Shown: positions 1-64,000 of the stretch, one piece after another | Layout: the number at the start of each line of letters is the position of its first letter | Position numbering within the stretch: the stretch's first letter is position 1 | Source of the DNA: an uncultured Gemmatimonadota bacterium | Lineage (GTDB): Bacteria; Gemmatimonadota; CAZMKB01 | Assembly (NCBI GenBank): GCA_964654825.1 | Contig: CAZZKG010000014.1 | Coordinates: 1,416-65,415 of the forward strand | Reading direction: 5' to 3' | DNA length: 64,000 nt | Position numbers and translations under genes: made by a program | The notes under the pieces: generated by a model | Databases searched by the model: none | Told to the model about the DNA's origin: nothing | Seen by the model: the letters and a program-made list of their open reading frames with translations, nothing else

Positions 1-1961
1 AAAGGTTCGAAGAGGAGCCCCAGATTCTTCTCGCTGATCCCTACGCCGCTGTCAGCAATCTTCACCAGGGTTTCCCCTTCGTCGAACGAGAGTGTCACCT
101 TCAGATTACCCCCATCAGGCATGGCCTGCATCGCGTTCTGCATTATATTGAAAAAAACCTGACCGAGGAGTACAGGATCCCCCTCGATTCTCGGAATCGA
201 AGGGTGATCGTGCAGGTCGAGAAATACCTGGATATTCTCCGGAAATGGTATCCGTTCTGCGGCCTGCTCGAGGATCTCGTGGAGATCGACAGCCTTCAGG
301 TGAGGAACGAGCGGGCTCGCGAAGGTGAGAAGGTCCGAAACGATGGTCTCCGCAATGTTGATCTCCTTCTCGATAATCATCATGTGTTTCGTGACCTGTG
401 TCCTCCTCTCATCTCCGGAATCCGCCTCAACCTTCCCCTTCAGATAGTACATTGAGTTCTTGATAACCCCTAAGGCATTTCGAATCTCGTGGGCCACCCC
501 CGCGGCAACCTTGCCCATCGAAGAGAGGCTTTCAGACTGGATGAGCTCCTGCTGGATCACGGCAAGCTCCTCCTGCCTTTCTTTGAGCGATCTCGCCATT
601 TCATTGAAGGAAGAAGCGAGATATCCTATCTCATCGTCCGAGTCAGGCCCCCCGGAAACCTGATAACTCAGATCGCCGCCACCGATCCTTCTCGCTCCTT
701 CCGCGAGCTCTCTCACGGGATGAGCGATCTTCCGTGAAGCCCAGAAGGTCACCAGCAGCACTACCAGGACCAGGAAAAAGAAAAAGAAGAACATCTGGGT
801 GATCATCATGCTCGTCCGGTCTTTCATCTTCTCTTCTGTATTGAGTAAAGCCCTGGTCACCAATTCGACAGGGACGACGAGCCCGAGTACCCAGCCCGAG
901 GTTACCACGGGGTGATAGGCAATGATCTTCTCCGCTCCGTCAACAACAACCCTGCCGATGCCTGAAGCACCCGAGGCCATGAGTGTGAGCTCCGGCTGCA
1001 TTTCGGGCCTAGCCCTGTCGAACAGGTTGAAATGATCCGGTCGTACGCCAGTGTCGTAACCCAGATCAGGATACGCGTTGTCGGTGAAAGCGATGACCGA
1101 TCCATCACGTCGCATCAGGAACGCATAACCGCCCTCTTGGGAATTCAGCCCGAATATCCTGTCGGAGAGCCTCTCGACTGTCACGTCGATCCCGACGACC
1201 CCGCAGAACTTCCCTTCTACCGTATAGACCGGGCAGGAGCAAGTGACCATGAATCCCCGTCCTGCGACATCGAGATAGACTTCCGACCACACCGGCAGAT
1301 GGGAGGGATTGTGCACCGGGTCGGCAAGGTAGTAGATCGGGTGCCCCTCAACGTCGAGGTCGGGCGCGAGCGTACCTCCCAGCACGGCCTCCTCGGCATC
1401 GAACCACGGGAATCCCCTCGACAGTCTGCTCGAAGAGGTGAAATACACATACGCCATATTTTCATCCCCTTCATACACACTTCTCAGAATCGGATCGAGA
1501 TATTCGGTGAGAAGGATTTCATTCTCGAGACTCTCAGTCAGGGGAACACCATCAGCGACGAACAGGTTCGATCCCTCTCTGGCAGAGCTCCAGAAGAATC
1601 CAAGCCGGTGTGTCTCGTATGTCCTCGCCCGGTCGAGCCTGAAACTGGAGGGGTTCCCGTACAGCTCAGCGGTCACCGACGCGACCGCTTTTGCTTCCCC
1701 TTCTATCCTCAGAAGTTCTGTTTCGAGAGTAAGTGCGTAGTTTTTCGTGTCGCTGGAAAGAGATGATTCCAGTTTCTCAACGAGGGCCGCTTTCCCTTCT
1801 TCCAGAGAGACTTCCCGAATCTGCTTCGTTGTGGTGAACATGAGGAAGGCGGTGATCCCGACAGGTACCAGGGTCATGAGGATGAGAAGGAGGAGGAGCT
1901 TGGAAGCGATGTTCTTCCTGGGCAGCTTCCGTCTCTCTGAGTATCCTTTGTGTCTCTCCAT
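1..1961 (-). CDS. Sensor histidine kinase, 3'-partial (C-terminus beyond window start). Architecture: N-terminal TM, periplasmic Cache-like sensor, second TM, HAMP, HisKA, HATPase_c.
   Basis: Minus-strand translation from the ATG at ~1959-1961 reads MERHKGYSERRKLPRKNIASKLLLLLILMTLVPVGITAF... with no stop before coordinate 1. Further in are a TM stretch FFFFFLVLVVLLVTF, an H-box VAAGVAHEIRNALGVIKNS and a G1 box IADSGVGI. The gene is absent from the ORF track because it has no in-window stop. Confidence 0.8.
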   Translation of the reverse strand, partial: MERHKGYSERRKLPRKNIASKLLLLLILMTLVPVGITAFLMFTTTKQIREVSLEEGKAALVEKLESSLSSDTKNYALTLETELLRIEGEAKAVASVTAELYGNPSSFRLDRARTYETHRLGFFWSSAREGSNLFVADGVPLTESLENEILLTEYLDPILRSVYEGDENMAYVYFTSSSRLSRGFPWFDAEEAVLGGTLAPDLDVEGHPIYYLADPVHNPSHLPVWSEVYLDVAGRGFMVTCSCPVYTVEGKFCGVVGIDVTVERLSDRIFGLNSQEGGYAFLMRRDGSVIAFTDNAYPDLGYDTGVRPDHFNLFDRARPEMQPELTLMASGASGIGRVVVDGAEKIIAYHPVVTSGWVLGLVVPVELVTRALLNTEEKMKDRTSMMITQMFFFFFFLVLVVLLVTFWASRKIAHPVRELAEGARRIGGGDLSYQVSGGPDSDDEIGYLASSFNEMARSLKERQEELAVIQQELIQSESLSSMGKVAAGVAHEIRNALGVIKNSMYYLKGKVEADSGDERRTQVTKHMMIIEKEINIAETIVSDLLTFASPLVPHLKAVDLHEILEQAAERIPFPENIQVFLDLHDHPSIPRIEGDPVLLGQVFFNIMQNAMQAMPDGGNLKVTLSFDEGETLVKIADSGVGISEKNLGLLFEP

Positions 1962-2859
1962 ACCAGAACACCTGCGGGCGATTGATTTCACACAGCTGCT
2001 TTAACATCTCTCTACAAGTTTTCTCTTCGCTCAAACTCACGTCTGAACGAGCATGCAGGCCCAGGGGTATGTCCTCTCCGCTCAGGCTGTACGGATTGAC
2101 CAGTCTAAAGCTTGCTCGCTCGATTTCCGAACTCGCGTTTTCGACGCTCAGACAGGCGGAAATCGCCACGACAGTGGACGCTCGCTTCGCTGAGACTGGA
2201 ACCCAATCCTTAACAGATTCGCGCCAAGGACATACCCCAGTGCTTTGATGCGCGGGTCAACAGGGTGTCCGATGAACGAGTCTGATGGTTTGGGATCCGT
2301 CTTTGCGAGTTCCGGATGCCCAACGCTGGCACTCCCACAGGGTAATCTCGAGAGAGAGTAGAACGGGCCCCCAAATTAGCTTAGAACGGTCAAACCGGAA
2401 GTCGAGTGAGCCGGACACCCTGTTGTCCGTGCAACACGAGCTGAGTGAAGAGCAACTTCTTCAGCAATCTCTGAACAAGTCCCAACCTCGTTCGGACGCT
2501 CCGAGAGACGTATTCAGGGATCTTTCTCGTTCGAATATTCTCTCAATTGAATATTACACGGGGGTTGTATTCTCGTCAAGTACGTACTTCAGCCAAGTGT
2601 TTTTATAACCTGTTTATTTCAAGTTGATTAGGGAAAACACAAGAAACCTGCACCGTGTGCCCGACGGAATTCAGGCAGAACATCGGGGTTGATTTTTTCG
2701 TATACTTAGTGGCCCTCCTCGCGTCTTGTAGTTCGGGCGTCTCGCTGACCTCGATACGTCACCGTATTTATAAGCAGGGTCACCAAGGTGATCTTTTATC
2801 AGGTTGAAATACTGTCCGTTTTTATGTATATTGTATTCAGAGACCTCCTTTGAGGGAAG

Positions 2860-4128
2860 GTGACCGGACACGTGAGGATTTCTCTTTTTTGGGTATTGAT
2901 TTTGATTCTCCCATCCCTGGCAGGAGCGCAGCTCGCGGGGTACCGGACGAACTACGCGTATGTCGGCAACCGCCAGAGCAAGCTCGTCCACCTCACTTAC
3001 TACCACCACCTCCCTGATGACTACCTGAGAGAAAACTTCGAAACACTGTCTGAAGCGCTCGAAGCTAATTACCGGCCGTGCCCCATCTGTTTCCCTGAAC
3101 ATCCCATGGTAGCCGGATACGATTTTGAGCGCCAGCTCGGTATCTCCTCAGCGGCCATGCTCAATTACTATTATCCGGTCCCGGCCCCGCCCGAGGCGAT
3201 CGAAAGAGTGAGGGAAGCCGGTGCACGGATCCTGCTCAACTGGCCGTTTCCTCTCAAGGGGTACAACTACACCTTCTCTGCCGTCCAGAGTGATATGTTC
3301 AAGGCATTCTCCTGCCCGACCGGTATCATCTACCTCACGACCGGTCTTCTCCGTATCCTCGAATCCGAGGAAGAACTCGAGATGGTTCTGGCTCACGAGA
3401 TCTCGCACATCGAGAACAGGCATGCATTCAGGCAGTTCCAGACTCAATTCACCACTCCCAGGCTGGCTCTCGATGCTGTAACGGTCTCGAAAGACCTCGA
3501 CGAGCTGGCGAGGTCGCTGATCCTGGTGGGATACGGTGAGGAAGCCGAAGAGGAAGCCGATCTCTACGCACAGGCATACAGCATGTCCCGATATAAGGAG
3601 GACCGGGGGACGCTCCTCCTGCTCCTGAACAAACTGCGGGATATATCCTGGCAGGAGACGCGGACCGGCGGCGGCCTCTTTTCCGGGAGATCGGACATGG
3701 AACAGAGGATCAGCGAGGTAACCGCAACCCGTATTCACATGTATCCGAAAAACCAGGAGTACTGGAACAGGAACGAGAGCGGCGAAACAACAGCCAGGGC
3801 TCAACTCATCATGGAGAAAATCAACGGAAACCGGCTCACCATGATCACCGCCTTCTGGACAAAGGAGACCATCCCGCTCGGTGCCGCGGGGAGCGGCCTC
3901 CTGAGGATCCGCCTGACCGATGGTGAGCACACGCTCCCCCAGACAGGAATAACTTTTCTCAGAAAACATCCCGAAGACAGGAGCGGGTTCCACACGTATG
4001 TGGTTACCTTCGAGACGACCGGCCCGACCGATCTCTACGCATTTGACCTCCGCAGCATCCAGCGGATAAGCTTCGAAAAGCAGCGGGGACTCCGAAACTA
4101 CGAAACGATTCTCTCATTCACCCACTGA
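2860..4128 (+). CDS. Secreted M48-family Zn metallopeptidase with N-terminal signal peptide and an Ada-type zinc-ribbon-like domain
   Basis: Signal peptide LFWVLILILPSLAGAQLAG. An Ada_Zn_binding-like segment YAYVGNRQSKLVHLTYYHHLPDDYLRENFETLSEALEANYRPCPICFP. The M48 signature GIIYLTTGLLRILESEEELEMVLAHEISHIENRH (HEXXH). Confidence 0.75.
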   Translation: MTGHVRISLFWVLILILPSLAGAQLAGYRTNYAYVGNRQSKLVHLTYYHHLPDDYLRENFETLSEALEANYRPCPICFPEHPMVAGYDFERQLGISSAAMLNYYYPVPAPPEAIERVREAGARILLNWPFPLKGYNYTFSAVQSDMFKAFSCPTGIIYLTTGLLRILESEEELEMVLAHEISHIENRHAFRQFQTQFTTPRLALDAVTVSKDLDELARSLILVGYGEEAEEEADLYAQAYSMSRYKEDRGTLLLLLNKLRDISWQETRTGGGLFSGRSDMEQRISEVTATRIHMYPKNQEYWNRNESGETTARAQLIMEKINGNRLTMITAFWTKETIPLGAAGSGLLRIRLTDGEHTLPQTGITFLRKHPEDRSGFHTYVVTFETTGPTDLYAFDLRSIQRISFEKQRGLRNYETILSFTH

Positions 4129-4139
4129 TAAAGCTCGAC

Positions 4140-5072
4140 CTACCACAGTACACATGCCACGTGATGATCTTTTTCTATCTCACTGAAAGCAGGGAATTCC
4201 TTCCTGCAGCGTGGGGTTTCATATCTGCACCGCGGATGGAACACACACCCGGACGGAGGGCACGTGGAATCACCCGGTTCACCCTCCGGGACGACGGACT
4301 CATGATCACCCTCCGACTCGATCCGGGGGAGTGAGGAGAGAAGTATTTTGGTGTAGGGGTGCGCCGGCCTGGCGATCAACCGATCGGCCGGGGCGATTTC
4401 GAGAATTTTTCCGAGATACATGACGATCACCCTGCTCGCCGCGTGGTAGATGATACAGAGGTCGTGGGCGATAAAAAGAAGGGTGAGGCCGAGTTTTCTC
4501 TGCAGATCCAGGAGCAGGTTTACGATCTGCCCCTGAACCGAGACATCGAGCGCGGTGACCGGTTCATCCGCAACGACGAACCTGGGGTTGAGTGACAGAG
4601 CTCTCGCGATACCTATCCTCTGTCTCTCCCCACCGCTGAACTCATGGGGAAACCGGGGCATGGTTTCGGGAGGAAGGCCCACCAGTTCGAGCAGATGAGC
4701 GACCTGCTTCTTCGCCTCCCTGCCACGGGATATCCCGTGATAGACGAGAGGCTCGACGAGAATCTTCTCCACACTCATCCGCGGATTGAGAGAACCGCGC
4801 GGATCCTGGAAGACGACCTGGACCGTTTTTCTGAAAAGAGCCAGATCCCTCCCCTTCAGGGAGATAACATCCTTCCCCTCGAATTCGATCTCGCCGCGGT
4901 TCGGCTTCTCGAGACGCACCAACAATTTCCCGAGTGTTGACTTACCGCTTCCGCTCTCCCCGACGAGGCCGAGTGTTTCACCCTCCCTAAGGTCGAAGCT
5001 CACACCGTCGACTGCTCTGATGTATGATGCGGAGCGGGAGAAGAAATCCTCCCGCACGGGGAACCACTTCAC
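4140..5072 (-). CDS. oppF: Oligopeptide/dipeptide ABC transporter ATP-binding protein (OppF/DppF type); GTG start
   Basis: Walker A GESGSGKST, ABC signature FSGGERQRIGIARAL, Walker B FVVADEPVTALD, and the typical OppF Cys/His-rich C-terminus. Confidence 0.85.
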   Translation of the reverse strand: MKWFPVREDFFSRSASYIRAVDGVSFDLREGETLGLVGESGSGKSTLGKLLVRLEKPNRGEIEFEGKDVISLKGRDLALFRKTVQVVFQDPRGSLNPRMSVEKILVEPLVYHGISRGREAKKQVAHLLELVGLPPETMPRFPHEFSGGERQRIGIARALSLNPRFVVADEPVTALDVSVQGQIVNLLLDLQRKLGLTLLFIAHDLCIIYHAASRVIVMYLGKILEIAPADRLIARPAHPYTKILLSSLPRIESEGDHESVVPEGEPGDSTCPPSGCVFHPRCRYETPRCRKEFPAFSEIEKDHHVACVLW

Positions 5073-5118
5073 CAGATCCCTTACGCGGAAAAGTACGCCG
5101 ATACCGCACCTCCCTCAG

Positions 5119-6099
5119 TTAATACAACCAGCATCTCACCATCCTGTCATTTTCGATATTCTGCATCACCGGGCGTGATTCCCTGCAACGATCCATAGTA
5201 CTCCCGCATCTCGGATGGAACGGGCACCCTGAGGGACGACTGCCGGGTTTCGGGACACTTCCCGCTATGGTGCCGAGTCGGGACCTGGGTGATTCCAGTC
5301 GGGGGATGACATCGGTGAGAGCCTTCGTATACGGATGGAATGGTTCTCTGAAAAGACTTTCGGTCCGTCCGGACTCGACGATGATGCCGGCGTAGACCAC
5401 GACGGTCTTCTCCGCCATGCCGCTGATGAGAGCCAGGTCATGCGTGATGAAGATCACGGACATGCCGAGTTCTGTGCGTAACCTCCTGATCAAATCCAGA
5501 ATCTGAGCCTGAATTGTGAGATCGAGGGCGGTCGTTGGTTCGTCTGCAAGGAGGAGTATGGGTCTCAATGCAAGTGCCATGGCTATCATCGCCCTCTGCA
5601 TGAGCCCGCCGCTTAGCTGGTGAGGGTACTGGGCCGATCTCTCGGCCGCTGCGGGGATCCCTGCTTCGTCGAGGGCTTCAATGGCCAGATCCCTCGCTTC
5701 CCGCCGGGAGAGATCGAGGTGCGTGGCGAAGACCTCTTCCACCTGCCGACCGATGGAGTAAAACGGGTTGAGGGCTGTCATCGGTTCCTGGAGAACGATC
5801 GCGATTTCCTTCCCCCGTATCCGCCTCATCTCCTCTGTGCCGAGTGAGAACAGGTCCCTCCCCCTGAAGAAGATCTGACCGGAAGTGAGGTTCCATGGCG
5901 GCCTCGGCAGGAGCCGCAGGATGCTCTGAGCGGTGACGCTTTTCCCGCTCCCGGACTCCCCGACGATCCCGATTATTTCACCGTGATCCACTCCGAAGGA
6001 AATGCCGTCAACGACAGTGACCGGACCGGACCTGGTGTCGAGTGAGAGGGAGAGATCCTTCACCCGGAGGAGCATGTCGCTGGTATTGGTCTGCATCAT
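5119..6099 (-). CDS. oppD: Oligopeptide/dipeptide ABC transporter ATP-binding protein (OppD/DppD type)
   Basis: GESGSGKSVTAQSILRLL, LSGGLMQRAMIAMAL, LLLADEPTTALD, and an OppD-type C-terminal extension. Confidence 0.85.
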   Translation of the reverse strand: MMQTNTSDMLLRVKDLSLSLDTRSGPVTVVDGISFGVDHGEIIGIVGESGSGKSVTAQSILRLLPRPPWNLTSGQIFFRGRDLFSLGTEEMRRIRGKEIAIVLQEPMTALNPFYSIGRQVEEVFATHLDLSRREARDLAIEALDEAGIPAAAERSAQYPHQLSGGLMQRAMIAMALALRPILLLADEPTTALDLTIQAQILDLIRRLRTELGMSVIFITHDLALISGMAEKTVVVYAGIIVESGRTESLFREPFHPYTKALTDVIPRLESPRSRLGTIAGSVPKPGSRPSGCPFHPRCGSTMDRCRESRPVMQNIENDRMVRCWLY

Positions 6100-6266
6100 G
6101 TCCGGTCCTCACAGTTTCGAAAAATCCCCGCTCACTTACGTGGCCCTGTTCATACATACGCGTGCCTTCGGCCAACGATGCATCACGTTGTTAATGAACA
6201 GGACACCTATGAACTCATTCATCCGGGTACTCGTAGAGCAGGAGGCAGGCGCCCGGGCTTCAGGTC

Positions 6267-8033
6267 CTATTTGAGCAGTGTCATCTTGATGCTGGTACTC
6301 CTGCCTCCTACGATCATCCTCGACAGATATACTCCGGAGGCAACTTTCGTGCCCTGCTCATTCCTTCCGTCCCAGACCACCCGGTGGTCCCCGGGCAGAA
6401 GTGTACGATCGACGAGCCTTCGGATCAATCTGCCTTTCAAGTCGTAGACCGCCAGTGAGACGCGATTGCCCCAGGCCGGATACCCGGGTACCGAGAACCG
6501 GATCGTGGTCTGCGGGTTGAACGGGTTCGGGTAGTTCTGCCTGAGGAGCGCGGTCCCGGGTACTGGAGGCGTCAGCGGCTCATCGCGATCGACCCCGACG
6601 TTTTCACCGGGATCGATCAAGAGCACATCCGATTCCCCGAGATTCGTAACGTAGAGGTCTATGAGGCCGGTCCCACCGGCGTCGAAGAAATTGACGTCGA
6701 CCGTTGTGTCCTCGACGTTAGGAAAGATCTGGAAGGTCCGGTCCGTGAAGAAACCGAACCCATCGTTTACGAGGAGCCGGTTTCTGCCTTTGCCGGCATA
6801 CAGGCTGTCGAAGAAAACAGTTAAATTCCCTACGACGACATCGTTGTCCCCGTCACCCTCGATGTCGGCCACGTCACACGCGTGCGACCAGCTGCTGTCG
6901 ACGGAAGACCCTGTCGGCGTTCGGAGCTGGGTCTCGTCGTAGAACCGGCCGGAACCGTCGTTCATCCAGAGGAAGTTGATCTCCCAGAACCACTTCGCGA
7001 TGTAGAGGTCCGGTTTCTCATCCCCATCCATATCGGCCGCGCTCACCCGCATGCTCGATCCCGTAACAGCGGGGAACCGCTGGGAGGTCTCGTCGGTGAA
7101 AAAACCGCTTCCGTTGTTGATGAGGATGCGTGATTCGTCGCCGTTCACGTTGTCGTTGATGATGACCAGGTCCATGTCATGATCACCTTCGGCATCGAAC
7201 ACGAGGCAGTCCATCGAAGTATCCAGCCTGGGCTGAAACTGAAAACGCAGGTTGGTCTCATCAGAAAAGTGGCCGCTGCCGTCATTTATAAGGAGCTGAT
7301 TTTCCTTAGAAGAAGGAAATAAAGGATCAGCGAAATTCACGATGAAGATGTCGTTGTCACCGTCACCGTCGACGTCACCCCACGAAGCGCCCTGGCTGGC
7401 TGCCGAGTCGACCGGGAGATGAGTCAGCGTCGAATCGAGGAAGTGGCCGGTCCCGTCGTTCATGAAGAGCCTGTTCTGGGAATCGTTGACTGCGACAAAC
7501 AGGTCCGGCAAGCTGTCTCCTGTGACATCGACCAGGTCGACGTCAAAGGCATTAACGGAAATCGGCGGGACACGATCGCTTTCATCGATAAACGCCCCGC
7601 CCTCGTTAATGAGCACTCTGGCGGACGTCAGATAACCCACCGTCACGATATCCTCGTCTCCATCGTCGTCGATGTCGCCGGTGTCGGTTCTCCAGTCCTC
7701 ATCGCTTTGGGTAAAGGCCTGCCCTGTTGCGCCCGAAGCGGAAGACAGGACATACACTCCCGAGGGAAGCTCCCGGCCGAGCTCATCGAGTACCCCGGCA
7801 TCGAGCTTGGAAAGAGTTTTTCGTATCCGTCCGGCCCTGTCGATCACAACGAAAGGCCCTTCCCGGACTCCCGTGGCACTCATGGACACGGGAAGCTCCG
7901 CCCGGTTACCGATCACGAGCATTTTGAAACCGGGGGTCGTGCGGGCAGTAGAAACGACTGTCGGATGTGCGAACGAGGGGATCAGGAAAAGGACACCGAA
8001 GAGAAGGATTTGGATTTTCTGAAACGGCTTCAT
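6267..8033 (-). CDS. Secreted FG-GAP/VCBS-repeat beta-propeller protein with T9SS C-terminal sorting domain
   Basis: Signal peptide. Repeated NDGxGxF...DxDGDGDxD calcium-binding FG-GAP motifs. C-terminus LRQNYPNPFNPQTTIRF...GVYLSRM...KMTLLK. Confidence 0.75.
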   Translation of the reverse strand: MKPFQKIQILLFGVLFLIPSFAHPTVVSTARTTPGFKMLVIGNRAELPVSMSATGVREGPFVVIDRAGRIRKTLSKLDAGVLDELGRELPSGVYVLSSASGATGQAFTQSDEDWRTDTGDIDDDGDEDIVTVGYLTSARVLINEGGAFIDESDRVPPISVNAFDVDLVDVTGDSLPDLFVAVNDSQNRLFMNDGTGHFLDSTLTHLPVDSAASQGASWGDVDGDGDNDIFIVNFADPLFPSSKENQLLINDGSGHFSDETNLRFQFQPRLDTSMDCLVFDAEGDHDMDLVIINDNVNGDESRILINNGSGFFTDETSQRFPAVTGSSMRVSAADMDGDEKPDLYIAKWFWEINFLWMNDGSGRFYDETQLRTPTGSSVDSSWSHACDVADIEGDGDNDVVVGNLTVFFDSLYAGKGRNRLLVNDGFGFFTDRTFQIFPNVEDTTVDVNFFDAGGTGLIDLYVTNLGESDVLLIDPGENVGVDRDEPLTPPVPGTALLRQNYPNPFNPQTTIRFSVPGYPAWGNRVSLAVYDLKGRLIRRLVDRTLLPGDHRVVWDGRNEQGTKVASGVYLSRMIVGGRSTSIKMTLLK

Positions 8034-8154
8034 CGGAAACGACCTCCATTCAGAGAATATAACGAGGGCTTGTGTTCCGGTCAGGTCCTTCGTCCTTCAC
8101 TACCCACCGGCGGTGAAACAGTTCCACTTCCCGGCAAGTCCGTCCTACCGGGCG

Positions 8155-8198
8155 CACACAAAAAAATGAGCCCCTCATGCCTTGCACATGAGGGGCTC
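8155..8198 (-). terminator. Rho-independent terminator downstream of the BNR-repeat gene (minus strand)
   Basis: Perfect 12-bp inverted repeat gagcccctcatg/catgaggggctc with a 7-nt loop, immediately followed on the minus strand by a U-run (plus-strand aaaaaaa at ~8160-8166). Confidence 0.6.
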
Positions 8199-8234
8199 CC
8201 GTGTTTTGTCGAAGGGGTTCACCCCGGAAGAATT

Positions 8235-10085
8235 TTACTTCAGAAGCACCATCTTCCGTGTCTGGTTGAACCCATCGTCGGTTCTCAGTCGATAGAAATA
8301 GATACCGCTCGCGACGATCTCGCCGCTGCCGTTTCTCCCATCCCAGGTAACCGTGTGGTTACCGGCTTCCCTCACTCCGTTCTCGAGGGTCTTGATGAGC
8401 TGACCCCTGAGGTTTCTGATCTCGAGTGTCACCTTTGCATCCCGGTCGAGAGCGTAGGTTATCGTGGTCATCGGGTTGAAGGGGTTGGGATAATTCTGAC
8501 TCAGAGCCACCGCTTTGGGCAGGTTGGCCCCCTGGGTGTCGTCGTCATCGATACCGGTGGGAGCATTGTAGGTCGTCTGCAGATGCCACAGAGTCGAGTC
8601 CGCTGCGTTGCCGCCATCACCGTAGTAGATGAAGAGCCAGTCGCAATAGTACTCGGGTGGGTTAGCTGTCGGCACGACCAGGTCGACGATCCTGTTGTAA
8701 GTCTCATCGGCTGCGTCCTGCGTGATATTGATCGGCCCGGTCCCGGCAGATGATCCTGCGGCAATCGCGTTCATGCAGATGTCGCCGGCTCCGCCGCCGC
8801 TTCCCTGGATGAACTCGGTCCATCCGGCAACCACGTGCCCGTCGGCCGCTTTCGCGAGTGAGGGCATGAAGGCGACACCGGACTCACCCTCGAGCGCCGA
8901 GTTCTCGGGGAACCCGATGTACGAGGTGGTCATGACACCATTGTCGACTATAGTGTGCCAGAGACCGGCGTACCCGTAAGTCGTGTCGTTCATGTTCGTG
9001 ACGATGTGAGCGAGCCCGTCGGATGTGACAGCCACGTTTTCGTGAGCGTTGTTGAATGCGCTGTAACCCGCATCCTGGACGCCGCCGACGTATACGACCG
9101 TGGAGTCGAATGCGGGAACACCGGAATGCCCGGTCGGATAATTCGCACCTTCGGTCCCGAAGATGAGTTCGAGATCGCTCCAGGTCGCGCCACCGTCGGT
9201 CGACTGCGTGTAGGCGGGGTAAGACACCGCGCCAAGCAGGCCGTGGGCCGCGGCCCAGGTGTCATCGAGGACTGGAAAGGCGAGTGCCGCGATGAAGCTG
9301 CCGTTCGCGTCGAACATGAGAGGACCGTCCATCCCGGCCATGTCGAAACCGTTTGTCCCGATAGTGGCGGTGATGTCCAGGTCGGTACCCCAGCTCGTAC
9401 CGTTGTCGGTCGACGACCTGAAGTAGGTCTCATACGGGTTCCCCGCGGCGAAATCGATGAGGCTCATGTACGCGATGCCGCCCGGCTGCATCGACAGCAT
9501 GGTGTAGAACTCATCTTTGGTCGTGTCCGGAGTGATCTCGACGAACGGGTTGAAAGCCTGGAGACACTTGAACAGGTCGCTGGTCCAGAACGTCGCGGTG
9601 TTACCCGAATGCAGGCCCTGTTCGGTGTAGGTCAGGTACGTGAGATCGTCGTTGAAGTCGATGATGTGGTTTCTGTCACGAAGGGCATCCCATGCGGGGT
9701 CGCTGAGGGGACCGACAACGCTCCAGGTGGCGCCGTTGTCGCTGGACAGGGCCGAGTGGAGCCTCATCTCGGGGAGATCCAGGTCCTTGGTGAAGACGAC
9801 CTCGATCGACATCGGATCTTCACCGTTACAGTCATGCCGGATGATCTTCCTGCCGCCGCCGAGGAGGACCCTCAGGTTGGTGACTTCCCCTGAGACGGCA
9901 TTCATTGTCGCCTGAACGTGAGGCTGATCACCCGTCTGGAGCGTCGGGCCGAAGGTCGGCTTCTTCACCGTACGCTGGGGGGCTTTCCACAGCTGCGCAT
10001 CCGTGTCGGCCATCGCGTTCGAAACGAACATGGCCACCACGGCAAGAGCAAGTACCAATACAGACATTTTTCGAACCATTTCCAA
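8235..10085 (-). CDS. Secreted BNR/Asp-box repeat (sialidase-like beta-propeller) protein with T9SS C-terminal sorting domain
   Basis: Signal peptide. Asp-box motifs SSDNGATWS, STDNGTSWG, STDGGATWS. C-terminus LSQNYPNPFNPMTTITYAL...GIYFYRL...KMVLLK. Confidence 0.75.
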   Translation of the reverse strand: MEMVRKMSVLVLALAVVAMFVSNAMADTDAQLWKAPQRTVKKPTFGPTLQTGDQPHVQATMNAVSGEVTNLRVLLGGGRKIIRHDCNGEDPMSIEVVFTKDLDLPEMRLHSALSSDNGATWSVVGPLSDPAWDALRDRNHIIDFNDDLTYLTYTEQGLHSGNTATFWTSDLFKCLQAFNPFVEITPDTTKDEFYTMLSMQPGGIAYMSLIDFAAGNPYETYFRSSTDNGTSWGTDLDITATIGTNGFDMAGMDGPLMFDANGSFIAALAFPVLDDTWAAAHGLLGAVSYPAYTQSTDGGATWSDLELIFGTEGANYPTGHSGVPAFDSTVVYVGGVQDAGYSAFNNAHENVAVTSDGLAHIVTNMNDTTYGYAGLWHTIVDNGVMTTSYIGFPENSALEGESGVAFMPSLAKAADGHVVAGWTEFIQGSGGGAGDICMNAIAAGSSAGTGPINITQDAADETYNRIVDLVVPTANPPEYYCDWLFIYYGDGGNAADSTLWHLQTTYNAPTGIDDDDTQGANLPKAVALSQNYPNPFNPMTTITYALDRDAKVTLEIRNLRGQLIKTLENGVREAGNHTVTWDGRNGSGEIVASGIYFYRLRTDDGFNQTRKMVLLK

Positions 10086-10298
10086 CTCCTCTCGTAGTGA
10101 TTAATAACCTGTAAGGAATCGGGCGGACAAAAAATACTCCCTCATCACCTCCTTTCGGTAAGGCACAATAACGCGCGGTTTTGTAAGATTTGGGAAAGAT
10201 TTCGTGATATGTCTAGCCCTCACTGATTATGACAAAGATATGATTACACTACCCCCTCTTTGTCTTCTAAGAAATATTACCAATTTAGAGAATTCATG

Positions 10299-11195
10299 TC
10301 AAGCATTTTTACGCGGAAGTGGTGGAAATCCATTTACCCATCCGGGGCCCGGTTCGAACCGGCAGACAGAATGGGATTCATTCCACCCGGGCGTGGAATA
10401 TTTATTTTGGACGAGTTCCTCGCACCGAGCACATTCGTCATCTGATAGAGGACCGGCTGTTATTTCGACTGCTAAAATCCTCCTGAAACCGGAAACAAGA
10501 GCATCACTCACCTCCCGGTATCGCACCTCACGTCCCAGAGCTTCGGAAAGGGTCACCGATCGCGCGGCGAGCTCTTCGCCCAGTCGCTTTTTTTCGGTCT
10601 CTGAGAGGAGCGGAACGAATTCGTGAGGACCCGAAGGCGGTGTAACCAGAGGCAGAGACCCATGCTGCAGCAGGTGGTTCCCGATCACTCTCTGGGCACT
10701 TCCCACGATCTTTCTTCCCGCGCAACTCACCTCGAACCTCGAAGTGCTGGTGAAACACGGTTTCACCCCAACTCTCTTCCTCCCGGCAGCGGGGCCCGGG
10801 AGAAGGGGGCGTTCGTACTCAGCTTCGGCACCAAGAGAATGCAGGCCTTCCACCAGAGCCAGGCTGATGACGCGATAGGCATCTGTAATCGTCCCGCCGG
10901 GAGCGATTTCTTCGACCGCCGCGGTGACCGAGTAGGTGAGATCCCAGCCGTGGAGTACCACCCTCCCGCCGGTCAGACGCCTGACACGGCTTATCCCCTC
11001 GTTATTGCATCTTAGAGGATCGATCTGCTGTTCCATCTTCTGAAAGTACCCGATCGAGAAGGACGGCGGATCCCAGCAGTATGTCCTGATAGTGGGCGGT
11101 GAAGTCCCGGCTATCACTCCCTGGAATAGTGATTCATCGACCGCCATGTTGAATGCGGCATCTCCTGTACCTGTGTCGAGGAATCTCCAGGTCAT
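10299..11195 (-). CDS. lplA: Lipoate-protein ligase / octanoyltransferase (LplA/LipM family, BPL_LplA_LipB catalytic domain)
   Basis: FNMAVDESLF, RRLTGGRVVLHG and KIVGSAQR motifs. The track ORF starts at 11258, but that N-terminus overlaps gcvPB. The internal Met (MTWRFLDTG) at ~11195 lies 8 nt after the gcvPB stop. Confidence 0.75.
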   Translation of the reverse strand: MTWRFLDTGTGDAAFNMAVDESLFQGVIAGTSPPTIRTYCWDPPSFSIGYFQKMEQQIDPLRCNNEGISRVRRLTGGRVVLHGWDLTYSVTAAVEEIAPGGTITDAYRVISLALVEGLHSLGAEAEYERPLLPGPAAGRKRVGVKPCFTSTSRFEVSCAGRKIVGSAQRVIGNHLLQHGSLPLVTPPSGPHEFVPLLSETEKKRLGEELAARSVTLSEALGREVRYREVSDALVSGFRRILAVEITAGPLSDDECARCEELVQNKYSTPGWNESHSVCRFEPGPGWVNGFPPLPRKNA

Positions 11196-11202
11196 ATCGA
11201 TA

Positions 11203-12657
11203 TCAGGTCTGCGGGCGCCAGGTGAGTACGGGTTTCCGTGCGGCCTGTACTTCGTCAAGCCTTCTCACCGGCGTCGAGTGCGGCGCTTCCTTCACCCGAT
11301 CGGGGTCACTCCGGGATTCCTCGTCGATCATGAGCATCGCCTCGATGAATCCATCGAGGCTCTCGAGGCTCTCAGTCTCGGTCGGTTCGATCATCAGGGC
11401 TTCTGGGACGATGAGTGGAAAATAGATGGTCGGAGCGTGTACTCCGAAATCCAGGAGTCTCTTGGCTATGTCCAGGGTTTTGACACCCCGCTCCTTCTGG
11501 TTGACACCGCTCAGAACACACTCGTGCATGCAGGGACCGGGATAGGGATTGTGGTAGTGTTGTTCGAGTTTCATCATGCAATAGTTTGCATTCAGGATAG
11601 AATCTTCGGCAACCTGTTTGAGACCTTCGGCGCCGAGCATTCTGATGTATGTGTAGGCCTTCACCAGAACGGTGAAATTACCGTAGTAGGAGTGGAGTTT
11701 CCCGATCGAATGAGGGACGTTGTAGTCGAATCCATATCCGCCGTTTTCGTTCTTTATCAAAGTCGGGACGGGAAGATAATCTTTTAGAAAATCCTTCACA
11801 CCCACCGGACCCGAGCCGGGCCCCCCACCGCCGTGCGGTGTCGAGAAGGTCTTGTGCAGGTTGAAGTGAAGGACGTCGAAGCCCATGTCGCCGGGTCTCA
11901 CGATGTGCAGGAGAGCATTGAGGTTTGCCCCGTCCATGTACATGATCCCCCCGGCATCGTGGACCATCTTCGTTATCTTAAGGATGTTTTTCTCGAACTT
12001 CCCGAGCGTGTTGGGGTTGGTCAGCATGAACGCGGCGACATCTTCGGAGAGGGCGTTCCCGAGCTGTTCGATATCGACCAGGCCTTCGCCGTCGGAGGGA
12101 ATAGTGACCACCTCGTAGCCGGCCAGCCGGATACTCGCGGGATTTGTCCCGTGAGCTGAATCGGGCGTGATGACCTTCCTTCTCGGATCGCCGTTTCGGG
12201 TGTGATACGCCCTGGTGATGAGAAGCCCGGTGAGCTCACCCTGAGCACCCGCAGCCGGCTGCAGGGTGATTGCATCAAACCCGGCGATTTCGGTGAGGTA
12301 TTCACCCAGTTCGTACATCAGCCTGAACGCGCCCTGGCAGAGATCGAGCGGCGTCATGGGATGCAGACTTGCATACCCCGGCAGCTTCGCAACTTCCTCG
12401 TTGACCTTGGGGTTGTACTTCATGGTACACGACCCCAGAGGATAAAAACCCCTGTCCATGTGGTGGTTCATCGTGGAGAGACGGACGAAGTGCCGCATGA
12501 CATCCTGCTCACTCACCTCGGGAAGGGGAGGGCCTTCATCTCTCGAAACACCCCGGGGCAGCAGTTCTTCGACTGGGACGTCAGGAACATCGAGGGCTGG
12601 AAGCGTGTACCCCTTCCGGCCCGATCTTGACAACTCGAAGATAAGGCTGTTTTTCAC
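11203..12657 (-). CDS. gcvPB: Glycine dehydrogenase (decarboxylating) subunit 2
   Basis: Full-length similarity to P-protein subunit 2, including the PLP-binding region around ...[17 protein letters not shown]... . Confidence 0.9.
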
Positions 12658-12681
12658 GTCTGACTCACTCTCCTTAATAAC

Positions 12682-13365
12682 TCAGAATTCGAGGACTTCG
12701 CCCGGAGTCATCACGGAACATCTGATCCCTGTTTCCTCTTCGAGCATCTCCTTGAACTTCAGGGGATCCTGCTCGATGACTTCCCAGGTGTTGTAGTGCA
12801 TCGGGATGACCTGCCGGGCTTTGAGCATACCTGCTGCGACGACTGCATCCTCCGGCCCCATGGTGAAGTTGTCACCGATCGGGAGCAGGGCGACATCGAT
12901 CTTTTCCATCCTTCCGATGAGTTCGAACTCGGTCACGAGGCCCGTGTCTCCTGCGTGAAACACTGTTTTGCCTTCGGCGCTGTAGATGAAGCCGCAGGGA
13001 TAGGAATACACTCCTCCTTCGTCTCCTACTTCACCTCCATGTGTGGCGAAGGTAAGCTTCACCCTCCCGAATGAGAAAACCCGCGATCCGCCGATGTGCA
13101 TGGGATGCGTTTTTACGCCTTTGGACGTGAGGTAATTCGCCAGCTCGAACGTCGTCACGACGAGTGCGCCGGTTCTCTTCGCGATGGTTACCGTGTCCCC
13201 AATGTGATCGGCATGGCCATGGGTGAGGAGTATCGCGTCCGTCTCGACAATCTCTTCCTTGATATCACTCAGAGGGTTCCCGGTGATGAATGGATCTATG
13301 ATCACCCTGTTCGAACCGATGTGACACTCGGCACAGGCATGTCCGTGAAACAGGATCTTCGCCAT
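12682..13365 (-). CDS. Metallo-beta-lactamase-fold metal-dependent hydrolase (UPF0173-like) embedded in the gcv operon
   Basis: HxHxDH motif LLTHGHADHIGD plus downstream His/Asp ligands (...THGGE..., ...HAGDTG...). It is tightly packed between gcvPA and gcvPB. Confidence 0.8.
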   Translation of the reverse strand: MAKILFHGHACAECHIGSNRVIIDPFITGNPLSDIKEEIVETDAILLTHGHADHIGDTVTIAKRTGALVVTTFELANYLTSKGVKTHPMHIGGSRVFSFGRVKLTFATHGGEVGDEGGVYSYPCGFIYSAEGKTVFHAGDTGLVTEFELIGRMEKIDVALLPIGDNFTMGPEDAVVAAGMLKARQVIPMHYNTWEVIEQDPLKFKEMLEEETGIRCSVMTPGEVLEF

Positions 13366-13374
13366 CTTCTCCCC

Positions 13375-14712
13375 CTATCCTCCAAGGGCTTCAATAAATC
13401 CGTCGATCTCTTCCCTCGTGCGCTTTTCCGTAACCGCCATCAGCATGATACCATCCAGGTCACGATCGAAGCATCCCGCATCGACTCCCGCCAGATATCC
13501 CCTGGATTTCATCTTCTCTATGATCTCACCGGGAGAGATGTGTGTCCTCACGGGGAACTCCTTGAAAAACGGTACATCCCACGGGGCCTCGTACCCCGGG
13601 AGCTCGAGTATCTTCTCTCGCATGTAACTGGCTTTTTTCAGGCAGAGGAGAGCTGCTTCCCGCAGACCTTCTTTGCCCATCACCGACATATAAACAGTTG
13701 CGGCGAGGGCGTTCAGGGCCTGATTCGTACATATGTTGGAGGTGGCTTTTTCTCTCCTGATGTGCTGTTCCCGTGTCTGCAGGGTGAGTACATACCCCCT
13801 CCTGCCGTCGGTGTCGACGGTCTCACCCACGAGCCTCCCCGGAAGCTGGCGTTTGTATTTTTCCTTACACGCGAAGAACCCGAAGCGGGGGCCGCCGAAT
13901 GAAGGGGTATTACCCAGTGCCTGTCCGTCACCTACCACGATGTCGGCACCGAAATCGCCGGGAGGTTTCAGGATACCAAGGGAGATGGGATCGACGACGG
14001 TGACGAACAACGCTCCGCAGGTCACTGCGGCCTGCCCGACCGCCCTGAGGTCTTCGATGCTCCCCACGAAGTTGGGATTCTGGATGATCACTGCTGCCGT
14101 GTCGTCACAGCACTTCTCCCTCAGTATATCCAGGTCGGTGAGCCCGCCTGACAGAGGGATTTCTTCTGTCGTCACATCCCGTCCGGTGAGATAGGTGTGC
14201 ATTACCCGGCGATAGAAGGCAAACACACCCGCCGAGACGAGGAGTTTTCGTCTGTTTTTCACAATGGAGAGCGCCATGATGGCCGCTTCGGCGAGTGCCG
14301 AACCACCGTCATAGACCGAGGCGTTGGAGACTTCCATACCTGTGAGTCCGGCTATCATGGTCTGGTATTCGAATATCGCGGTCAGCGTACCCTGGCTGAC
14401 CTCCGGCTGATACGGCGTGTATGCTGTGTAGAACTCCGGCCTGGATATGATGTGAGAAACGACACTCGGGATGAAATGGTCGTAACTGCCCGCACCCAGA
14501 AAAGATATGTACGAGTCGAGATCGCCGTTCTCCGACGCCAGCCTCTTCAGGAGAGAGACCACCTCCATTTCGGAGATCGGGGGCGGCAGGTCGAGTGGCG
14601 CACTCTGACGCAACTCGGGAGGGATGGCACCGAGGAGATCGTCGATTTTCCTGATGCCGATAACATCCCGCATCCTGCTGCGGTCTTCGGGTGTGTGGGG
14701 GAGATAGGCCAT
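13375..14712 (-). CDS. gcvPA: Glycine dehydrogenase (decarboxylating) subunit 1
   Basis: Full-length similarity to P-protein subunit 1 (...TPYQPEVSQGTLTAIFEYQTMIAGLTGMEVSNASVYDGGSA...). Confidence 0.9.
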   Translation of the reverse strand: MAYLPHTPEDRSRMRDVIGIRKIDDLLGAIPPELRQSAPLDLPPPISEMEVVSLLKRLASENGDLDSYISFLGAGSYDHFIPSVVSHIISRPEFYTAYTPYQPEVSQGTLTAIFEYQTMIAGLTGMEVSNASVYDGGSALAEAAIMALSIVKNRRKLLVSAGVFAFYRRVMHTYLTGRDVTTEEIPLSGGLTDLDILREKCCDDTAAVIIQNPNFVGSIEDLRAVGQAAVTCGALFVTVVDPISLGILKPPGDFGADIVVGDGQALGNTPSFGGPRFGFFACKEKYKRQLPGRLVGETVDTDGRRGYVLTLQTREQHIRREKATSNICTNQALNALAATVYMSVMGKEGLREAALLCLKKASYMREKILELPGYEAPWDVPFFKEFPVRTHISPGEIIEKMKSRGYLAGVDAGCFDRDLDGIMLMAVTEKRTREEIDGFIEALGG

Positions 14713-14725
14713 GGATCCCGCTCTC

Positions 14726-15103
14726 TCAGGAAATCAGTGCCTTGTAATCCTCGGGACCCAGGAGCACAGTCAGCTCCTCCTCGGCAGAGAACCGGACCTT
14801 GATAATCCAACCCTCGCCGTACGGGTCCTTGTTCATCACTTCGGGGGTTTCCTCGATGACGCTGTTCACCTCGACAACCTCACCGCTCACGGGAGAGTAG
14901 AGGTCAGCAACCGTCTTGACGGCCTCGATGGTTCCGAAAGACTCCATCTGCCTGACCTCGGTACCGACATCGGGAAGTTCTACAAAAACGATGTCGCCGA
15001 GCTCGCCCTGTGCGTAATCGGTAATGCCGATCGTGGCGATGGAATCATCGATTCCCACCCACTCGTGTTCCTTCGTATACCTCAGGTTTTCAGGAACGCT
15101 CAT
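14726..15103 (-). CDS. gcvH: Glycine cleavage system H protein (lipoyl carrier)
   Basis: 125 aa, lipoyl-lysine motif ...FGTIEAVKTVADLYSPVSGEV..., typical H-protein length. Confidence 0.9.
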   Translation of the reverse strand: MSVPENLRYTKEHEWVGIDDSIATIGITDYAQGELGDIVFVELPDVGTEVRQMESFGTIEAVKTVADLYSPVSGEVVEVNSVIEETPEVMNKDPYGEGWIIKVRFSAEEELTVLLGPEDYKALIS

Positions 15104-15255
15104 AACTCCTCCGGTACATTCAACAAAAAGCGCGAAAAAACGGGAGCTCGCACTCCGGTTTTTGCTGCGAAGTAATCTTTTTCACGATCTCGATTTGAGA
15201 ACTCTAACTTATCACCCGCCACGGATAATGTCAAGAAACCATAAATAGATAAAGA

Positions 15256-15337
15256 GGGACAGTCACCATTTAAAAACAGGGACAGTCATCATTTTTTGAA
15301 CAAAATAAATAACGGTGATAAAAATGGTGACTGTCCC
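15256..15337. promoter_or_regulatory. Triple 14-16 nt element GGGACAGTCAYCATTT (two direct copies plus one inverted copy). It forms alternative 14-bp hairpins. On the minus strand it works as the terminator after the DHS-like gene, and it may also be an operator upstream of the gcv operon.
   Basis: Copies at ~15256-15271 and ~15279-15295. The inverted copy at ~15322-15337 is perfectly complementary to copy 1. On the minus strand the hairpin is followed by UGUUUUUAAAU. Confidence 0.5.
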
Positions 15338-16314
15338 TATTTCTTTGGAAGTCTGGCCTTGATGAGACCGCCCAGAAGCGGAATCATGATCTCGTGGTGT
15401 CCCCGGAAGGAATATCCGGTGCCCCCGACCTGGGCCGGTCTCCTGACCACGTTGGTGGTCGGCCGGTACTGGGAAAACATATCGAAGTCAGCGGTGGTGA
15501 AACTTCCGAGACCGCCTACGTTCTGAGCGAGAGAGAGGGCTTTCAGAAAGACCTCGGGCATCAGCACTGCCGAACCCACGTTTAGAACGACCCCGCCGGT
15601 GATGTTGCGCACCACCTCGGCAAAGATGAGAAAATCCCTGTAGGTGGCGGCCCCGGTCGCCGCCCCGCTACAGTCGGGGTGCTGGTGGATTATATCGGTT
15701 CCCAGGGCGACATGGACCGTGACGGGGATTCCCAGTTCGTACCCGCGGGCAAGGACGCTCACGATGGTATTGGGTGCCCGCTGTTCGACGAGGTACTTCC
15801 CGAGCGACTCGCCGAATCCGAATTCCCCATCCGCCGCCGCAGCCGCGCACTCGTTCATCAACTTCCCGGTCTCCTCCACCATGCCGAAGGACCCGTCCAG
15901 AATATTCTCCTGTACGTCCTCGGAAGTTTCACCGAAAAGGGCGATTTCGAAATCGTGTATCGCGGCTGCTCCACCCATCGCTACCGCCCTCACGACTCCA
16001 AGCTCGATGAGGTCGATGAGCACGGGAGCGCAGCCCGTTTTAATCACGTGGCCGCCCATCATAAAAACGACATTTTTTCCCCCGGCAGCAGCTTTTACCG
16101 TCGCATCGACCAGTTTCACCAGATTACTCGCGGCGAGGATGTCGGGGAGAGAGTCCAGATAAGCTGTGAGCGCTCCCACACCTTCGTCTTCGAGAGGAGA
16201 AGCGAAATCACTCGCTCTGACCAGGTTCTTCCTCTGATTGAAAGGGTACGTCTTGATTTTCTTCCGATCCAGCATCCTGTGGCGGGATTTCGATTTCATG
16301 CTGTTCTCCTTCAA
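15337..16314 (-). CDS. Deoxyhypusine synthase-like (DHS family) protein; start uncertain because it overlaps the upstream DUF3108-like ORF
   Basis: Blocks align with eukaryotic DHS. [37 protein letters not shown] matches [46 protein letters not shown] matches [27 protein letters not shown] matches GMIILGGGVVKHHI. Confidence 0.55.
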   Translation of the reverse strand: [325 protein letters not shown]

Positions 16315-17176
16315 TCTCGACAGATTCGATCGTGTCCTTCAGAGTATCATACAGATGACATCCGCTCCTGCTATCTTCTCTCGCTACGGGGGGCAGCTCG
16401 AGGTCCGGCGCTGTTCCCTCTTCATATTTTTCCAGCTTGGCGCTCACCGATCCGATGATTATGGATGTTTTCACCTGCACCGGTATCTTCTTCTCATCAG
16501 CGGTCAGCCAGATCCAGATCTTACCCCGTGACTTGAAGATGCCAACGTCTTTGATATCCGGTTCCACGACAAAACAGGTAAATTTGCCGGCAGGTACTTT
16601 CACCCGCTCTCTCCTCGTTACCTTCACCTCCAGCGGATAGTTCTTCTTGTTGTCGTGGTGCGGTATCGCGATCTTCCTGCCCACATGAAGTTCCTGGTTT
16701 CTGAGGTAGTAGAGGGACGATAGCACATCCTGCGTGTCGGCAGCGGTTTCGAGTGTGTCACCATCCGGATAGTAAGCGAGTGCCAGCTCCGGATCGAAAT
16801 CAACCATGAAATCTTTTTTATATTTTCCCTCCCTGAGATGCTTCACCAGGCGCATGCTTGCGAGATCGAAGATGTTGATGTAGGAGTCGACCTGATCATC
16901 GACCCGAAAAAAGGTCGAGAAGGTGGGGGTGGTCATGGCCTTCGACTGGATGTGGTAGCACGGTATTCCTCGGACGGTATCGATCCCGACGACTGACATG
17001 TAAGCTTTGGCCGCGGTGATAAAACCGTATTCGACACTGTAGGTAAATTTTTCTCCAGGAGCATAGGGGACCTGAGGCAGATACACCGTACTGCTGTCAG
17101 GCAAGGAAGAAGCGAGGGACATCCCGGCTGCAGTCAGAACATATAAAACAGTGCTCCAGACAAGTCTCATCATCAA
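16208..17176 (-). CDS. Secreted DUF3108-like protein with an acidic C-terminal tail; translationally coupled to the upstream GT2 gene
   Basis: Signal peptide. The central region resembles the DUF3108 family. There is a 4-nt ATGA overlap with the GT2 gene at 17173-17176. The acidic tail overlaps the annotated DHS-like start by ~100 nt. Confidence 0.5.
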   Translation of the reverse strand: MMMRLVWSTVLYVLTAAGMSLASSLPDSSTVYLPQVPYAPGEKFTYSVEYGFITAAKAYMSVVGIDTVRGIPCYHIQSKAMTTPTFSTFFRVDDQVDSYINIFDLASMRLVKHLREGKYKKDFMVDFDPELALAYYPDGDTLETAADTQDVLSSLYYLRNQELHVGRKIAIPHHDNKKNYPLEVKVTRRERVKVPAGKFTCFVVEPDIKDVGIFKSRGKIWIWLTADEKKIPVQVKTSIIIGSVSAKLEKYEEGTAPDLELPPVAREDSRSGCHLYDTLKDTIESVEIEGEQHEIEIPPQDAGSEENQDVPFQSEEEPGQSE

Positions 17177-17919
17177 ATTTCGCGTTTACTCCAGTGGTTT
17201 GAAACCAGCCTGATGTGATTGGCGACCATTTCGACGGTCTTCATCCTGGTCTTACGATCCCGGATGTCATAACGCTGCCGGCATGGTACCTCGGCGATGC
17301 GATTAGACAAACCTGCAACATGGACGAGCAGCTCGGTATTCGCAGCTTTGGTCCTGAAATTGAGAAGACCATCCTCGTATTTACCCAGGAGCCTCTTCAA
17401 AACCGTCATCCGGTATGCTCTGAGCATCGAGAGATAGTCTTTTACCCCTTCGATAGCGTACAGGTTCCTGAGCAGCAGATGAAGGAGAATCGTGGTGAAC
17501 CTGACCTTGAAAGGAGCATTCACCACTTCTCCGCCTTTCGTGAATCCGGAGGCTATTACCACATCGGCGCCTTCCTCTATCGCTCTCACCATGTCCGGAA
17601 CCGTACTCGAGTCACTTGTAAAATCGGTCTCGACTGTGATAAGGATATCTCTTTCGGGAGATTTCGAATCGTCGGTGGCTATCTGGATGAGTTTTCTGAG
17701 ACAGTACCCCAGACCCATGTTTTCTCTATTCCTGACGGTTGTGAGCGGGAGCAGCTTCTCGTATGTCTTCACCATTTCCCAGGTGTTGTCCGTACTGTTA
17801 TCATCCAGGGTGACGATCTTGAAATTACCCCTGAGGCCTTCCATGACCTCTTTCAGTTTGTACAGCGTAATCCCTATGGTGGGTTCCTCATTGTAAACGG
17901 GTAAGCAGAAATATATCAC
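17173..17919 (-). CDS. GT2 glycosyltransferase (polyprenyl-phosphate sugar transferase, DPM1/GtrB-like)
   Basis: IYFCLPVYNEE...VTLDDNSTDNT... GT-A fold motifs. Confidence 0.8.
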   Translation of the reverse strand: MIYFCLPVYNEEPTIGITLYKLKEVMEGLRGNFKIVTLDDNSTDNTWEMVKTYEKLLPLTTVRNRENMGLGYCLRKLIQIATDDSKSPERDILITVETDFTSDSSTVPDMVRAIEEGADVVIASGFTKGGEVVNAPFKVRFTTILLHLLLRNLYAIEGVKDYLSMLRAYRMTVLKRLLGKYEDGLLNFRTKAANTELLVHVAGLSNRIAEVPCRQRYDIRDRKTRMKTVEMVANHIRLVSNHWSKREI

Positions 17920-17936
17920 TTTCCCTCTCCTGATTA

Positions 17937-19343
17937 TCAGTATGCGTGATCATCGCGTAAAAACTTTGCGATCGTCAACAGAATAATTTTTACGTCGAAC
18001 CAGAATGACCAGTTTTTGATGTAGAAAAGATCCATCTGCGTTCGCGTCTCTATCGGTGAATCACCTCGCAGCCCGTTCACCTGTGCCCATCCCGTGATGC
18101 CGGATTTTATCTTGTGCCGCATCATGTACCTCGGGATTCTCTTTTTGAAAGCGTCGACGAACACTTCGCGCTCGGGCCTCGGTCCGACAAAACTCATGTC
18201 ACCTTTGAACACGTTCCAGAACTGCGGGAGCTCATCCAGGCTGAATTGTCGGAGAAACTTCCCCATGGTTGTACGCCTCGGATCATTCTTCCTCGCCCAC
18301 ACCGCACCTGTTTCCCTTTCTGCATCCTCTCTCATGGACCTGAACTTGTACATTGTGAACTTGCGTCCATCATACCCGATCCTCTCCTGAATGTAGAACA
18401 CCGGTCCCGGGCTGGTGAGTTTGACGAGCAGCGCGATCAGGGCGAGAACAGGCGAGAGGACCAGGAGACCGAGGAGAGACAGGGAAATGTCGAATGCCCT
18501 CTTCGAGACCCTTCGCAACCCGTGAAGCGGACGCTCGGTGAGGTTGATGATGGGCATCCCCTCGAACTCTTCCGCACTCGCGTTGAGGGCGACGAACTGG
18601 GAAAAATCCGGTATGATCCTGATGTCGACCACCTGCTCACTCAAAAGCCATAAAATATGTTCGAGGTCCCGATCGGCATGTCTCGGGAGCGCGATGAAAA
18701 CCTGGTCGATCGTCCGTTCACCGAGCACACTCGTCAGATCCTCTATCTTCCCAAGAACCGGTATCCCCGGGAGCGGCTCTTCCCCTATCACCAGGCCATC
18801 ATCCACAAACCCTTCGAGGATGAGACCCAGGTGCGTGTGTTTTTCGATGTTGCGGGCGAACTCCAACCCTGAGTGACTCGCGCCCACAATCAGGATATAG
18901 CGTAGATTGAAACCCTTAGCCCTAAGGTACCGCAGGATGAGTTTGACACCGATCCTGAACGACGAGAGCCCGAGAACGGTTATAAACCAGAAGTAGACGA
19001 TCATGCCCCGGGACAGCGAAATCCCCCGGTAGAAGAATGTCACGATACCTGCGATGCATATTGCCAGTGTGATCCCCTGAACGATTCTCGTAACCTCCCA
19101 GGAGAGTTTCTGGGTTCTCCTGGACCGGTAGAGCCCCCGTGTCTGTAGAGTAAAGAGGCTGATGAGGATCATGAGAGTCGAGAACAGAAGATAGGACGTG
19201 ATCGGGGGAAGCCCCTTGACGAGTCTCCCGGGGAACAGGGAAAAACGTAGATGGTATGCAGCAATCCACGATCCCAGGATGATGGCGGCATCGCTTGCCA
19301 TGAGCGACACTACGAAGAGCCTGCTGTACCGTTTAAGCATCAA
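17937..19343 (-). CDS. Undecaprenyl-phosphate sugar phosphotransferase (WbaP/WcaJ/EpsL family), the initiating enzyme of polysaccharide assembly
   Basis: N-terminal TM helices plus a C-terminal bacterial sugar transferase domain (...KRAFDISLSLLGLLVLSPV...PGPVFYIQERIGYDGRKFTMYKFRSM...DELPQFWNVFKGDMSFVGPRP...). Confidence 0.85.
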   Translation of the reverse strand: MMLKRYSRLFVVSLMASDAAIILGSWIAAYHLRFSLFPGRLVKGLPPITSYLLFSTLMILISLFTLQTRGLYRSRRTQKLSWEVTRIVQGITLAICIAGIVTFFYRGISLSRGMIVYFWFITVLGLSSFRIGVKLILRYLRAKGFNLRYILIVGASHSGLEFARNIEKHTHLGLILEGFVDDGLVIGEEPLPGIPVLGKIEDLTSVLGERTIDQVFIALPRHADRDLEHILWLLSEQVVDIRIIPDFSQFVALNASAEEFEGMPIINLTERPLHGLRRVSKRAFDISLSLLGLLVLSPVLALIALLVKLTSPGPVFYIQERIGYDGRKFTMYKFRSMREDAERETGAVWARKNDPRRTTMGKFLRQFSLDELPQFWNVFKGDMSFVGPRPEREVFVDAFKKRIPRYMMRHKIKSGITGWAQVNGLRGDSPIETRTQMDLFYIKNWSFWFDVKIILLTIAKFLRDDHAY

Positions 19344-20511
19344 AAACCTCTGCCCTCTTCAGACACCTCTCGACTTCAGCTTTAAATTTTTCCCTGAAGA
19401 CCTCCGGCCGGAATCCCAGCGCCATATCTCTCAGTGAACGGGGGTCGAATTTGGAACCTTCGATGAGATCCATTCCATTAATAATAGCCGAAACATCTTC
19501 TTTTGGAAAGAGCACCCCGCCGCTTACACGGACAGGATCGGTGAACAACGGTACTCCACGCCCCGCTTCTACGAGGTGATCACTCTCCCCCGGGCCGGTG
19601 ATCGTTTCGAGCACCCCTCCCCTTCCATAGGCCAGGACCGGCCTCCCGCAGGCAAGCGCCTCGAGGGGGACTATCCCGAAATCCTCTTCTCCCGGGAAGA
19701 TGATTGCCCTCGCCTTCGCAAGACACTTCACGAGCTCTCTGTGTTCGAGCCACCCCAGAAACCTAATGGATCGGCTCGCCCCGACCAGTTTCTTCAGCCG
19801 TTTCTCATCCTGACCCGTGCCGATGAGGTACAGGGTCCGGCCGCTTCTCCTGCATGCCTCGATGGCCAGGTCGGCACGCTTGTAAGGCGCGAATGATCCG
19901 AGGTAGAGATAGTAGTCTTTGACGTCTTCATCGATGTAAAAATCCCGCACCTCAACCGGAGGGTAGACGACAGTCGAATTCCTGCGGTAGAACTTGGTTA
20001 CCCTCCTCTTCACATGCAGGGAATCCGTAATAAAATGATCAACCCTGTGTGATGAAGCCGCGTCCCAGGTCCGAAGTGCTGAGAGCACAGGTGCGAGTAA
20101 AGCTTTGAACGGCCGGCTCATTCTGTCAGCCCCGAAATATTCATCACCCAGCACCCAGGCGTACCTCATGGGTGTCAGAACGTAGGATATGTGAGGACAG
20201 TAGGGCGGAGTGATGACCCCCTTCGCGGCACAGTGACTGATGGAGATTACGAGATCGTAGCCCCTCAGATCGAACGCTTCGACGGCAAACGGGTACAGAG
20301 GCAGATAGTACCGGTAAAACCTGTCCTTCAGTGGGAATCGGTCGAGGAAGGAAGTGTGAACGACCCTTTTCTCGATGTCCGGATGAACCGAACCTCTCTT
20401 CCAGAATATCGTGTAGAGGTGAGCTCCTGGAAAAATGTCGAGCACATGTTTCAGAACCTTCTCCCCTCCCCTCATCCCCGTCAGCCAATCGTGAACTATG
20501 GCAACATTCAC
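19333..20511 (-). CDS. GT4 glycosyltransferase
   Basis: GT-B fold with the C-terminal GT4 motif ...EDFGIVPLEALACGRPVLAYGRGG... . Confidence 0.75.
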   Translation of the reverse strand: MNVAIVHDWLTGMRGGEKVLKHVLDIFPGAHLYTIFWKRGSVHPDIEKRVVHTSFLDRFPLKDRFYRYYLPLYPFAVEAFDLRGYDLVISISHCAAKGVITPPYCPHISYVLTPMRYAWVLGDEYFGADRMSRPFKALLAPVLSALRTWDAASSHRVDHFITDSLHVKRRVTKFYRRNSTVVYPPVEVRDFYIDEDVKDYYLYLGSFAPYKRADLAIEACRRSGRTLYLIGTGQDEKRLKKLVGASRSIRFLGWLEHRELVKCLAKARAIIFPGEEDFGIVPLEALACGRPVLAYGRGGVLETITGPGESDHLVEAGRGVPLFTDPVRVSGGVLFPKEDVSAIINGMDLIEGSKFDPRSLRDMALGFRPEVFREKFKAEVERCLKRAEVFDA

Positions 20512-20514
20512 CTA

Positions 20515-21798
20515 TCACCTGTCCGGTTCGGCTTCAGTGAAAAGAAATTTCCTGAGGAAGTAAACAATATATACACCGCCGAACACCCTGACGGCAAGTG
20601 AGCTGAAGGCGGCCCCGAGCCCCCCGTAAAGCGGAATGAGTACGAGGTTACCGGCGAAATTGATCCCGAGCTGTGCCAGATTGAGATAGGCGAGCAGCTC
20701 GACCCTGTCCAGAGAATAGAGCGCGAGGCTCGCCGGGTTGCATATCACACTCACCAGGAAGCACAGGAGAAGGACCCTGAATATTGGAACGGCATCGATG
20801 AACCGTGCCCCGAACAGGGTACCCACAACAGGCCGTGCGAACAGGAGGAGAGGGACTGCAACGAGGATCGAGAGTGGAGTGAAACGCAGGGTGTCAACAA
20901 CGTACCTTCGGAGCTCGTGCCTGCCCGTCAGTCCCGTTGCCTTCGGGAGAAGAGCCGTGGTGAGTGCGCCGGTGACCAGGGGAAAAAGATAGGCGAGCTG
21001 GCTGGCGCTCGAGTACCTGCCGACCTCTCCGGAACCTGCCATGGCGGTCAGCATGAGAACGTCCAGCCGGATGATGAACATGGTGGCGAATGTCGACACC
21101 ATGACCCATTTCCCGAATCCCATGATCTCTTTGATCACAGCTGTCGTGTCTCCACGAGCACCCATGAATGTCCGCGGGATGAGGGTCATGCCGAGGAGGA
21201 AGGCAATGAACGGCGCAGCGGCGAACGCAATAATGACTGAATCGGGCTCCATTCTACCCAGAAATACGAGGAGGGCGACGAGGATTACCTGTACCGCCCC
21301 CTGGGTCACGGCAACCAGCACGTACCGCCTGAAGCTCTGGTATGTCTGGAGAACTCCGAGAGGGAAATTCGCAAGCAGAATACAGAAGGATCCGCAGAAG
21401 GCAACCAGAAGGGGAAGCGCGAGCTCAACCTTGCCGAACACCCCGGTGGCTATTCGCGGGGCGGCGAGCATCAGCAGCACGAGTACCGGCAGGCCGAGGA
21501 GTAATTTCAGGAGAAAGGTGGTCTTGAATATGAATGCTGTTTTCCCCGGTTCCTTTTCCAGGTATTTGGACCCGTACCGGACGGAGCTCGTGGAGAGGCC
21601 GAAGTCGACCGCCTGAGCCGACAGAGTCATGACCGCCTGGGCCGAGGCTACGATCCCGAAGCCCTCCGGTCCGAGTCCCCTGATGGCGAGAAGGTTCGAC
21701 AGGAAAACGAGTATCGATTTGAACGTGTTGCCGAAGAAGACAGTGGCAACGTCCCTGGCGGTTTTTCCCTTTAACCTCTGGAGGATTTCGTTGTACAT
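20515..21798 (-). CDS. wzx: Polysaccharide flippase (Wzx, MOP superfamily)
   Basis: ~12 predicted TM helices and polysaccharide-biosynthesis-protein family features. Start consistent with MYNEILQRLKGKTARDVATVFFGN. Confidence 0.75.
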   Translation of the reverse strand: MYNEILQRLKGKTARDVATVFFGNTFKSILVFLSNLLAIRGLGPEGFGIVASAQAVMTLSAQAVDFGLSTSSVRYGSKYLEKEPGKTAFIFKTTFLLKLLLGLPVLVLLMLAAPRIATGVFGKVELALPLLVAFCGSFCILLANFPLGVLQTYQSFRRYVLVAVTQGAVQVILVALLVFLGRMEPDSVIIAFAAAPFIAFLLGMTLIPRTFMGARGDTTAVIKEIMGFGKWVMVSTFATMFIIRLDVLMLTAMAGSGEVGRYSSASQLAYLFPLVTGALTTALLPKATGLTGRHELRRYVVDTLRFTPLSILVAVPLLLFARPVVGTLFGARFIDAVPIFRVLLLCFLVSVICNPASLALYSLDRVELLAYLNLAQLGINFAGNLVLIPLYGGLGAAFSSLAVRVFGGVYIVYFLRKFLFTEAEPDR

Positions 21799-23027
21799 GC
21801 CCCCTCACCACCCCCGAGGGAATGATAGAACCGTGAGATGCTGTCCGTATCCCTTGAGACGAACAGCTCCTGTGCCGCCCTCCTGCACTTCTCCCGGATC
21901 TCCGCCTGGTTCACGCGGTATTGTGTAATAAACTCGACGATCCGATCGATATCGTCTCTGATCGTATCGGTACTCATAACGACTCCGAGACCCCTCTGCT
22001 CCACGACTCCACTCGCGTCCCCGACTCCCTCTGAGATTATAACGGGCAATCCGCACGCAAGGTACTCGGGGAACTTGCGAGGGGATGCCACCCTGCTCAT
22101 CTCGTTCGCATCTCTGAGGAGCACACCCAGGTCTCCCATGGCAAGGTACTGCGGCATGTCGTCAAAATCGAGCCTCATGGGGGCAACGTTACCGCGAAAG
22201 GAGCCGTGTTCTCTGAGGAACTCCTTCAGACCTTTCTGGTGCAAAGTGAAGAGGAGGAGATACGCATCAGGCACACTGTCGAGAACACCCCTGAACAAAC
22301 GGGCAATCGCACCGGGGCATTGATGGGGCATGAGACTTCCCGAGTGAATCAGGATCAGCCTGTCATCGATTCCGAAAAGATTTCGGTAGTAATTCCGGCT
22401 CTCCGGCCTCGGTCTGAACGAGGCTTCGATGGTGTTGGGCTCGACGAGGATTCTCTCCCCGGGATAGGACAGCACTTCCGTGAGACGATCTCTGAACGGC
22501 TGACTCACACACACCACACCGTGGGAATTCACGAGCGCCCGTCTCTCGATCAGTTTGAGGACCATATAGCTGATGCCGCGGAAGAAGACACTCGTCCGGG
22601 AGCGAACATCCTCCGGCACCAGATTGTGATAATCGAGCACAATGGTACAGTGTTTCCGGGCGGTCCTCCCGAGAAGTGGAAGAATGGCGAAGAGATTTTC
22701 TATGTGTATGCGGGCGATCTCGCCCCTCCTGATCATTTTCTTCAGCACCTTCCTCACCCGGTAAATCGCCGTGATAATAAAAAAGTACCTAATGATGAGA
22801 ATGTCGGGCGAAAGGAAAAAATCCAGGCTGTCGAGGTCGAGGGGTATGAGTTTCGACTTGAGCAACTTGAGGTTCGCTCCCCCTCCGACTCCGAAGACGA
22901 TCATGTAGACGGGTCCGAGTTTGCCCAGTTTGGATATCTGGCTTTTCACGCGTTCCCGGTATGCAGCGTCCTTCAGGATGATGTGACTCGAAACGACCAG
23001 AGTGCCGTCATGAGAAGAATCAGGCAA
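21771..23027 (-). CDS. GT4-like glycosyltransferase
   Basis: C-terminal GT4-type motif ...SPRKFPEYLACGLPVIISEGVGD...; first gene of the minus-strand glycan operon. Confidence 0.65.
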   Translation of the reverse strand: MPDSSHDGTLVVSSHIILKDAAYRERVKSQISKLGKLGPVYMIVFGVGGGANLKLLKSKLIPLDLDSLDFFLSPDILIIRYFFIITAIYRVRKVLKKMIRRGEIARIHIENLFAILPLLGRTARKHCTIVLDYHNLVPEDVRSRTSVFFRGISYMVLKLIERRALVNSHGVVCVSQPFRDRLTEVLSYPGERILVEPNTIEASFRPRPESRNYYRNLFGIDDRLILIHSGSLMPHQCPGAIARLFRGVLDSVPDAYLLLFTLHQKGLKEFLREHGSFRGNVAPMRLDFDDMPQYLAMGDLGVLLRDANEMSRVASPRKFPEYLACGLPVIISEGVGDASGVVEQRGLGVVMSTDTIRDDIDRIVEFITQYRVNQAEIREKCRRAAQELFVSRDTDSISRFYHSLGGGEGACTTKSSRG

Positions 23028-23236
23028 AAAGCCTCCTCACCGATTCGGTTCCTTGATTTTCGGCAGTTCCCTTTTGCTCATGGCTGATCATCGAACCCGG
23101 TGGTGATGTGTACGGAAGGTCAAAGTGAATATCCTCGCTGTCTAGTAATAACATGGTGTGTGAATCCTGTCAACTTTTTCCGCGCCGAAGATCTGAGGAG
23201 GATCGCACATCACATATCTTCCCCTGTATGGTGGAC

Positions 23237-23265
23237 TTGACTTTTCTTTCCGGCAGGTGTATTTA
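23237..23265 (+). promoter_or_regulatory. Putative sigma70-type promoter for the plus-strand glycan operon
   Basis: TTGACT-N17-TATTTA in the divergent intergenic region. The first gene (23484) has a strong AAGGAGG RBS. Confidence 0.35.
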
Positions 23266-23483
23266 ATTTAAAACCGTTTCAGAGGGTTCCGGAGGAGCAT
23301 TTCCGACAGACCGGGACAGCCAGAAGTATATCACGTACCGGGTTTCGGTGTCCGGATGTTTCGATTGCTCGTTGGGCCTGATTCACTCCATTTCAGTAAT
23401 CTCACACGGCCTCGACAGGCTCTCCTTCAAACGTTATCCTGAAGACGGGCCTTATATATGCCACGTTCTAAAAGGAGGAATAG

Positions 23484-24608
23484 ATGGACAAGCGAAAACT
23501 GTTTTTCACACTCCTCATGTTCATCTTGTCTTCTTCGACCATGTTCGGTCAGGGTTCGAAGCGGATCGTTCTGAACCACTTCATCGCCGATCCCGACCAG
23601 CGTACCCGGGTGTACATCACTGATGCCGATGGCGTCGGCCAGGATGTCACACTGACCTTCTACGGTGAGACCGGGGACATCATCGGTCAGAAGAGGATGA
23701 GCCTTCCCTCGAATGGGACTGTCGTCGTCAACCCTTTTGATGTCATCAAGAGACGTGCATACGGAAAAGCGGTAGCTGAAGCCAGTTCCAGGATAATTGG
23801 AGAGTACTGGCAGATCGTCGAGACAGAAAAAGCCGGATACTCCGTCGCGGTCCCTCTCCAACCTGCTCTGGGACATGACAGGCTTCTCGTCCAGCATTTC
23901 GTGTCCGATCCGGATCTGACATCGAACATTTATATTTCCGACACCCGCGGGAAGGGAGACATCCCGGTCGAAATCGCGTTTTTCGATGAGAGTTCCAATC
24001 TGCTCTCCAAGATCAACCGGACCATCCCCTCGAACGGGAGTCTGACCATTAAACCCTGGAGTGTGCTTCAGAAAAAGGTTGTCGGTTCCGCTCACATCAC
24101 AACTAAAGGCGGACCGATCGTCGGTGAGTACTGGCAGATCGTGAGTGGGAAGTTTGAGGACCCGAAAAAGGGTAAGAAACGATTCATGAATTATGCCGTG
24201 GCGGTCTCCCTCGACGGAATAATTGATACTCCTCTGAAGATTGTCGAGACTCCGACCGAGATCCGGCTGACACTGGAAGTACACTTCGATGTGGACAAGG
24301 CGGACATACGGGATGTGGACAAACCGAACCTCGAAGAAGCCTCCAAGATCATCAAGCGTTACTTCTCCGATGGGGAGGTTGTGATGGTGGAGGGTCACAC
24401 CGACGAGACTGGAGAAGCCGACTACAACCTGAAGCTCAGTCAGCAGAGAGCCAACACAGTGGAGGGTTATCTCGTGTCGAGTCTCGGCTTGAGTAACGAT
24501 CAGCTCAAAGCTATAGGGTATGGTGAAACGAGACCGGTTGTACCGGGAGCTACCGGTGCGGCAGGGCAGGTGAACCGCAGGGTAGTGTTCAGTATTCCGA
24601 AGATCTGA
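23484..24608 (+). CDS. Secreted OmpA-family protein with two N-terminal copies of an unrecognised ~90-aa repeat ending in GEYWQIV
   Basis: Signal peptide. Repeats at ~27-113 and ~134-220. C-terminal OmpA domain VEGHTDETGEADYNLKLSQQRANTVEGYL...GYGETRPV...NRRVVF. Confidence 0.7.
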   Translation: MDKRKLFFTLLMFILSSSTMFGQGSKRIVLNHFIADPDQRTRVYITDADGVGQDVTLTFYGETGDIIGQKRMSLPSNGTVVVNPFDVIKRRAYGKAVAEASSRIIGEYWQIVETEKAGYSVAVPLQPALGHDRLLVQHFVSDPDLTSNIYISDTRGKGDIPVEIAFFDESSNLLSKINRTIPSNGSLTIKPWSVLQKKVVGSAHITTKGGPIVGEYWQIVSGKFEDPKKGKKRFMNYAVAVSLDGIIDTPLKIVETPTEIRLTLEVHFDVDKADIRDVDKPNLEEASKIIKRYFSDGEVVMVEGHTDETGEADYNLKLSQQRANTVEGYLVSSLGLSNDQLKAIGYGETRPVVPGATGAAGQVNRRVVFSIPKI

Positions 24609-24621
24609 GGAGGGTATCACG

Positions 24622-25386
24622 ATGAGAAACTGGAAATATCTCATACCATTGATTTTGTTTTTGATCTCTACCACACCGATTCTGGCTCAGGATTACGGAA
24701 AACTCGTGCTCAATCACATCGTGTCGGATCCCAACCAGGTGACGCGGATATACGTGACCGACTTCGAGGGTGTGGCACCCGAGGTGACTGTTACGTTTTA
24801 CTCGGAGGCGGGAGACATTATCGGACAGAGGACAATGTCGATCCCGAGAAACGGCACCGTACCGGTAAAACCTCACGACATACTGCAGCGAGCGGTCGTC
24901 GGAAACGTGCGGGTTGACGGGCACGGGGCTCACATCGCCTGCGAGTACTGGCAGATCATCGAGGATAAAAAGAATGACTTCTCCTATTCGATCGGGGTAC
25001 CCGGACAGGCGGCGGGAGGCCACCACAACCTCATCGTACAGCACTTCGTTGCGGATCCCGACCTCAACACGATCATCTTCCTCACCAATCCCGATGACGG
25101 ATCTTCCGCCGGCGTGTCACTCGAATTCCATGACGAGAGCGGCGGTGTTCTGGCAAAAGTGGAGAGGACCATCGACGCGAACGCGACCCTCGTCCTCAAA
25201 CCTTATGACGTCCTAAAGAAAAAAGCATACGGGAATGTCCACATAAAATCGTCCGGCGCAGCGGTGACCGGGGAATACTGGCAGCTCGTGGATGTCAAAA
25301 GAAAGGACGAGAAGACCGGCAAGAAAAAAGTGGAGAAATATGGAGTGGCGATACCACTTCAGTCTCTAACGCTCTTCGGTAAATAA
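24622..25386 (+). CDS. Secreted paralog of the upstream gene: two copies of the same ~90-aa repeat, no OmpA domain
   Basis: Signal peptide. Repeats KLVLNHIVSDPNQVTRIYVTD...CEYWQIIE and NLIVQHFVADPDLNTIIFLTN...GEYWQLVD. Confidence 0.7.
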   Translation: MRNWKYLIPLILFLISTTPILAQDYGKLVLNHIVSDPNQVTRIYVTDFEGVAPEVTVTFYSEAGDIIGQRTMSIPRNGTVPVKPHDILQRAVVGNVRVDGHGAHIACEYWQIIEDKKNDFSYSIGVPGQAAGGHHNLIVQHFVADPDLNTIIFLTNPDDGSSAGVSLEFHDESGGVLAKVERTIDANATLVLKPYDVLKKKAYGNVHIKSSGAAVTGEYWQLVDVKRKDEKTGKKKVEKYGVAIPLQSLTLFGK

Positions 25387-25453
25387 GGGAACCGGCTCAC
25401 TTCAATCATGAGAGAATAGGGTAGAGAATCTCTACCCTATTTTTTTCCGGATT

Positions 25454-26500
25454 ATGAAAATTATCATGGTAACCCAGTTCTTCCATCCCCACATCGGGGG
25501 GATCGAGAGGCACGTGCTCCACGTTGCGAAGGATCTGATCGAACGGGAAGACGAGGTACGCATCATCACCTGGAGATACGACAACCGGCTCCCCGAAATC
25601 GAAGAGATCGAGGGTGTCAATGTACACAGGATCCTCGATGAGGGCTGGTACGGAGGAACCCTGAGGAGACTGAGGGGGTGGCGCGGGATGTGGGCTTCCA
25701 GGAAAATCTGGATGGATGCGGACGCAATTCATTTTCACGATTACACCCCGCTGATCGAATGGTACCTCCCCTTTCTGGTTTTAAACCGGCGGATTTTCAT
25801 CACTTTTCACGGCTACGAAGGATACCCGATACCGAGGTTCTCCATCCTACTGCGAAGGTTCTCCCATCTCATCACCCGGGATGCCATATGCGCCGGCGAT
25901 TACATTCCCGCGTACTACGGGACCTCGTGCCGGTATGTTACCTATGGCGGTGTCGAGATAGACGCAAGAGGATCACCCGGGGACAGAAGGGACGCTGTCT
26001 TCCTCGGCAGTCTCAGGCGGGACACGGGGATCCTGGGATACATCGAAGCTCTTTCCATCCTGAAGTCGAAGTGGAGTGTCGACCTCGTGCTGAACATTAT
26101 CGGGGATGGTCCACTGAGAGAACAGGTGATTACTCTGGCAGGGGAAAAGGGAGTCCAACTCGAATTCCACGGCCTGAGACCGGATCCCGCTCCTTTCCTT
26201 GCCAGCTCGAGAGTCGCCCTGGTAGATTCCTACCTGGCGATACTGGAGTCGATGGCGATGAGGACCCCGGTGTTCTCATACTATGACAATCCCCTGAAAA
26301 AAGATTATCTCTCCTGTTTTCCGGCCAGCGGGGAAATCATCGGGATCAGAAAGGATCCGGAGAAACTCGCGATGGACCTGCGTGATTATTTCGAGAGACC
26401 TGATACCTTCGAAGAGAGAATCGAGAGGGGTTTCGCCTTCGCACGGGAGCAGACATGGAGGAAAGTGGCGGATCTCTACAGGAACCTGTACGCATCATGA
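25454..26500 (+). CDS. GT4 glycosyltransferase
   Basis: MKIIMVTQFFHPHIGGIERHV... N-terminus and a GT-B C-terminal domain. Confidence 0.75.
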   Translation: MKIIMVTQFFHPHIGGIERHVLHVAKDLIEREDEVRIITWRYDNRLPEIEEIEGVNVHRILDEGWYGGTLRRLRGWRGMWASRKIWMDADAIHFHDYTPLIEWYLPFLVLNRRIFITFHGYEGYPIPRFSILLRRFSHLITRDAICAGDYIPAYYGTSCRYVTYGGVEIDARGSPGDRRDAVFLGSLRRDTGILGYIEALSILKSKWSVDLVLNIIGDGPLREQVITLAGEKGVQLEFHGLRPDPAPFLASSRVALVDSYLAILESMAMRTPVFSYYDNPLKKDYLSCFPASGEIIGIRKDPEKLAMDLRDYFERPDTFEERIERGFAFAREQTWRKVADLYRNLYAS

Positions 26501-26552
26501 AGCTCCATCATACAGTTATCGATCGGTTGTTTCTGCCTCAAAGGAGGTAGTG

Positions 26553-27122
26553 ATGAGGAACTTTCTCCAGAGAACAGCACGGCTCCTCTCGGGACTCGCC
26601 TGGAAGGAGCCATCCTTCAAGCTCAGGGGTCACCATGTCGAGATCACCAGGGACAGCGTCTTCGGCGACAGCGAGAATATCTCCTTCGGGAATTATGTCT
26701 ACATCGGACCGGAGGCGTACTTCTGGGGAGTGGGCGGGATTACGCTCGATGACCATGTCATCATCGGGCCGCGGGTAACGATTGTTTCGTCCAATCACCG
26801 CTACGAGGGAGCCGAGGCGATTCCCTACGACGGTACCACCATCCTCGGGCCTGTCAGAATATGCTCCCACGTATGGGTCGGTGCGGGAACACTCATCGTT
26901 CCCTCTGTAACCGTAGGCGAAGGTGCCGTTATCGCCATGGGTTCCGTCGTGACGAAGAATGTCCCTCCGTGTATGGTTGTCGGCGGAAACCCCGCGGTGA
27001 TCATCAAGGAGCGGGACAGGGAAGCGTACGAGAGACTGAAACGAGAGAGCAGATTTTACCTGGAAATGAAGGCGAGAGGAGAAATAACCTGGAGAAAGGT
27101 CTTTGAGGATGAGATCCGTTAA
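26553..27122 (+). CDS. Left-handed beta-helix (hexapeptide-repeat) O-acetyltransferase
   Basis: Hexapeptide repeats ...IGPRVTIVSSNH..., VWVGAGTLIVPSVTVGEGAVIAMGSVV. Start taken at the Met after an AAAGGAGG RBS; the track's longer 26382 start overlaps the GT4 gene. Confidence 0.75.
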   Translation: MRNFLQRTARLLSGLAWKEPSFKLRGHHVEITRDSVFGDSENISFGNYVYIGPEAYFWGVGGITLDDHVIIGPRVTIVSSNHRYEGAEAIPYDGTTILGPVRICSHVWVGAGTLIVPSVTVGEGAVIAMGSVVTKNVPPCMVVGGNPAVIIKERDREAYERLKRESRFYLEMKARGEITWRKVFEDEIR

Positions 27123-28314
27123 AATCCTCGTTTCGGGATGGTACGGGTGTGAGAACACGGGAGATGACGCCATCCTCGATGGAATAATCGACACCATCAC
27201 ATCGCTTGGGTTCCCCGCGGAGGTAACCGCCCTCACATATGGTCCGATCGAATCCAGGCAGAGTGACACACCTGTTCGGACCCGCCCTCATCTCCCGTCG
27301 GGATTCTCCCGAGGGTTTCTCTCAGCTGTAAACGGATCACTGGCGGTCACGCTCGGCGCTTTCAGGAAAGCGGACCTGCTGCTGCTGGGCGGCGGCGGGT
27401 TTCTGGCCGACTGGCAGAGAGAAGCCCCCTGGCTGTGGCTGAGACAGCTCATCCTGGCAAAAGCGATGGGCGCAAAAACCATGCTCTACGGTCTGGGTGC
27501 CGGACCGTTCCTCACACGGAGAGGCAGAATTCTGACGAGGACGATCATCAACAGGTGTGCTGATCACGTGACGGTCAGAGACGAGCGGTCCCGGCGGTGG
27601 CTGCTCGATATCGGAGTCGAGAAACAGATTACCACAACCGGCGATCCCTCCTTCCGCCTGTCACAGGGCACCGGAGGGGATACCCGCTTCGTGGAGGGGC
27701 TGAAGACCACGGGGGCACCTCTCTTCGGGATCAGCGCGATTCCGCTGTTTACGACTCGAGAGTGGGGATTTCGAACCGACAGGTTTCTCGCACTGAAGCA
27801 AGGGTTGTCGGAACTGGTCGAGTACATAAGCGGCACACTCGGATATTACGTCCTGGGGATACCATTCATGAAGATGGACCGAGAATTCCTGCTGTCCATC
27901 ACTTCATCTCTCAACCGGGAGTCCCGCACCATTCTCGATCCCGGTATCAGTCCCCTGTCACTTCTCCCGGTCTTCGCAAATCTGGAGGCCTTCATCGGCA
28001 TGAGATACCACTCCCTCCTCTTCTCCGCTCTCACCGCCACACCGTTTTTCGGCATCATTTATCATCACAAGGGGAGGGAACTCATCAGGGACCTCGACAT
28101 GGAGCCCTTCTCCCAGGAGGTGGGCGACGGGAAGATGGCTTCTGACAGAGACCTCGAGGTCGACCTGGCAAAAGAGAGCATCGGACGTCTTATCACGGGG
28201 AGTGAGGCGATACGGGAAAAACTGCAGGACCGGACGGGGCACCTGAAGGAACGTGAGCAGGCCAACGGCAGGCTCCTGAAGCGGATTCTGGAGGAGATAG
28301 GACGGTCCCGATGA
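27103..28314 (+). CDS. Polysaccharide pyruvyl transferase (CsaB/WcaK family)
   Basis: KILVSGWYGCENTGDDAIL... N-terminus and ...LLLLGGGGFL... core. Confidence 0.75.
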   Translation: MRMRSVKILVSGWYGCENTGDDAILDGIIDTITSLGFPAEVTALTYGPIESRQSDTPVRTRPHLPSGFSRGFLSAVNGSLAVTLGAFRKADLLLLGGGGFLADWQREAPWLWLRQLILAKAMGAKTMLYGLGAGPFLTRRGRILTRTIINRCADHVTVRDERSRRWLLDIGVEKQITTTGDPSFRLSQGTGGDTRFVEGLKTTGAPLFGISAIPLFTTREWGFRTDRFLALKQGLSELVEYISGTLGYYVLGIPFMKMDREFLLSITSSLNRESRTILDPGISPLSLLPVFANLEAFIGMRYHSLLFSALTATPFFGIIYHHKGRELIRDLDMEPFSQEVGDGKMASDRDLEVDLAKESIGRLITGSEAIREKLQDRTGHLKEREQANGRLLKRILEEIGRSR

Positions 28315-29222
28315 AGGTATCGCTCATCGCCACGGTTCTCAACGAGGAGGGAGGGATCGAGAAATTTATCAAATCGATCCTCTCTCAATCAAGGCTTCCC
28401 GATGAGATCGTTCTGGTCGACGGCGGGTCCACCGACCGGACGGTTTCCCTCATCGAACAACACCTCGCGGGCGATGTCCCCGTCAGACTCATCATCAATC
28501 CGGGATGTAACATCTCAGAGGGAAGAAACCGTGCTGTGCGAGAAGCTTCTTTCGACGTCCTGGCCGTCACCGATGCAGGATGCCTCCTCGAGGCAAGCTG
28601 GCTGGAGGAGATCACCGCCCCGATGGAGAGCAATCCGGCCGTCGATGTCGTGGCAGGTAGCTACCGGGTCTCGGCTCAGAGCAGATGGGAACGGGTAACA
28701 TCAGCGTATCTCATGCCCTGTCCGGACCGCATAAGCCCCGGGATGCCATCAGGCAGGTCGACATGTTTCCGGCGGAGTGCCTGGGAAGCGGCGGGCGGGT
28801 ATCCTGAGTGGCTGCGTCACGCCGAAGACAGCTACTTCGCCCGAGAACTGGCGAGACGGGGTTCGCGTTTTCATTTCGCGCCCGGGGCGATCGTCAGGTG
28901 GAAACCGAGATCGACACCGTGGTCTTTTTTCAAACAGTACTTCCGCTATGCCGTCGGCGACGGGAAATCAGAGTTGTCCACCCGGCACTATTTACTCAAG
29001 ATAATGTTATATCTTTCGGGCCTGATCCTCGCGCTGGCCGGGAAGATCAACGTACTCCTCTTCCTCATCGCTCTCTACGTCATTTTCGTGATGGTCCGCT
29101 ACCTGGTGCGGGGCAAGGAAAGACATCTCCTCTGGATGCTCCCCCCGGTTATTTTTCTCCATGATATTGCCCAGGTGACCGGTTATATTTTCGGTACAAT
29201 CTCCGGGGGATCCGAAACGTGA
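28311..29222 (+). CDS. GT2 glycosyltransferase
   Basis: VSLIATVLNEEGGIEKFIKSILSQ...DEIVLVDGGSTDRT... . Confidence 0.75.
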   Translation: MKVSLIATVLNEEGGIEKFIKSILSQSRLPDEIVLVDGGSTDRTVSLIEQHLAGDVPVRLIINPGCNISEGRNRAVREASFDVLAVTDAGCLLEASWLEEITAPMESNPAVDVVAGSYRVSAQSRWERVTSAYLMPCPDRISPGMPSGRSTCFRRSAWEAAGGYPEWLRHAEDSYFARELARRGSRFHFAPGAIVRWKPRSTPWSFFKQYFRYAVGDGKSELSTRHYLLKIMLYLSGLILALAGKINVLLFLIALYVIFVMVRYLVRGKERHLLWMLPPVIFLHDIAQVTGYIFGTISGGSET

Positions 29223-29241
29223 ACGTGCGCTGGACGGGACG

Positions 29242-30342
29242 ATGAAAATCGGTATTGTCGCCTACAAGTTCTTCCCGGTCGTGGGGGGCGCGGAAGCTTA
29301 CCTCCATGACCTGCACGGAATCCTCTCCGCAGCCGGCCACTCGGTGACCGTGTACCAGGCCCGTTCCGGCGAACGTCATCCGGGCATACACAGCCTCCCG
29401 AAACTGCCTGCATTCGTACCGAAACTGATTGCCTTTGACCTGGTTCTTCCCCTGGGCCTCCCCCGGCTGGTCCGGGAGGACATAGTCATCATCAGCTATC
29501 CTGAACATTTCCCGCCTATCTTCTGGCATCCACGTACAATCGTCATCTCACACGGATCGACGTGGACTCACGAACCGGAGGGTGTCAGAAAGGATCTCAG
29601 GATGTTGTCGGCGCGATGGGCTTACAGGAAAGCGAAAGGGTTCGTTTTCAATGACACGTTCACGCTGAGAGAGCTGGGGGTCCCGATAAAGCCGGGCGAG
29701 ATGGCCTTCTCCCAGGTGACAGAGAGAAGATGGTACATCCCCAACTGCGTGGACACAGGGCTCTTTACCAGGCGTCCCGGAATCCGGAAGATCGTGGATA
29801 AAAAACCGATACTCGTCCCGAGAAATTTTACCTACCCCCGGGGGATAGATCTCGCACTCGAGGCCTTCTCCCGGTTACTGGATTATCGGCAGGACGTGCA
29901 TCTTCTTCTCGCCGGGGAGGCCATCAGGGACATGCCGGAGTCCATCCGGTACGAGCAGGAGCTCCGAAGTATGGTGGAACGTCTATCACTCCATGAGAAA
30001 GTCTCATTCATCGGCAGGTACTCCCGCTCTGAAATGCCCGCTGTCTATTCGTCAGCGCTGGTAACTCTCATACCTTCCAGGATGAGCGAAGGGACATCTC
30101 TAGCCGCACTGGAGAGCATGGCGTGCGGTACCCCGGTCGTGACAACTCACGTGGAAGGCCTCATGGATATACCGGGACTCAAGTGCCTCCCCACACCTGA
30201 CGGTATCTTACAGGGCCTCAGGACAGCCCTCGAGACTCGGGAGGAGCTGGCGACGGAGCAGCAAAAGGAAGTGCGGGAGAAATTCGACAGGAAGCTCTGG
30301 GAGAAGGGCTGGCTCAGGGTTATCGAGGAGGTCTCGGGGTGA
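29242..30342 (+). CDS. GT4 glycosyltransferase
   Basis: MKIGIVAYKFFPVVGGAEAY... and C-terminal ...EGTSLAALESMACGTPVVTTHVEGL... . Confidence 0.75.
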   Translation: MKIGIVAYKFFPVVGGAEAYLHDLHGILSAAGHSVTVYQARSGERHPGIHSLPKLPAFVPKLIAFDLVLPLGLPRLVREDIVIISYPEHFPPIFWHPRTIVISHGSTWTHEPEGVRKDLRMLSARWAYRKAKGFVFNDTFTLRELGVPIKPGEMAFSQVTERRWYIPNCVDTGLFTRRPGIRKIVDKKPILVPRNFTYPRGIDLALEAFSRLLDYRQDVHLLLAGEAIRDMPESIRYEQELRSMVERLSLHEKVSFIGRYSRSEMPAVYSSALVTLIPSRMSEGTSLAALESMACGTPVVTTHVEGLMDIPGLKCLPTPDGILQGLRTALETREELATEQQKEVREKFDRKLWEKGWLRVIEEVSG

Positions 30343-30746
30343 AAATCGGCATCGATGTCAGGAAAATCCGGGACACCGGCATCGGGACATACATCAGGAA
30401 CATCATCACCCGGATGCTGTCCATCGGGGATGATGAGAAAGAGTTTGTCCTCTTTGGCCATCCCGGCGACAGGGACTACCTCAACCTGCCCGTCTCAGAA
30501 GCAATGGCGAAAGGCGTGCCTGTTGTGGCCTCCGGCGTCTCGAGTCACCCGGAAGTCGCCGGTGACGCGGCTCTCATGGTCGACCCCGAAGATCACCGGG
30601 GTGCGGCGGAGGCGATGATTAGGATAGTCACAAACCGGGAGGAACGCGACTCATTCATCCGGAGAGGACTCGAGCGGGCCAGGCTCTTCACCTGGGATGA
30701 AACAGCCAGAAAGACTCTCGCCTGTTACCGGGAGGTACGGGCATGA
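30339..30746 (+). pseudogene. Internally deleted GT4 glycosyltransferase remnant (135 aa, in-frame, still translationally coupled to both neighbours)
   Basis: The first ~50 aa (MKIGIDVRKIRDTGIGTYIRNIITRML...) match a GT4 N-terminus. Residues ~51-135 (VSEAMAKGVPVVASGVSSHPEVAGDAALMVDPEDH...FTWDETARKTLACYREV) match a GT4 C-terminus. The ~230-aa middle is missing. 4-nt ATGA overlaps at both ends. Confidence 0.5.
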
Positions 30747-31612
30747 TCACCTGTCACGCCGGCACTGATGCTGCGGAACCCGTATTTTCAATACTGATTC
30801 CTTCCTGGAACAACCTGGATTTCCTCAGGTTGTGTATCACCAGCATACGGAAAAATTCGACGTTCGAACATCAGGTTGTGGTGCACGCGAACGAGGGAAC
30901 CGACGGGACGCTCGGCTGGCTGAGCGAGGAACATATTGATCACAGTGTATCAAAGTCAAATATCGGGATCTGTCGTGCCGTGAATGAGGCGTTCTCCCTC
31001 GCGAAAGCCGGTCACATCGTGTATATGAACGATGACATGTACGTGTGCCCCGGCTGGGACTTTCATCTGCAGCGGGAGATCGACTCGATCGGACACAACA
31101 TGTTTTTTCTCTCCTCCACGATGATCGAACCCGTGAGGACGAGCAACAACTGCGTCATCGCCCCGAAGGACTTCGGGAGCTCACCGTTGGATTTCCGGGA
31201 GAGTGAGCTGCTGGCATCCTTCGAATCCTTTCCCTTCGAGAACCGGATGGGAAGCACATGGCCTCCGAACGTGACGCACCGCTCGTTGTGGGAGCAGGTC
31301 GGGGGATTCAGTGTCGAGTTCAGTCCGGGGATGTATTCGGACCCGGATTTTTCGATAAAACTCTGGAAAGCCGGTGTCCGGTACTTCAAGGGTGTCGGGA
31401 AAAGCAGAGTCTACCATTTCATGTCCAGGTCCACCGGGAGGGTGACGAAGAACAGAGGCAGAAAACGTTTCCTCATCAAATGGGGTATCAGCTCGTCCAC
31501 GTTTACGGCCAGGGTGCTGAGAAGAGGCGAAGTCTTTACCGGACCTCTCCCGGAGCATGATCTGAAACCTCCACTCGCAGACCGCATCAAACGGATATTC
31601 ACACGGTGGTGA
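30743..31612 (+). CDS. GT2 glycosyltransferase
   Basis: FSILIPSWNNLDFLRLCITSI... GT-A motifs. Confidence 0.7.
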   Translation: MITCHAGTDAAEPVFSILIPSWNNLDFLRLCITSIRKNSTFEHQVVVHANEGTDGTLGWLSEEHIDHSVSKSNIGICRAVNEAFSLAKAGHIVYMNDDMYVCPGWDFHLQREIDSIGHNMFFLSSTMIEPVRTSNNCVIAPKDFGSSPLDFRESELLASFESFPFENRMGSTWPPNVTHRSLWEQVGGFSVEFSPGMYSDPDFSIKLWKAGVRYFKGVGKSRVYHFMSRSTGRVTKNRGRKRFLIKWGISSSTFTARVLRRGEVFTGPLPEHDLKPPLADRIKRIFTRW

Positions 31613-31615
31613 GTC

Positions 31616-32362
31616 GTGACACACAGGTATGACGAGTTCCACAGCAGCTTCGCGAAGACCCGGCCGCAGGAACGTCTTATCGACAGGAGCAGCTTCACCT
31701 ATATCAATTTCTTTCGTTTCGTACTTCCGGTGATCGAGGCGGCACAGCCGGGACACATCCTCGACATCGGATCAGGCGCAGGGACAATCAGCCTGTTTCT
31801 CGGAAACCTCGGGTACCACACCGCCGGTGTCGACATCTCTCCGATCGCGGTCGGTGCTTCACGAGATTCAGCCCGCAGTATGGGATTGGAGGATCTGGTC
31901 AGCTTCGTCCACGCTGACTTTTCCCGGTTAGAGATGGAAACCCGATTCGATGTGGTTCTCTGCCTCGAAGTCATCGAACACCTGGAGGAGGATGATCGTT
32001 TCCTTTCGCAGGTCACGGGTGTTCTCCGGGAGAGCGGTCTCCTGATTATCTCAGCCCCGCTCTCGACGGCACCGCTCACGAGACTCGGCCTCACGAACGA
32101 GTTCGACTCCACGGTGGGGCATCTCCGGAGGTACCGTGAGGATCAGCTCATCAGGAAAATCGAGAACGCGGGTTTCGGCGTCGAACGGGTGACAACCACC
32201 GAGGGGATCCTGAGGAACAGCCTCTTCGTATTCAAACCCCTTCATGTCCTCGTTCGATGTGTGCGCGGCCGGTTCATCACTCGTCTGATCACGGCAGTTG
32301 ATGACCTCGCTGGCATGCTCCTCGGCTGCTCCGACATAATCATTGTGGCCCGGAAGAGTTGA
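31616..32362 (+). CDS. Class I SAM-dependent methyltransferase
   Basis: Motif I ILDIGSGAGTISLFL; post-I VDISP; ...LEVIEHLEED... . Confidence 0.75.
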   Translation: MTHRYDEFHSSFAKTRPQERLIDRSSFTYINFFRFVLPVIEAAQPGHILDIGSGAGTISLFLGNLGYHTAGVDISPIAVGASRDSARSMGLEDLVSFVHADFSRLEMETRFDVVLCLEVIEHLEEDDRFLSQVTGVLRESGLLIISAPLSTAPLTRLGLTNEFDSTVGHLRRYREDQLIRKIENAGFGVERVTTTEGILRNSLFVFKPLHVLVRCVRGRFITRLITAVDDLAGMLLGCSDIIIVARKS

Positions 32363-32432
32363 TGGTAAATCAATGGGCATACTGCCGTACCGAGAAAACG
32401 AGAACCCGAAATTTTTCACTCTCTGACCGGAG

Positions 32433-33995
32433 GTGGAAACGTTGAGAAAACCTGCATCGAAACTGTTATTGCTCACCCTGTTCTTCGCTCTCGTTTCGAC
32501 CGCTCACGGCGGAGACGAATCCCCGTATATCTATTCTTCGAGAGAAAACGTCCCCCGCCATTTGTCCTTCGTCACGGACAACCCGAAGTTCAACAGAATG
32601 TGGACCGAAACGATCATCGAAATCCTCTCCCGACAACTTGCGAACGGACAGCTGATCGAGAGTTCCGTCGAGTCGGGGCTCTATCCGAACAGCTTCCCCC
32701 GCAGCGTCACTCCAGTCATCCTCATCAAGAGCGGATACCTGGACCAGGCCCGGAAACGGCTCGATTTCCTCTGGGATCATCAGAAAAAAAACGGCTCGTT
32801 CTGGAATTTCCACGATCGGGAAGCGAAGGGAGGGGGAATCGTCGAGGAAGACGGCGGGTGCTACGTCGTCGGGCAAACCTATCTCTACTACCTGTACTCG
32901 GGAGACAGGAGTTACCTGGAGAAGCGGTGGAGTAAAACAGTAAGATCGATGAATTTTCTCGAAGATCTCTTTGACAAAGAGCTCAACCTCTTCTATTCCA
33001 CGGCCGGATACTCGGAAGGGAACATCAGGGGAGGATATAACATCTATCACCAGGCGATATCCGCCTACGGATTCCGGTCGGCAGCTGGTATCGCCCTGGC
33101 ACTCGGAAAAGACGGGGCCGCCGGCCGATACACTTCGTATGTCGAAAAGGTAAAAAAGGGTGTCTACGAGAACCTGTACAACCGGGAGAAAGAGAGGTTT
33201 TCCTTCCAGAGAAGCTCTGAAGGCGGGTTCTTCGATCCGCCGTATCCGGCTTTTCTCGTCCTCTCCTACTATGACATACTGGATCCCCGTGAGAAGTCAT
33301 TCGAAAACTCCTTCACCTACATGATGGAAGGTCCACGCTTCGGCGTGTACAGGGATGAGATCTTCGGGCTGGAACCGTTCGATCACAACCACTCTACCGG
33401 GAGAGGTTTCTGGCTCGGACAGAACGGTCACGGGTGGGTCATCCCCTATCTCCTGAAAGCGGGGAGGATGGAGGAAGCCGATGATTGGATCAGGAGTCTC
33501 ATCTCGATGACGGACGAGAAAACGTTTCTCGTTCCCGAGCACATCAACTGGAGTCACTGGGACCCTGACGGCGGCGAGTGGGCGGGCAAAAAGTACGGTG
33601 TGTACCCCGAGCCCTCGGCGTGGGTCGATCCGGGGAACCTCTACGCTCTCTCCACTGCCATGCACATGGTTTTCACCATCGTGGACGCCGATCCGGGAGA
33701 CCCGGGGCAGACCGTGTACTTTCGAGTCCCCCCTTCATTCGGTATGGTCGCAGTCACCAATCTCAGATCGACTCACGGGTACATCGATGCCAGTTTCGTT
33801 CAGTACGAAGGGAGCGTAAAGATTTCGATCGCCGGAGAAGGCGAGGGGAAGATCGTCATCGTCGGTCACGGTGAAACGGCGGAAGTCGAGAGGGACGGCA
33901 TACTGTACGACCGGTGGGTCATCGATCAGAACGGAGACCTCGACATCAGCACGGATTTCGAGCTGCACAAGTTTGTGATTCACAGCGGTGAGTAG
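32433..33995 (+). CDS. Secreted (alpha/alpha)6-barrel glycoside-hydrolase-like protein (glucoamylase/GH15-GH63-like fold), last gene of the plus-strand glycan operon
   Basis: Signal peptide; recurring aromatic/acidic helix-hairpin pattern. The family assignment is tentative. Confidence 0.45.
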   Translation: METLRKPASKLLLLTLFFALVSTAHGGDESPYIYSSRENVPRHLSFVTDNPKFNRMWTETIIEILSRQLANGQLIESSVESGLYPNSFPRSVTPVILIKSGYLDQARKRLDFLWDHQKKNGSFWNFHDREAKGGGIVEEDGGCYVVGQTYLYYLYSGDRSYLEKRWSKTVRSMNFLEDLFDKELNLFYSTAGYSEGNIRGGYNIYHQAISAYGFRSAAGIALALGKDGAAGRYTSYVEKVKKGVYENLYNREKERFSFQRSSEGGFFDPPYPAFLVLSYYDILDPREKSFENSFTYMMEGPRFGVYRDEIFGLEPFDHNHSTGRGFWLGQNGHGWVIPYLLKAGRMEEADDWIRSLISMTDEKTFLVPEHINWSHWDPDGGEWAGKKYGVYPEPSAWVDPGNLYALSTAMHMVFTIVDADPGDPGQTVYFRVPPSFGMVAVTNLRSTHGYIDASFVQYEGSVKISIAGEGEGKIVIVGHGETAEVERDGILYDRWVIDQNGDLDISTDFELHKFVIHSGE

Positions 33996-34019
33996 CAGGG
34001 AATCGGCATCTATCTCGAC

Positions 34020-35111
34020 TCAACGAATGATCGCAAAACGTATTGTCGTGACACTGTGATTCCCGCCGCCCTGACGACTCCACTCAACCTGGAACAGGTA
34101 GATACCGGGGGCGACGCGGTTCCCGCCGCCGTCGCGACCGTCCCAGACGACCCAGTGCTCGCCGGGATTCCCGATGATCGTTTCCGGGAGTGTGACAATG
34201 GCTCTCCCCGAAATGTCATACACCTTCGCCCCGAGCGTTCCGGACTCTTCGGTTCTCACGTGCAGCTTGACGAGAGCACCGCTCTCGAGCCGGCAGGGAT
34301 TGGGAAACACGTACAGATCGAAAAGCGTCCCAGGAGCTATTTGGCCTCCGTCAGGTCCCCCGGTGACCGGCAGATCGATTATCAACCACGAGAGCTCGAG
34401 CCCGATGAGCTCATGACCCCGCACACTCGGATGCACTCCATCGGTACCGATTAAAACCGAGAGCGAGTCGCCGAAAAGCCGCCCGACATCGACCAGCTCG
34501 GTTCCCTCTTCGGCCGCAACATTTCTGATCACCTGATCGTAGCTCTGCCAGAGGGTTTCGACACCGCCGTATACCTCATACAACGACCGATCGTGCCGCT
34601 CGTAGAATTTATCAGGAACCATGGGGACGAGAGAAAGAAGAATCGGGACGGCCCCCTCGGCCCGGGTTTCCTTCACCATGAAACGGAGAGCCTCACCGAA
34701 GTTCGATGGTGAAACCGTGAGTTCTTCATTCTCACGAAGCAGATCGTTCGCCCCGAAGAGGATTGTCACCACATCGGGTTTGTCTGACGCCAGATAACCG
34801 GCCAGAGCCAGCGCTCCATCCACACTCGTCTGCCCCGCTCCGGCATGATTGGAGACGGAAACATTCCGACCCGACGTTTGGAGAGATCTTTCGAGGACTG
34901 AAGTGTACCGGTTGGAGGTGTCGACAACTCCTTCAATGAAACCCTCCGTGATCGAATCACCGATCGACAGGATCACCAGGGGAGCGTTCTCCCCGGTAGA
35001 GAGGCGAGATGGGGAAAACACCACGGGCAGCACGATCAGACACAGAGAAAAGATACAACAACGTGAAGAACTGATATGGATCATCGAGTGAGCTACCGCC
35101 TCCCATCTCAC
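34020..35111 (-). CDS. Secreted SGNH/GDSL hydrolase with T9SS C-terminal sorting domain
   Basis: GDSITEG (block I), ...GANDL..., DGVHP (block V). C-terminus ...YVFPNPCR...GIYLFQVEW... . Confidence 0.7.
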   Translation of the reverse strand: MRWEAVAHSMIHISSSRCCIFSLCLIVLPVVFSPSRLSTGENAPLVILSIGDSITEGFIEGVVDTSNRYTSVLERSLQTSGRNVSVSNHAGAGQTSVDGALALAGYLASDKPDVVTILFGANDLLRENEELTVSPSNFGEALRFMVKETRAEGAVPILLSLVPMVPDKFYERHDRSLYEVYGGVETLWQSYDQVIRNVAAEEGTELVDVGRLFGDSLSVLIGTDGVHPSVRGHELIGLELSWLIIDLPVTGGPDGGQIAPGTLFDLYVFPNPCRLESGALVKLHVRTEESGTLGAKVYDISGRAIVTLPETIIGNPGEHWVVWDGRDGGGNRVAPGIYLFQVEWSRQGGGNHSVTTIRFAIIR

Positions 35112-35147
35112 TTACAAGAGAAAACACGAACCGTACCTGATCTCTCA

Positions 35148-35909
35148 TCACAACAATCGGGCTGCCGCTTCATCCACCAGCCGGATGAGCCTTCCCGCCG
35201 CCGGGTGGATGGCCTGTGCCGGATATCGGTCGAGATCGGTATCACCGGTCACCACAATGCGCAGGGCCTCCGCTTTCCCTTCACCGCTCACGAGAAAGAG
35301 CACGCAGGCCGCACTGTTGAAAACAGGGACGGTGAGGGTAATCCGCCGCGTTTTGAGTTTTTCGACGTAGGAAGTCACTACGAGACGTTTCTGCTCGAGT
35401 GCGGTGCCGGTACCGGGAAAGAGAGATGCCGTGTGTCCATCCGGCCCCATCCCGAGGAGAACGAGATCGAACCGCGGGAGATCCCCTGCGCTCAATCCAA
35501 ACTGCTTTATAAGCAGGCTTTCGTATCCTTCTGCGGCACTCTGAGCGTCCGGGTTCTCCGCCTCGATGCGGAACACCGTCTTCTGCCTGACGGGGACTTT
35601 CGAAAGAAGGGTCTCGCTCACCATCCTGTAGTTGCTGTCCGGATGGTCGGGCGGGACGGTCCGCTCATCCCCCCAGAAAAAACTCGCGCGGTCCCATGGC
35701 ACACGGCCCACGTAGGGTTCGCCTCCATCGGCAAGAAGTGTGTAAAGTGCCCGGGGTGTCGATCCACCCGACAGGCACACGCGGAACACACCTCTCTCCC
35801 GGACGGCCTCTTCGGCAAGCCCGACAAACAGTTCCGCGGCAGTACGGCTAAGCTCAGGCAGACCGCGGGCAATCCTGATATCTGGTTTGTCTGGACAGAG
35901 CAGCGTCAC
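35148..35909 (-). CDS. pgl: 6-phosphogluconolactonase
   Basis: ...VCLSGGSTPRALY...LGMGPDGHTASLFPG... . Confidence 0.85.
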   Translation of the reverse strand: MTLLCPDKPDIRIARGLPELSRTAAELFVGLAEEAVRERGVFRVCLSGGSTPRALYTLLADGGEPYVGRVPWDRASFFWGDERTVPPDHPDSNYRMVSETLLSKVPVRQKTVFRIEAENPDAQSAAEGYESLLIKQFGLSAGDLPRFDLVLLGMGPDGHTASLFPGTGTALEQKRLVVTSYVEKLKTRRITLTVPVFNSAACVLFLVSGEGKAEALRIVVTGDTDLDRYPAQAIHPAAGRLIRLVDEAAARLL

Positions 35910-36919
35910 CTCCCTGGTACGGCCGGTGAATCCTTCACCTGCATTCGTGCGTAGAGTGCGGCCCCGAGAAGGGCGGTCCGATCATTTGTGATCACCCGGA
36001 CAGGTACACGTTCCATGAGTGATCCCAGGCGTCCTTTCGTGGTGAACGCCTCCATGAAAAGCGGCTCATGGAGTTTTGGTAAAATCTTCGGAGCGATCCC
36101 ACCTCCCAGATAGACACCTCCGGTGGCGAGCATCTTCAGTGCGACATTGCCGGCTTCCGCCCCATATGCCGAGACAAACATGTCTAGCGCCTTCACGCAG
36201 AGATCGGTACCCTCATCGATAGCCGTCCTTGATATGACTGCTGGGGGATCTCCCTGCCGCAGTTTCTCGGGCAGCCAGTCAGGCTCTTCGCCCCTTCCGG
36301 TGTCACGCAGGAACTCGTAGATGTTAAGAAGGCCCGGTCCCGAGACCACACGCTCCCAGCTCACACGGCCGTAACGATCCGCGAGCCAGCGGAGCATATC
36401 GATCTCAAGAGTATTTCTCGGTGAGAAATCAGTATGTCCACCTTCGGTGGCGAAGGGCCTGAATCTGTCCCCGTCCCGAAAGAGACCCGCCTCCCCCAGC
36501 CCGGTCCCGGCGGAAATGATCGCCGCGTTTCCACACAGGTCAGGACTGCCGGCGTTCAGGACTGCGAGATCTTCCTCCCCGAGTAGACTTACACCGTAGG
36601 CGTTCGCCTCGAGATCATTGATCAGCCCGACGGATTCGAGTCCCAGCTCGGCCGCCAGATGAACCGAATCGACTACCCAGGGGAGATTGGAGGTCTCGAC
36701 ACGTCCGGCCACGACAGGGCCTGCCACGCCGAAACAAGCCGAACTTATGGGCCGGTCGCCATCCCTGACAAATGCTTTCACGATTTCCAGGAGACTCTGA
36801 TACCGGGTGCTGGGGAAGATTTCTATTCTCTGTATTTCAAACTCACCGTCTTCGGGACATAAGAAGGCAAGCCTCGCATTCGTGCCCCCGATATCACCGG
36901 CGAGTATTCTCATTCGCAT
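35906..36919 (-). CDS. glk: Glucokinase (ROK-independent Glk family)
   Basis: [19 protein letters not shown]... . The internal start at ~36919 overlaps the zwf stop by ~10 nt; the track's 37015 start would overlap zwf extensively. Confidence 0.8.
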
Positions 36920-38445
36920 GTCCACCACTCCCGTCCATCTCCGGCAAGCATCTCGTCCGCCTCGGCAGGACCCCACGTACCGGCATCGTAATTGGGGAAA
37001 CTCCCTCCCGGACATTCCCGGCAGGCTTCCAGAATCGGATCCACGACAGCCCAGCTCGCCTCCACCATGTCGGCACGCTGGAACAGGGTGGCATCACCCT
37101 GGATGCAATCGTTCAAAAGACGCTCGTACCCCGTGCTGGGAGTGTTTCCAAAATAATCCCTGTACTGAAAATCCATATCCACTGTCCCCACACGCACGAC
37201 CGGTCCGGGCACTTTCGCCCCGAAACTCAGTGAGATGCCTTCATCGGGCTGGATGCGGATGCATAATCTGTTCGGATTCAACTGATCGACGGGTGTCTGT
37301 TGAAAGAGTACGAACGGAGCCCGCTTGAACTGGACGGTCACTTCGGTCACACGACGGGGAAGACGCTTCCCCGTGCGGAGATAGATCGGGACATCCGCCC
37401 AACGCCAGTTGTCGATACTCAACTTCAGGGCCACAAATGTCTCGGTGAGGGAATCGGGGTCCACATGTGGTTCCTCACGATAGGAAGGTACGGGTTCGCC
37501 GCGCACTGTCCCCTCGCCATACTGCCCTCTTACCACACACCCGAGGGCATCCTCGGGTGTGATCAGCTGTATCGCCCGGAGAATTTTTACCTGTTCATCA
37601 CGGACGGCATCGGCATCGAATGAAATGGGCGGTTCCATGCCGATCAGGGTTATGAGCTGGAAGATGTGGTTCGGTACCATGTCACGGATCGCCCCGGCAT
37701 GATCGTAATATCCCCCGCGCTGCCCGACGCCGAGGTCCTCGGCGACCGTTATCTGCACATGGTCCACATAACGCCTGTTCCACAGGGGTTCGAAGATACC
37801 ATTTGCGAAGCGAAAAACCAGGATGTTCTGGACCGTCTCTTTTCCGAGATAATGATCGATACGATAGATCTGATTTTCTTTCAACACCTTTCGGATCTCC
37901 CGGTTGAGAGCTACAGCGGAGGAGAGATCGCGACCGAAAGGTTTTTCTATAATGACCCGTCGCCAGAAATCTCTCGTATCGTGGGCCAGACCGGCCTCGC
38001 CGATCCGGCGGATGATCGTAGAAAAAAACCTGGGTGCTGTCGCGAGATAGTAAAAGTAGTTCCCTCCTGTCCCTTCCTTCTGATCCACGGTGGACAGCAG
38101 TTCACGGAGCCTGGTGTAGGTTTCCGCCTCATCCACGTCGCCCGGTAAGTAATACAGACGATTCATCAGAGATTCCCGGAGAGTGGTGTCGATCGTGTCT
38201 GAAACGAACTCTTCGATGTCCAGACTCATCTTATTCCGAAACTCTTCCGAACTCATCATTGAACGGGAGACCCCGACTACCGAGAAGTTATCAGGCAGCA
38301 GATCGATCTCCGCAAGGTTGTAAAGCGCCGGTATCAGTTTTCTCCTGGTCAGATCCCCCGATGCCCCGAAGATGATCATGACACATGGATCCTGAGCCTG
38401 ATGAACAGACAAATCGATCGACCCGTTCTCCTTCTTACACTCCAT
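36910..38445 (-). CDS. zwf: Glucose-6-phosphate 1-dehydrogenase
   Basis: ...[20 protein letters not shown]..., ...DHYLGKE..., ...[14 protein letters not shown]... . Confidence 0.9.
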
Positions 38446-38567
38446 TTTTCTTCCCCTGCCTGAGATCAGATGATTGTCGGTCGCCCTGAGTGAGCATTCT
38501 CCTTCTTCACACCTCGTTGTTTGATCGCACGAACAGCCTCAGTGCACCACCGTATTTATTAACATGA

Positions 38568-39545
38568 CTACTGAGGCGGCTCTTCATGTCCGCCGAACTT
38601 GTACCGCATCGCGGAAAGTACCTTGTCAGCAAAAGTGTGTTCCTGTCTGGACCGGAAGCGGGCATATAACGCCGCCGAGAGGACATCCGCCGGGACGGCT
38701 TCTTCGACTGCAGCCAGAACAGTCCATCGCCCCTCTCCGGAGTCCTGCACGTATCCGGAATATTTGTCCAGATGCTGATCTTCCCGCAGTGCCATCGCCG
38801 AAAGATCGAGCAGCCATGACCCGATCACACTTCCCCTCCTCCACACCTCGGCGATACCGGCGAGATCGAGATCATACCGGTAATCTTCGGGCAGTTCGCT
38901 CGACCGGGCACTCTTGAGGATGTCGAATCCCTCCGCATAGGCCTGCATCAGACCATATTCTATCCCGTTGTGGATCATCTTGACGAAGTGTCCAGCACCG
39001 CAGGGCCCGCAGTGGAAATACCCTTCCTCCGATGTACCTGCAGTATCCTCTGCTCCAGGTGTTCGAGGAATGTCCCCGCGTCCGGGAGCCAGCGTCCGGA
39101 AGATCGGGTCGAGGTTCGCGACCACCTTTTTTTCACCGCCGATCATGAGGCAGTATCCTCTCTCGAGACCCCAGACGCCACCGCTCGTCCCGACGTCGAC
39201 ATAATGGATCTTCTTCCCGGCGAGGAATCCGGCACGTCTGACATCGTCCTTGAAATACGAGTTTCCACCGTCGATGATCACATCGCCGGACTCCATGAGC
39301 TCTCCCAGTTCCCGTACGACCTGTTCGGTCGGATCACCGGAAGGCACCATTACCCAGGCCGTGCGCGGCTTTTCGAGTTTTCTCACGATATCCTCCAGGG
39401 AGGAGGCGCCGGTTGCTCCTTCTCCAACCATTTTCTCCACCTCGTCCGAACTCCTGGAGTATACGACGCACTGATGATTGTCCTTCATCAGACGAAGCGC
39501 CATGTTACCCCCCATTCTTCCTAGACCGATCATTCCTATCTGCAT
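38568..39545 (-). CDS. gnd: 6-phosphogluconate dehydrogenase (decarboxylating), short ~300-aa YqeC/GntZ-like form
   Basis: [19 protein letters not shown]... NAD(P)-binding N-terminus and a 6PGD C-terminal domain. Confidence 0.85.
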
Positions 39546-39598
39546 AAGGCTTCCCTTCTCCTGTCACTGTGTTTACGAACGGATATTTTGAAATACAT

Positions 39599-42460
39599 TT
39601 ACATTTTCACGAAAGCGCTCTTGACCGCTTCCCGGAGGGCAATGAGGCCTGCACGGACATCCGGACCGAGGTGTACTCTGAGTGCCCTCCGGTCCCGTTC
39701 CACCAGAACCTGAAAATCGCCGCGCGCCTCCGCCGCCTTCACCAGGCCGAATGTATAAGCCCTCCCCGGCACTTTCATGTCCACCGCATCGTCACCTGTC
39801 ACCTGTACAAACACACCGCTGTTCGGCCCGCCTTTATAGGCCTGTCCGGTCGAATGCAGAAACCGGGGTCCGAACCCCAGGCACGTGGCCACGTGTTTCC
39901 TGTCCCTGATCATGTGCCTGATCTCCTGAAGCAGAGCCTCATGAGCCGGATCGTTTTCGATGAAGGCCAGGAGGGCGAAGTAATCTCCGGCCCCGATCCT
40001 GTCCAGGTGCGCCCGGAGGTAGCCCTCGATCGAACGGTTTTCTCCGGAAGCTTTTCGTATGGCCTCGGCATTGTGCTCGTCGGTGAAAAGTTTCATGCCA
40101 TCGTTTTCGAGAATCGGGAACTCATCCGGGAGTGCACCTGTAGATTCGAAAGCACCGGTGAGTTCGCGTGTGACCTCTTTACTCGCTTCAACGTCGGGCT
40201 GATCGAACGGGTTTATACCCAGGACCGACCCGGCGACTGCAGTCGCAATCTCCCAGCGGAAGAACTCCTGCCCGAGATCGAATGGATGTGTGACACTGAT
40301 ACGCACGACGGGCTGCCCACTCTGCTCGATTCTTTCCATCGCTCTATCCTGAACGCCATCTGGCGCTGTTTCCAGCCTCATGTAGACAAATAACCGATCT
40401 TCTCCGTAAACATCCGGAGGCCCTGGTTCTTCCTTATCGACCGGGATGAGCGCCTTCGACTGTTTGCCGGTGGATTCGGCCAGAAGCTGCTCGAGCCACG
40501 CTCCCAGCCCGCCTATGCCCGGCGACGCCACAATGGTCACCTTGTCCCGACCCTGCGTCCCGCAGACTCCCAGGATAACACCGAGCAGCACACCGGGATT
40601 TTCCGCGGCCGGCACACACGACGAGCAGGCGACCGCCATCTCGTCGGCACGATCGAGAAAGGCGGGAGCATCGAGCCCTATTACGGCCGCCGGAACCATT
40701 CCGAAGTTGGAAAGTGCGGAGTACCTTCCGCCGATGGAAGGCACGCCATGAAAGATCTTTCTGAAATCTCTCGTCCGGGCGATCTCCTCCAGCTGCGACC
40801 CCGGATCGGTGATCGCGATGAAAGACGACCCCGCTTTGTCGGGTCCGGTTATCCCGCTTACAGAATCGAAGAAATAATCCAGAAGCACCGCCGGTTCGAG
40901 TGTCGTCCCGGATTTGCTCGACACGATGAACAGGGTTTCGGGAAGGTGAACCATGTCCTCCACGGTCTTTATCTGAGCAGGATCGACCGAGTCGAGGACA
41001 TAGAACCCGGGAAAACCATCGATCATTCCGAATGTCCCGGAGAGAACATCGGCACAGAGGCTCGAGCCGCCCATTCCGAGAAGAACAGCATTGGTGAAGT
41101 CGGCCTCTTTCACTTCGGTTGCAATGTCCCGCAGGTGTTTGCCATGCGCCGGTTGATCTTCGGTGACGTGCAACCATCCGACCCAGTCACCCTCATCGGT
41201 ACCGGTCCAGAGTGAAGTGTCCCCCGACCAGAGCTTCCTCACCTTTCCGCTCTTCTGCCATTCCTCGAGCGTGTCATTAACCTGCGAAGCAAGAGACCAC
41301 GGGAGTGTATAGTTCAGCCTGTTCACCTTCGGCATGGAGTTCTCCCGGCACCTTTTGTCCACGGCATTCAGCAGTTTGTCGAACGCCTCGACGAAGAGCT
41401 TCACCCCGTCTTCGAGCAGCGCATCAGTCACCTCCTCGATGGAGATGTCGGAATCAGCAAGTCTCTTCATGGTCTCGCGAGCATCCTCGATCCCCTCTTC
41501 GAGACTCGAACGCGGCTGTCCATGATCCCTGAATGCTTCGATTACGGAGGGGGGCATGGTATTCACGGTGTCGGGACCGATCAATTCTTCGACGTAGAGA
41601 AGGTCGCTGTAAGCGGGATTCTTCGTGCTCGTACTCGCCCAGAGGACCCGCTGGGTCTTTGCGCCTGAAGCTGAAAGAGCATCCCAGCGTTTTCCCCGGA
41701 ATATCTTTTTGTAGTCCTGATAGATGAGCTTGGCGTTCGCCACCGCCACTTTCCCACGTATGTTCTCGAGCTCCTCCCGCCGGTCAGTGTCGATGACCGA
41801 TTCGAGAAGGCCCGTGATGACGGCATCGACCGCCGTATCGATGCGGCTCAGAAAAAAGCTCGCCACACTCCCGATGGAACCGACATCGCCACCTTCTCCA
41901 GCAAGATCTTCGAGCCCGGCGAAGTAGGCTTCTGCAACAGGCCGATAGATCTCTCGTGAGAAGATGAGTGTCACGTTTACATTGATACCCTCACTGATGA
42001 GCTGCCTGACAGCGGGCAACCCTTCAGGGGTGGCGGGGACCTTGATCATGAGGTTCTTCCGGCCCACGGCTTCCCAGAGCTTCCGGGCTTCGGTCACCGT
42101 CCCATCCGTGTCGTGAGCGAGATACGGAGAGACCTCGAGACTGACGTACCCGTCGCGTCCTCCCGTCGCCTCGTGGATTGGGGCGAGGACATCCGCGGCA
42201 TCTCTCACATCCCGGACCGCCAGTTTTTCATAGAGGGCTTTCGCGTCGAGTTGCTTATCGTACCGCAGTCGATCGAGGAGGTCGGTATAATCGGAGCTTC
42301 CGGTAATCGCCTTCTGGAAGATGGCCGGGTTCGAGGTTACACCGGCGAGGCCGTCCTCATCGACGAGACTCTGTAATTCACCGCTGGTGATTAGACCGCG
42401 GCGAATATAGTCGAGCCACACCGACTGGCCCGTCTCCTTCAATCCCACAAATGGATTCAT
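39599..42460 (-). CDS. tal-pgi: Bifunctional transaldolase / glucose-6-phosphate isomerase fusion protein
   Basis: An N-terminal ~370 aa transaldolase (...WLDYIRRGLITSGELQSLVDEDGLAGVTSNPAIFQKAI...) followed by a PGI domain (...GGRYSALSNFGMVPAAVIGLD...). 953 aa in total. Confidence 0.85.
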   Translation of the reverse strand: MNPFVGLKETGQSVWLDYIRRGLITSGELQSLVDEDGLAGVTSNPAIFQKAITGSSDYTDLLDRLRYDKQLDAKALYEKLAVRDVRDAADVLAPIHEATGGRDGYVSLEVSPYLAHDTDGTVTEARKLWEAVGRKNLMIKVPATPEGLPAVRQLISEGINVNVTLIFSREIYRPVAEAYFAGLEDLAGEGGDVGSIGSVASFFLSRIDTAVDAVITGLLESVIDTDRREELENIRGKVAVANAKLIYQDYKKIFRGKRWDALSASGAKTQRVLWASTSTKNPAYSDLLYVEELIGPDTVNTMPPSVIEAFRDHGQPRSSLEEGIEDARETMKRLADSDISIEEVTDALLEDGVKLFVEAFDKLLNAVDKRCRENSMPKVNRLNYTLPWSLASQVNDTLEEWQKSGKVRKLWSGDTSLWTGTDEGDWVGWLHVTEDQPAHGKHLRDIATEVKEADFTNAVLLGMGGSSLCADVLSGTFGMIDGFPGFYVLDSVDPAQIKTVEDMVHLPETLFIVSSKSGTTLEPAVLLDYFFDSVSGITGPDKAGSSFIAITDPGSQLEEIARTRDFRKIFHGVPSIGGRYSALSNFGMVPAAVIGLDAPAFLDRADEMAVACSSCVPAAENPGVLLGVILGVCGTQGRDKVTIVASPGIGGLGAWLEQLLAESTGKQSKALIPVDKEEPGPPDVYGEDRLFVYMRLETAPDGVQDRAMERIEQSGQPVVRISVTHPFDLGQEFFRWEIATAVAGSVLGINPFDQPDVEASKEVTRELTGAFESTGALPDEFPILENDGMKLFTDEHNAEAIRKASGENRSIEGYLRAHLDRIGAGDYFALLAFIENDPAHEALLQEIRHMIRDRKHVATCLGFGPRFLHSTGQAYKGGPNSGVFVQVTGDDAVDMKVPGRAYTFGLVKAAEARGDFQVLVERDRRALRVHLGPDVRAGLIALREAVKSAFVKM

Positions 42461-42568
42461 GTCCGTCCTCCTCTATCGATTACCGTGCACATCCTTCTCA
42501 AACCTCTGAAAGTATTCTCAGACATCACAATCAGTCCCCACCGTTCACATCCCATCATCCTTAACAAT

Positions 42569-44650
42569 CTATCTCTTCTCAGACAGCAGTCTTCCGGCAA
42601 CAGCTGCCACATTCCCGGGGGTAAACCCGAATTTCTTCTGAAGTTCCTTCAGGGGAGCCGACGCTCCGAAGGTCTTCATCCCGACATGTATACCCTTGCA
42701 ACCCACGTAACGTTCCCAGCCTAGGCCCGAGGCCTGTTCCACTGAAATCCTCGCTTCGACATCGGGCAGGATCACGCTGTCCCTGTATGCCTGATCCTGT
42801 TCTTCGAAGAGCTCCCACGAAGGCATGCTTACCACACGCGTCTTGATACCATCTTCCGTTAGGAGTTCCCGTGCCTCGAGGCAGAGGGACACTTCGCTTC
42901 CGCTCGCGAGAAGAATAACATCAGGACGACCTTTATCCGGATCCGCTAGCACATACGCACCCCTCGAGAGCCCCTGTGCCGGAGTCAGGAGAGATCGGTC
43001 GAGAACGGGGAGCGCCTGTCTCGAAAGCACTAACGCGACAGGCTTGTGCTTGAGCCGCGCAATCACCTTCCAGGCTTCGACGACCTCGTTCGCATCGGCG
43101 GGTCTAAGGGTGATGAGACCGGGTACTGCCCGCAACGAAGCCAGCTGCTCCACGGGTTGATGAGTCGGCCCATCCTCTCCCACACCGATCGAGTCATGGG
43201 TGAATATATAGATAACCGGAAGCTCCATGAGGGAGCTCAACCTGATGGCCGGCCGTGAATAATCACTGAAGATCAGAAACCCCGACCCATAGGGTCTGAT
43301 TTTGCAGTGAGAGAGCCCGTTCAGGATGGATGCCATGGCGTTCTCACGGATGCCGAAATGGAAATTCCGTCCGCTGTAATCATCACTCGTAAAATCTCCC
43401 GCTCCGTCCAGAACGATACGCGTCTTCGTCGACGGCGCCAGATCGGCGGAGCCGCCGATGAGCCACGGTACGTTTTGAGCTATTGCATTCAAAACTCTGC
43501 CTGACGCTTCGCGACCGGACATGCCTTTTGAATCCGGAGTGAACGCCGGGAGGTCTTTATCCCAGCCATCCGGGAGCAGACGGTGCTGCATGCTGTATAG
43601 TTGATCGGCCAATTCCGGATAGTGCTCTTTATACTCATCGAACTTCTCGATCCAGGCATCCCGGAGAGAACGACCCCGCTTCCCGATTTTCTCGTCGAAG
43701 TGCTCCCGGACACCATCGGGGATGAGATATCTGGCATCCTCCGGCCAGCCGTAGTTGCGCTTCGTCAGGCGAATTTCTTCTTCACCGAGGGGCGCTCCGT
43801 GAGCGGCGCTCGTGTCCTGCTTGTGAGGGGAGCCATACGCGATGTGGCTGTCCACGATGATGAGGGTCGGCCTGTCATCCTCCTTCCTGAAGGTTTGAAG
43901 AGCACGATCGAGCATCTGCAGATCATTGGCATCACCGACTCTCGTCACGTTCCAGCCGTAAGCTGCGAAGCGGGCGGCAACATCCTCGGTAAAGGTCCAG
44001 TCCGTGTGGCCTTCGATGGTTATCTTGTTGTTATCATATATCCAGCAGAGATTGGTGAGCTTGAGGTGGCCGGCAAGTGAAGCCGATTCAGAAGTGACAC
44101 CTTCCATCATGTCGCCGTCTCCGCAGAAGGCATAGACGTCGTAGGAGAACATTTCGAATCCGGGTCGGTTGAAATAGCTCGCCATCCATTTGCCGGCAAT
44201 GGCCATCCCCGTGCTGACAGCGACACCCTGCCCGAGCGGACCGGTCGTCGTCTCGACGCCGGAGGTCCATCGATACTCAGGGTGGCCCGGGCATTTGCTG
44301 TCGAGCTGCCTGAACCGCTTGATATCCTCGAGCGTAACGGCCGGCTCGCCGATGGTCTCATACTTCGGATTTACCGCCTTCACCGAACACAGATGCAGCA
44401 TCGAATAGAGCAGCATCGAAGCATGCCCGATTGACAGAATGAAACGATCACGGTTCGGCCAGATCGGGTCAGCCGGATCGTACCGCAGAAACCGCTGCCA
44501 CAGGCAGTACACCACCGGGGCGAGGGCCATGGCAGTGCCCGGGTGGCCCGAGTTGGCATCCTGCACGGCATCCATCGAAAGTGTACGAATCGTGTTGATG
44601 CACAGTTGATCGATCTGCCCAAAACCGGTGGATCCATTTCTCGACTGCAT
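42569..44650 (-). CDS. tkt: Transketolase
   Basis: ...IRTLSMDAVQDANSGHPGTAMALAPVVYCLW... ThDP-binding motif; 693 aa. Confidence 0.9.
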   Translation of the reverse strand: MQSRNGSTGFGQIDQLCINTIRTLSMDAVQDANSGHPGTAMALAPVVYCLWQRFLRYDPADPIWPNRDRFILSIGHASMLLYSMLHLCSVKAVNPKYETIGEPAVTLEDIKRFRQLDSKCPGHPEYRWTSGVETTTGPLGQGVAVSTGMAIAGKWMASYFNRPGFEMFSYDVYAFCGDGDMMEGVTSESASLAGHLKLTNLCWIYDNNKITIEGHTDWTFTEDVAARFAAYGWNVTRVGDANDLQMLDRALQTFRKEDDRPTLIIVDSHIAYGSPHKQDTSAAHGAPLGEEEIRLTKRNYGWPEDARYLIPDGVREHFDEKIGKRGRSLRDAWIEKFDEYKEHYPELADQLYSMQHRLLPDGWDKDLPAFTPDSKGMSGREASGRVLNAIAQNVPWLIGGSADLAPSTKTRIVLDGAGDFTSDDYSGRNFHFGIRENAMASILNGLSHCKIRPYGSGFLIFSDYSRPAIRLSSLMELPVIYIFTHDSIGVGEDGPTHQPVEQLASLRAVPGLITLRPADANEVVEAWKVIARLKHKPVALVLSRQALPVLDRSLLTPAQGLSRGAYVLADPDKGRPDVILLASGSEVSLCLEARELLTEDGIKTRVVSMPSWELFEEQDQAYRDSVILPDVEARISVEQASGLGWERYVGCKGIHVGMKTFGASAPLKELQKKFGFTPGNVAAVAGRLLSEKR

Positions 44651-44764
44651 GCATGTTCCTCCTTAAAAGAGAAGGGCTCTCCTTCCATATGTGTCAATAC
44701 ACTATTGTCGCGGTAAATGCTGGAAACGGAAGCTCCGTTCCTACAAAGTTAGGATTATCGACAT

Positions 44765-44850
44765 TTAATTCAAGAGGAACCTAACAGGTTCTCACTGACC
44801 ACGACTCCGGGCAGGAAGAGCACACCGATTAAATTGGATTGTCTGAAGAG
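44765..44850. repeat. Diverged direct repeat A (~85 nt, ~85 % identical to 46726-46811): displaced copy of the AGCS gene 3' end
   Basis: taattcaagaggaacctaacaggttctcactgaccacgactccgggcaggaagagcacaccgattaaattgg versus taattcaagtggaacctgacaggctctccctgaccactactccggacaaaaagagtaaaccgatcaaattgg. On the minus strand it encodes ...NLIGVLFLPGVVVSENLLGSS*, against the AGCS C-terminus ...NLIGLLFLSGVVVRESLSGST*. Confidence 0.7.
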
Positions 44851-44985
44851 AATCCGGAGGCGGAAAGCTTTGTGCATATCGATCTCCACATACACCTCTT
44901 TTCTGCTTGCAACAACGATTGCTTTAAAGTAATATCTAATCATGGCGCGTCTCCAATTGCAGGAGAGAATGAAAAAACCCGGCAT
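44770..44985 (-). pseudogene. Fragment of an AGCS-symporter 3' end (only the last ~25 codons are AGCS-like); the rest of the 71-codon ORF is unrelated read-through
   Basis: See repeat A. The N-terminal 45 aa (MPGFFILSCNWRRAMIRYYFKAIVVASRKEVYVEIDMHKAFRLRILFRQS) have no AGCS similarity. Confidence 0.45.
44907..44935 (+). promoter_or_regulatory. Putative sigma70-type promoter of the inserted HEAT/PRiA4-ORF3 gene
   Basis: TTGCAA-N17-TAATAT about 65 nt upstream of the ATG at 45000. Confidence 0.35.
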
Positions 44986-44999
44986 GAAAGGATGAGAGC

Positions 45000-46514
45000 A
45001 TGAGGTCGGTAGGAGAAGAAATCAAAAAGTTTATGAAGGAATGGGATGAGGAAGATCTATATGAAATCCTTTATGAAAAATTGGCCAGGGAGCGTGCGAA
45101 GGTAGTCGACAAACTTGTCTCCCTGCGAAAACCAGCCGTCCCCCATTTGTTAGCGATGCTGGAGGAACAGGACACCTGGAACCCACTGATAGCGATCGAT
45201 GCTCTGGGGGAGATTGGTGATAAAAGGGCGATAAAGCCCCTGGTCGACATGCTGGAAGACCCGGATTTTGGTGAAGCCGCCTGTCATGCACTGAAGAAAT
45301 TCGGACCTGTATGTATCCCGGATGTAATCGCGAAGCTCAGATACAGGATCGCAAATCCCGTTGAAGAAGAATCGACATTTGTGAAAATAACATCTTATGC
45401 CCTGACGACGATCGGGGAAATCAGGTCCGATGAATCAATCGGATTTCTCAATGCATTGTTGGACGACTATATGTCTGAAATTCCGGAGGAGCCATTTGAT
45501 CCGGCGGAACACGACTGGAAATACAGGAATGTCGACTTCTTCCACCTGTTGGATTGTCTGGTCAAGCAGCAGGATGAAAGGGCTATTCCTCATATCAAAA
45601 AGGCACGGGATTTATTTCCGAAAAATTACACCGAGTATACGGTCTGCCAGCTCGCCATTGAAAGGATAGAAAAGGGGGAAATGGAAGGGTATCTCCCCAT
45701 GGATGCTCTGGAGATCGCAATGCCTTTTGAAACCATTATGAAAATGTTATCCGGGGGAGAAATCGGAGGGGAAAGTGGTTTTAATGGAGAATCCGGCGAG
45801 GACTTTCCGCTCGAAGAGGAGTGGGGCCTGAAAGTGAAAAAGGAAATCCCGAAGGGCGCGTGTTGCCTCTGCGGCAAAACTTATACTGGGGCTGGGATGA
45901 CGAGGCACTTGAGATCGTGCCTGTCGAAGGATGTATCAACAAAGCCGCCGGGCGGGAATAGTCTCGAAAAAACAAAGACTTTTCATCTTGTCATCAGCGG
46001 GGCTTACCTCTCTGAATATTGGATGCATCTCGAAGTTCCCGCCCGTGCCACTTTGAATGACCTTGATAAGTTCCTCAGGCGGATCTGGCTCGAATGCTGT
46101 GGCCATATGAGTGCGTATACCATCGAAGGGACGACCTACTCCTCCGGCCCGATTAAAGAGTACGGCGACAAGAGTATGTATGCCAAACTGGGCAATGTCC
46201 TGTCTGCCGGGATGACATTTCACTATGAGTATGACTTCGGCTCGACAACCAGACTTGTCATACGAGTCGCCTCGGAGCTGGAGAGACCTGTAGAGGGTAA
46301 ACTGATCAAGCTCCTGGCCAGGAATGACCCCCCGGGGATCACCTGTGAGGCGTGCGATAATAAGGCCACCTGGGTATGCAGCCAGTGCATTTATGATGAC
46401 ACAGGCTGGCTTTGCGACCGGTGTGCTTCAGAACATGAGTGCGGTGAGGAGATGCTCCTGCCTGTCGTGAATTCCCCCCGCGTCGGCACCTGTGCTTACG
46501 GAGAAGTAGTGTAA
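45000..46514 (+). CDS. HEAT-repeat (PBS-lyase-like) + plasmid pRiA4b ORF-3-like domain + Cys-rich (zinc-finger-like) C-terminal protein, of lower GC than its surroundings
   Basis: HEAT repeats ...AIDALGEIGDKRAIKPLVDMLEDPD... . PRiA4_ORF3-like block FHLVISGAYLSEYWMHLEVPARATLNDLDKFLRRIWLECCGHMSAYTIEG...FHYEYDFGSTTRLVIRV (compare the family pattern YxLKVxLxGxxPPIWRRxxVPxxxTLxxLHxVIQxAMGW...YxYDFGDxWxH). C-terminus CEACDNKATWVCSQCIYDDTGWLCDRCASEHEC. Confidence 0.7.
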   Translation: MRSVGEEIKKFMKEWDEEDLYEILYEKLARERAKVVDKLVSLRKPAVPHLLAMLEEQDTWNPLIAIDALGEIGDKRAIKPLVDMLEDPDFGEAACHALKKFGPVCIPDVIAKLRYRIANPVEEESTFVKITSYALTTIGEIRSDESIGFLNALLDDYMSEIPEEPFDPAEHDWKYRNVDFFHLLDCLVKQQDERAIPHIKKARDLFPKNYTEYTVCQLAIERIEKGEMEGYLPMDALEIAMPFETIMKMLSGGEIGGESGFNGESGEDFPLEEEWGLKVKKEIPKGACCLCGKTYTGAGMTRHLRSCLSKDVSTKPPGGNSLEKTKTFHLVISGAYLSEYWMHLEVPARATLNDLDKFLRRIWLECCGHMSAYTIEGTTYSSGPIKEYGDKSMYAKLGNVLSAGMTFHYEYDFGSTTRLVIRVASELERPVEGKLIKLLARNDPPGITCEACDNKATWVCSQCIYDDTGWLCDRCASEHECGEEMLLPVVNSPRVGTCAYGEVV

Positions 46515-46725
46515 AGTGTAATTACCTGATAAATCCATTGCACAAGGATTTCTCAAAATCGGATATATCGAAACCAGAGATTTTAGACATTGATCCTCGA
46601 TTATTTGGTCGATGAGGATGCCAAATGGCCCTTAACCCAATAGCTTTCACCGAAAAGGTCGTCAAGAATTTCCTAAGTGATATACACACGATTGTCTCGG
46701 GTCATCAATGCATCCCGACACATAG

Positions 46726-46811
46726 GTAATTCAAGTGGAACCTGACAGGCTCTCCCTGACCACTACTCCGGACAAAAAGAGTAAACCGATCAAATTGGGG
46801 ATTGTCCCGAG
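46726..46811. repeat. Direct repeat B: the functional 3' end of the AGCS gene (partner of repeat A)
   Basis: See repeat A. The similarity starts ~6 nt 3' of the AGCS stop codon and runs ~85-95 nt into the coding sequence. Confidence 0.7.
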
Positions 46812-48065
46812 ACCATTCAAAATATCGGCGATGCTCCAGACCGTCTCGACCTGGAGTACGGTCCCGGTGATCATAATGATGCAGAAAGCCCAGCGGAACG
46901 GCTTCCTCACCCGGCTCCCGAACAGGTAGGAAAAACACTGCTCACCGTAGTACGGCCAGCTGATGAGTGTCGAGTAACCGAAGAGGAAAGAAGCCGATAC
47001 AACGATGAGACCGAGTCCCGGAAGGGTGTTTTCGAAGCAGTTTCTCGTGAGTGCCGTACTCGTTGTCCCCCCCGTCCAGAGCCCGCTGGAGAGGATGACG
47101 ACACCGGTTATCGTACAGACCACCAGGGTATCTACGAACACATCCATCATCGCCAGGAGCCCCTGGCTCTTCGGGTCCCGGGTACGGGCGGCACCGTGAG
47201 CGATGGGTGCGCTGCCGGTCCCGGCTTCATTCGAATAAATTCCTCTCGAGATCCCGTATCTCATTGCCATCCTGACGGAGGCACCGGCAAATCCTCCGGC
47301 GGCTGCCATGGGAGTGAAGGCCGCGTCGAACACCATAAAAAACACTCCCGGTATCACTTCGATGTTGCGCACGATTACATACAACCCTCCGCTGAGATAG
47401 AGGAGAACCATTATGGGTGAAAGCTTTTCAGCGATCTTCCCAATTCTCTTGATACCACCGATGATAACCAGCCAGGTCAGTACCGAGAGGACGATACCCG
47501 TGAGGAGATGTGGAGCACCGAATTCCTGCTCGAACGCGATAGCGATGGAGCTCGTCTGGACGATTGAAGTGGAAACCAGCGTCCGCACGCCCAGGAAAAA
47601 TGCGAAGGCCGCGGCCAGATGACGGAATCCGGCCCCTTTACTGAGATAGTACATCGGCCCCGCGGCGATCGAGCCGTCCTCGTTCCTCCGGCGGTATTTA
47701 ACGCCGAGGAAGGCTTCGGCATACTTGGTGGCCATACCGAGGAATCCGCTCACCCACATCCAGAAAAGGGCACCCGGGCCTCCGGAAACGATGGCGGTAG
47801 CCACCCCGGCTATGTTTCCATTGCCGACAGTTCCGGCGAGGGAGGTCATGAGTGCCTGAAACGGCGTGATATCTCCCGGCACATCGGAAGAGACGAGCCG
47901 CCTGGCTTTCCCGAACATGATGGAGAGGGCTCGTCCGAATTCACCGACCTGCATCAGTCTCAACCTGAAGGTGAGAAGCAGCCCGACTCCGAAAAGGAGC
48001 GCGAGAAGGGGAATACCCCAGAGGAGCGTTCCCAGAAATTGGATGATTGAATTTATCTGGTTCAT
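46731..48065 (-). CDS. Alanine/glycine:cation symporter (AGCS family)
   Basis: MNQINSIIQFLGTLLWGIPLLALLFGVGLLLTFRLRLMQ... and 10-11 TM helices typical of sodium:alanine symporters. Confidence 0.85.
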   Translation of the reverse strand: MNQINSIIQFLGTLLWGIPLLALLFGVGLLLTFRLRLMQVGEFGRALSIMFGKARRLVSSDVPGDITPFQALMTSLAGTVGNGNIAGVATAIVSGGPGALFWMWVSGFLGMATKYAEAFLGVKYRRRNEDGSIAAGPMYYLSKGAGFRHLAAAFAFFLGVRTLVSTSIVQTSSIAIAFEQEFGAPHLLTGIVLSVLTWLVIIGGIKRIGKIAEKLSPIMVLLYLSGGLYVIVRNIEVIPGVFFMVFDAAFTPMAAAGGFAGASVRMAMRYGISRGIYSNEAGTGSAPIAHGAARTRDPKSQGLLAMMDVFVDTLVVCTITGVVILSSGLWTGGTTSTALTRNCFENTLPGLGLIVVSASFLFGYSTLISWPYYGEQCFSYLFGSRVRKPFRWAFCIIMITGTVLQVETVWSIADILNGLGTIPNLIGLLFLSGVVVRESLSGST

Positions 48066-48197
48066 GCTGGTGACAGGACCGGGATTTGACTCATATTACA
48101 GCTTGAGGTCGAACGGGTCAAGGGTTTCCGGCAGGACAGAAGAGGTTGCAACGCGCGGTATTCACTGGTATCCTGTAAGATCCGGCTGTAATTTCAG

Positions 48198-48233
48198 AAA
48201 AAAAGCAGGGCACCCACACAAGCGGGGCGCCCT
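48198..48233 (-). terminator. Rho-independent terminator-like hairpin in the AGCS leader, downstream of the small ORF (minus strand)
   Basis: Stem AGGGCGCCC/GGGUGCCCU (9 bp, one G-U pair) followed by GCUUUUUUU on the minus strand. It is preceded by a second hairpin ggggattgc...gcaatcccc at ~48241-48269. Confidence 0.5.
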
Positions 48234-48372
48234 ACTTAATTGGGGATTGCTGGGGAGGAAGGCAATCCCCGAGCTGAGGAACCTCAAGAGGGCATTTCTG
48301 CAAGGTATTCCAACGGGCTTGCCAACGAGCATGGGCAGCGCCCTTAGAGGTTCTTCGGAAACTTCTCTGGCT

Positions 48373-48540
48373 TCAACCTACCTTGACAAGTTTCTTCGCC
48401 TTGAATATCCGGCAATTATGATGTTTTCTCGAAAGACAGTAGTTGAGGATCTCATCCGGCGTCGGCGGTGCCAGGCCGTAGATGTGTTCTCTGCAACCGT
48501 TGAATAGATTAGGACAAATACCCGGTTTTTTGGTCTTCAT
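48373..48540 (-). CDS. Small Cys-rich ORF (55 aa), MKTKKPGICPNLFNGCREHIYGLAPPTPDEILNYCLSRKHHNCRIFKAKKLVKVG, with a strong RBS; not in the ORF track (<60 aa)
   Basis: AGGAGG lies 8 nt upstream of the ATG. Two CX6C pairs suggest a zinc-ribbon-like fold. It lies between the S8 protease and AGCS genes. Confidence 0.35.
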   Translation of the reverse strand: MKTKKPGICPNLFNGCREHIYGLAPPTPDEILNYCLSRKHHNCRIFKAKKLVKVG

Positions 48541-48860
48541 GAATCGGCCCTCCTGTTCAAACCGGCCTGTTCACGACCTTCACCTCACTGATCTCGAATC
48601 AATCAGAATGAGTAATTTATAAACATTTTCATTTCCCATTCTGCCGATCTTGTGTTCATTATACACATGCAAGTGTTATGCCAGTACCCCGAACCTCATA
48701 ACTCATTGAAAACAAAGGAGATTTATTTTAGAGCAGGGCAGAAAGGCGGAAAAAGTGTCGAATATTTATTACCCATGTACAGAATTAGTCGATATTACCA
48801 TGAAACATATTGCCCCGACGAGGAAAGTTTTACCCCGGGCGCTCCCTGCCGTGCGTACAT

Positions 48861-48896
48861 AAAAACAGGGTTGCCCCTATGGAAGAAGCAACCCTG
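48861..48896 (-). terminator. Rho-independent terminator of the S8 protease gene (minus strand)
   Basis: 9-bp stem cagggttgc/gcaaccctg with a 13-nt loop, followed on the minus strand by UUUUU (plus-strand aaaaa at 48861-48865). Confidence 0.6.
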
Positions 48897-48975
48897 AAAC
48901 ATATAAACCGAATCACCGGTGAAGCGGGCTCCCGCCAGCGTCAGTTCGCAAGGTCGGAAACTCGCCTCACACCGA

Positions 48976-51540
48976 TCAGCGGACCATGCTGCCGGGCGAG
49001 CCGACGGTAGCTGGTGAATCAGTTTTCAAACCCTTGCCGCCCGTGACAGTCTGTCTGTCAGAGCCGGGAAGGGTAACAAAATCGTTGTTCTCTGAACCGG
49101 TGACGCGCATAAAGCTGTTGTCCCCTGCGTACGCTGCCGCGTTGGGCAGGAGGATGTCCCAGTCGCCGCCGATCTGGAAGTAGGTCACGCCGAAATACAT
49201 GTTGAGCGCCACGACCCGGGGGGCCGCCGAATTGACGGCAACGCAGGGGTTCCCGTTGTCCCAGGAAGCGATGACATCACCATCCGGCTGGACCGGGGCG
49301 TCGACCGAATACGCCCCCTCGGTGAGAGTCGAAACACCCGCCATGATCGGGTGGCTCGGATCATAGGTGCCGAGGCTTACCGGAACTAAGTAGTTGTAGC
49401 CGACGCCCAGAGGGCTGTAGTCGCTCATAATGCGACCGCCGATCGCCCAGCTGCTTGTGAAGCTGAACTGCGAGAGAACAACCGCCCCGCCGAGATCGAC
49501 ATAATCGGCCAGGACGTCACCGATCGCTGCCGCATCGGCGAACGGGTAGTTTGACCAGACCTGGACCACATCATAAGGAAGCAGATCATCGAGAATGGGG
49601 GTGGAGGTTGAAACATCCATCACGTCCACACCGGTGAAACGTCCGTCGGCTAAAAGCGCACTCGATGCATTGCCGGCCTCGGACGTGGAGTAGTCCGACA
49701 GGAGGATCAGCACGCTGTATGGACCACCTCCGCCTTCACCCTGCTTGTAGACGTTGAACGAGCAGCTGTCTTCAGGTGCCGAAGGATAATCACCGAAATA
49801 GATCCTGTACTCGTACGATCCTTCAGGTGCTCCCGCCGGCACGTAGTGCGTCATACCCGTCACGCTTCTCACCTGATCGGGACCGAACGGAACATTATTG
49901 AACTGGAGGACCGGGCCATAGACGAATCCACCCGGCAGCCTGGCCATGGTCCACACATCGACCGACCGCGTCGAATCACAGTGGTTCGTGAGGGAAGCAT
50001 CGAACGAGAACGAACCGCCCTCCGGAGGAATGATGGCCGGCGGGTCATTGACGGAGCAGTTGAGCTCCCACCAGCATCCGCTGGCCCCGAGAACGTCCAG
50101 GGCCGCGTCGAGATCGATCAGGCCCCAGCCGTACGTGTTGTCCTCCCCGGTGCTGCCGAGGTCCTGGGCCGATTGCATGAGCGCGAACTTGACCTGCTCG
50201 CTCGTGGCGTTGGGATCGGCCTGACGAAGCACCGCTACCGCCCCCGCGACGTGTGGACACGCCATCGAGGTACCTGACATGGTTGTATACCCGCCGCCGG
50301 GATAGGAGGAGCGTACATCGACTCCGGGGGCCGAAACTTCCGGCTTGGTTGTTTCGCTTCCGCAGGCGCTGGGTGCCGGACCCTGACTCGAGAAATACGC
50401 TATCGGATCATTGCCGTAGTCCGCCCCGTCGATCGCGCCCGAGCAGAAGGAGTCATACGGGCTGCTGGCCCTGTTGGCGGGGTTGCGAATCGCGTTCGGT
50501 GGACTTGCACCCTCGTTGCCCGCCGCGAAGACGACAACGACACCCGCGGCTTCGCAGCCGTCGAGGGCACTCCAGAACATATTGTCGCAGGCGCCGCCCG
50601 GCAGGTAGTCGCTGTGATATATCGGAGATATACCCCAGGAGTTCGAGTTGACGTCGGGTACGTCGTCCACGGTACCCGGATCACCATCGGGATCGGCGGT
50701 CCACTGGAAAGCGGTGATGGCGTCGGCGATAGTCGTCGGTATGTCGACCCTGTCGATGACACCCGCCGATATCCATTCGGCATCATACGCCACGCCGATG
50801 TGATCATCAGTGTTGGTCTGATACCCACAGATGGTTCCCATCGTGTGAGTCCCGTGGCCACCGGAATCAAACGGGAATGTGGTCCCCGTCACCGGATCAT
50901 ACCAGCACTCACTCGATGGTGCGTGAGTTCCTCTCCAGCGAGCACTGAGAGCCTGGTGATTACCATCAACCCCGGTGTCGAGGTGGCTGACGAGCCGTCC
51001 GGCGCCCGTGTAGCCCCGAGCCCATGCCAGCGGTGCATTGATACGCTCGAGCCCTTCCTCGATCGAGGCGATGAGTTTCTCGGGCGCGGCATTTTCAGAA
51101 ACAGGCTGGATATTCTCGATCTCGTAGTCGAGATACATGTCACCCACATCGACACGATTCGACATCTGTTCCACAAACTCCTTCGTCGCATCCACCACGA
51201 CCAGGTTGTCGATCCATAGAGTCCTGTAATCTCTCACCCGGCCTTCCGCGATGCCGCTCTCCAGGTAAGCGACGAGACCACCCTGAGTGTCCCGGGCCTT
51301 CTTCATGAGCGCACGAACCACGACTTCATGACGATACTCACGCGTCGCGTGCATCCTGTTCAATTCACTGTTGAGAGCCGCAATGTCTACTTTGCTCTCT
51401 AGCATCACGACAGAGGAAATAAATTCATCCCCGGACATTTTGTCGAGCTGTGCACTGAGGTCAGGGGTGATGTACCCGGCCCGGGCTCCTCCGATGACCA
51501 GGAACATGAGTGTGAAGGTGAGCAATGATACCCGTTTCAT
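48976..51540 (-). CDS. Secreted subtilisin-like serine protease (S8 family) with N-terminal propeptide and long C-terminal extension
   Basis: Signal peptide MKRVSLLTFTLMFLVIGGARA. Catalytic motifs ...SHLDTGVD... (Asp), HGTHTMG (His), GTSMACPHVAGAVAVL (Ser). The track's 51597 start adds 19 aa ahead of the signal peptide. Confidence 0.85.
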   Translation of the reverse strand: MKRVSLLTFTLMFLVIGGARAGYITPDLSAQLDKMSGDEFISSVVMLESKVDIAALNSELNRMHATREYRHEVVVRALMKKARDTQGGLVAYLESGIAEGRVRDYRTLWIDNLVVVDATKEFVEQMSNRVDVGDMYLDYEIENIQPVSENAAPEKLIASIEEGLERINAPLAWARGYTGAGRLVSHLDTGVDGNHQALSARWRGTHAPSSECWYDPVTGTTFPFDSGGHGTHTMGTICGYQTNTDDHIGVAYDAEWISAGVIDRVDIPTTIADAITAFQWTADPDGDPGTVDDVPDVNSNSWGISPIYHSDYLPGGACDNMFWSALDGCEAAGVVVVFAAGNEGASPPNAIRNPANRASSPYDSFCSGAIDGADYGNDPIAYFSSQGPAPSACGSETTKPEVSAPGVDVRSSYPGGGYTTMSGTSMACPHVAGAVAVLRQADPNATSEQVKFALMQSAQDLGSTGEDNTYGWGLIDLDAALDVLGASGCWWELNCSVNDPPAIIPPEGGSFSFDASLTNHCDSTRSVDVWTMARLPGGFVYGPVLQFNNVPFGPDQVRSVTGMTHYVPAGAPEGSYEYRIYFGDYPSAPEDSCSFNVYKQGEGGGGPYSVLILLSDYSTSEAGNASSALLADGRFTGVDVMDVSTSTPILDDLLPYDVVQVWSNYPFADAAAIGDVLADYVDLGGAVVLSQFSFTSSWAIGGRIMSDYSPLGVGYNYLVPVSLGTYDPSHPIMAGVSTLTEGAYSVDAPVQPDGDVIASWDNGNPCVAVNSAAPRVVALNMYFGVTYFQIGGDWDILLPNAAAYAGDNSFMRVTGSENNDFVTLPGSDRQTVTGGKGLKTDSPATVGSPGSMVR

Positions 51541-51819
51541 AGAACTCCTCCTGAAAGTGATTTTCCCCGGGAATGCGCACGACAACGGCCGTTTCACTCT
51601 CGGGCCCGATACGGTCCGATGGGCCCCCTTATTTCGTAACCCTCCTTTCTTCCCTTGCTCTCTAAAGCGATACCCCCCCCCGCAATTTCAGATTTCACAG
51701 TATACCACAAAACACACTGATCTGTCAAACAGCCACCTTGAGGTTGTTGATTCTCAATAGTAATTTGAAGCAGGAGATGGAAGAGTCTGAAGGGATAATT
51801 TTAATACTACCGGCTCACG

Positions 51820-51848
51820 TTGACAGAAAGTTCGGGGGTGCATATTAT
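51820..51848 (+). promoter_or_regulatory. Near-consensus sigma70-type promoter upstream of the PorX-like gene
   Basis: TTGACA-N17-TATTAT, about 35 nt upstream of the GTG start at 51884. Confidence 0.45.
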
Positions 51849-51883
51849 TACGAGTACCGAACACAGAATGAAGGTGACCTGTC

Positions 51884-53455
51884 GTGGACGTTCCCATCAC
51901 AAGAAACAGGGTTCTCTGGGTGGACGACGAAGTCGACCTCCTGAAAGCTCACGTCATTTTTCTCGAGGAGAAGGGCTTTAGTCTCACCACCGCAACCAAT
52001 GGCGAAGACGCACTCATTCTCCTGAGGGAGCAGCCGTTCGACCTCGTTCTCCTCGACGAACAGATGACCGGGAAGAGGGGAATCGCAGTCCTCAGAGAGA
52101 TCAAGTTCGAGTTTCCGCATATTCCGGTCGTGATGGTCACCAAGAGTGAAGAAGAACAGATCATGAACGAAGCTATCGGGAGGAGGGTGGACGATTACAT
52201 TGTAAAACCTTTCAATCCTACCCAGCTGCTCTCCGTCTGTAAGCGGTTCCTGGAGGGGGGGAAGATGTCTCAGGAACGGCTCGTCCAGGATTTTGTCACC
52301 TCGTTCAGGGAACTTCAGGAACTCATCGGCTCCGATCTCGGTTGGAGAGACTGGGCTGAGCTATACCTCCGAATCATCCGGTGGGAGATGAACCTGAGAG
52401 AAATGGAAGAAGCGGGCCTCCTCGGTTCCATCTTCGATCTCAAGAAAGAATTCCGGACTAAATTTTCTCTGTACGTCTCCAGTAACTACAGAAACTGGCA
52501 GGAGACAGGGGCGGACCGGCCGGTTTTCTCCACCGACCTCGTAAAAAAGTACGTGTACCCGACCATTGCCAGTCACGGCCGTGTCATCTTCATCATCATC
52601 GATTGTCTGCGGCTCGACCAGTGGGAGGTTCTGCTTCCCGAGATCAATCAGTTATTCGACGTACGATCTGAGCTCTATTACTCGATCCTGCCGTCGGCAA
52701 CTCCGTATTCGAGGAACGCCATATTCAGCGGTCTCCTGCCGCTGGAAATTCACCGGAAACATCCCCAGTACTGGGACCTCGAGGCTGACGATGAAGTGAG
52801 CCTGAACCGGTTCGAAAAGGAGCTCTTCAGCGAACAGATGGGACGGCTCGGATACGAGCACAACAGGCAGATCAGATTCGAGCGGGTCCTCACCAAGGGG
52901 GACGGGCAGGCGCTCTCCAAGAGGCTGCCTGATCTCCTCAAAAGTAATCTCGTGACGGTCGTATACAACTTCATCGATATCCTTACCCACGGCAGGTCGG
53001 AATCCGACATTCTCCTCGAAATGGTTCCCGATGAGGAGGCCATGAGATCCATGGCGAAGACCTGGTTTCTCCACTCGAGCATCTACGAGCTTATCAGGGG
53101 AGCGGCACACGAGGGTATACCGGTCATCGTGACCAGCGATCACGGCTCAGTCCACTGTTTCCACCCCCTCGTCGTCTACGCAAAGCGTGACGCTTCGACC
53201 AACCTGCGGTACAAGTTTGGAGAAAACCTCCGGGCCGACGGGAAAGAAGTCTACTCCGAGAAAAAACCCGAATCAATAGGCCTTACCACGAAAGGCCTCA
53301 ACATGAATTTCCTCTTCGCCATGGAAGACAGCTATTTTGTCTATCCCACCAAACTTCGCGAGTATCAAAACCGGTACTACGGGAGTTTCCTCCACGGGGG
53401 GATATCCCCTGAAGAGCTCATCCTTCCCATCTCCCTCCTCACCCCGAGGACCTGA
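51884..53455 (+). CDS. porX: PorX-like response regulator: CheY-like receiver domain fused to a PglZ (alkaline-phosphatase-superfamily) effector domain
   Basis: REC domain VLWVDDEVDLL...FDLVLLDEQMTG...VVMVTKSEEEQ... (phospho-acceptor Asp in LLDEQM). Length 523 aa and the C-terminal PglZ region match the T9SS regulator PorX architecture. Three T9SS-CTD cargo genes lie in the same window. Confidence 0.75.
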   Translation: MDVPITRNRVLWVDDEVDLLKAHVIFLEEKGFSLTTATNGEDALILLREQPFDLVLLDEQMTGKRGIAVLREIKFEFPHIPVVMVTKSEEEQIMNEAIGRRVDDYIVKPFNPTQLLSVCKRFLEGGKMSQERLVQDFVTSFRELQELIGSDLGWRDWAELYLRIIRWEMNLREMEEAGLLGSIFDLKKEFRTKFSLYVSSNYRNWQETGADRPVFSTDLVKKYVYPTIASHGRVIFIIIDCLRLDQWEVLLPEINQLFDVRSELYYSILPSATPYSRNAIFSGLLPLEIHRKHPQYWDLEADDEVSLNRFEKELFSEQMGRLGYEHNRQIRFERVLTKGDGQALSKRLPDLLKSNLVTVVYNFIDILTHGRSESDILLEMVPDEEAMRSMAKTWFLHSSIYELIRGAAHEGIPVIVTSDHGSVHCFHPLVVYAKRDASTNLRYKFGENLRADGKEVYSEKKPESIGLTTKGLNMNFLFAMEDSYFVYPTKLREYQNRYYGSFLHGGISPEELILPISLLTPRT

Positions 53456-53459
53456 TAGC

Positions 53460-54569
53460 ATGCTGAAGAGCCTGGAAAAGAAGTGTAAGAAGCTTCTCTC
53501 GGGGCTCGTGAAGATGCTGCTCGATGAAGGTGCTCCTCCAGAGAAAATTCCCTCCCCGGGGGACCTGAAGAATGTTCTCGTCATCAGGCACGACAATAAA
53601 ATCGGTAATCTCCTCCTCATCACTCCATTTCTCAGCGAGCTAAGGAAGGCATTTCCCGATTCGTCCATCTCAATTCTCGTTAGCGAGGCGTACCCGGAAA
53701 TTTTCGAAGAGAATGATGACATCGATCACGTAATCCTCTATCACAAATCGAACCTCAAGCGATATCCCTGGAAAGCTTTCGGTCTCTATAGACTCCTGAG
53801 AGGCGCTCATTACGACCTCGCCATCGACGCGAGTCACCCACACTCGTTCTCCTTCACTTCGGCGATTCTTACGCGACTCTCCGGTGCACCGAACAGGCTG
53901 GGGTTCGACAGGGGAGATGCACGATACTACATCAACCTGCCGGTACCAATGCCGGCGGAAAGGCAGCACGAGTCCGACATCATTCTGAGCCTTCTTTACC
54001 ATCTCGGCACGAGTCCTGTATCAGGTCCTCTGAAGTACACGGTGCGAAAGGACGAGCTCGCCTGGGCGGACATTGAGCAATCGAGGCTAGGCTGCAAAGC
54101 GGATGAGCCCGTCATCGGGATCTTTGCCGGTGGAAGAGGAAGTAAGAAAATCGCATTCGAGGTGTACGCTGATATCGCCCGGATTCTCGAGGACAATGAT
54201 CCCGGTACGATCGTATTCTTCCTCGGGCCCCTCGAACAGGGTGAGCGAGCCCTGTTTCGGGAGATCGTGGGTGAGGACCGGACCATCGCACCGCAGTATC
54301 CTCTCAGAAAATTCGCGGCACTCCTCACGTCTCTCAGTGTGTTTGTGACACCGGATTCAGGTCCCATGCATCTCGCCGGTGCTCTTGATGTCCCGGTCGT
54401 GGCGATCTTCAGGGAGGACAGGGCATGGCGTTACGGACCACGTGCAGCCCACGACACGGTGCTCTTCTATCCGGAAGAGATCAACAGCAGGGAGGTCTGC
54501 AGCACAATCATCCGGACCCTTCAGGGGCACAGGAAGGCCCGTTCCGACGAGGCGCTGCATGGATCGTAA
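53460..54569 (+). CDS. GT9 glycosyltransferase (LPS heptosyltransferase family)
   Basis: ...VLVIRHDNKIGNLLLITPFLSELRKAFPDSSISILV... and ...FVTPDSGPMHLAGALDVPVVAIF... . Internal start after the PorX stop; the track's 53337 start overlaps porX. Confidence 0.75.
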   Translation: MLKSLEKKCKKLLSGLVKMLLDEGAPPEKIPSPGDLKNVLVIRHDNKIGNLLLITPFLSELRKAFPDSSISILVSEAYPEIFEENDDIDHVILYHKSNLKRYPWKAFGLYRLLRGAHYDLAIDASHPHSFSFTSAILTRLSGAPNRLGFDRGDARYYINLPVPMPAERQHESDIILSLLYHLGTSPVSGPLKYTVRKDELAWADIEQSRLGCKADEPVIGIFAGGRGSKKIAFEVYADIARILEDNDPGTIVFFLGPLEQGERALFREIVGEDRTIAPQYPLRKFAALLTSLSVFVTPDSGPMHLAGALDVPVVAIFREDRAWRYGPRAAHDTVLFYPEEINSREVCSTIIRTLQGHRKARSDEALHGS

Positions 54570-55707
54570 GCTCACGATTGTCGAGACCGCCGCCCTCCCC
54601 TGGTGGAATGCGAGTGCGTATTACGCGGTCGAGCTCTCGAGAGGACTGTTGAAAAAAGGACACCGGGTACTCTTTCTCGGTATCCCGGGGAGCCCTCCCT
54701 TCGTGAAAGCCAAAGGCTATGGAATCGAAGTCGTAGAGGCGATCGACCTGAGACGCAATAGTCCCATCGGGTTCTTCACAAATATCAGCAATCTCGTGAA
54801 ACTGTTTTCCAGACTGAAACCCGATGTCATCAACGCTCATCAGGGTGAGGGTCACCTCCTGTGCACACTGGCCTCAAGGATGACTCCCGGGAGACCGGTG
54901 ATCGTGAGAACGCGGGCCGATATCAGAAGGCCGAAAACGCACCCCTTCGGCAGGCTCCTCTATGAAAAGTTCACGGACGCGATCGTGACGAGCGGTGAGT
55001 TTATGAAGTGTGAGGGCTACTTCGACGGATTCTCCCTCCCCCTCGAAATGGTGCATAACATCTATGCAGGTGTGGACACGGATATTTTTCGACCGGGACG
55101 GGAGAAGAGCGTTATTAGAAGGGAACTCTCGATCCGGGATGATGCAATTCTCTTCGGTATCATCGGAAGGTTATCCCGCGTGAAGGGGCACCACACGTTT
55201 CTGAAAGCGGCCGCGAAGGTCGCGCAGGAAGTTGACCGGGTGAATTTCCTGATCGCCGGAGAAGAAGCACAGGTTTCGAGAGAAACCCTCATCAACACAG
55301 CGATAGCAGGGAGAATCGGGAGAAGAGTGCACTTTCTTGGTAAGTATCCGGATGTGAAGCCTATTATAGAAGCGATTGACATCGGTGTCATCGCCTCGCT
55401 AGGGTCCGAGGCGGTGTCGAGAGCCGCTATCGAATTCATGGCAATGGGGAAACCGGTGATATCGACATCAGTCGGTGTACTGCCTGAAATCGTACGTGAC
55501 GGGGAGACCGGATTCCTCCTCCAGCCCGGGGATGAAGATGCGATTGCCCGGGCGATGCTCGAGCTCCTCAATAATCCCGGGAAGAGAGACCGGATGGGTG
55601 CCGCCGGAAGAAAGCACGTGCTCGAACGCTTCTCGCTGGAGGGGATGACGACCAGGACCGAACAAGTATACTTCGAACTGATCGACAATCACCGTCGGAG
55701 GGTATGA
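54559..55707 (+). CDS. GT4 glycosyltransferase
   Basis: ...SLGSEAVSRAAIEFMAMGKPVISTSVGVLPEIV...GETGFLL... . The internal Met start overlaps the GT9 stop by ~11 nt. Confidence 0.75.
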   Translation: MDRKLTIVETAALPWWNASAYYAVELSRGLLKKGHRVLFLGIPGSPPFVKAKGYGIEVVEAIDLRRNSPIGFFTNISNLVKLFSRLKPDVINAHQGEGHLLCTLASRMTPGRPVIVRTRADIRRPKTHPFGRLLYEKFTDAIVTSGEFMKCEGYFDGFSLPLEMVHNIYAGVDTDIFRPGREKSVIRRELSIRDDAILFGIIGRLSRVKGHHTFLKAAAKVAQEVDRVNFLIAGEEAQVSRETLINTAIAGRIGRRVHFLGKYPDVKPIIEAIDIGVIASLGSEAVSRAAIEFMAMGKPVISTSVGVLPEIVRDGETGFLLQPGDEDAIARAMLELLNNPGKRDRMGAAGRKHVLERFSLEGMTTRTEQVYFELIDNHRRRV

Positions 55708-55735
55708 TCTCCCGGCATGGATCTGTGAGAAGCCT

Positions 55736-56584
55736 TTGACTTCGACAAACGAAAAAGGATATTATAGAGAGGTTGAATCACCGCAGGAGGGGATCGAGCA
55801 CGAAATGGACCGGGAAAGCATCACGGCTATCATAATGACCTTCAACGAAGAGCACAATATCCAGGCGTGCCTCGAGACACTGGACTGGGTGGACGAGCTC
55901 ATAGTCGCCGACACGGGCAGCACCGACCGCACTATCGAACTGGCTCGTTCATACACGGACAGGATACTGGAGCTCCCGTGGTATGGGTATGGACCTACTC
56001 GCAACCTGGCCCGCAAAGAAGCGACCTCGGACTGGATATTATTCATCGACGCCGACGAGAGAGTAACTGATGATCTGAGAGAATCGATCCTGACAGTGCT
56101 CTCTGCCTGGGACTACCGGTACAACTCGTACAGGATCCCCCGCAGATCGAACTTCGTGGGCAGGTGGATAAAAGGCTGCGGTTGGTATCCCGGGTATGTG
56201 TTACGGCTCGCGAGAAAAGACGAAGGACAATACACAGATGCTTCCGTCCACGAGTCTCTCGAAGTCGAGGGCAAGACTGGCACACTGAAAGCCGACCTGC
56301 TCCACTACACCGATCCGGACCTCGAGCATTACTTCAAAAAATTCAACCTCTATACGACTCTCGCGGCGGATGACATGGTGAGGGACGGTAAGAAGCCGAG
56401 ATTTTACAAACTCTTCATCAATCCCATCGTAACGTTTTTCAGGATGTTTTTCCTGAAGCGCGGTTTCTGTGACGGGTTCGAGGGATTCACGCTCTGTGTT
56501 TTTTCTTCCTTCTATGTGTTCACGAAATATACGAAAGCTATCTTCGCCTGGAGAGACAGGAAAGAGAGTCCTGATGATCAGTGA
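55736..56584 (+). CDS. GT2 glycosyltransferase (LPS core-type)
   Basis: ITAIIMTFNEEHNIQACLETL...ELIVADTGSTDRT...ILFIDADERV. The start may be the downstream MDRESITAII. Confidence 0.75.
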   Translation: MTSTNEKGYYREVESPQEGIEHEMDRESITAIIMTFNEEHNIQACLETLDWVDELIVADTGSTDRTIELARSYTDRILELPWYGYGPTRNLARKEATSDWILFIDADERVTDDLRESILTVLSAWDYRYNSYRIPRRSNFVGRWIKGCGWYPGYVLRLARKDEGQYTDASVHESLEVEGKTGTLKADLLHYTDPDLEHYFKKFNLYTTLAADDMVRDGKKPRFYKLFINPIVTFFRMFFLKRGFCDGFEGFTLCVFSSFYVFTKYTKAIFAWRDRKESPDDQ

Positions 56585-56586
56585 CT

Positions 56587-57759
56587 TTACAGAGGTTCTT
56601 GATCCCCGGAGGAGATAATAAAAAGGCCTGCAAGGAAAAAGAAATCCATACCGGCAGATGGTCCCATCAACTGGGTATCGAACAGATTTCCGACGAGGAA
56701 CCCGATGTAACCCCAGAAGAGTGCCCGAGATAAACCGTCTCCGCACCAGAGCTTCTTCGCAAGTGCCAGTAACATCCAGAGAAACAATCCGAGTCCGATC
56801 ACCCCGTCTTCGGCAACAATAGTCGCGTACACATTGTGCAGGTGTTTCATCGTTCCGCTGCTCGCGTCGATGAAGAGCCCAAGAGATGTAGCCTTTTCCA
56901 GGTACTCTGGATGGAGAACTAGCTGACCGGGTCCCAGCCCGGCAAGCGGGTGTTCCGCCAGTATCCATCCACACACACGCAGGCTGTTCACTCGCGAGAC
57001 TATTGATTGATCTGAAGTTATTGTGTGTTCGATACGGCTATGGATACCGGGGACAACAAGGATGAGGACGACGAAGACAAACAGAGCCAATATAGACAGA
57101 ACGATGCGGATATGTCTCTGCTTGAGTTCAGTCACCATGAGTCCTGTGACGGCAGGGATAAAAGCGATGTAATATCCCCTCGAGCCGGACAGGACAAGCC
57201 CCGCAAGCAGAAGGACAGCAGCAGCCCACCAGGTCTTACGTCTCGAAGCGGCTGCTTTATAAAGAATGACCGGGAGGATGACGACCATGCACGAAGCGAA
57301 ATCGTTGTGATGGTGGAGTGCCCAGATCATACCTTCCTTCCAGAGCTCCCGGGTGATTTCGTAGTTCCCCGGCAAGAGCCCCAGTCCGACAAAGATAGAA
57401 GCCGCGATGAGGATGAGCCAGGCACTGACGTATATCAGGAATAGACTGTCTCTCTTCCGCGTTATCGCAAGCCCTGCCGCGAATGGGAGTATCCAGCTGA
57501 GGAAAACATCAGGGATTTCAAGCAGACCACTAACGGGTGCCGGGAGGAAGAGCGAGCGGATCCCGTAAAAAAAGACCAGTCCGAGAAGGGGGATAAAAAC
57601 AGCCGCACCGGTTTTCCAGATGCGTTTCTCGAAGAGTGCCGGGAGAGAGAGAATACCCCCTACGTAACCGGGCAGGTGAGCAAAAGGCATCCCGGCAGCA
57701 AAGAGAAAACCTGCGAGGTATTTTCTCACTCGCTCAAAAGTAGAGTCGGAATCCTTCAC
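56587..57759 (-). CDS. O-antigen ligase / polymerase family membrane protein (WaaL/Wzy-like)
   Basis: ~10 TM helices with a large periplasmic loop carrying ...SGSRGYYIAF...; Wzy_C-like topology. Confidence 0.65.
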   Translation of the reverse strand: MKDSDSTFERVRKYLAGFLFAAGMPFAHLPGYVGGILSLPALFEKRIWKTGAAVFIPLLGLVFFYGIRSLFLPAPVSGLLEIPDVFLSWILPFAAGLAITRKRDSLFLIYVSAWLILIAASIFVGLGLLPGNYEITRELWKEGMIWALHHHNDFASCMVVILPVILYKAAASRRKTWWAAAVLLLAGLVLSGSRGYYIAFIPAVTGLMVTELKQRHIRIVLSILALFVFVVLILVVPGIHSRIEHTITSDQSIVSRVNSLRVCGWILAEHPLAGLGPGQLVLHPEYLEKATSLGLFIDASSGTMKHLHNVYATIVAEDGVIGLGLFLWMLLALAKKLWCGDGLSRALFWGYIGFLVGNLFDTQLMGPSAGMDFFFLAGLFIISSGDQEPL

Positions 57760-57891
57760 ATACTGATCCTTCCAGCATCGAGGACAGCGATCAACTGCAG
57801 AAGAACAGTGTCACAGGAAGCTCGACGTTCATATTGACTTGATGAACAGAAATCTAAATATTTACTGAAATCCACCCAAATTCAAGGGGAA

Positions 57892-58809
57892 ATGATGCAT
57901 CTTTCCGGTTTCTCTGTCGCCAGGAACGCCATCGATCTCGATTACCCCATCGAAGAGGTCATTAAATCGATCCTGCCTGTTGTCGACGAATTCGTCATCG
58001 CTCTGGGTGATTCGTACGATAACACGACAGAGATCATTCGATCCATGGCAGACTCCAGGTTGAAAATCCTCGAGCGGGAATGGGACAACACACTTTTTGA
58101 CCATGGTGCCATCCTTGCTCACGAGACGTCTGCAGCCCTCGAGGAGTGCACCGGGGACTGGTGCATCTACCTCCAGGCGGATGAGGTGATTCATGAGAAA
58201 TTCCTGCCGGTAATCGTCGAGGCCTGTCGAAAATATATGGACGATGAAAGGGTTGAAGGGTTCCTCCTCTCATACAAGCACTTCTGGGGTGATCACTTTC
58301 ATTACCAGAAGGCACGTAACTGGTACCGAAGAGAGATACGGGTTGTCAGAAACGACATCGGAGTCCGTTCCTGGAAAAGTGCCCAGGGTTTCCGAATTGA
58401 CGGGAGGAAACTGAACGTCATCCTCATTCCCGCAGAGGTATACCATTACGGCTGGGTCCGGGACCCTCTCCGGATGAAGAGAAAACGCATCGCACACGAT
58501 TCACTTCATCACGACAAAGTGTGGGTGGATAATCAATACAGGGGTAACGGCCATGAAAAACCCTTCGAGTTTGGATCACTCCGAAATCTTGAGCTTTTCA
58601 CCGACACACCACCAGCTGTAATGAAAAACCGTATAGAGTCCCGCGAATGGAAGATCAGAGAAAATCCAGCCGTCAAACATGAGCACGATCACCTTTTAGT
58701 GAGAATCCTTTCAACTGTGGAGAGATTCCTCGGCTTCCGATTCGGCGAGTACAGGAACTACAAACTCATCGGAAGAGACGAGGATCTTTCCCGTCACATC
58801 AAACGCTGA
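57892..58809 (+). CDS. GT-A-fold (family 2-like) glycosyltransferase
   Basis: LSGFSVARNAIDLDYPIEEVIKSILPVVDEFVIALGDSYDNTTEII and the DxD-like YLQADEV. Confidence 0.5.
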   Translation: MMHLSGFSVARNAIDLDYPIEEVIKSILPVVDEFVIALGDSYDNTTEIIRSMADSRLKILEREWDNTLFDHGAILAHETSAALEECTGDWCIYLQADEVIHEKFLPVIVEACRKYMDDERVEGFLLSYKHFWGDHFHYQKARNWYRREIRVVRNDIGVRSWKSAQGFRIDGRKLNVILIPAEVYHYGWVRDPLRMKRKRIAHDSLHHDKVWVDNQYRGNGHEKPFEFGSLRNLELFTDTPPAVMKNRIESREWKIRENPAVKHEHDHLLVRILSTVERFLGFRFGEYRNYKLIGRDEDLSRHIKR

Positions 58810-58907
58810 TCGGGCAGAAGGCTGTTATCTCTCTCGCCCATTGCAAAACAACAGATTTGTGCTCATTAGATAGGAGAGAACCGGCAATTTGCGAGGAAGG
58901 GTTTCTC

Positions 58908-59495
58908 ATGAAGACATCACGACACAGTTTTATCTTTTTTCTCATTATTTTGTTTACAGGTGCGAACGGAGTGCTTATGGCACAAAAAGAAGCGAAAAAT
59001 GATCCGCAGGGAGAAGTGGCAGTTTTCGGTGCCGGATGTTTCTGGGGTGTCGAGGAAATCATGAGAAATATTCCCGGTGTACTCGAGACGACCGTAGGGT
59101 ATTCAGGAGGGACGACGGCCGATCCCACGTACCGGGAGGTGTGTACAGGTACTACGGGTCACGCGGAGGCTCTCCGTATCGAATTCGATTCATCGAAGGT
59201 GAGCTATGAGACACTCCTGGACTATTTCTTCCGGCTTCACGATCCGACGACTCTCAACCGGCAGCACAATGACGCAGGAACCCAGTACCGGTCGGTGATT
59301 TTCTACCGAGACGAAACACAGAAACGCCTTGCTTATGAGAAAAGAGCCAAAGTCGATGCTTCGGGCGTGTGGAAGAACCCCGTGGTGACGGAGATCGTTG
59401 AGGCAAAGCCTTTCTACCCGGCCGAAGAGTATCATCAGGATTATCTTCAGAAGAATCCGGAGGGATACACCTGTCACTACCTGAGGGATCGGTAG
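58908..59495 (+). CDS. msrA: Peptide methionine-S-sulfoxide reductase MsrA, secreted/periplasmic form
   Basis: Signal peptide MKTSRHSFIFFLIILFTGANGVLMA, the active site AVFGAGCFWGVEE and ...YHQDYLQKNP... . Confidence 0.85.
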   Translation: MKTSRHSFIFFLIILFTGANGVLMAQKEAKNDPQGEVAVFGAGCFWGVEEIMRNIPGVLETTVGYSGGTTADPTYREVCTGTTGHAEALRIEFDSSKVSYETLLDYFFRLHDPTTLNRQHNDAGTQYRSVIFYRDETQKRLAYEKRAKVDASGVWKNPVVTEIVEAKPFYPAEEYHQDYLQKNPEGYTCHYLRDR

Positions 59496-59593
59496 CGAGT
59501 GCACCGTCCGATCACACAGTCCCAAGACATTCATCAGCTGAAATTCCTTTCTATCGGAAGCTGTTTTCTCTCTTCCGCTTTTAAGGAGTAACC

Positions 59594-60556
59594 ATGTGGA
59601 ATAGAAAGTTCATTGCAGTATGTCTGGCAGGAGTATTCCTGTTGGGTGCCTGTGGAGACAGGGAAGGCAGGCAGCAAAATAAGCAAGCATCGGGATCATC
59701 AGAGGCCCCGTCCTCGAGACCGATCAGAGTAGTCACTACAATCGGCATGATCACCGATATCGTCCGGAACATCGGTGGAGAACATGTGGAAGTGACAGGG
59801 CTCATGGGACCGGGCATCGATCCGCATCTGTACAAGGCAAGCGAAGGAGATGTAACCCGAATGTCGGGAGCCGACCTCATTTTCTACAATGGACTGCATC
59901 TGGAAGGCAAGATGTCCGAGCTCCTGGAAAAAATTCAGGGCAGGGTGAAGACCGCGGCGGTTACCGACGGTGTGGAGAGATCTCTTCTCCTGGCACCTCC
60001 GGAGTTCAAAGGAGCGCATGATCCCCACGTGTGGTTCGCCGTGTCGCTCTGGCTCAAAGCCGCCCGCCGCGTCAGAGATGTTCTGGCTGAGTTCGATCCG
60101 GCCCACGCAGAGACGTACCGGGCTAACGCGGAGATCTACACAGCACGATTGGACAGCCTGCACACCTACGTGCGTGAACGGGCGAACGAGATTCCGGAGG
60201 AGCTGCGGGTTCTGGTCACCGCCCACGACGCATTCAACTATTTTGGGAGGGCCTACGGTTTCGAGGTCCGCGGCCTTCAGGGCATCAGCACATCATCAGA
60301 GGCCGGGACCGGTGATGTACAGTCCCTCGCTGATTTTATTGTCGAGAGAAGGATCCCGGCAATTTTCGTTGAGACCTCCGTTCCCCACCGCTACATCCAG
60401 GCACTCCAGGAGGCGGTAAGATCGCGGGGATTCGAGGTGAAAATCGGAGGCAGCCTTTACTCCGATGCGATGGGTGATCCGGGTACGCCTGAGGGCACCT
60501 ACATCGGCATGGTCCGCCACAACATCGACACGATCGTGGGAGCTCTCACGCGGTGA
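59594..60556 (+). CDS. Metal (Mn/Zn) ABC transporter substrate-binding lipoprotein (TroA/ZnuA/PsaA cluster A-I)
   Basis: Lipobox LLGAC; metal-ligand regions ...DPHLY... and ...HDPHVW...; no His-rich Zn loop, so Mn/Fe specificity is plausible. Confidence 0.85.
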   Translation: MWNRKFIAVCLAGVFLLGACGDREGRQQNKQASGSSEAPSSRPIRVVTTIGMITDIVRNIGGEHVEVTGLMGPGIDPHLYKASEGDVTRMSGADLIFYNGLHLEGKMSELLEKIQGRVKTAAVTDGVERSLLLAPPEFKGAHDPHVWFAVSLWLKAARRVRDVLAEFDPAHAETYRANAEIYTARLDSLHTYVRERANEIPEELRVLVTAHDAFNYFGRAYGFEVRGLQGISTSSEAGTGDVQSLADFIVERRIPAIFVETSVPHRYIQALQEAVRSRGFEVKIGGSLYSDAMGDPGTPEGTYIGMVRHNIDTIVGALTR

Positions 60557-60616
60557 CAAGGCGCCAGACCGTCAAGGTTCCGGCGTAAACGAGGAAGAAG
60601 AGGGTACGGCAACAAA

Positions 60617-61399
60617 ATGAAAGACGTAAAACCAGGTGAACAACGAGAGGATGAACTCGCCATCAAGGTAGAAGATCTCACGGTAGCCTACCGGGACAAA
60701 CCGGTTTTGTGGGACATCGATCTCGATATCCCGTCCGGCGTGCTTATGGCTATCATCGGCCCGAACGGTGCGGGGAAAACAACCCTCATCAAATCGATCA
60801 TGAATCTCATCCGGCCGGTCGCCGGCCACATATCGATATACGGCCGTCCCTATGACGAGCAGCGGGAGCTTGTAGGTTACGTACCACAGAGAAACAGTGT
60901 CGACTGGGACTTTCCGACAACCGTGCTGGATGTGGTGAAGATGGGACGCTACGGTGTAGTGGGATGGCTTCGGCGGCCCGGCCGCAAAGACAGTGCGCTG
61001 GCCATGCAGGCGATCGAGAAAGTCGGTATGGGGGAATTCGCAAACCGTCAGATCAGTCAGCTTTCGGGCGGACAGCAGCAGCGAGTTTTCCTGGCCCGTG
61101 CGCTTGCCCAGGACGCGTCTGTCTACCTCATGGACGAACCGTTCCAGGGTGTAGACGCAACGACCGAAAGAGCCATTGTGACACTATTGCAGGATCTCCG
61201 GGCGGCGGGTAAGACGGTGGCGGTCGTCCATCACGATCTGCAAACCGTCACCGAATACTTCGACTGGGTCACTCTGCTGAATGTCAGAGGTATCGCCAGC
61301 GGGCCGGCGGGTGAAGTGTTCACCGAAAAAAACCTTCGCCTCGCCTATGGGGGTCGGGTTGCGTATCTCGAGCACCATTCCCAAGGCACGGGACACTGA
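60617..61399 (+). CDS. Metal ABC transporter ATP-binding protein
   Basis: [35 protein letters not shown]. Confidence 0.85.
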
Positions 61400-61434
61400 T
61401 ATAACAGAAACGAAAGAAGAGGCACCGAGAAAAG

Positions 61435-62565
61435 ATGCTTGATCTGGTGCATGAACTGTTCAGCGACTATACACTTCGCACCGTGGCACTCGGTTCTGCG
61501 GTACTGGGGATTACCAGCGGCGCTCTTGGCTCGTATGCCGTGCTCAGAAAGCAGAGCCTCCTGGGCGATGCAATATCACACGCTGCTCTTCCCGGAATCG
61601 CCCTCGCCTATCTCCTCACAAGAAGCAAGACTCCGCTCGTGCTGGTCCTGGGGGCGATCGCGGCAGGCTGGATCGCGACTCTCGCCATCATGAACATCGT
61701 TCGGAACTCACGTGTAAAGTTCGAGAGCGCACTTGGACTGGTGCTTTCCGTCTTCTTCGGCTTCGGCCTCGTTCTTCTCACGCTGATTCAGAAACTGCCC
61801 GACTCGACACAGGCGGGCCTCGACAAGTTCCTCTTCGGTCAGGCCGCCACACTCATGGAGCGGGACGTGATTACGATGGGGACAATCGGTGTGATCACTC
61901 TCTCCCTGATGCTTGCTTTCTGGAAGGAATTCAAGCTCCTGTGTTTCGACGAGGAATTCGGCACGAGTCTCGGTTTCCCGATGAAAGCTCTCGATATCCT
62001 CCTCACCACCCTCCTCGTCATCGCCATCGTTCTCGGCCTCCAGACCGTCGGGGTGGTACTGATGAGCGCGATGGTCGTAGCGCCGGCAGCAGCCGCACGG
62101 CAGTGGACCGACAGAATGGGCATCATGGTCGGTACCGCCGCACTTTTCGGAGCTCTATCCGGGGTGAGCGGTTCTATTATCAGCAGCAGCACGGCGCACC
62201 TGCCTACCGGTCCAACGATTGTACTGTGCATTAGCGCTATCATCGTTATCTCCTTCTTCCTGGCTCCGAACCGGGGTATCGTGTGGAGCTGTGTGCGGGA
62301 ACGCAGCAACCGGAAGAAGCTGGAGATCGATGCCGTTCTGAGTGATCTGTATGTGCTCGCGATGCAGCACCGGGACATCGACCATGGTCATCCGGTGAAA
62401 GTCCTTCGTGCAATGAGCCTCGGCCACGGCGGTACCGACCGCAGCCTGAAAGAACTCGAAGAAAGGGGTCTCGCACAGCGTGTCGGCCCGGCGACATGGG
62501 CACTGACTCACCGAGGACTCGAAGAAGCAGAACGCCTCGCACGGGATCAGGGAGGGAACTCGTGA
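61435..62565 (+). CDS. Metal ABC transporter permease (ABC-3 family) with ~90-aa C-terminal DtxR/MntR-like winged-helix extension
   Basis: ABC-3 TM core up to ~residue 285, then ...VKVLRAMSLGHGGTDRSLKELEERGLAQRVGPATWALTHRGLEEAERLARD... . Confidence 0.8.
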   Translation: MLDLVHELFSDYTLRTVALGSAVLGITSGALGSYAVLRKQSLLGDAISHAALPGIALAYLLTRSKTPLVLVLGAIAAGWIATLAIMNIVRNSRVKFESALGLVLSVFFGFGLVLLTLIQKLPDSTQAGLDKFLFGQAATLMERDVITMGTIGVITLSLMLAFWKEFKLLCFDEEFGTSLGFPMKALDILLTTLLVIAIVLGLQTVGVVLMSAMVVAPAAAARQWTDRMGIMVGTAALFGALSGVSGSIISSSTAHLPTGPTIVLCISAIIVISFFLAPNRGIVWSCVRERSNRKKLEIDAVLSDLYVLAMQHRDIDHGHPVKVLRAMSLGHGGTDRSLKELEERGLAQRVGPATWALTHRGLEEAERLARDQGGNS

Positions 62566-63671
62566 CAATTCCGCAACTGGAGATCCAGCTCATCGCGGCC
62601 GTGGTCGCTGTGACCTGCGCGCTCCCGGGTGTGTTCCTTATCCTGCGCAGGATGGCCATGATGAGCGATGCCATCAGTCACGCGATTCTACTCGGGATCG
62701 TCCTGGCGTTCTTCATCACGAAAGATCTCTCTTCCCCCTTTCTCGTAATCGCAGCGACCCTGACGGGAGTTCTCACCGTGAGCCTGGTCGAGCTGGTGAA
62801 CCGTACGAAGCTCGTCAGGGAGGATGCTTCCATCGGGATCGTCTTCCCGGTCCTCTTCAGTATCGGCGTCATTCTAATTTCCCGGTACGCCGGCGACATC
62901 CACCTCGACACCGATGCGGTCCTCCTCGGTGAGCTCGCCTTCGCTCCGTTCAACAGGCTCGTAATACTTGGGTACGACATCGGACCTAAATCCCTCTACG
63001 TCATGGGCGGGATCCTTCTACTCAACCTGATATTTATCATTGTCTTTTTTAAAGAGCTGAAGATTGCGACGTTCGATGCCGGGTTGGCCGCGGCCCTCGG
63101 GTTTTCCCCCGGTATCATTCATTACTCTCTCATGACACTCGTTTCGATCACAGCGGTCGGCGCATTCGACGCTGTCGGATCGATTCTGGTGGTGGCCCTC
63201 ATGATTGCTCCACCGTCCGCTGCATACCTCCTGACCGATCGTTTGTCACGTATGATCTCCATCAGTGCAGGTGTCGGGGTCACGAGCGCCATAAGTGGAT
63301 ACTGGCTGGCACACATCCTCGATGCGTCGATCGCAGGGTCCATGGCCACCATGACGGGGGTGATCTTTTTCCTGACGTATCTCCTGGCGCCCGGGCGGGG
63401 GCTCATTTCCCTAATGCGTATGCGGAGCAGACAGAAGTGGGATTTCGCCGTCGTCATGCTCACGGTACATCTCTGCCACCACGAAGGGAAACCCGGCGAG
63501 GCGCACGAGCAGGAACTCGTGCACATTCATGAATTCCTTAAGTGGGAACCGGCATTCGCGGATCGTGTCGTACAACTGGCCCAACGACGAAATCTCATAA
63601 TGAGAGAGGACGACTCCCTTTCACTTACCGACCGGGGACGCGACACCGCTCAGGAGGCAATGGCGCAATAG
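62562..63671 (+). CDS. Second metal ABC transporter permease (ABC-3 family), also with a C-terminal wHTH-like extension; GTG start overlapping the upstream stop (GTGA)
   Basis: TM core, then ...HEQELVHIHEFLKWEPAFADRVVQLAQRRNLIMREDDSLSLTDRGRDTAQEAMAQ. Confidence 0.8.
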   Translation: MTIPQLEIQLIAAVVAVTCALPGVFLILRRMAMMSDAISHAILLGIVLAFFITKDLSSPFLVIAATLTGVLTVSLVELVNRTKLVREDASIGIVFPVLFSIGVILISRYAGDIHLDTDAVLLGELAFAPFNRLVILGYDIGPKSLYVMGGILLLNLIFIIVFFKELKIATFDAGLAAALGFSPGIIHYSLMTLVSITAVGAFDAVGSILVVALMIAPPSAAYLLTDRLSRMISISAGVGVTSAISGYWLAHILDASIAGSMATMTGVIFFLTYLLAPGRGLISLMRMRSRQKWDFAVVMLTVHLCHHEGKPGEAHEQELVHIHEFLKWEPAFADRVVQLAQRRNLIMREDDSLSLTDRGRDTAQEAMAQ

Positions 63672-63715
63672 ATCCAACCATGTCCTCTCCCACGGAACCG
63701 GAGTGGAATGTGGAA

Positions 63716-63745
63716 AAGCCCGGAAGCTTCCTCCCGGGCTTTTAT
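63716..63745 (+). terminator. Rho-independent terminator after the metal ABC operon
   Basis: Stem aagcccgg/ccgggctt (8 bp) with loop aagcttcctc, followed by TTTT. Confidence 0.55.
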
Positions 63746-63787
63746 CTATCTCATATTTCGGGGTGAATCCCGTTCCTCAACTCTCCC

Positions 63788-63925
63788 TTACATGCTCTGA
63801 CCGATGTAACTCATGAATACGGCCAGAGTCGAAGCGTAGAGTGCGACTACAACTGAAAGAGCCGCAAGGACCTTCCCGAAATCAAGAACTGCCATCGCTG
63901 CTGATTGTGTGTTTTTTGCGTTCAC
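63788..63925 (-). CDS. Possible small hydrophobic ORF (45 aa; VNAKNTQSAAMAVLDFGKVLAALSVVVALYASTLAVFMSYIGQSM) with AAAGGAGG RBS and GTG start
   Basis: Strong SD 6 nt upstream of the GTG; a single predicted TM helix. Below the ORF-track size cutoff. Confidence 0.25.
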   Translation of the reverse strand: MNAKNTQSAAMAVLDFGKVLAALSVVVALYASTLAVFMSYIGQSM

Positions 63926-64000
63926 GGTAAGCCTCCTTTTCAATCTCTATTTATCCTTCCAAACTTTTGTCACTTCTTACTACGTTGACAACTTCTTTTT

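What the first reader, a model, noticed from the sequence alone, without database searches (positions are those of the whole stretch)
17173..33995. ~17 kb exopolysaccharide/O-antigen-type locus organised as two divergent operons, with acetyl, pyruvyl and methyl decoration genes
The minus-strand operon reads GT4, Wzx flippase, GT4, initiating undecaprenyl-phosphate sugar phosphotransferase, GT2, DUF3108. The plus-strand operon reads the two novel repeat proteins, GT4, LbH acetyltransferase, pyruvyl transferase, GT2, GT4, GT4 remnant, GT2, SAM methyltransferase and a secreted (alpha/alpha)6 glycosidase-like protein. Many genes overlap by 4 nt (ATGA), indicating tight translational coupling. No Wzy polymerase, Wzz/Wza export or ABC exporter is visible inside the locus. 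The only Wzy/WaaL-like gene is in the separate LPS-core locus at 56.6 kb. Polymerisation or export is therefore either encoded elsewhere or this is a single-unit glycan, such as a lipid-linked oligosaccharide for protein or LPS glycosylation.
Basis: partly seen in the sequence, partly recalled or inferred. Interest (0 to 1): 0.55.

Follow-up and report, generated by a model that had tools for sequence, protein, structure and literature searches.

The report
Surface-sugar assembly gene cluster, LPS-linked
This is a real but fairly ordinary gene cluster that builds a decorated sugar unit on a lipid carrier and flips it across the inner membrane, and comparison with related uncultured bacteria suggests the unit is attached to the outer-membrane lipopolysaccharide, not exported as a separate capsule.

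Summary
It comprises a WcaJ-type initiating phosphoglycosyl transferase, a Wzx flippase, seven intact glycosyltransferases plus one internally deleted GT4, an LbH acetyltransferase, a CsaB-like pyruvyltransferase, a SAM methyltransferase and a secreted (alpha/alpha)6 enzyme. No Wzy, Wzz/Wzc, Wza or glycan ABC exporter lies in the locus or anywhere in the window. The same holds for about ten related loci from uncultured Gemmatimonadota/Glassbacteria MAGs.

The new result comes from comparison. In four relatives the same genes form one co-directional block, directly downstream of GT9 heptosyltransferase-like genes and a Wzy_C protein. A profile of those Wzy_C proteins matches only the solved O-antigen ligase WaaL. 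The window's two divergent operons are therefore a rearranged form, and its "separate" core locus at 53-59 kb is the positional counterpart of that block.

The two repeat proteins are followed by a conserved terminator and are probably their own transcription unit.

The most likely product is an LPS O-unit or outer core. Whether it is polymerised is unresolved. It is a new member of a known kind, of modest interest.

The parts
21771..23027 (-). GT4 glycosyltransferase (GT4a, 418 aa). It is the first gene of the minus-strand unit.
   Evidence: Pfam Glyco_transf_4 2.8e-9. Orthologues at 49-51% identity in L003, L007, L008 and L010; absent from L002, L005, L009 and L015.
20515..21798 (-). Wzx-type MOP flippase (427 aa, about 10-12 TM segments).
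   Evidence: Pfam Polysacc_synt 3e-23 and Polysacc_synt_3 4.8e-20. Hydropathy scan. Present in every related locus that covers the region.
19333..20511 (-). GT4 glycosyltransferase (GT4b, 392 aa).
   Evidence: Pfam Glycos_transf_1 1.5e-19. Orthologues at 44-74% identity, always next to the PGT.
17937..19343 (-). Initiating large monotopic phosphoglycosyl transferase of WcaJ/WbaP type (468 aa; likely start ATG at 19340).
   Evidence: Bac_transf 1e-72 plus CoA_binding_3. NCBIfam TIGR03023 'undecaprenyl-phosphate glucose phosphotransferase' 495.3 bits against a cutoff of 410.75. Matches solved WbaP structures at E 1e-38.
17173..17919 (-). Small soluble GT2 (GT2a, 248 aa). It weakly resembles polyprenyl-phosphate hexose synthases (DPM1/ArnC/PpgS-like).
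   Evidence: Glycos_transf_2 2e-20. NCBIfam weak hits of 1e-10, below cutoffs. No TM segment. Follows the PGT in L002, L003 and L010.
16208..17176 (-). Secreted DUF3108 protein (322 aa). It is distal in the minus unit and lies outside the finding's stated start coordinate.
   Evidence: PF11306 3.8e-44. Overlaps the GT2a stop. Syntenic in L003, L004 and L010.
15337..16314 (-). GSU2086-family protein. It overlaps the end of the DUF3108 gene, and its membership of the cluster is uncertain.
   Evidence: NCBIfam NF052581 401.7 bits against a cutoff of 250. Syntenic in L003 and L004.
23028..23483 (.). A 456-bp divergent intergenic region. It ends with a strong Shine-Dalgarno sequence (AAAGGAGG) before the first repeat-protein gene.
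   Evidence: Sequence. Only the SD is conserved among relatives. The promoter-like matches are not informative.
23484..24608 (+). RepOmpA: signal peptide, two ~105-aa beta-rich repeats and a C-terminal OmpA-type peptidoglycan-binding domain (374 aa).
   Evidence: Translation. OmpA 3.1e-19. 44% identical to Rep2 over 249 aa. Heads the cluster in all relatives.
24622..25386 (+). Rep2: signal peptide plus the same two repeats, with no anchor domain (254 aa).
   Evidence: Translation. Only 10 homologue clusters in 5.8 billion proteins. 76 representatives at E<1e-3 in 1.84 billion. All-beta model with pLDDT 68 and no informative fold match.
25419..25446 (+). Terminator-like hairpin GGGTAGAG..CTCTACCC followed by T7. 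It lies between Rep2 and the first GT gene.
   Evidence: Fold energy about -20 to -27 kcal/mol for most intergenic segments folded. The same stem with a variable loop occurs in L002, L003, L005, L007 and L009, and a different GC-rich hairpin in L010. Not listed by the consensus scan.
25454..26500 (+). GT4 glycosyltransferase (GT4c, 348 aa). It is a core member of the cluster.
   Evidence: Glyco_transf_4 2.7e-13 and Glycos_transf_1 2.9e-10. Orthologues at 37-58% identity in all relatives.
26550..27122 (+). Left-handed beta-helix O-acetyltransferase, WcaF/maltose acetyltransferase-like (about 190 aa; the longest ORF begins at 26382).
   Evidence: Hexapep 6.6e-10. NCBIfam WcaF-family 8e-21, below cutoff. 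Start at codon 57/58 after AAAGGAGG. Relatives are 189-190 aa.
27109..28314 (+). Polysaccharide ketal-pyruvyltransferase, closest to CsaB (401 aa).
   Evidence: PS_pyruv_trans 1.1e-35. NCBIfam TIGR03609 CsaB 133 bits over the full length, against a cutoff of 213; WcaK matches only at the N-terminus. Absent from L008, L010 and L014.
28311..29222 (+). Membrane-anchored GT2 (GT2b, 303 aa, two C-terminal TM segments). It is a core member of the cluster.
   Evidence: Glycos_transf_2 2.8e-22, Glyco_trans_2_3 and Glyco_transf_21. TM segments at 228-266. ATGA overlap with the pyruvyltransferase gene. Orthologues in all relatives.
29242..30342 (+). GT4 glycosyltransferase (GT4d, 366 aa).
   Evidence: Glycos_transf_1 5.2e-23. 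Orthologues at 62-68% identity wherever the LbH and pyruvyltransferase genes are present.
30339..30746 (+). GT4 with an in-frame internal deletion (135 aa). It keeps the N-terminal ~48 and C-terminal ~87 residues of a 364-aa enzyme and is presumably inactive.
   Evidence: Alignment with the full-length L002, L005 and L015 orthologues. tblastn split hits. Identical in metagenome contig L001.
30743..31612 (+). GT2 glycosyltransferase (GT2c, 289 aa). It is found only in this lineage.
   Evidence: Glycos_transf_2 9.3e-11. No counterpart in any related locus.
31616..32362 (+). Class I SAM-dependent methyltransferase (248 aa).
   Evidence: Methyltransf_23 7.4e-18 and Methyltransf_11 4.6e-17. Orthologues at 51-55% identity in L003, L005, L007 and L009, and 30% in L014.
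32433..33995 (+). Secreted (alpha/alpha)6-barrel plus beta-sandwich glycoside-hydrolase-like protein (520 aa).
   Evidence: Signal peptide. No Pfam hit. Model with pLDDT 79 and pTM 0.83. Best PDB matches are GH78 alpha-L-rhamnosidases, E 4e-14, TM 0.62-0.65. Only 15 homologue clusters.
34020..35111 (-). SGNH/GDSL hydrolase with a T9SS type-A-like C-terminal domain (363 aa). It adjoins the cluster in nearly all relatives.
   Evidence: Lipase_GDSL_2 1.1e-22 and FlgD_ig 1.3e-6. Weak PorU/PorZ CTD-region hits. Synteny.
53337..56584 (+). Core-type glycosyltransferase block: GT9 (53337-54569), GT4 (54379-55707) and GT2 (55736-56584).
   Evidence: Pfam. Heptosyltransferase I/III weak hits at 2e-19. 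39%, 37% and 32% identity, in the same order, to the block that directly precedes the cluster in L015.
56587..57759 (-). Wzy_C-domain membrane protein (390 aa). It is the candidate O-antigen ligase; a polymerase or O-oligosaccharyltransferase is not excluded.
   Evidence: PF04932 7.7e-14. About 8 TM segments. ~25% identical to the cluster-adjacent Wzy_C of L002, L014 and L015. No PDB match alone or as a two-sequence profile. The local gene order is conserved in L016.
57892..58809 (+). GT2 glycosyltransferase, the last gene of the core-type block.
   Evidence: Glycos_transf_2 6.2e-8. 74% identical orthologue next to the Wzy_C gene in L016.

Best explanation
The locus is a lineage-specific cluster, found in uncultured Gemmatimonadota/Glassbacteria, that assembles one complex oligosaccharide unit on undecaprenyl phosphate.

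Proposed steps:
1. The WcaJ-type PGT transfers a hexose-1-phosphate, predicted to be glucose-1-phosphate.
2. Up to seven cytoplasmic or membrane-associated GT4/GT2 enzymes extend the unit. An eighth GT4 has been inactivated by an in-frame deletion.
3. Three cytoplasmic enzymes add O-acetyl, ketal-pyruvyl and methyl groups.
4. Wzx flips the finished unit to the periplasmic face.
5. The most likely fate is transfer by a Wzy_C (WaaL-like) ligase onto lipid A-core made by the GT9/GT4/GT2 block. The product would then be an LPS O-unit or outer core, exported by the normal LPS route, which would explain why no Wza/Wzc/ABC exporter is needed.

The 'two divergent operons' are a rearranged version of a single co-directional LPS supercluster seen in relatives. 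In this genome that supercluster has been split into a unit-assembly part (15.3-35.1 kb) and a core/ligase part (53.3-58.8 kb).

Shown: gene identities, absence of polymerase and export genes, synteny, the deletion and the terminator.

Inferred: substrate, order of steps, ligation to LPS, and whether the unit is polymerised.
For: - The PGT is above the curated WcaJ cutoff and matches solved WbaP structures.
- No multi-TM candidate other than Wzx and the PGT is present. No Wza/Wzc/Wzz/Wzm-Wzt hit occurs in the 64-kb window.
- L002, L005, L014 and L015 read GT9...Wzy_C-GDSL-GH-like-RepOmpA-Rep2-GTs/Wzx...PGT, all on one strand. L015 shows the left boundary of this block.
- A profile dominated by these cluster-adjacent Wzy_C proteins hits only the O-antigen ligase structure 7TPG, E 1.3e-10.
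- The window's GT9, GT4 and GT2 genes at 53-56.6 kb are 39%, 37% and 32% identical, and in the same order, as the L015 block.
- Gene content varies among relatives. The acetyl/pyruvyl/GT4d module, the methyltransferase, GT4a, GNAT+PIG-L and GT87 come and go around a constant PGT/Wzx/GT core. This is the pattern expected of a serotype-like surface glycan.
- None of about ten related loci carries export or chain-length genes.
Against: - The window's own Wzy_C protein is only ~25% identical to the cluster-adjacent one in relatives. It cannot be classed as ligase, polymerase or O-OTase by sequence.
- In the relatives closest to the window (L003, L004, L007) no Wzy_C lies within 10 kb of Rep2.
- A WcaJ-type initiating enzyme, acetyl plus pyruvyl decoration and an associated secreted glycosidase are more typical of acidic exopolysaccharides than of O-antigens.
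- Adjacency to core genes in relatives could reflect general clustering of envelope genes, not a shared pathway.
- The whole genome was not available, so wzy, wzz and wza elsewhere cannot be excluded.
Confidence: 0.5

Rival explanations
1. The locus makes a conventional Wzx/Wzy-dependent acidic exopolysaccharide or capsule of the colanic-acid, xanthan or succinoglycan type. Its polymerase (Wzy), co-polymerase (Wzc/Wzz) and outer-membrane exporter (Wza) are encoded elsewhere in the genome. The secreted glycosidase-like protein and SGNH esterase trim or remodel the polymer.
For: - The PGT scores above the WcaJ and EPS_sugtrans cutoffs.
- A WcaF-like acetyltransferase and a pyruvyltransferase are present.
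- Seven GTs suggest a large repeat unit.
- A secreted (alpha/alpha)6 GH-like enzyme and an SGNH hydrolase adjoin the cluster in most relatives. From established knowledge, this parallels ExoK, PslG and BcsZ-type accessory hydrolases.
Against: - No Wza/Wzc/Wzz/Wzy lies in the 64-kb window or within +/-10 kb of the cluster in about ten relatives. In the model systems these genes sit inside the cluster.
- The cluster adjoins GT9 core-type genes and a WaaL-like protein in four relatives.
- The pyruvyltransferase is CsaB-like, not WcaK/GumL/ExoV-like.
Confidence: 0.25
2. The locus makes a non-polymerised, single-copy oligosaccharide. The unit would serve as a cap or linker on LPS that anchors type IX secretion cargo, as the P. 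gingivalis A-linking saccharide does. Alternatively it would be the donor for general protein O-glycosylation by a Wzy_C-domain oligosaccharyltransferase.
For: - The organism has T9SS parts: a PorX equivalog (593 bits against a cutoff of 300) directly upstream of the core/Wzy_C block, and type-A CTD proteins.
- The SGNH hydrolase beside the cluster carries a CTD-like domain.
- CTD proteins are inserted within or beside the cluster in L005 and L007, and beside the repeat-protein pair in L012.
- The locus has a PGT and a Wzx but no polymerase.
- Veith et al. 2026 (PMC13086638) show that P. gingivalis cargo is tethered through one copy of a pentasaccharide, proposed to be WbaP-initiated and flipped as an Und-PP-linked unit, that is never polymerised.
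- A pyruvyl ketal would make the unit anionic.
Against: - No Wbp/Vim-type genes for an amino-uronic linking sugar are present, and no nucleotide-sugar genes of any kind lie in the locus.
- The P. gingivalis linker needs a separate polymerised O-antigen, for which there is no evidence here.
- T9SS cargo genes are probably numerous in such genomes, so adjacency may be chance.
- Relatives L008, L010 and L014 lack the pyruvyltransferase.
Confidence: 0.12
3. The 17-kb span is not one functional system. The repeat-protein pair, the GH-like protein and the SGNH hydrolase are unrelated envelope genes that merely neighbour a smaller glycan cluster.
For: - A conserved terminator follows Rep2.
- In L012 a RepOmpA/Rep2-like pair occurs with no GT genes.
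- In L013 the GH-like gene sits with GH57, GNAT and PIG-L genes and no GT cluster.
Against: - RepOmpA-Rep2 immediately precede a GT gene of the cluster in every related locus from the Gemmatimonadota/Glassbacteria set, despite three different overall arrangements.
- The first GT start lies only ~8-15 nt after the terminator T-run, leaving no room for a separate promoter.
Confidence: 0.13

Closest known systems
Wzx-dependent O-antigen unit assembly with WaaL ligation (enterobacterial rfb/waa paradigm; solved WaaL structure 7TPG)
   Same: - Und-P-linked unit started by a WbaP/WcaJ-family PGT, extended by GT4/GT2 enzymes and flipped by a MOP-family Wzx.
- A Wzy_C-domain protein sits beside GT9 heptosyltransferase-like genes, contiguous with the cluster in four relatives.
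- No dedicated exporter is needed.
   Different: - No Wzy polymerase or Wzz was found near the cluster in any genome examined.
- No nucleotide-sugar genes are present.
- The unit carries acetyl, pyruvyl and methyl decoration together.
- The cluster is headed by two OmpA-anchored or free repeat proteins and is accompanied by a secreted GH78-like protein and an SGNH hydrolase.
- In this genome the ligase/core block lies about 18 kb beyond the last cluster gene, and its Wzy_C is only ~25% identical to the relatives' version.
Acidic EPS clusters: colanic acid (wca), xanthan (gum), succinoglycan (exo)
   Same: - Glucose-1-phosphate-type initiating transferase.
- Multiple GTs.
- Cytoplasmic acetyl- and pyruvyl-transferases.
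- Wzx flippase.
- An accessory secreted glycanase in some systems.
   Different: - These clusters contain Wzy, Wzc/PCP and Wza/OPX genes, and none is present here.
- The pyruvyltransferase here is closest to CsaB, not to WcaK.
P. gingivalis A-LPS linking saccharide (A-LS) pathway (PMC13086638)
   Same: - The organism has a T9SS.
- The oligosaccharide is WbaP-family-initiated and flipped as an Und-PP-linked unit, without its own polymerase.
- The final product is LPS-bound.
   Different: - No Wbp/Vim genes for the SAGA linking sugar are present.
- No evidence exists for a separate polymerised O-antigen.
- The composition is unknown.
- The decoration enzymes are of a different kind (pyruvyl, acetyl, methyl).
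CsaB-dependent pyruvylation of lipid-linked cell-wall glycans (Paenibacillus alvei; PMC6030368, PMC6801904)
   Same: - The best-matching characterised pyruvyltransferase family.
- By analogy, it acts in the cytoplasm on a lipid-linked precursor.
   Different: - The score is below the CsaB family cutoff.
- No SLH-domain proteins are present in the window.
- The organism is a diderm FCB-group bacterium.
- A UDP-GlcNAc 2-epimerase gene lies beside the cluster only in relative L007.

Membership tests
Wzx/Wzy-dependent polysaccharide pathway | Initiating polyprenyl-phosphate phosphoglycosyl transferase | tested here: met
   Bac_transf 1e-72. TIGR03023 at 495 bits against a cutoff of 411. WbaP structures at E 1e-38.
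Wzx/Wzy-dependent polysaccharide pathway | MOP-family Wzx flippase | tested here: met
   Polysacc_synt 3e-23 and Polysacc_synt_3 4.8e-20. About 10-12 hydrophobic segments.
Wzx/Wzy-dependent polysaccharide pathway | Wzy polymerase encoded with the cluster | tested here: not met
   No further multi-TM ORF lies in 15.3-35.1 kb. None is present in related loci. The single Wzy_C protein at 56.6 kb is of unresolved type.
Wzx/Wzy-dependent polysaccharide pathway | Chain-length regulator or co-polymerase (Wzz/Wzc) and OPX exporter (Wza), as required for capsule/EPS versions | tested here: not met
   No such Pfam hit among the window's ORFs or in the gene lists of relatives. The rest of the genome was not available.
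LPS O-antigen / outer core ligated by WaaL | Wzy_C-domain ligase associated with lipid A-core glycosyltransferases | tested here: inconclusive
   A Wzy_C gene is embedded in a GT9/GT4/GT2 block in the window. In relatives that block adjoins the cluster, and a profile dominated by their Wzy_C proteins hits only WaaL 7TPG, E 1.3e-10. The window's own protein gives no PDB match.
LPS O-antigen / outer core ligated by WaaL | Glycan covalently attached to lipid A-core | not testable with these tools
   Requires LPS chemistry or genetics.
Colanic-acid / xanthan / succinoglycan-type acidic EPS | Glc-1-P initiating PGT plus cytoplasmic acetyl- and pyruvyl-transferases | tested here: met
   The pyruvyltransferase matches CsaB over its full length and WcaK only at the N-terminus.
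Colanic-acid / xanthan / succinoglycan-type acidic EPS | In-cluster Wzy, PCP and OPX genes (WcaD/Wzc/Wza; GumE/C/B; ExoQ/P/F) | tested here: not met
   and the relatives.
P. gingivalis-type A-LPS linking saccharide | T9SS present in the organism | tested here: met
   PorX equivalog at 593 bits against a cutoff of 300. Por_Secre_tail / type-A CTD proteins at 6267-10085.
P. gingivalis-type A-LPS linking saccharide | Wbp/Vim pathway genes for the amide-forming linking sugar | tested here: not met
   No dehydrogenase, aminotransferase or Vim-type genes lie in the locus or the window. The rest of the genome was not seen.
P. gingivalis-type A-LPS linking saccharide | Cargo proteins covalently bound to the glycan by PorU | not testable with these tools
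   Requires mass spectrometry of surface proteins.
CsaB / SLH pyruvylated cell-wall glycan system | CsaB-family ketal-pyruvyltransferase | tested here: inconclusive
   TIGR03609 at 133 bits over the full length, against a cutoff of 213.
CsaB / SLH pyruvylated cell-wall glycan system | SLH-domain proteins as ligands of the pyruvylated glycan | tested here: not met
   No SLH hit in any scanned ORF of the window. The genome-wide state is unknown.
Bacteroidota-type general protein O-glycosylation (lfg-like) | Wzx plus GTs without a polymerase, with transfer of one unit to periplasmic and outer-membrane proteins | not testable with these tools
   The genetic pattern is compatible. The acceptor cannot be inferred from sequence.

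The most novel reading that the evidence does not exclude
The cluster would make a non-polymerised, pyruvylated (anionic), acetylated and methylated LPS cap. In Glassbacteria/Gemmatimonadota this cap would serve as the surface anchor or ligand for type IX-secreted proteins. The rare peptidoglycan-anchored RepOmpA/Rep2 pair would be its dedicated periplasmic lectin-like partners. The GH78-like enzyme and the T9SS-secreted SGNH esterase would act as maturation enzymes. Together these would form a second, independently evolved solution to the A-LPS problem outside Bacteroidota.
Probability: 0.1. Interest if true: 0.7.

Novelty: new member of a known kind. Interest (0 to 1): 0.35.

Why it matters
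For annotation, two loci in this window that look separate (15-35 kb and 53-59 kb) are probably halves of one LPS-type pathway. The absence of polymerase and export genes is a conserved property of the lineage, not an assembly gap.

For biology, the cluster gives a first view of envelope-glycan genetics in Glassbacteria/Gemmatimonadota, which have no cultured representatives and no described surface glycans. It also identifies a conserved set of accessory proteins worth testing: two rare OmpA-linked repeat proteins, a GH78-like periplasmic enzyme and a T9SS-type SGNH hydrolase.

If the glycan proves to be a single-copy anionic LPS cap in a T9SS-bearing non-Bacteroidota lineage, it would bear on how T9SS cargo is anchored outside Porphyromonas.

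Tried and rejected
- **Source contig.** An exact look-up of the 100%-identical Rep2 protein (P0001, on a 71,345-bp NCBI contig) returned no record. The ~7 kb outside the window could therefore not be read. As a substitute, homologues of the relatives' Wzy_C were searched for, and none lies on that contig.
- **Wzy_C classification.** A PDB sequence search with the window's Wzy_C gave nothing, whether alone or as a two-sequence profile with its L016 orthologue. Ligase versus polymerase is unresolved for the window's copy.
- **Promoter and terminator scan.** The consensus scan (searches failed on range) gave no useful promoter and missed the Rep2 terminator, which was found by eye and by folding.
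- **Region upstream of RepOmpA.** Aligning this region across relatives showed only a conserved Shine-Dalgarno sequence.
- **Hidden Wzy candidates.** The unannotated 489-aa ORF next to the SGNH gene in L003 has no hydrophobic segments and ends like an outer-membrane beta-barrel. It was rejected.
- **GT2b as a synthase.** At 303 aa with two TM segments it is too small to be a processive synthase, and it matches non-processive GT2 families. It was rejected.
- **Horizontal transfer.** GC content across the locus (0.50-0.58) lies within the window's range, so there is no signal.
- **Structures for other proteins.** PDB searches for the DUF3108 protein and the pyruvyltransferase found nothing.

Full report
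**Observation**

The minus strand reads, in transcription order:
- GT4 (21771-23027)
- Wzx (20515-21798; Polysacc_synt 3e-23)
- GT4 (19333-20511)
- a large phosphoglycosyl transferase (17937-19343; Bac_transf 1e-72 with CoA_binding_3)
- a small GT2 (17173-17919)
- DUF3108 (16208-17176)

The phosphoglycosyl transferase is above the curated cutoff of TIGR03023, 'undecaprenyl-phosphate glucose phosphotransferase' (495 against 411 bits). It matches solved WbaP structures at E 1e-38.

The plus strand reads:
- two signal-peptide repeat proteins, 44% identical to each other, the first ending in an OmpA peptidoglycan-binding domain
- GT4
- an LbH acetyltransferase
- a PS_pyruv_trans enzyme
- a GT2 with two C-terminal TM segments
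- GT4
- a 135-aa GT4 fragment
- GT2
- a class I SAM methyltransferase
- a 520-aa secreted protein with no Pfam hit

The model of the 520-aa protein (pLDDT 79, pTM 0.83) is an (alpha/alpha)6 barrel with a beta-sandwich. It is closest to GH78 alpha-L-rhamnosidases (E 4e-14, TM 0.62-0.65).

A hydropathy scan finds no multi-spanning protein in the locus other than Wzx and the PGT. Pfam scans of the rest of the window find no Wza, Wzc/Wzz or Wzm/Wzt. The only ABC systems are Opp-type ATPases and a Znu-type zinc importer.

**Corrections to the observation**

- DUF3108 lies just outside the stated start coordinate. A GSU2086-family gene overlaps its end.
- Four-nucleotide overlaps occur at only three or four of sixteen junctions (ATGA at 28311 and 30743, GTGA at 30339, TTGA at 17173). 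Several apparent long overlaps disappear once realistic starts are used. LbH starts near 26550-26553 after AAAGGAGG, giving ~190 aa as in relatives, and the pyruvyltransferase starts at 27109.
- The 'GT4 remnant' is an in-frame internal deletion. It keeps residues ~1-48 and the last ~87 residues of a 364-aa GT4 that is intact in L002, L005 and L015.
- Between Rep2 and the first GT gene lies a strong hairpin followed by T7 (25419-25446). Its stem sequence, GGGTAGAG/CTCTACCC, is conserved with a variable loop in five relatives, and L010 has a different GC-rich hairpin at the same place. The GT start follows within ~8-15 nt. The repeat-protein pair, which also has a conserved strong Shine-Dalgarno sequence, is therefore probably a highly expressed unit. 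The GT genes would then be expressed by read-through.

**Relatives**

Rep2 has only ten homologue clusters among 5.8 billion proteins. An exhaustive profile search finds 76 representatives at E<1e-3 among 1.84 billion. The GH-like protein has fifteen homologue clusters.

Their genomic contexts were recovered from metagenomes and MAGs and mapped with tblastn. The MAG records are labelled uncultured Gemmatimonadota or Candidatus Glassbacteria. Glassbacteria is a class of Gemmatimonadota in GTDB.

The same gene set occurs in at least three arrangements:

| Loci | Arrangement |
|---|---|
| L003, L004 | As in the window, including gcvP-gcvH-GSU2086-DUF3108 on the left. They lack the GT4 fragment and the window-specific GT2c. 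|
| L007 | Two T9SS-CTD proteins are inserted between the divergent halves. |
| L002, L005, L009, L014, L015 | Entirely co-directional. |
| L010 | RepOmpA-Rep2-GT4a-GT4c-Wzx-GT2b-GT4-GT4b-PGT-GT2a-DUF3108 on one strand. |

Gene content splits into constant and variable parts:
- **Constant:** RepOmpA, Rep2, GT4c, Wzx, GT2b, GT4b, the PGT and GT2a.
- **Variable:** the LbH-pyruvyltransferase-GT4d module, the methyltransferase, GT4a, the extra GT4, GNAT+PIG-L (L014), a GT87 GT-C enzyme (L005) and a phosphodiesterase-family gene (L008).

A constant initiation, flipping and backbone core with shifting side-chain and decoration genes is the usual signature of a diversifying surface glycan.

**The key comparative result**

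In L002, L005, L014 and L015 the cluster is immediately preceded, on the same strand, by a Wzy_C gene and the SGNH hydrolase gene. In L002, L014 and L015 the held sequence also shows GT9 (heptosyltransferase-family), GT4 and GT2 genes ahead of the Wzy_C gene. In L005 the held sequence begins within the Wzy_C gene.

L015 shows the full block: GT9-GT4-GT9-GT4-GT2/GT9 fusion-Wzy_C-SGNH-GH-like-RepOmpA-Rep2-GT4-Wzx-LbH-Pyr-GT2-GT4-GT4-GT4. It starts after an oppositely oriented acetyl-CoA synthetase gene.

The cluster-adjacent Wzy_C proteins are mutual orthologues at 53-85% identity. A profile built mainly from them matches exactly one set of solved structures, the O-antigen ligase WaaL of Cupriavidus (7TPG/7TPJ), at E 1.3e-10. 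By established knowledge, a GT9...waaL arrangement is the pattern of enterobacterial waa operons.

The window has a counterpart of this block at 53.3-58.8 kb. Its GT9, GT4 and GT2 are 39%, 37% and 32% identical to the first GT9, the first GT4 and the GT2 half of the fusion in L015, in the same order. They are followed by a Wzy_C gene on the opposite strand and a further GT2. This local order is conserved in another metagenome contig, L016, at 58-75% identity.

In this genome the halves are separated by a pentose-phosphate operon and a few unrelated genes.

**Limits of that inference**

- The window's Wzy_C is only ~25% identical to the relatives' version.
- It gives no PDB match, alone or as a two-sequence profile. 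Its class (ligase, polymerase or O-oligosaccharyltransferase) is not established.
- No orthologue of the relatives' Wzy_C is on the contigs of the window-type genomes.
- The full genome was not available. The exact look-up of the source contig failed.

**Most likely mechanism**

1. The PGT transfers hexose-1-phosphate, predicted to be Glc-1-P, to undecaprenyl phosphate.
2. GT4a-d and GT2a-c extend the unit. One further GT4 is inactivated by the deletion.
3. The LbH acetyltransferase, the pyruvyltransferase and the methyltransferase all lack signal peptides and TM segments. They therefore act in the cytoplasm on the lipid-linked intermediate. The pyruvyltransferase is CsaB-like, with a full-length match at 133 bits against a cutoff of 213. 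CsaB is documented to act in this way (PMC6030368).
4. Wzx flips the unit.
5. A WaaL-like Wzy_C protein transfers it to lipid A-core, and the Lpt pathway exports it.

This model explains the lack of exporter genes. Steps 1-4 rest on family membership. Step 5 rests on synteny and on the WaaL profile match. No polymerase or chain-length regulator accompanies the cluster in any genome, so a single-unit (semi-rough or LOS-like) glycan is as likely as a polymer made by a Wzy encoded elsewhere.

The roles of the GH78-like periplasmic protein and the CTD-bearing SGNH hydrolase (trimming, de-O-acetylation) are conjecture. So is any role for the repeat proteins (tethering to peptidoglycan, or glycan binding). 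Two observations show these links are not obligatory:
- The repeat-protein pair occurs without GT genes in L012.
- The GH-like gene occurs without a GT cluster in L013.

**Rivals**

1. **Acidic EPS or capsule with Wzy/Wzc/Wza elsewhere.** This is favoured by the WcaJ-type PGT, the acetyl plus pyruvyl decoration and the accessory hydrolases. It is disfavoured by the consistent absence of export genes and by the adjacency to core-type genes.
2. **Single-copy linker or protein-glycosylation donor.** The window encodes a PorX equivalog (593 bits against 300) directly upstream of the core/Wzy_C block, and several type-A CTD proteins. T9SS has been reported as possibly present in Gemmatimonadetes (PMC11285876). 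Recent work shows that P. gingivalis anchors T9SS cargo through one copy of a WbaP-initiated pentasaccharide that is never polymerised (PMC13086638). Against this reading, no Wbp/Vim-type genes are present, and three relatives lack the pyruvyltransferase.
3. **The span is a neighbourhood of unrelated envelope genes.** The terminator after Rep2, and the loci L012 and L013, give this some weight.

**Verdict**

This is a new member of a known kind, a Wzx-dependent lipid-linked glycan unit cluster, in an uncultured lineage. It is most likely LPS-directed, and it carries a conserved but unexplained set of accessory proteins. Interest is modest: nothing in it contradicts current models, and the polymerisation question needs a complete genome or chemistry to resolve.

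Noticed in passing
window 25419-25446; L002 ~10770-10800, L003 ~10800-10828, L005, L007, L009 at the equivalent position: A terminator-like hairpin with a conserved stem (GGGTAGAG/CTCTACCC), a variable loop, an upstream A-run and a downstream T-run lies between Rep2 and the first GT gene. The stem sequence is conserved although the flanking proteins are only 56-72% identical. The consensus terminator scan did not list it.
   Followed up: partly
window 51884-53455 (+): This is a receiver plus PglZ protein scoring as an equivalog of the T9SS response regulator PorX (593 bits against a cutoff of 300). It sits directly upstream of, and overlaps, the GT9 gene of the core/Wzy_C block. A regulatory link between T9SS and LPS genes was not tested.
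   Followed up: partly
window 23484-25386; L012 6276-11827: The RepOmpA/Rep2 repeat domain is very rare: 10 close clusters in 5.8 billion proteins and 76 profile hits in 1.84 billion. It has invariant NH..DP and EYWQ motifs and only a faint DUF5719 resemblance. In a MAG labelled Chromatiales, which nevertheless carries a Por_Secre_tail protein, a RepOmpA/Rep2-like pair lies beside that CTD protein with no GT genes nearby. A third, truncated RepOmpA-like copy lies within what looks like a 3.7-kb duplicated segment, possibly an assembly artefact.
   Followed up: partly
L001 2044-2545 and 6166-7037 (equivalent to window 26550-27122 and 30743-31612): An independent metagenome contig (JGI 3300002231) is 98-100% identical to the window over 11.8 kb. 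It has frame disruptions in the LbH acetyltransferase gene and in the lineage-specific GT2c gene. These could be strain-level pseudogenisation or sequencing errors.
   Followed up: no
L013 10001-13343; L014 3962-8081: In more distant relatives the GH78-like gene is followed by a GNAT (Acetyltransf_9) gene and a PIG-L deacetylase gene. In L013 this happens beside a GH57 gene and without any GT cluster. The GH-like protein may therefore belong to a separate small module.
   Followed up: no
L005 1642-4323 and 5367-6680; L007 3186-8739 and 19181-20290: Relatives carry extra genes inside or beside the cluster: an M28 peptidase with a T9SS CTD and a GT87 (GT-C) enzyme in L005, and two large CTD proteins and a UDP-GlcNAc 2-epimerase in L007. 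The epimerase would supply ManNAc, the known acceptor sugar of CsaB.
   Followed up: no
window 39599-42460 (-): A 953-aa ORF combines a transaldolase domain with a phosphoglucose isomerase domain. It lies within a pgl-glk-zwf-gnd-tal/pgi-tkt pentose-phosphate operon that separates the two halves of the glycan supercluster.
   Followed up: no
window 6267-8033 and 8235-10085 (-); 34020-35111 (-): Three proteins carry FlgD_ig / Por_Secre_tail type-A C-terminal domains: an FG-GAP repeat protein, an unknown 616-aa protein and the SGNH hydrolase. This indicates a working T9SS cargo repertoire in this non-Bacteroidota lineage.
   Followed up: partly

What the first reader, a model, noticed from the sequence alone, without database searches (positions are those of the whole stretch)
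23484..25386. Tandem paralogous secreted proteins built from an unrecognised ~90-aa repeat ('EYWQ' repeat), one fused to OmpA, heading an exopolysaccharide operon
Each gene encodes a signal peptide plus two copies of a repeat, giving four copies in total. Two copies are a-type and two are b-type, and the two types are clearly homologous. The conserved positions follow the pattern L(V/I)xxHFVxDP(D/N)xxTxIY(I/V)(T/S)(D/N)...(V/I)x(L/V)xF(Y/F)xExGx(I/L)(I/L)...R(T/M)(I/S)PxNG(T/S)(V/L)x(V/I)(K/N)PxDV(I/L)xK...GEYWQ(I/L)V. Each repeat is followed by a (Y/F)x(V/Y)A(V/I)PLQ strand. The first protein adds a C-terminal OmpA peptidoglycan-binding domain; the second is repeats only. I cannot assign the repeat to any described domain family. 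They are the first two genes of a 10.5 kb operon of GT/acetyl/pyruvyl/methyl-transferase genes, so a role in anchoring or exporting the polysaccharide, or as an outer-membrane/peptidoglycan tether, is plausible.
Basis: seen in the sequence. Interest (0 to 1): 0.75.

Follow-up and report, generated by a model that had tools for sequence, protein, structure and literature searches.

The report
Paired cell-wall-anchored sugar-binding-like envelope proteins
Two neighbouring genes at the head of a surface-sugar gene cluster encode secreted proteins made of two copies each of a small beta-sandwich domain that is a divergent, unannotated branch of the known ASRT/TM1070 ("ASRAH") family, one of them tied to the cell wall by an OmpA domain. 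The domain is therefore not new, but the paired, wall-anchored arrangement is a new variant whose function has not been tested.

Summary
Window 23484..24608 (374 aa) and 24622..25386 (254 aa) each encode a signal peptide plus two homologous repeats, four in all, and the first also carries an OmpA domain.

The repeat is not an unknown fold:
- AlphaFold models of both proteins (pLDDT 87 and 79) show eight-stranded beta-sandwiches.
- A broadened sequence profile also finds these two proteins in the PDB (E 5e-4 and 0.014).
- Remote relatives match Pfam DUF5719 and ASRT.

It therefore belongs to the ASRAH superfamily (De Souza, Iyer and Aravind 2009), which is predicted to bind sugar and occurs as dyads or tetrads. 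It forms a separate "EYWQ" family that no Pfam or NCBIfam model captures.

What is new is the arrangement. In 47 distinct related pairs from uncultured Glassbacteria-like and Ignavibacteria/Bacteroidota genomes, two-domain genes almost always sit next to each other (2+2 domains). They occur either as an OmpA-fused pair or as an unanchored pair. At least one kind lies inside a Wzx/glycosyltransferase cluster in 34 of 62 loci.

Best reading: a periplasmic, peptidoglycan-anchored four-domain lectin-like complex that handles the cluster's polysaccharide. This is inferred, not shown. Interest is moderate.

The parts
23472..23478 (+). Shine-Dalgarno-like AAGGAGG, 5 nt upstream of the P1 start codon
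   Evidence: Read directly from the sequence. It supports the 374-aa start rather than the 355-aa NCBI gene call (P0183).
23484..24608 (+). P1 gene, 374 aa: signal peptide, ASRAH-like dyad, then OmpA-like peptidoglycan-binding domain
23484..23552 (+). P1 signal peptide (aa 1-23; no cysteine, so SPase I type)
   Evidence: Sequence MDKRKLFFTLLMFILSSSTMFGQ|G. Modelled as a low-confidence helix, aa 4-20. A leader is conserved in the orthologues.
23553..23870 (+). Repeat 1a (P1 aa 24-129), an eight-stranded beta-sandwich
23871..24218 (+). Repeat 1b (P1 aa 130-245), a beta-sandwich with a Lys-rich insertion before the last strand
24258..24599 (+). OmpA-like domain (P1 aa 259-372). The TD...N..LS..RA motif is invariant in 18 orthologues.
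24622..25386 (+). P2 gene, 254 aa: signal peptide plus ASRAH-like dyad only
24691..25017 (+). Repeat 2a (P2 aa 24-132)
25018..25365 (+). Repeat 2b (P2 aa 133-248). It carries Asn at the ASRAH strand-2 position (LTNP).
25454..33995 (+). Co-directional downstream genes: GT4, hexapeptide acetyltransferase, pyruvyl transferase, GT2, GT4, GT4 remnant, GT2, methyltransferase, and a secreted 520-aa protein with no family match
17173..23027 (-). Divergently oriented part of the same polysaccharide cluster: GT2, Bac_transf-like initiating transferase, GT4, Wzx flippase, GT4

Best explanation
P1 and P2 are Sec-secreted periplasmic proteins. Each is a dyad of eight-stranded beta-sandwich domains from a divergent, so far unmodelled family (signature ...HFVSDP...[DN]...G...G...P...G...[EQ]YW[QE]) of the ASRT/TM1070 ('ASRAH') superfamily, whose members are predicted to bind sugars.

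Proposed mechanism:
1. P1 is fixed to peptidoglycan through its C-terminal OmpA-like domain.
2. P1 pairs with P2 so that the 2+2 domains form a tetrad like the TM1070/ASRT homotetramer and the four-domain single-chain relatives.
3. The complex binds the glycan made by the surrounding Wzx/Wzy-type cluster, or its undecaprenyl-linked precursor, in the periplasm.
4. It thereby holds, guides or presents the polymer for modification, ligation or export near the cell wall.

Shown here: the gene structure, the repeats, the fold and superfamily relationship, the OmpA domain, the leader peptides, the strict gene pairing and the neighbourhood conservation.

Inferred: the periplasmic location, the heteromer, carbohydrate binding and the identity of the ligand.

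The confidence of 0.5 is for the whole statement. By part: about 0.9 for the fold and superfamily, about 0.75 for a wall-anchored periplasmic location, and about 0.45-0.5 for the heteromer and for binding the cluster's glycan.
For: **Fold.**
- P2 model: pLDDT 87, pTM 0.80, eight strands per domain.
- Foldseek: 1nc7 probability 1.00, target-normalised TM-score 0.64-0.75; all other hits are below 0.2.

**Sequence.**
- A single-repeat profile finds 259 proteins (E <= 1e-3) among 1.84 billion representatives.
- Of 55 remote hits, 26 match PF18986 (DUF5719), 4 match PF07100 (ASRT) and 3 match Amidase_3.
- A broadened profile seeded from the window repeats ranks ASRT first in the PDB (E 5e-4) and TM1070 fourth (E 0.014).
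- The ASRAH strand-2 Asn column holds D, D, D, N in the four window repeats, and D in 62% and N in 34% of 204 family repeats.

**Pairing.**
- There are 47 distinct adjacent dyad-dyad gene pairs, mostly -4 to +57 nt apart.
- Remote relatives carry 4 domains in 102 of 178 proteins and 2 domains in 48.
- This matches the 'dyads or tetrads' rule and the TM1070 tetramer described in PMC2739507.

**Anchor.** OmpA Pfam hit, with the canonical D/R motif invariant.

**Context.**
- The pair sits next to GT4, Wzx, hexapeptide transferase, GT2 and Bac_transf genes in all 8 window-clade loci.
- A dyad-only pair sits in GDSL-GT4-Wzx-Hexapep-AcT-PIG-L-[pair]-MeT-GT4 clusters in 23 loci of the sister lineage.
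- Three lone dyad genes also lie in GT/Wzx clusters.
- The actinobacterial ASRAH dyad family is likewise linked to a glycosyltransferase.
Against: - No carbohydrate binding has been shown for any ASRAH domain. The only experimental activity reported for ASRT itself is binding and looping of DNA (PMC8660804).
- The ligand-contacting H and C of TM1070 and the strand-1 Trp of the superfamily are not conserved here. Only 1 of 204 repeats has a Trp in its first 14 residues.
- The narrow family profile alone does not reach ASRT or TM1070 by sequence. The direct Pfam hit to DUF5719 is below threshold.
- Eighteen OmpA-fused pairs in the sister lineage lie in a neighbourhood without polysaccharide genes. 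The anchored pair may therefore have a general envelope role, and the window clade's gene order may be secondary.
Confidence: 0.5

Rival explanations
1. General envelope tether. The OmpA-fused pair is a housekeeping periplasmic or outer-membrane-proximal structural component, such as a spacer or an organiser of wall architecture. It has no specificity for the polysaccharide of the neighbouring genes, and its position in the window clade's cluster is an accident of gene order.
For: - In 18 loci of Ignavibacteria/Bacteroidota-labelled genomes, the OmpA-fused pair lies between HflX/TP_methylase and DUF92 with no glycosyltransferases nearby.
- OmpA-like domains are generic wall anchors.
Against: - The same genomes (20 of 31) keep a second, OmpA-less pair inside the polysaccharide cluster. 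Lone dyad genes also sit in such clusters.
- In all 8 window-clade loci the pair stays adjacent to GT4 and Wzx genes down to 52-56% identity.
- Many remote relatives are fused to glycan-acting enzymes such as Amidase_3 and SpoIID.
Confidence: 0.22
2. Peptidoglycan-glycan binder. The beta-sandwich dyads recognise peptidoglycan or muropeptide sugars, as proposed for the amidase-fused ASRAH tetrads. P1/P2 would then be a multivalent wall-binding module, possibly attaching a wall-linked polymer.
For: - Remote relatives include Amidase_3 and SpoIID fusions.
- De Souza et al. proposed peptidoglycan binding for the amidase family.
- P1 already carries one peptidoglycan-binding domain.
Against: - This does not explain why OmpA-less pairs are embedded in Wzx/GT clusters in 23 loci.
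- A second wall-binding function in P1 would duplicate its OmpA domain.
- The family's signature residues differ from those of the amidase-linked relatives.
Confidence: 0.12
3. Non-carbohydrate function. The sandwiches act as a protein-protein scaffold, a binder of a small molecule or metal, or an enzyme that uses the invariant H, D, E, Y, W and Q residues.
For: - The invariant polar and aromatic residues could equally form a catalytic or metal site.
- The experimentally reported activity of ASRT is not sugar binding.
Against: - No family or structure match suggests an enzyme. All strong matches are ligand-binding-type sandwiches.
- A secreted location makes DNA an unlikely ligand.
- The neighbourhoods are dominated by glycan enzymes.
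Confidence: 0.08
4. One reading: a truly new domain with no relation to any described family.
For: No Pfam or NCBIfam model passes its threshold. No PDB sequence hit with the narrow profile.
Confidence: 0.03

Closest known systems
[quoted passage not shown]
   Same: Eight-stranded beta-sandwich of about 110 aa. They are the best structural matches by a wide margin. The strand-2 Asn position is kept as D or N. Both work in fours: a homotetramer there, 2+2 domains here.
   Different: - Those are cytoplasmic, single-domain and stand-alone; these are secreted, tandem and paired.
- The SHEshChhN signature and the strand-1 Trp are absent.
- There is no Pfam PF07100 hit.
- The reported ASRT activity is DNA binding.
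Actinobacterial cell-surface ASRAH dyad lipoprotein (De Souza et al. 2009), which I take to be Pfam DUF5719 (PF18986)
   Same: Secreted, two ASRAH domains per chain, and gene-linked to a glycosyltransferase. It is the only Pfam model with a near-threshold match to P2 (24.3 against 26.2 bits) and to many remote relatives.
   Different: - That family is a lipoprotein with a lipobox Cys and specific N- and C-terminal extensions. It neighbours WhiB and an inactive zincin, and it occurs as a single gene.
- Here there is no lipobox, no extensions, always two adjacent genes, an OmpA fusion, a Wzx/Wzy-type cluster and FCB-group candidate phyla.
Amidase_3-fused ASRAH tetrads of Chloroflexi (De Souza et al. 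2009)
   Same: Secreted, with four ASRAH domains acting on or near cell-envelope glycans. Such proteins are recovered by the window-repeat profile (P0049, P0057).
   Different: There the four domains are in one chain with a catalytic amidase. Here they are split over two genes, with a non-catalytic OmpA anchor.
Pal, YiaD and OmpA C-terminal-domain proteins
   Same: The C-terminal domain of P1 is a standard OmpA-like peptidoglycan-binding module.
   Different: - P1 has no lipobox, no beta-barrel and no glycine zipper.
- Every NCBIfam equivalog score is far below its cut-off, for example Pal at 77.7 against 125.
- The N-terminal partner domains are unique to this family.
AlgX and similar periplasmic polysaccharide-handling proteins (an SGNH domain plus a carbohydrate-binding module). 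This is a 'works like' comparison only.
   Different: There is no homology above the general sandwich level. AlgX belongs to a synthase-dependent pathway, whereas this cluster is Wzx-dependent.

Membership tests
ASRAH superfamily (ASRT/TM1070 homology; De Souza, Iyer, Aravind 2009) | Eight-stranded beta-sandwich with the TM1070/ASRT fold | tested here: met
ASRAH superfamily | Sequence-profile relationship to ASRT and its known relatives | tested here: met
   The relationship is transitive and weak. Broadened profile A6 reaches 2ii7 at E 5e-4 and 1nc7 at E 0.014. Of 55 remote hits, 26 are PF18986 and 4 are PF07100. The narrow profile alone is not significant.
ASRAH superfamily | Conserved Trp at the start of strand 1 | tested here: not met
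   Only 1 of 204 repeats has a Trp in its first 14 residues. The invariant Trp of this family lies in strand 7 (EYWQ).
ASRAH superfamily | Nearly invariant Asn at the end of strand 2 | tested here: inconclusive
   The aligned column holds D, D, D, N in the window repeats, and D in 62% and N in 34% of 204 repeats. The position is conserved but mostly as Asp.
ASRAH superfamily | Non-solo versions occur as dyads or tetrads | tested here: met
   All 112 complete family proteins in the loci examined have exactly 2 domains, and 47 distinct adjacent pairs give 2+2. Relatives have 4 domains in 102 of 178 proteins and 2 in 48.
ASRAH superfamily | Binds a sugar or other small molecule in a cleft on one sheet | not testable with these tools
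   This is a prediction even for the founding members. It needs binding assays or a ligand-bound structure.
Pfam DUF5719 (PF18986) | Score at or above the gathering threshold of 26.2 bits | tested here: not met
   P2 scores 24.3 bits (E 2e-5; profile positions 265-318 of 319 only). P1 scores 11.3 bits.
Actinobacterial ASRAH dyad lipoprotein (De Souza 2009), taken here to correspond to Pfam DUF5719 | Lipobox cysteine plus the family-specific N- and C-terminal extensions of the actinobacterial lipoprotein | tested here: not met
   There is no Cys in either leader (sequence). Matches cover only the part of the profile that overlaps the domain. The features are taken from PMC2739507.
Pfam ASRT (PF07100) | Pfam model match | tested here: not met
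   No hit at E <= 1 for P1 or P2.
OmpA-like peptidoglycan-binding domain (PF00691) | Pfam match above threshold, with the alpha/beta fold | tested here: met
OmpA-like peptidoglycan-binding domain | Conserved Asp and Arg that contact the diaminopimelate of peptidoglycan (own knowledge of the A. baumannii OmpA and Pal structures) | tested here: met
   HTD(307)...N315..LS..R(322)A is invariant in 18 orthologues. The residue equivalence is by motif only, not by superposition.
Pal / OmpA-family lipoproteins (NCBIfam TIGR02802, NF053611 and others) | Equivalog cut-off score and an N-terminal lipobox | tested here: not met
   The best scores are 90.9 against 175 (YiaD) and 77.7 against 125.35 (Pal). 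Matches cover only the C-terminal domain. There is no lipobox.
Classified carbohydrate-binding modules (CBM4, CBM32 and others) | Fold or sequence match stronger than the match to ASRAH | tested here: not met

The most novel reading that the evidence does not exclude
The paired dyads form a peptidoglycan-anchored hetero-tetrameric lectin ring. In these FCB-group lineages it would take over a periplasmic polysaccharide-handling step normally done by PCP/OPX (Wzz/Wzc/Wza) proteins, such as chain capture, length control or hand-over to ligation or export. No PCP/OPX genes were found in the 64-kb window or in the annotated orthologous loci. This would be a new class of Wzx/Wzy accessory component. 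In the Ignavibacteria-type genomes, the anchored pair and the cluster-encoded pair would work together as an eight-domain assembly.
Probability: 0.12. Interest if true: 0.7.

Novelty: new variant of a known kind. Interest (0 to 1): 0.4.

Why it matters
- It gives a fold and a superfamily to a protein family currently labelled only 'hypothetical' or 'OmpA family protein' in uncultured Glassbacteria-like and Ignavibacteria/Bacteroidota genomes.
- It adds a fourth family to the ASRAH superfamily, with a new architecture: a tetrad split over two genes, plus an OmpA anchor.
- It adds independent context evidence, from more than 30 Wzx/glycosyltransferase clusters, for the untested 2009 prediction that extracellular ASRAH domains bind envelope glycans.
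- If the complex handles the polymer in the periplasm, it points to an unstudied accessory step of Wzx/Wzy pathways in the FCB group.
- Practically, the alignment of 204 repeats could seed a Pfam or NCBIfam model.

Tried and rejected
- **Narrow profile against PDB sequences:** only chance-level hits, such as PL7 alginate lyase at E 0.58.
- **hhalign of the narrow profile against a TM1070 fragment:** not significant.
- **AlphaFold database fold search:** the library was unavailable.
- **Genomic context of the nearest four-domain relatives P0040 and P0041:** the contigs are under 3 kb, so there is no information.
- **Exact look-up of P0001 to name the source organism:** not on record.
- **Promoter and terminator scan around the pair:** counts are at chance level.
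- **Rfam scan of the whole window:** nothing found.
- **Search for an ops/JUMPstart element upstream of P1:** none found.
- **General O-glycosylation target, D-[ST]-[AILVMT] sequon (considered and rejected):** the motif is absent from both proteins by inspection.
- **SLH-like binding of a pyruvylated polymer (considered and rejected):** the pyruvyl transferase is missing from the sister-lineage clusters and from L002.
- **The 415-aa antisense ORF over P1 (considered and rejected):** it is a codon-aligned shadow frame seen in most loci.
- **Literature search for DUF5719:** no papers.
Full report
**Observation**

The two ORFs are exactly as described: 23484..24608 (+, 374 aa; P1) and 24622..25386 (+, 254 aa; P2). 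They are separated by 13 nt. An AAGGAGG lies 5 nt before the P1 start codon.

Each protein has a hydrophobic leader without a cysteine, followed by two repeats: P1 aa 24-129 and 130-245, and P2 aa 24-132 and 133-248. The a/a, b/b and a/b comparisons give about 50%, 44% and 34% identity. All six pairwise local alignment scores lie 30-57 SD above 300 shuffles. P1 and P2 align end to end over the repeat region (44% identity, E 8e-78). P1 ends in an OmpA domain (PF00691, 69.6 bits against a cut-off of 27.2).

Three corrections apply:
- The unit is 105-116 aa rather than about 90. The '(Y/F)x(V/Y)A(V/I)PLQ strand' is the eighth strand of the same domain.
- The proteins are not lipoproteins.
- 'Operon' rests only on 11 co-directional, tightly spaced ORFs (23484..33995).

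**What the repeat is**

Pfam and NCBIfam give no above-threshold assignment for the repeats. The only signal is a sub-threshold match of P2 to the C-terminal part of DUF5719 (24.3 against 26.2 bits).

A word-indexed search of 5.8 billion proteins finds only about 31 close relatives: 18 OmpA-fused and 13 repeat-only. One is labelled Candidatus Glassbacteria.

AlphaFold2 with these alignments gives confident models:
- P2: pLDDT 87, pTM 0.80.
- P1: pLDDT 79.
- Each repeat is an eight-stranded beta-sandwich with one short helix.

The fold searches all point to the same two proteins:
- Foldseek gives 1nc7 a probability of 1.00 with target-normalised TM-score 0.64-0.75. All other hits have TM below 0.2.

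Sequence evidence converges on the same answer:
- A profile of 54 single repeats, searched without a word index against 1.84 billion representatives, finds 259 proteins at E <= 1e-3.
- Of 55 remote hits, 26 match Pfam DUF5719, 4 match Pfam ASRT and 3 carry Amidase_3.
- A broadened profile of 70 domains collected from those hits, seeded with the window repeats, ranks ASRT first in the PDB (E 5e-4). TM1070 is fourth (E 0.014).
- The narrow profile alone does not reach them, so the relationship is remote.

These are the members of the 'ASRAH' superfamily defined by De Souza, Iyer and Aravind (Biol Direct 2009; PMC2739507). That paper describes the superfamily as follows:
- It is an eight-stranded sandwich.
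- It is predicted, not shown, to bind sugars.
- It occurs as solo cytoplasmic proteins, as dyads in an actinobacterial surface lipoprotein linked to a glycosyltransferase, or as tetrads fused to a muramoyl-alanine amidase.

I take the actinobacterial lipoprotein to be what Pfam now calls DUF5719; that equation is my inference.

**How this family differs**

Of the two signature residues of the superfamily, the strand-2 Asn position is retained, mostly as Asp. It is D, D, D, N in the four window repeats, and D in 62% and N in 34% of 204 distinct repeats. The strand-1 Trp is absent (1 of 204).

The family has its own signature. W86 is 100% conserved, Y85 99%, G41, G55 and G71 about 97%, F10 and P61 95%, D13 92% and Q87 87%.

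It is therefore a separate 'EYWQ' family within the superfamily, and it is not a member of Pfam ASRT or DUF5719.

**Surroundings and census**

In the window, the pair is preceded by a divergently oriented block on the minus strand: GT2, Bac_transf, GT4, Wzx and GT4. It is followed on the plus strand by GT4, hexapeptide acetyltransferase, pyruvyl transferase, GT2, GT4, a GT4 remnant, GT2, a methyltransferase and a secreted 520-aa protein with no family match.

A Wzy_C/O-antigen-ligase gene and a GT9 heptosyltransferase lie 18-22 kb downstream in the window. In orthologous loci they lie directly upstream of the pair. The product could therefore be an LPS-linked glycan rather than a free exopolysaccharide. 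No Wza, Wzc or Wzz gene was found among the window ORFs scanned.

A scan of one genome per species (GTDB) plus contig look-ups gave 61 related loci, all from metagenome-assembled genomes. Annotation against a panel of labelled neighbours shows three arrangements:

| Arrangement | Context | Loci | Lineage |
|---|---|---|---|
| (a) OmpA-fused + dyad pair | Inside a Wzx/GT cluster | 8 | Window clade only (Glassbacteria / 'Gemmatimonadota' labels) |
| (b) OmpA-fused + dyad pair | BatA-HflX-TP_methylase-[pair]-DUF92..., no glycan genes | 18 | Ignavibacteria / Bacteroidota / Chlorobiota-labelled genomes |
| (c) Dyad + dyad pair, no OmpA | GDSL-GT4-Wzx-Hexapep-acetyltransferase-PIG-L-[pair]-methyltransferase-GT4 | 23 | The same genomes as (b) |

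Further census results:
- Twenty of 31 genomes carry both an OmpA-type and a dyad-only locus.
- Three lone dyad genes also sit in GT/Wzx clusters, for example L006.
- The dyad genes are almost always adjacent, co-directional and -4 to +57 nt apart, in 47 distinct pairs.
- In a neighbour-joining tree, the two genes of each arrangement cluster together by arrangement. Pairing has therefore been kept, or re-created, in each lineage.
- Among the 178 relatives recovered by the profile, 102 proteins have four domains and 48 have two. This matches the 'dyad or tetrad' rule and the TM1070 tetramer described in the 2009 paper.

**Mechanism**

Shown:
- Secretion signals without a lipobox.
- Two ASRAH-type sandwiches per chain.
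- An OmpA-like domain with the invariant TD...N..LS..RA motif.
- Strict gene pairing.
- Recurrent embedding in Wzx-type clusters.

Inferred:
- P1 is held on peptidoglycan in the periplasm.
- P1 and P2 assemble so that 2+2 domains mimic the tetrad.
- The assembly binds the cluster's glycan or its lipid-linked precursor.
- It retains or presents the glycan for modification, ligation or export. SGNH/GDSL, deacetylase, acetyl- and methyltransferase genes and a possible glycoside hydrolase are conserved neighbours.

I put about 0.9 on the fold and superfamily assignment, about 0.75 on a periplasmic wall-anchored location, and about 0.45-0.5 on the heteromer and on binding of the cluster's glycan.

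The main rival is a general envelope tether without polysaccharide specificity. It is supported by arrangement (b). It is weakened by arrangements (a) and (c) and by the lone genes in glycan clusters. Peptidoglycan-sugar binding and a non-carbohydrate role remain possible. No ASRAH domain has been shown to bind sugar, and ASRT itself has been reported to bind and loop DNA (PMC8660804).

**Novelty and verdict**

The domain belongs to a superfamily described in 2009, and its closest structural neighbour has been in the PDB since 2003.

What has not been described, as far as the searched literature shows, is this family and its architecture:
- a tetrad split over two adjacent dyad genes;
- fusion of one of them to an OmpA anchor;
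- a conserved place in the Wzx/glycosyltransferase clusters of FCB-group candidate phyla.

I rate it a new variant of a known kind, of moderate interest (0.4). It is useful for annotation and gives a testable lead on periplasmic glycan handling. It is not surprising in kind, and there is no experimental function for any close relative.

The most novel reading not excluded is a lectin ring that substitutes for PCP/OPX-type functions. It gets about 0.12 probability.

Noticed in passing
window 23427..24674 (-): A 415-aa ORF lies fully antisense to P1, in the codon-aligned antisense frame. Similar long shadow ORFs cover the repeat genes in most related loci. This is most likely a by-product of rare TTA, CTA and TCA codons at 53-60% GC, not a gene.
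   Followed up: partly
window 30339..30746 (+): A 135-aa GT4 remnant has about 45 N-terminal residues joined to the C-terminal roughly 90 residues of a group-1 glycosyltransferase. The orthologous gene in L001 (16924..18018) encodes 364 aa. It looks like an internal deletion or a pseudogene inside the cluster.
   Followed up: no
window 32433..33995 (+): A secreted 520-aa protein with no Pfam hit is conserved beside the pair in L001, L004 and L009. It has a weak PDB match to the methylmannose polysaccharide hydrolase MmpH (7qsj, E 0.01), and its L006 counterpart has a faint MGH1-like_GH hit. It may be a periplasmic glycoside hydrolase of the pathway.
   Followed up: partly
window 23484..23543: The NCBI gene call for P1 is 355 aa (P0183). 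That length implies a start at Met20 (my inference from the length), which would remove the signal peptide. The AAGGAGG at 23472-23478 and the conserved leaders in the orthologues favour the 374-aa start.
   Followed up: yes
window 24144..24191 (P1 aa 221-236) and 25291..25341 (P2 aa 224-240): The b-type repeats of the window clade carry a Lys-rich insertion (KFEDPKKGKKRFMN; KRKDEKTGKKKVEK) between the EYWQ strand and the last strand. It has lower pLDDT and is absent from the Ignavibacteria-type relatives. It could contact an anionic (pyruvylated) polymer, but it does not track strictly with the presence of a pyruvyl transferase.
   Followed up: partly
L005, L013-L036 (arrangement b), e.g. L005 7758..19766: A conserved non-glycan neighbourhood surrounds the OmpA-fused pair in Ignavibacteria/Bacteroidota-labelled genomes: BatA, HflX, TP_methylase, [pair], a 500-aa DUF92 membrane protein, four proteins with no family match and a small HATPase_c protein. 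The meaning of this linkage is unknown.
   Followed up: no
window 8235..10085 (-) and 34020..35111 (-): The 8235..10085 protein ends in FlgD_ig and a sub-threshold T9SS C-terminal sorting domain. The 34020..35111 protein matches the GDSL panel, and its C-terminus looks like such a sorting domain by eye. This suggests a type IX secretion system, consistent with an FCB-group origin for the window.
   Followed up: no
window 1..64000; L001, L002, L004, L006: No Poly_export (Wza), Wzz or GNVR (Wzc) gene was found. I checked the window ORFs scanned (those of at least about 180-220 aa outside the cluster) and the precomputed Pfam lists of four orthologous loci. Wzx and a Wzy_C protein are present in or near most of them.
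   Followed up: partly
window 35148..44650 (-): Immediately downstream of the cluster lies a pentose-phosphate/glycolysis block on the minus strand. Transketolase, a transaldolase-PGI fusion and 6-phosphogluconate dehydrogenase have Pfam support. 6-phosphogluconolactonase-, glucokinase- and G6PD-like ORFs were judged by eye from the translations. This is ordinary metabolism, unrelated to the finding.
   Followed up: no

What the first reader, a model, noticed from the sequence alone, without database searches (positions are those of the whole stretch)
44765..46811. Foreign ~1.9 kb insertion at the 3' end of the AGCS symporter gene, bracketed by diverged ~85-nt direct repeats of that gene end
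The last ~75 coding nt plus ~7 nt past the stop of the AGCS gene (46726-46811) reappear at 44765-44850 at roughly 85 % identity. The copy encodes ...NLIGVLFLPGVVVSENLLGSS*, against the native ...NLIGLLFLSGVVVRESLSGST*. Between the copies lies a single gene at 45000-46514 with visibly lower GC (~48 % versus ~58-60 %) and its own TTGCAA-N17-TAATAT promoter. That gene encodes HEAT repeats, a plasmid pRiA4b ORF-3-like domain (a family typical of plasmids and mobile DNA, function unknown) and a Cys-rich tail. This geometry is what an integrative element leaves when it targets the 3' end of a protein gene and brings its own substitute 3' end. The displaced original end becomes the diverged far repeat. 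No integrase is present, so this is either a decayed or miniature element, or a cassette moved in trans.
Basis: partly seen in the sequence, partly recalled or inferred. Interest (0 to 1): 0.8.

Follow-up and report, generated by a model that had tools for sequence, protein, structure and literature searches.

The report
Foreign gene inserted in transporter gene end
A single foreign gene of unknown function has been inserted into the tail of an amino-acid transporter gene, and the transporter stays intact only because a second copy of its last 25 codons lies at the junction; this is a clear but ordinary gene-transfer scar of a known kind.

Summary
The segments 44766-44843 and 46727-46806 are direct repeats: 67 of 78 bases are identical, with one 2-nt indel. 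The next-best match in the window scores 17 against 53. The proximal copy is the live 3' end of the AGCS gene (46731-48065, minus strand). The distal copy is a frameshifted relic lying 119 nt upstream of transketolase.

Five related metagenome-assembled genomes (AGCS 75-78 % identical) keep the order protease-AGCS-pentose phosphate genes with no insert. Two of them have AGCS-transketolase-Tal/PGI exactly as here, so the ~1.9 kb is a lineage-specific insertion. Three assemblies from two samples share the arrangement.

The cargo gene (45000-46514) encodes HEAT repeats, an MM3350/PRiA4_ORF3 fold (confirmed by structure prediction) and zinc-ribbon-like Cys clusters. A 94.7 %-identical copy lies in a different context in another genome, next to a ParS/RES toxin-antitoxin pair. 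There, homology stops at the cargo stop codon.

No recombinase, transposase, inverted repeats or attC-like site was found in the insert, and no recombinase or transposase among the 47 larger ORFs of the 64 kb.

Best reading (~0.4): single-crossover integration of foreign DNA carrying its own AGCS 3' end, as prophage e14 does at icd or as integrase-less CIMEs do.

Rivals:
- A one-off illegitimate or homology-facilitated insertion.
- A relic of a tandem AGCS paralogue.

This is a new member of a known kind, of modest interest.

The parts
44766..44843 (-). Copy A: a dead relic of the AGCS 3' end. It covers the last ~24 codons, the stop codon TGA at 44770-44772 and 4 nt beyond. A 2-nt deletion near its upstream edge puts it out of frame.
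   Evidence: It is 86 % identical to 46727-46806. It carries non-conservative changes at positions conserved in relatives. It lies 119 nt upstream of the transketolase start, where AGCS ends in the relatives L009 and L090.
44844..44999 (+). Left filler of the insert, containing the 5' region of the cargo gene. It includes a weak sigma-70-like motif at 44908-44936 and a GGA-rich ribosome-binding region before the ATG at 45000.
   Evidence: It has no similarity to AGCS or to host intergenic DNA. From 44958 onward it is 93 % identical to L126 up to that contig's end. The motif matches 8/12 consensus positions and was not called by the scan.
45000..46514 (+). Cargo gene of 504 aa. It has N-terminal HEAT repeats, a CxxC...H...C motif, an MM3350/PRiA4_ORF3-fold domain and a C-terminal cluster of Cys/His (zinc-ribbon-like).
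   Evidence: - Pfam hits.
- AlphaFold model with mean pLDDT 84.6.
- Foldseek matches to alphaRep HEAT proteins and to 2i1s MM3350 (rmsd 2.6 Å over 125 columns, probability 1.0).
- Compared with the L126 copy, dN/dS is 0.35, so the gene is under purifying selection.
46515..46726 (.). A 212-nt spacer between the convergent stop codons of the cargo gene and AGCS. GC is about 0.39-0.45 and its origin is unknown.
   Evidence: It is not homologous to the sequence downstream of the cargo gene in L126. It is not robustly similar to host intergenic DNA or to 1.2 Mb of fetched loci. Its predicted fold is unremarkable (z = -1.9). No terminator-like or Rfam hit falls in it.
46727..46806 (-). Copy B: the live 3' end of AGCS (last ~25 codons, stop at 46731-46733, plus 4 nt).
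   Evidence: It is in frame with the 444-aa ORF and retains the family-conserved ...IPNLIGxLFLSGVVVRES motif. Three of its five Leu codons are host-rare TTR codons (p = 0.002 under host usage), and it also uses TTT and GTA.
46731..48065 (-). The target gene: an AGCS (alanine/glycine:cation symporter), intact.
   Evidence: PF01235 scores 424.8 bits. The closest homologues are 75-78 % identical.
44770..44985 (-). Chimeric ORF of 71 aa (57 aa from an internal ATG), created by the insertion. Insert-derived codons are fused to the relic's transmembrane-helix codons. It is probably a by-product.
   Evidence: Listed. A 57-aa gene is called at the corresponding place in the JGI contig L005. It has no credible family hit.
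42569..44650 (-). Transketolase, the ancestral downstream neighbour of AGCS. It defines the far flank of the insertion.
   Evidence: Pfam hits. The same AGCS-transketolase-Tal/PGI-6PGD order occurs without an insert in L009 and L090-L092.

Best explanation
A horizontally acquired single-gene islet (about 44844-46726) was inserted into the last ~25 codons of the AGCS symporter gene.

**Shown**
- The insertion is lineage-specific.
- The AGCS gene is intact because a second copy of its 3' end (copy B) abuts the insert.
- The other copy (A) is a decaying relic sitting where the gene originally ended, next to transketolase.
- The cargo gene has recently moved between unrelated genomic contexts.

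**Inferred**
- The incoming DNA was, or became, a circle that already carried an AGCS-3'-end-like segment.
- It recombined once with the chromosomal gene near the gene-internal edge of that segment, around GACAATCC(CC)AATTT at 44831-44843 and 46792-46806.
- The imported end then became the working end, and the original end was pushed ~1.96 kb away. This is Campbell-type integration, as e14 and phage 21 do at icd.
- The recombinase is not encoded in the islet or found in the 64 kb. The islet is therefore either a stripped-down remnant (CIME-like) or was integrated in trans.

**Cargo.** The cargo protein is probably a protein- or nucleic-acid-binding scaffold. It plays no demonstrated part in the insertion.
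For: **Repeat.** It is real and unique in the window.

**Empty sites.**
- L009 (Candidatus Glassbacteria MAG) and L090-L092 have AGCS, a ~100-nt annotated gap (~190 nt to the likely true start), then transketolase-Tal/PGI-6PGD.
- L001-L003, L004 and L089 have S8 protease-AGCS followed directly by the next gene.

**Assemblies.** The arrangement recurs in three assemblies from two samples: L005 at 99.8 % and L127 at 99.75 %.

**Cargo mobility.** L126 is 94.7 % identical over window 44958-46509 only. Its flank is a ParS/RES toxin-antitoxin pair with GC3 0.485, which matches the cargo gene (GC3 0.56-0.58) better than the host (0.65-0.71).

**Decay pattern.** Copy A has derived non-conservative changes plus a frameshift. 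Copy B has derived synonymous or conservative G/C>A/T changes to host-rare codons.

**Polarity.** Four of seven polarisable changes fall on B, although B offers only ~18 % of the neutral sites (p = 0.023). This argues that the two ends diverged while both were functional, so one was imported.

**Boundary.** High similarity stops within 4 nt of the stop codon. That is expected if only the coding part of a substitute end is kept by selection.

**Precedents.** e14 at icd leaves a 163-bp pseudo-3' end (PMC13626634, PMC6379469). Integrase-less CIMEs of 1.2-13 kb sit in the 3' ends of rpmG, rpsI, fda and rplL (PMC7563491).
Against: - No tyrosine or serine recombinase, transposase, relaxase or phage gene was found in the insert or among the 47 larger ORFs of the window (JGI Pfam marks).
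- The repeats share no long identical core. The longest exact runs are about 8-10 nt, and a 2-nt indel lies next to the presumed crossover.
- The near-identical cargo copy in L126 lacks the spacer and the AGCS end, so the proposed element is not seen as a unit.
- No other contig among the fetched loci carries copy A, copy B or the spacer.
- The compositional signal is modest (z = -2.2), and codon usage is not an outlier.
- All divergence statistics rest on 78 nt. The timing test is not robust (p = 0.02 or 0.51, depending on how the cargo divergence is split between lineages).
- The closest available relatives are only 75-78 % identical in AGCS, so the insertion cannot be dated.
Confidence: 0.4

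Rival explanations
1. A one-off illegitimate or homology-facilitated insertion with no dedicated element. There are two variants.
- A linear foreign fragment entered by transformation or similar. It was anchored by homologous recombination in AGCS and joined at its other end by microhomology (GGATTGTC, 8 nt) to codon -25 of the recipient's AGCS. This is homology-facilitated illegitimate recombination from a related donor that already had the gene next to AGCS.
- The fragment was ligated into a staggered break, and ~80 nt of target was duplicated on the spot.
For: - No recombinase was found in the insert or among the 47 larger ORFs.
- An isolated 8-nt identity block lies at the outer edge of the repeat, after a 2-nt indel.
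- The cargo gene and its homologues occur in many unrelated contexts, with homology breaking within 0-80 nt of the ORF ends: window/L126, L006/L007, L104/L105 and L107/L109. This points to repeated ad hoc recombination rather than one element type.
- L126 lacks the spacer and the AGCS end.
Against: - The in-situ variant predicts that nearly all change falls on the neutral relic. Yet 4 of 7 polarisable changes are on the live copy (p = 0.023).
- It also needs the duplication to end within ~4 nt of the stop codon by chance, roughly 5 in 120 positions of the intergenic space.
- The donor variant needs an unseen relative in which the gene already lay beside AGCS. That only moves the question back one step.
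- Target duplications of ~80 nt are not a usual product of illegitimate joining (established knowledge, not tested here).
Confidence: 0.3
2. Copy A is the last remnant of a second, tandem AGCS paralogue. AGCS duplicated in this lineage, and both copies were functional for a while. The foreign gene then replaced the promoter and the first ~1,260 nt of the downstream copy by an insertion-deletion.
For: - The A-B divergence (dS ~0.37, omega ~0.39) shows signs of purifying selection on both copies. Its point estimate exceeds the cargo-copy divergence (dS 0.11).
- A and B share a lineage-specific tail, L-x-G-S-(T/S)-stop, that no relative has. They are each other's closest relatives: 80 % identity on the 51-nt core against 55-71 % to relatives.
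- Flank-similarity scores hint at tandem AGCS paralogues in other genomes fetched here, such as L048 and L050. The ORFs there were not identified.
- A redundant copy is a harmless landing place, and no recombinase is needed.
Against: - None of the five related loci has a second AGCS.
- The 212 nt after copy B show no robust similarity to the sequence after copy A or to the AGCS upstream region, as a tandem duplication would predict.
- The duplication endpoint would have to lie ~4 nt after the stop codon, or all downstream similarity would have to have decayed.
- It needs two or three events.
Confidence: 0.2
3. Assembly artefact: a chimeric contig, or a collapsed or mis-joined repeat, in a metagenome assembly.
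For: The window comes from a metagenome-assembled genome. The left junction (copy A side) is covered only by the window and L005, which may derive from the same sample.
Against: - Three assemblies (the NCBI MAG contig, JGI 3300002231 and JGI 3300010934) agree to 99.75-99.8 % across the insert and the right junction.
- The two repeat copies differ at 11 positions, so an assembler would not join them.
- Both flanks are syntenic with relatives.
Confidence: 0.02

Closest known systems
Prophage e14 / phage 21 integration into the 3' end of icd in Escherichia coli
   Same: - The foreign DNA lies inside the 3' end of a protein-coding gene.
- The element side supplies a slightly different working 3' end.
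- The displaced original end persists as a pseudo-fragment at the far junction (icdC, 163 bp) (PMC13626634, PMC6379469).
- The same geometry holds here, with 78-80 nt.
   Different: - e14 is ~15 kb, encodes its own integrase and excises on SOS induction.
- This insert is 1.9 kb with one non-recombinase gene, and no integrase was found in 64 kb.
- The repeats here are more diverged (86 %) and one is frameshifted.
- Excision has not been tested.
Cis-mobilizable elements (CIMEs): att-flanked, integrase-less remnants of ICEs/IMEs in 3' ends of rpmG, rpsI, fda, rplL and tRNA genes
   Same: - Small size (classical CIMEs are 1.2-13 kb).
- Cargo only, with no recombination or transfer genes.
- Flanked by direct repeats at the 3' end of a housekeeping gene (PMC7563491).
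   Different: - CIMEs are recognised by att sites shared with a known ICE or IME family, and are usually found in tandem with one.
- No ICE or IME, cognate integrase or related att site is known here.
- The host is a Glassbacteria/Gemmatimonadota-like MAG, not a streptococcus.
Homology-facilitated illegitimate recombination and insertion-duplication by a single crossover
   Same: - One homologous anchor plus one microhomology joint, or a single crossover of a circle. Either yields foreign DNA bracketed by a duplicated stretch of the target.
- The 8-nt identity block at the outer junction fits a microhomology joint.
   Different: - These processes were described experimentally in naturally transformable bacteria (established knowledge, not checked in the library here).
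- Natural examples that preserve a gene through a duplicated 3' end are not a recognised class.
- The donor arrangement they require is hypothetical.
PRiA4_ORF3 / MM3350-like passenger proteins of transposons (ISAzba1-group transposons)
   Same: The C-terminal half of the cargo protein has this fold. The family recurs as a passenger on mobile DNA (PMC3942029).
   Different: - No transposase or terminal inverted repeats are present here.
- This subfamily adds HEAT repeats and Cys clusters.
- It is rare on plasmids (4 of 72,556) and absent from the phage collections searched.
- No function is known for the family.

Membership tests
Integrative element using the 3' end of a protein gene as att site (e14/phage 21-icd type) | Direct repeats that duplicate the target gene's 3' end bracket the insert. 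| tested here: met
   67/78 bases identical, and unique in the window.
Integrative element using the 3' end of a protein gene as att site (e14/phage 21-icd type) | The target gene stays intact through the proximal copy, and the distal copy is a non-functional fragment. | tested here: met
   The 444-aa ORF has a conserved C-terminal motif. The distal copy is frameshifted and carries S>P, R>S and S>N.
Integrative element using the 3' end of a protein gene as att site (e14/phage 21-icd type) | An uninterrupted ('empty') site exists in related genomes. | tested here: met
   L009, L090-L092, L001-L004 and L089. These relatives are only 75-78 % identical in AGCS.
Integrative element using the 3' end of a protein gene as att site (e14/phage 21-icd type) | The element encodes a tyrosine or serine integrase next to an att site. 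| tested here: not met
   The only gene is the HEAT/MM3350 protein. There is no recombinase family hit in it or in the 46 other larger window ORFs scanned (for the JGI Pfam marks).
Integrative element using the 3' end of a protein gene as att site (e14/phage 21-icd type) | attL and attR share an identical core where the crossover occurred. | tested here: inconclusive
   The longest exact runs are only 8-10 nt (TAATTCAAG, CTGACCAC, GGATTGTC), and a 2-nt indel lies beside the outer block.
Integrative element using the 3' end of a protein gene as att site (e14/phage 21-icd type) | The element excises to a circle and restores the target gene. | not testable with these tools
   This needs reads or PCR from samples 3300002231 and 3300010934.
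CIME (cis-mobilizable element) | Flanked by att sites but devoid of recombination and transfer genes. | tested here: met
   Direct repeats are present and the single cargo gene is the only gene.
CIME (cis-mobilizable element) | The att sites belong to a known ICE or IME family, or the element lies in tandem with one. | tested here: not met
   No integrase, relaxase, coupling protein or VirB4 family appears among the window ORFs. The rest of the genome is not available.
Integron gene cassette | An attC site (imperfect inverted repeat with R''/R' cores) lies downstream of the ORF, with intI/attI nearby. | tested here: not met
   The spacer has no significant inverted repeat and an unremarkable fold. 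No integrase was found. No dedicated attC model was available.
Insertion sequence / transposon | Transposase gene, terminal inverted repeats and a short target-site duplication. | tested here: not met
   There are no terminal inverted repeats at 44844/46726 and no transposase. The duplication is ~80 nt.
PRiA4_ORF3 (PF07929) / MM3350 fold | A Pfam score above the gathering threshold and a matching fold. | tested here: met
   27.6 bits against a cutoff of 26.6. Foldseek matches 2i1s with rmsd 2.6 Å over 125 columns at probability 1.0.
HEAT_2 / PBS-lyase HEAT-like repeats | A Pfam score above threshold and an alpha-solenoid fold. | tested here: met
   42.3 and 33.4 bits. AlphaRep matches by sequence and by fold.
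zf-SWIM | A Pfam hit. | tested here: not met
   Nothing at E <= 0.1. Cys/His clusters are present at residues ~288-308 and ~448-481 but remain unclassified.
AGCS (PF01235) symporter | A full-length Pfam hit. | tested here: met
   424.8 bits, covering residues 63-438.

The most novel reading that the evidence does not exclude
The HEAT(-MM3350) genes may form a family of promiscuous single-gene cassettes that move between bacterial and archaeal genomes by an undescribed route, without a linked recombinase, and with breakpoints hugging the ORF. The window would then show one such landing, made harmless by a long duplication of the target.

Supporting hints:
- Several pairs of contigs share 80-99.9 % nucleotide identity over the gene alone, or with unrelated sequence on at least one side.
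- Four of 21 other loci have direct repeats bracketing the gene.

Against it:
- Those repeats are of unrelated kinds: a MITE-like element, pseudogene copies and structured intergenic repeats.
- The enrichment over control genes is marginal (p ~0.05).
- Homology to L126 ends at the stop codon, leaving no conserved 3' terminus for a self-mobile unit.
Probability: 0.06. Interest if true: 0.7.

Novelty: new member of a known kind. Interest (0 to 1): 0.3.

Why it matters
It is a clean, well-bounded example of a foreign gene entering the coding end of a housekeeping transporter without destroying it, in a poorly known lineage (relatives are labelled Candidatus Glassbacteria or Gemmatimonadota). Empty sites are available, and so is a near-identical cargo copy elsewhere for comparison.

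If a cognate integrase turns up elsewhere in the genome, the islet would define a new att site (the AGCS 3' end) and a minimal trans-mobilised islet. If none exists, it would be a natural case of insertion-duplication rescuing a gene.

Either way it adds little that is conceptually new. The function of the HEAT/MM3350/zinc-ribbon cargo protein remains open, and the way that family turns up in unrelated contexts may deserve a survey of its own.

Tried and rejected
- **Rfam scans.** The scans of 42-50 kb and of four homologue loci gave nothing usable. The one group II intron fragment (E = 0.13) is below threshold.
- **Promoter and terminator scan.** No promoter was called, and the only terminator-like sites lie inside the cargo ORF.
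- **Terminal inverted repeats or an attC-like hairpin.** None was found.
- **Defence and phage family scans of the cargo protein.** PADLOC gave only weak HEAT noise, and PHROGs gave nothing.
- **Viral contigs, phage records and plasmids.** There were 0, 0 and 4 hits, the plasmid hits covering the C-terminal half only, in uninformative neighbourhoods.
- **Extension of the repeat past the stop codon.** The result was marginal and depended on the target definition, so I dropped it.
- **Similarity of the spacer or filler to the AGCS upstream region** (a test for tandem duplication). Nothing was convincing.
- **Timing test comparing repeat divergence with cargo divergence.** It is not robust.
- **Direct repeats as a general property of the HEAT gene family.** The repeats proved heterogeneous. 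The L107 repeats are a ~98-nt MITE-like insert absent from L109. The L104 repeats are two copies of a frameshifted ORF that I recognise only from memory as Y1/IS200-like and that has no Pfam hit. The L110 repeats are structured elements between ParE/RHH modules. Enrichment over controls is p ~0.05.
- **tRNA genes as att sites in those loci.** None was found.
- **Exact look-up of the Tal/PGI protein** to find strain variants. It is not on record.
- **Third protein search, with the AGCS C-terminal 90 aa.** It returned no candidates and was wasted.
Full report
**Observation.** The window holds an AGCS symporter gene on the minus strand (46731-48065, 444 aa; PF01235, 424.8 bits). Its last ~25 codons, its stop codon and 4 further bases (46727-46806) recur at 44766-44843. 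The two copies share 67 of 78 aligned bases, with one 2-nt indel near the gene-internal edge.
- Scanning the whole window on both strands with this 80-mer gives a score of 53 for the partner and 17 for the next-best place.
- Against dinucleotide shuffles of the flanks, z is 25.5.
- Similarity beyond 4 nt past the stop codon is not robust. Three of 300 shuffles reach the score with a narrow target, and 20 of 300 with a wider one.

**What lies between the copies.** There are three parts:
- a 156-nt stretch (44844-44999);
- one 504-aa ORF on the plus strand (45000-46514);
- a 212-nt spacer (46515-46726).

The ORF hits HEAT_2, HEAT_PBS and, just above threshold, PRiA4_ORF3. It has no zf-SWIM hit. 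An AlphaFold model built on 49 homologues has a mean pLDDT of 84.6. Foldseek matches its N-terminal half to alphaRep-type HEAT solenoids. It matches its C-terminal half to 2i1s, the MM3350 protein that represents the PRiA4_ORF3 fold (rmsd 2.6 Å over 125 columns, probability 1.0). Two Cys/His clusters flank that domain.

Composition is lower in GC than the host, but only moderately. The gene is 0.502 and the insert 0.486, against a mean of 0.558 for 47 other ORFs (z = -2.2). Codon-usage distance is unexceptional. The proposed promoter exists as a motif at 44908-44936 but matches only 8 of 12 consensus positions, and the scan did not call it.

**Comparative evidence.** The nearest AGCS proteins in 5.8 billion sequences are 75-78 % identical. 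Their contigs keep the local gene order.
- L001-L003, L004 and L089 have S8 protease, then AGCS, then the next gene directly.
- L009 (a Candidatus Glassbacteria MAG) and L090-L092 have AGCS, an annotated gap of ~100 nt (~190 nt to the likely true start), then transketolase, a transaldolase/PGI fusion and 6PGD. This is exactly the order in the window, minus the insert.
- In the window, the distal copy lies 119 nt upstream of transketolase, which is where the gene ends in those relatives.

The ~1.96 kb is therefore a lineage-specific insertion, and the distal copy marks the ancestral position of the gene end. The arrangement is not an assembly accident. A JGI contig from sample 3300002231 (L005, 99.8 %) and another from sample 3300010934 (L127, 99.75 %) show the same structure.

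**The cargo gene has moved recently.** Its 90 % cluster contains a second full-length member, P0241, on a 2.5-kb contig of a MAG labelled Desulfobacterales.
- That contig (L126) is 94.7 % identical to window 44958-46509 and to nothing else in the window. Upstream, the homology runs to the contig end. Downstream, it stops at the cargo stop codon.
- There the gene is followed by a ParS-type antitoxin and a RES toxin. These have GC3 0.485, closer to the cargo gene (0.56-0.58) than to the window's genes (0.65-0.71).
- The two copies differ by dS 0.11 and dN 0.04 (omega 0.35), so both are maintained by selection.
- The next homologue (53 %) is in the same metagenome in yet another context.
- Thirty-one further homologue loci have unrelated neighbourhoods, with locus GC from 0.32 to 0.54. 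Some lie next to toxin-antitoxin modules, and none lies next to AGCS.
- Phage and viral collections hold no relative, and only 4 of 72,556 plasmids do.

**Which copy is which.** Four relatives serve as outgroups.
- The distal copy carries derived, non-conservative changes at conserved positions (S>P, R>S, S>N) plus the 2-nt deletion. It is decaying.
- The live copy carries derived synonymous or conservative changes, all G/C to A/T, giving codons that are rare in the host. These are TTG, TTA and TTT; GTA is also host-rare but could not be polarised. Three of its five Leu codons are TTR (p = 0.002 under host usage). The relic also has two TTR codons, so this signal is weak.
- Both copies share a tail, L-x-G-S-(T/S)-stop, that no relative has. 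They are closer to each other (80 % on a 51-nt core) than to any relative (55-71 %). Both therefore come from this lineage or a close one.
- Between them, dS is ~0.37 and dN ~0.14 over 21 codons.
- Four of seven polarisable changes lie on the live copy, although it offers only ~18 % of the neutral sites (p = 0.023). This argues against a duplication made on the spot at the time of insertion. It favours two ends that diverged while each was functional.
- A timing argument from the cargo divergence depends on how that divergence is split between lineages and is not robust.

**Mobility machinery.**
- No terminal inverted repeats were found.
- The spacer has no attC-like hairpin, and its fold is unremarkable (z = -1.9).
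- There are no tRNA or Rfam features.
- Pfam scans of 47 ORFs across the 64 kb found no integrase, transposase, relaxase or phage gene. The region is chromosomal housekeeping: oligopeptide ABC transport, glycine cleavage, an exopolysaccharide cluster, pentose phosphate genes and ZnuABC.

**Mechanism.** The shown facts are a foreign insertion, a duplicated gene end, a relic at the ancestral position and an intact target.

The best-fitting mechanism is a single reciprocal crossover. Foreign DNA that already carried an AGCS-3'-end-like segment recombined with the chromosomal gene near the gene-internal edge of the repeat. This is what e14 and phage 21 do at icd, where a 163-bp pseudo-3' end (icdC) is left at the far junction (PMC13626634, PMC6379469). 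It is also what ICEs and IMEs and their integrase-less derivatives, the CIMEs (1.2-13 kb), do at the 3' ends of rpmG, rpsI, fda and rplL (PMC7563491). That the strong similarity ends at the stop codon fits a substitute end kept only by selection on the protein. I give this reading about 0.4.

It is weakened by three things:
- no recombinase was found;
- the repeats lack a long identical core;
- the L126 copy carries neither the spacer nor the AGCS end, so the 'element' is not seen as a unit.

The rivals are:
- A one-off illegitimate or homology-facilitated insertion (about 0.3). The 8-nt block GGATTGTC at the outer junction would be the microhomology joint.
- A relic of a tandem AGCS paralogue, mostly overwritten by the foreign gene (about 0.2). 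This explains purifying selection on both ends. However, no relative has a second copy, and the spacer shows no trace of duplicated host sequence.
- An assembly artefact (about 0.02).

**Side issue followed and set aside.** Several pairs of homologue loci share 80-99.9 % nucleotide identity over the gene alone, or with unrelated sequence on at least one side. Four of 21 other loci have direct repeats bracketing the gene, against 6 % of 386 control genes (p ~0.05). The repeats are of unrelated kinds:
- a ~98-nt MITE-like insert in L107 that L109 lacks;
- two copies of a frameshifted ORF in L104 with no Pfam hit;
- structured ~110-nt repeats between ParE/RHH modules in L110;
- a 50-nt intergenic repeat in L098.

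This does not amount to a common mechanism. It does show that the family lives in recombination-prone accessory DNA.

**Verdict.** The case is a new member of a known kind: an integrase-less islet in the 3' end of a protein gene with a substitute gene end. Interest is modest at 0.3.

Noticed in passing
window 48373-48540 (-), within the conserved stretch 48218-48555: A 55-aa Cys-rich small ORF lies between the S8 protease and AGCS. It is 75-76 % identical to ORFs at the same place in two relatives (L004 6410-6577 and L089 4433-4600). The surrounding DNA is 77 % identical to L001. I ran no family search on it. An Rfam scan found no riboswitch there.
   Followed up: partly
window 44770-44985 (-): The insertion created a chimeric ORF of 71 aa (57 aa from an internal ATG). 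It fuses insert-derived codons to the relic's transmembrane-helix codons. It starts 15 nt from the cargo gene's ATG on the other strand. JGI's gene caller calls it in L005.
   Followed up: partly
L126 1-2486 (GCA_046753865.1, JBHHUQ010000471.1): A 94.7 %-identical copy of the cargo gene lies next to a ParS(Xre/MbcA)-RES toxin-antitoxin pair in a MAG labelled Desulfobacterales. Homology ends at the stop codon, where a 1-nt indel changes the last three residues (EVV to GSS).
   Followed up: yes
L006 1216-2908 vs L007 1-1694 (both JGI 3300002231): The 53 %-identical homologue P0122 occurs on two contigs of the same metagenome at 99.9 % identity. The homology breaks 67 nt after its stop codon, and the tails are unrelated.
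   Followed up: partly
L110 739-850 and 1869-1975: A HEAT-only homologue sits between two RHH/ParE toxin-antitoxin modules. About 110-nt direct repeats separate it from them. Their central hairpin has swapped arms in the two copies (AGACCT-TGC-AGGTCT against GGGTCT-TGC-AGACCC). This looks like a cassette array, but no attC model was available to test it.
   Followed up: partly
L107 186-283 vs L109 2191-2199: A ~98-nt element with inverted termini (GTACGTGTTTAG...CTAAACACATAC) is inserted upstream of the HEAT-PRiA4 gene in L107 and is absent from the otherwise 93 %-identical L109. A partial second copy lies downstream of the gene. It looks MITE-like.
   Followed up: partly
L104 1-492 and 1775-2266: Direct repeats of 495 nt (89.5 % identical) bracket a HEAT-only gene. 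They encode a frameshifted ORF with a YHVLARGNERRPIF motif. I recognise this only from memory as Y1 (IS200/REP-associated) transposase-like, and it has no Pfam hit.
   Followed up: partly
window 44834-44845 and 45549-45560: The 12-mer TTGGATTGTCTG at the outer junction of the relic recurs exactly inside the cargo gene. About 0.2 such matches are expected by chance in 2.7 kb. It is probably coincidence, but it sits right on the junction.
   Followed up: no
L008 4350-4976 vs L114, L101, L094: The HEAT-like part of a Collierbacteria (CPR) gene is 81-84 % identical at the nucleotide level to genes on unrelated metagenome contigs. In L008 it lies next to an rve-type integrase gene and a LAGLIDADG-like ORF.
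   Followed up: no
L090 1581-1670 and L009 1603-1692: The transketolase ORFs of the relatives are called ~27-30 codons too long. Conservation with the window's protein begins at ...IDQLCINT, so the true AGCS-transketolase gap there is nearer 190 nt than 100 nt.
   Followed up: yes
window 23427-24674 (-), 1032-1766 (+), 32433-33995 (+): Several sizeable ORFs have no Pfam hit. One of them (23427-24674) is a low-GC3 ORF (0.55) inside the exopolysaccharide cluster.
   Followed up: no
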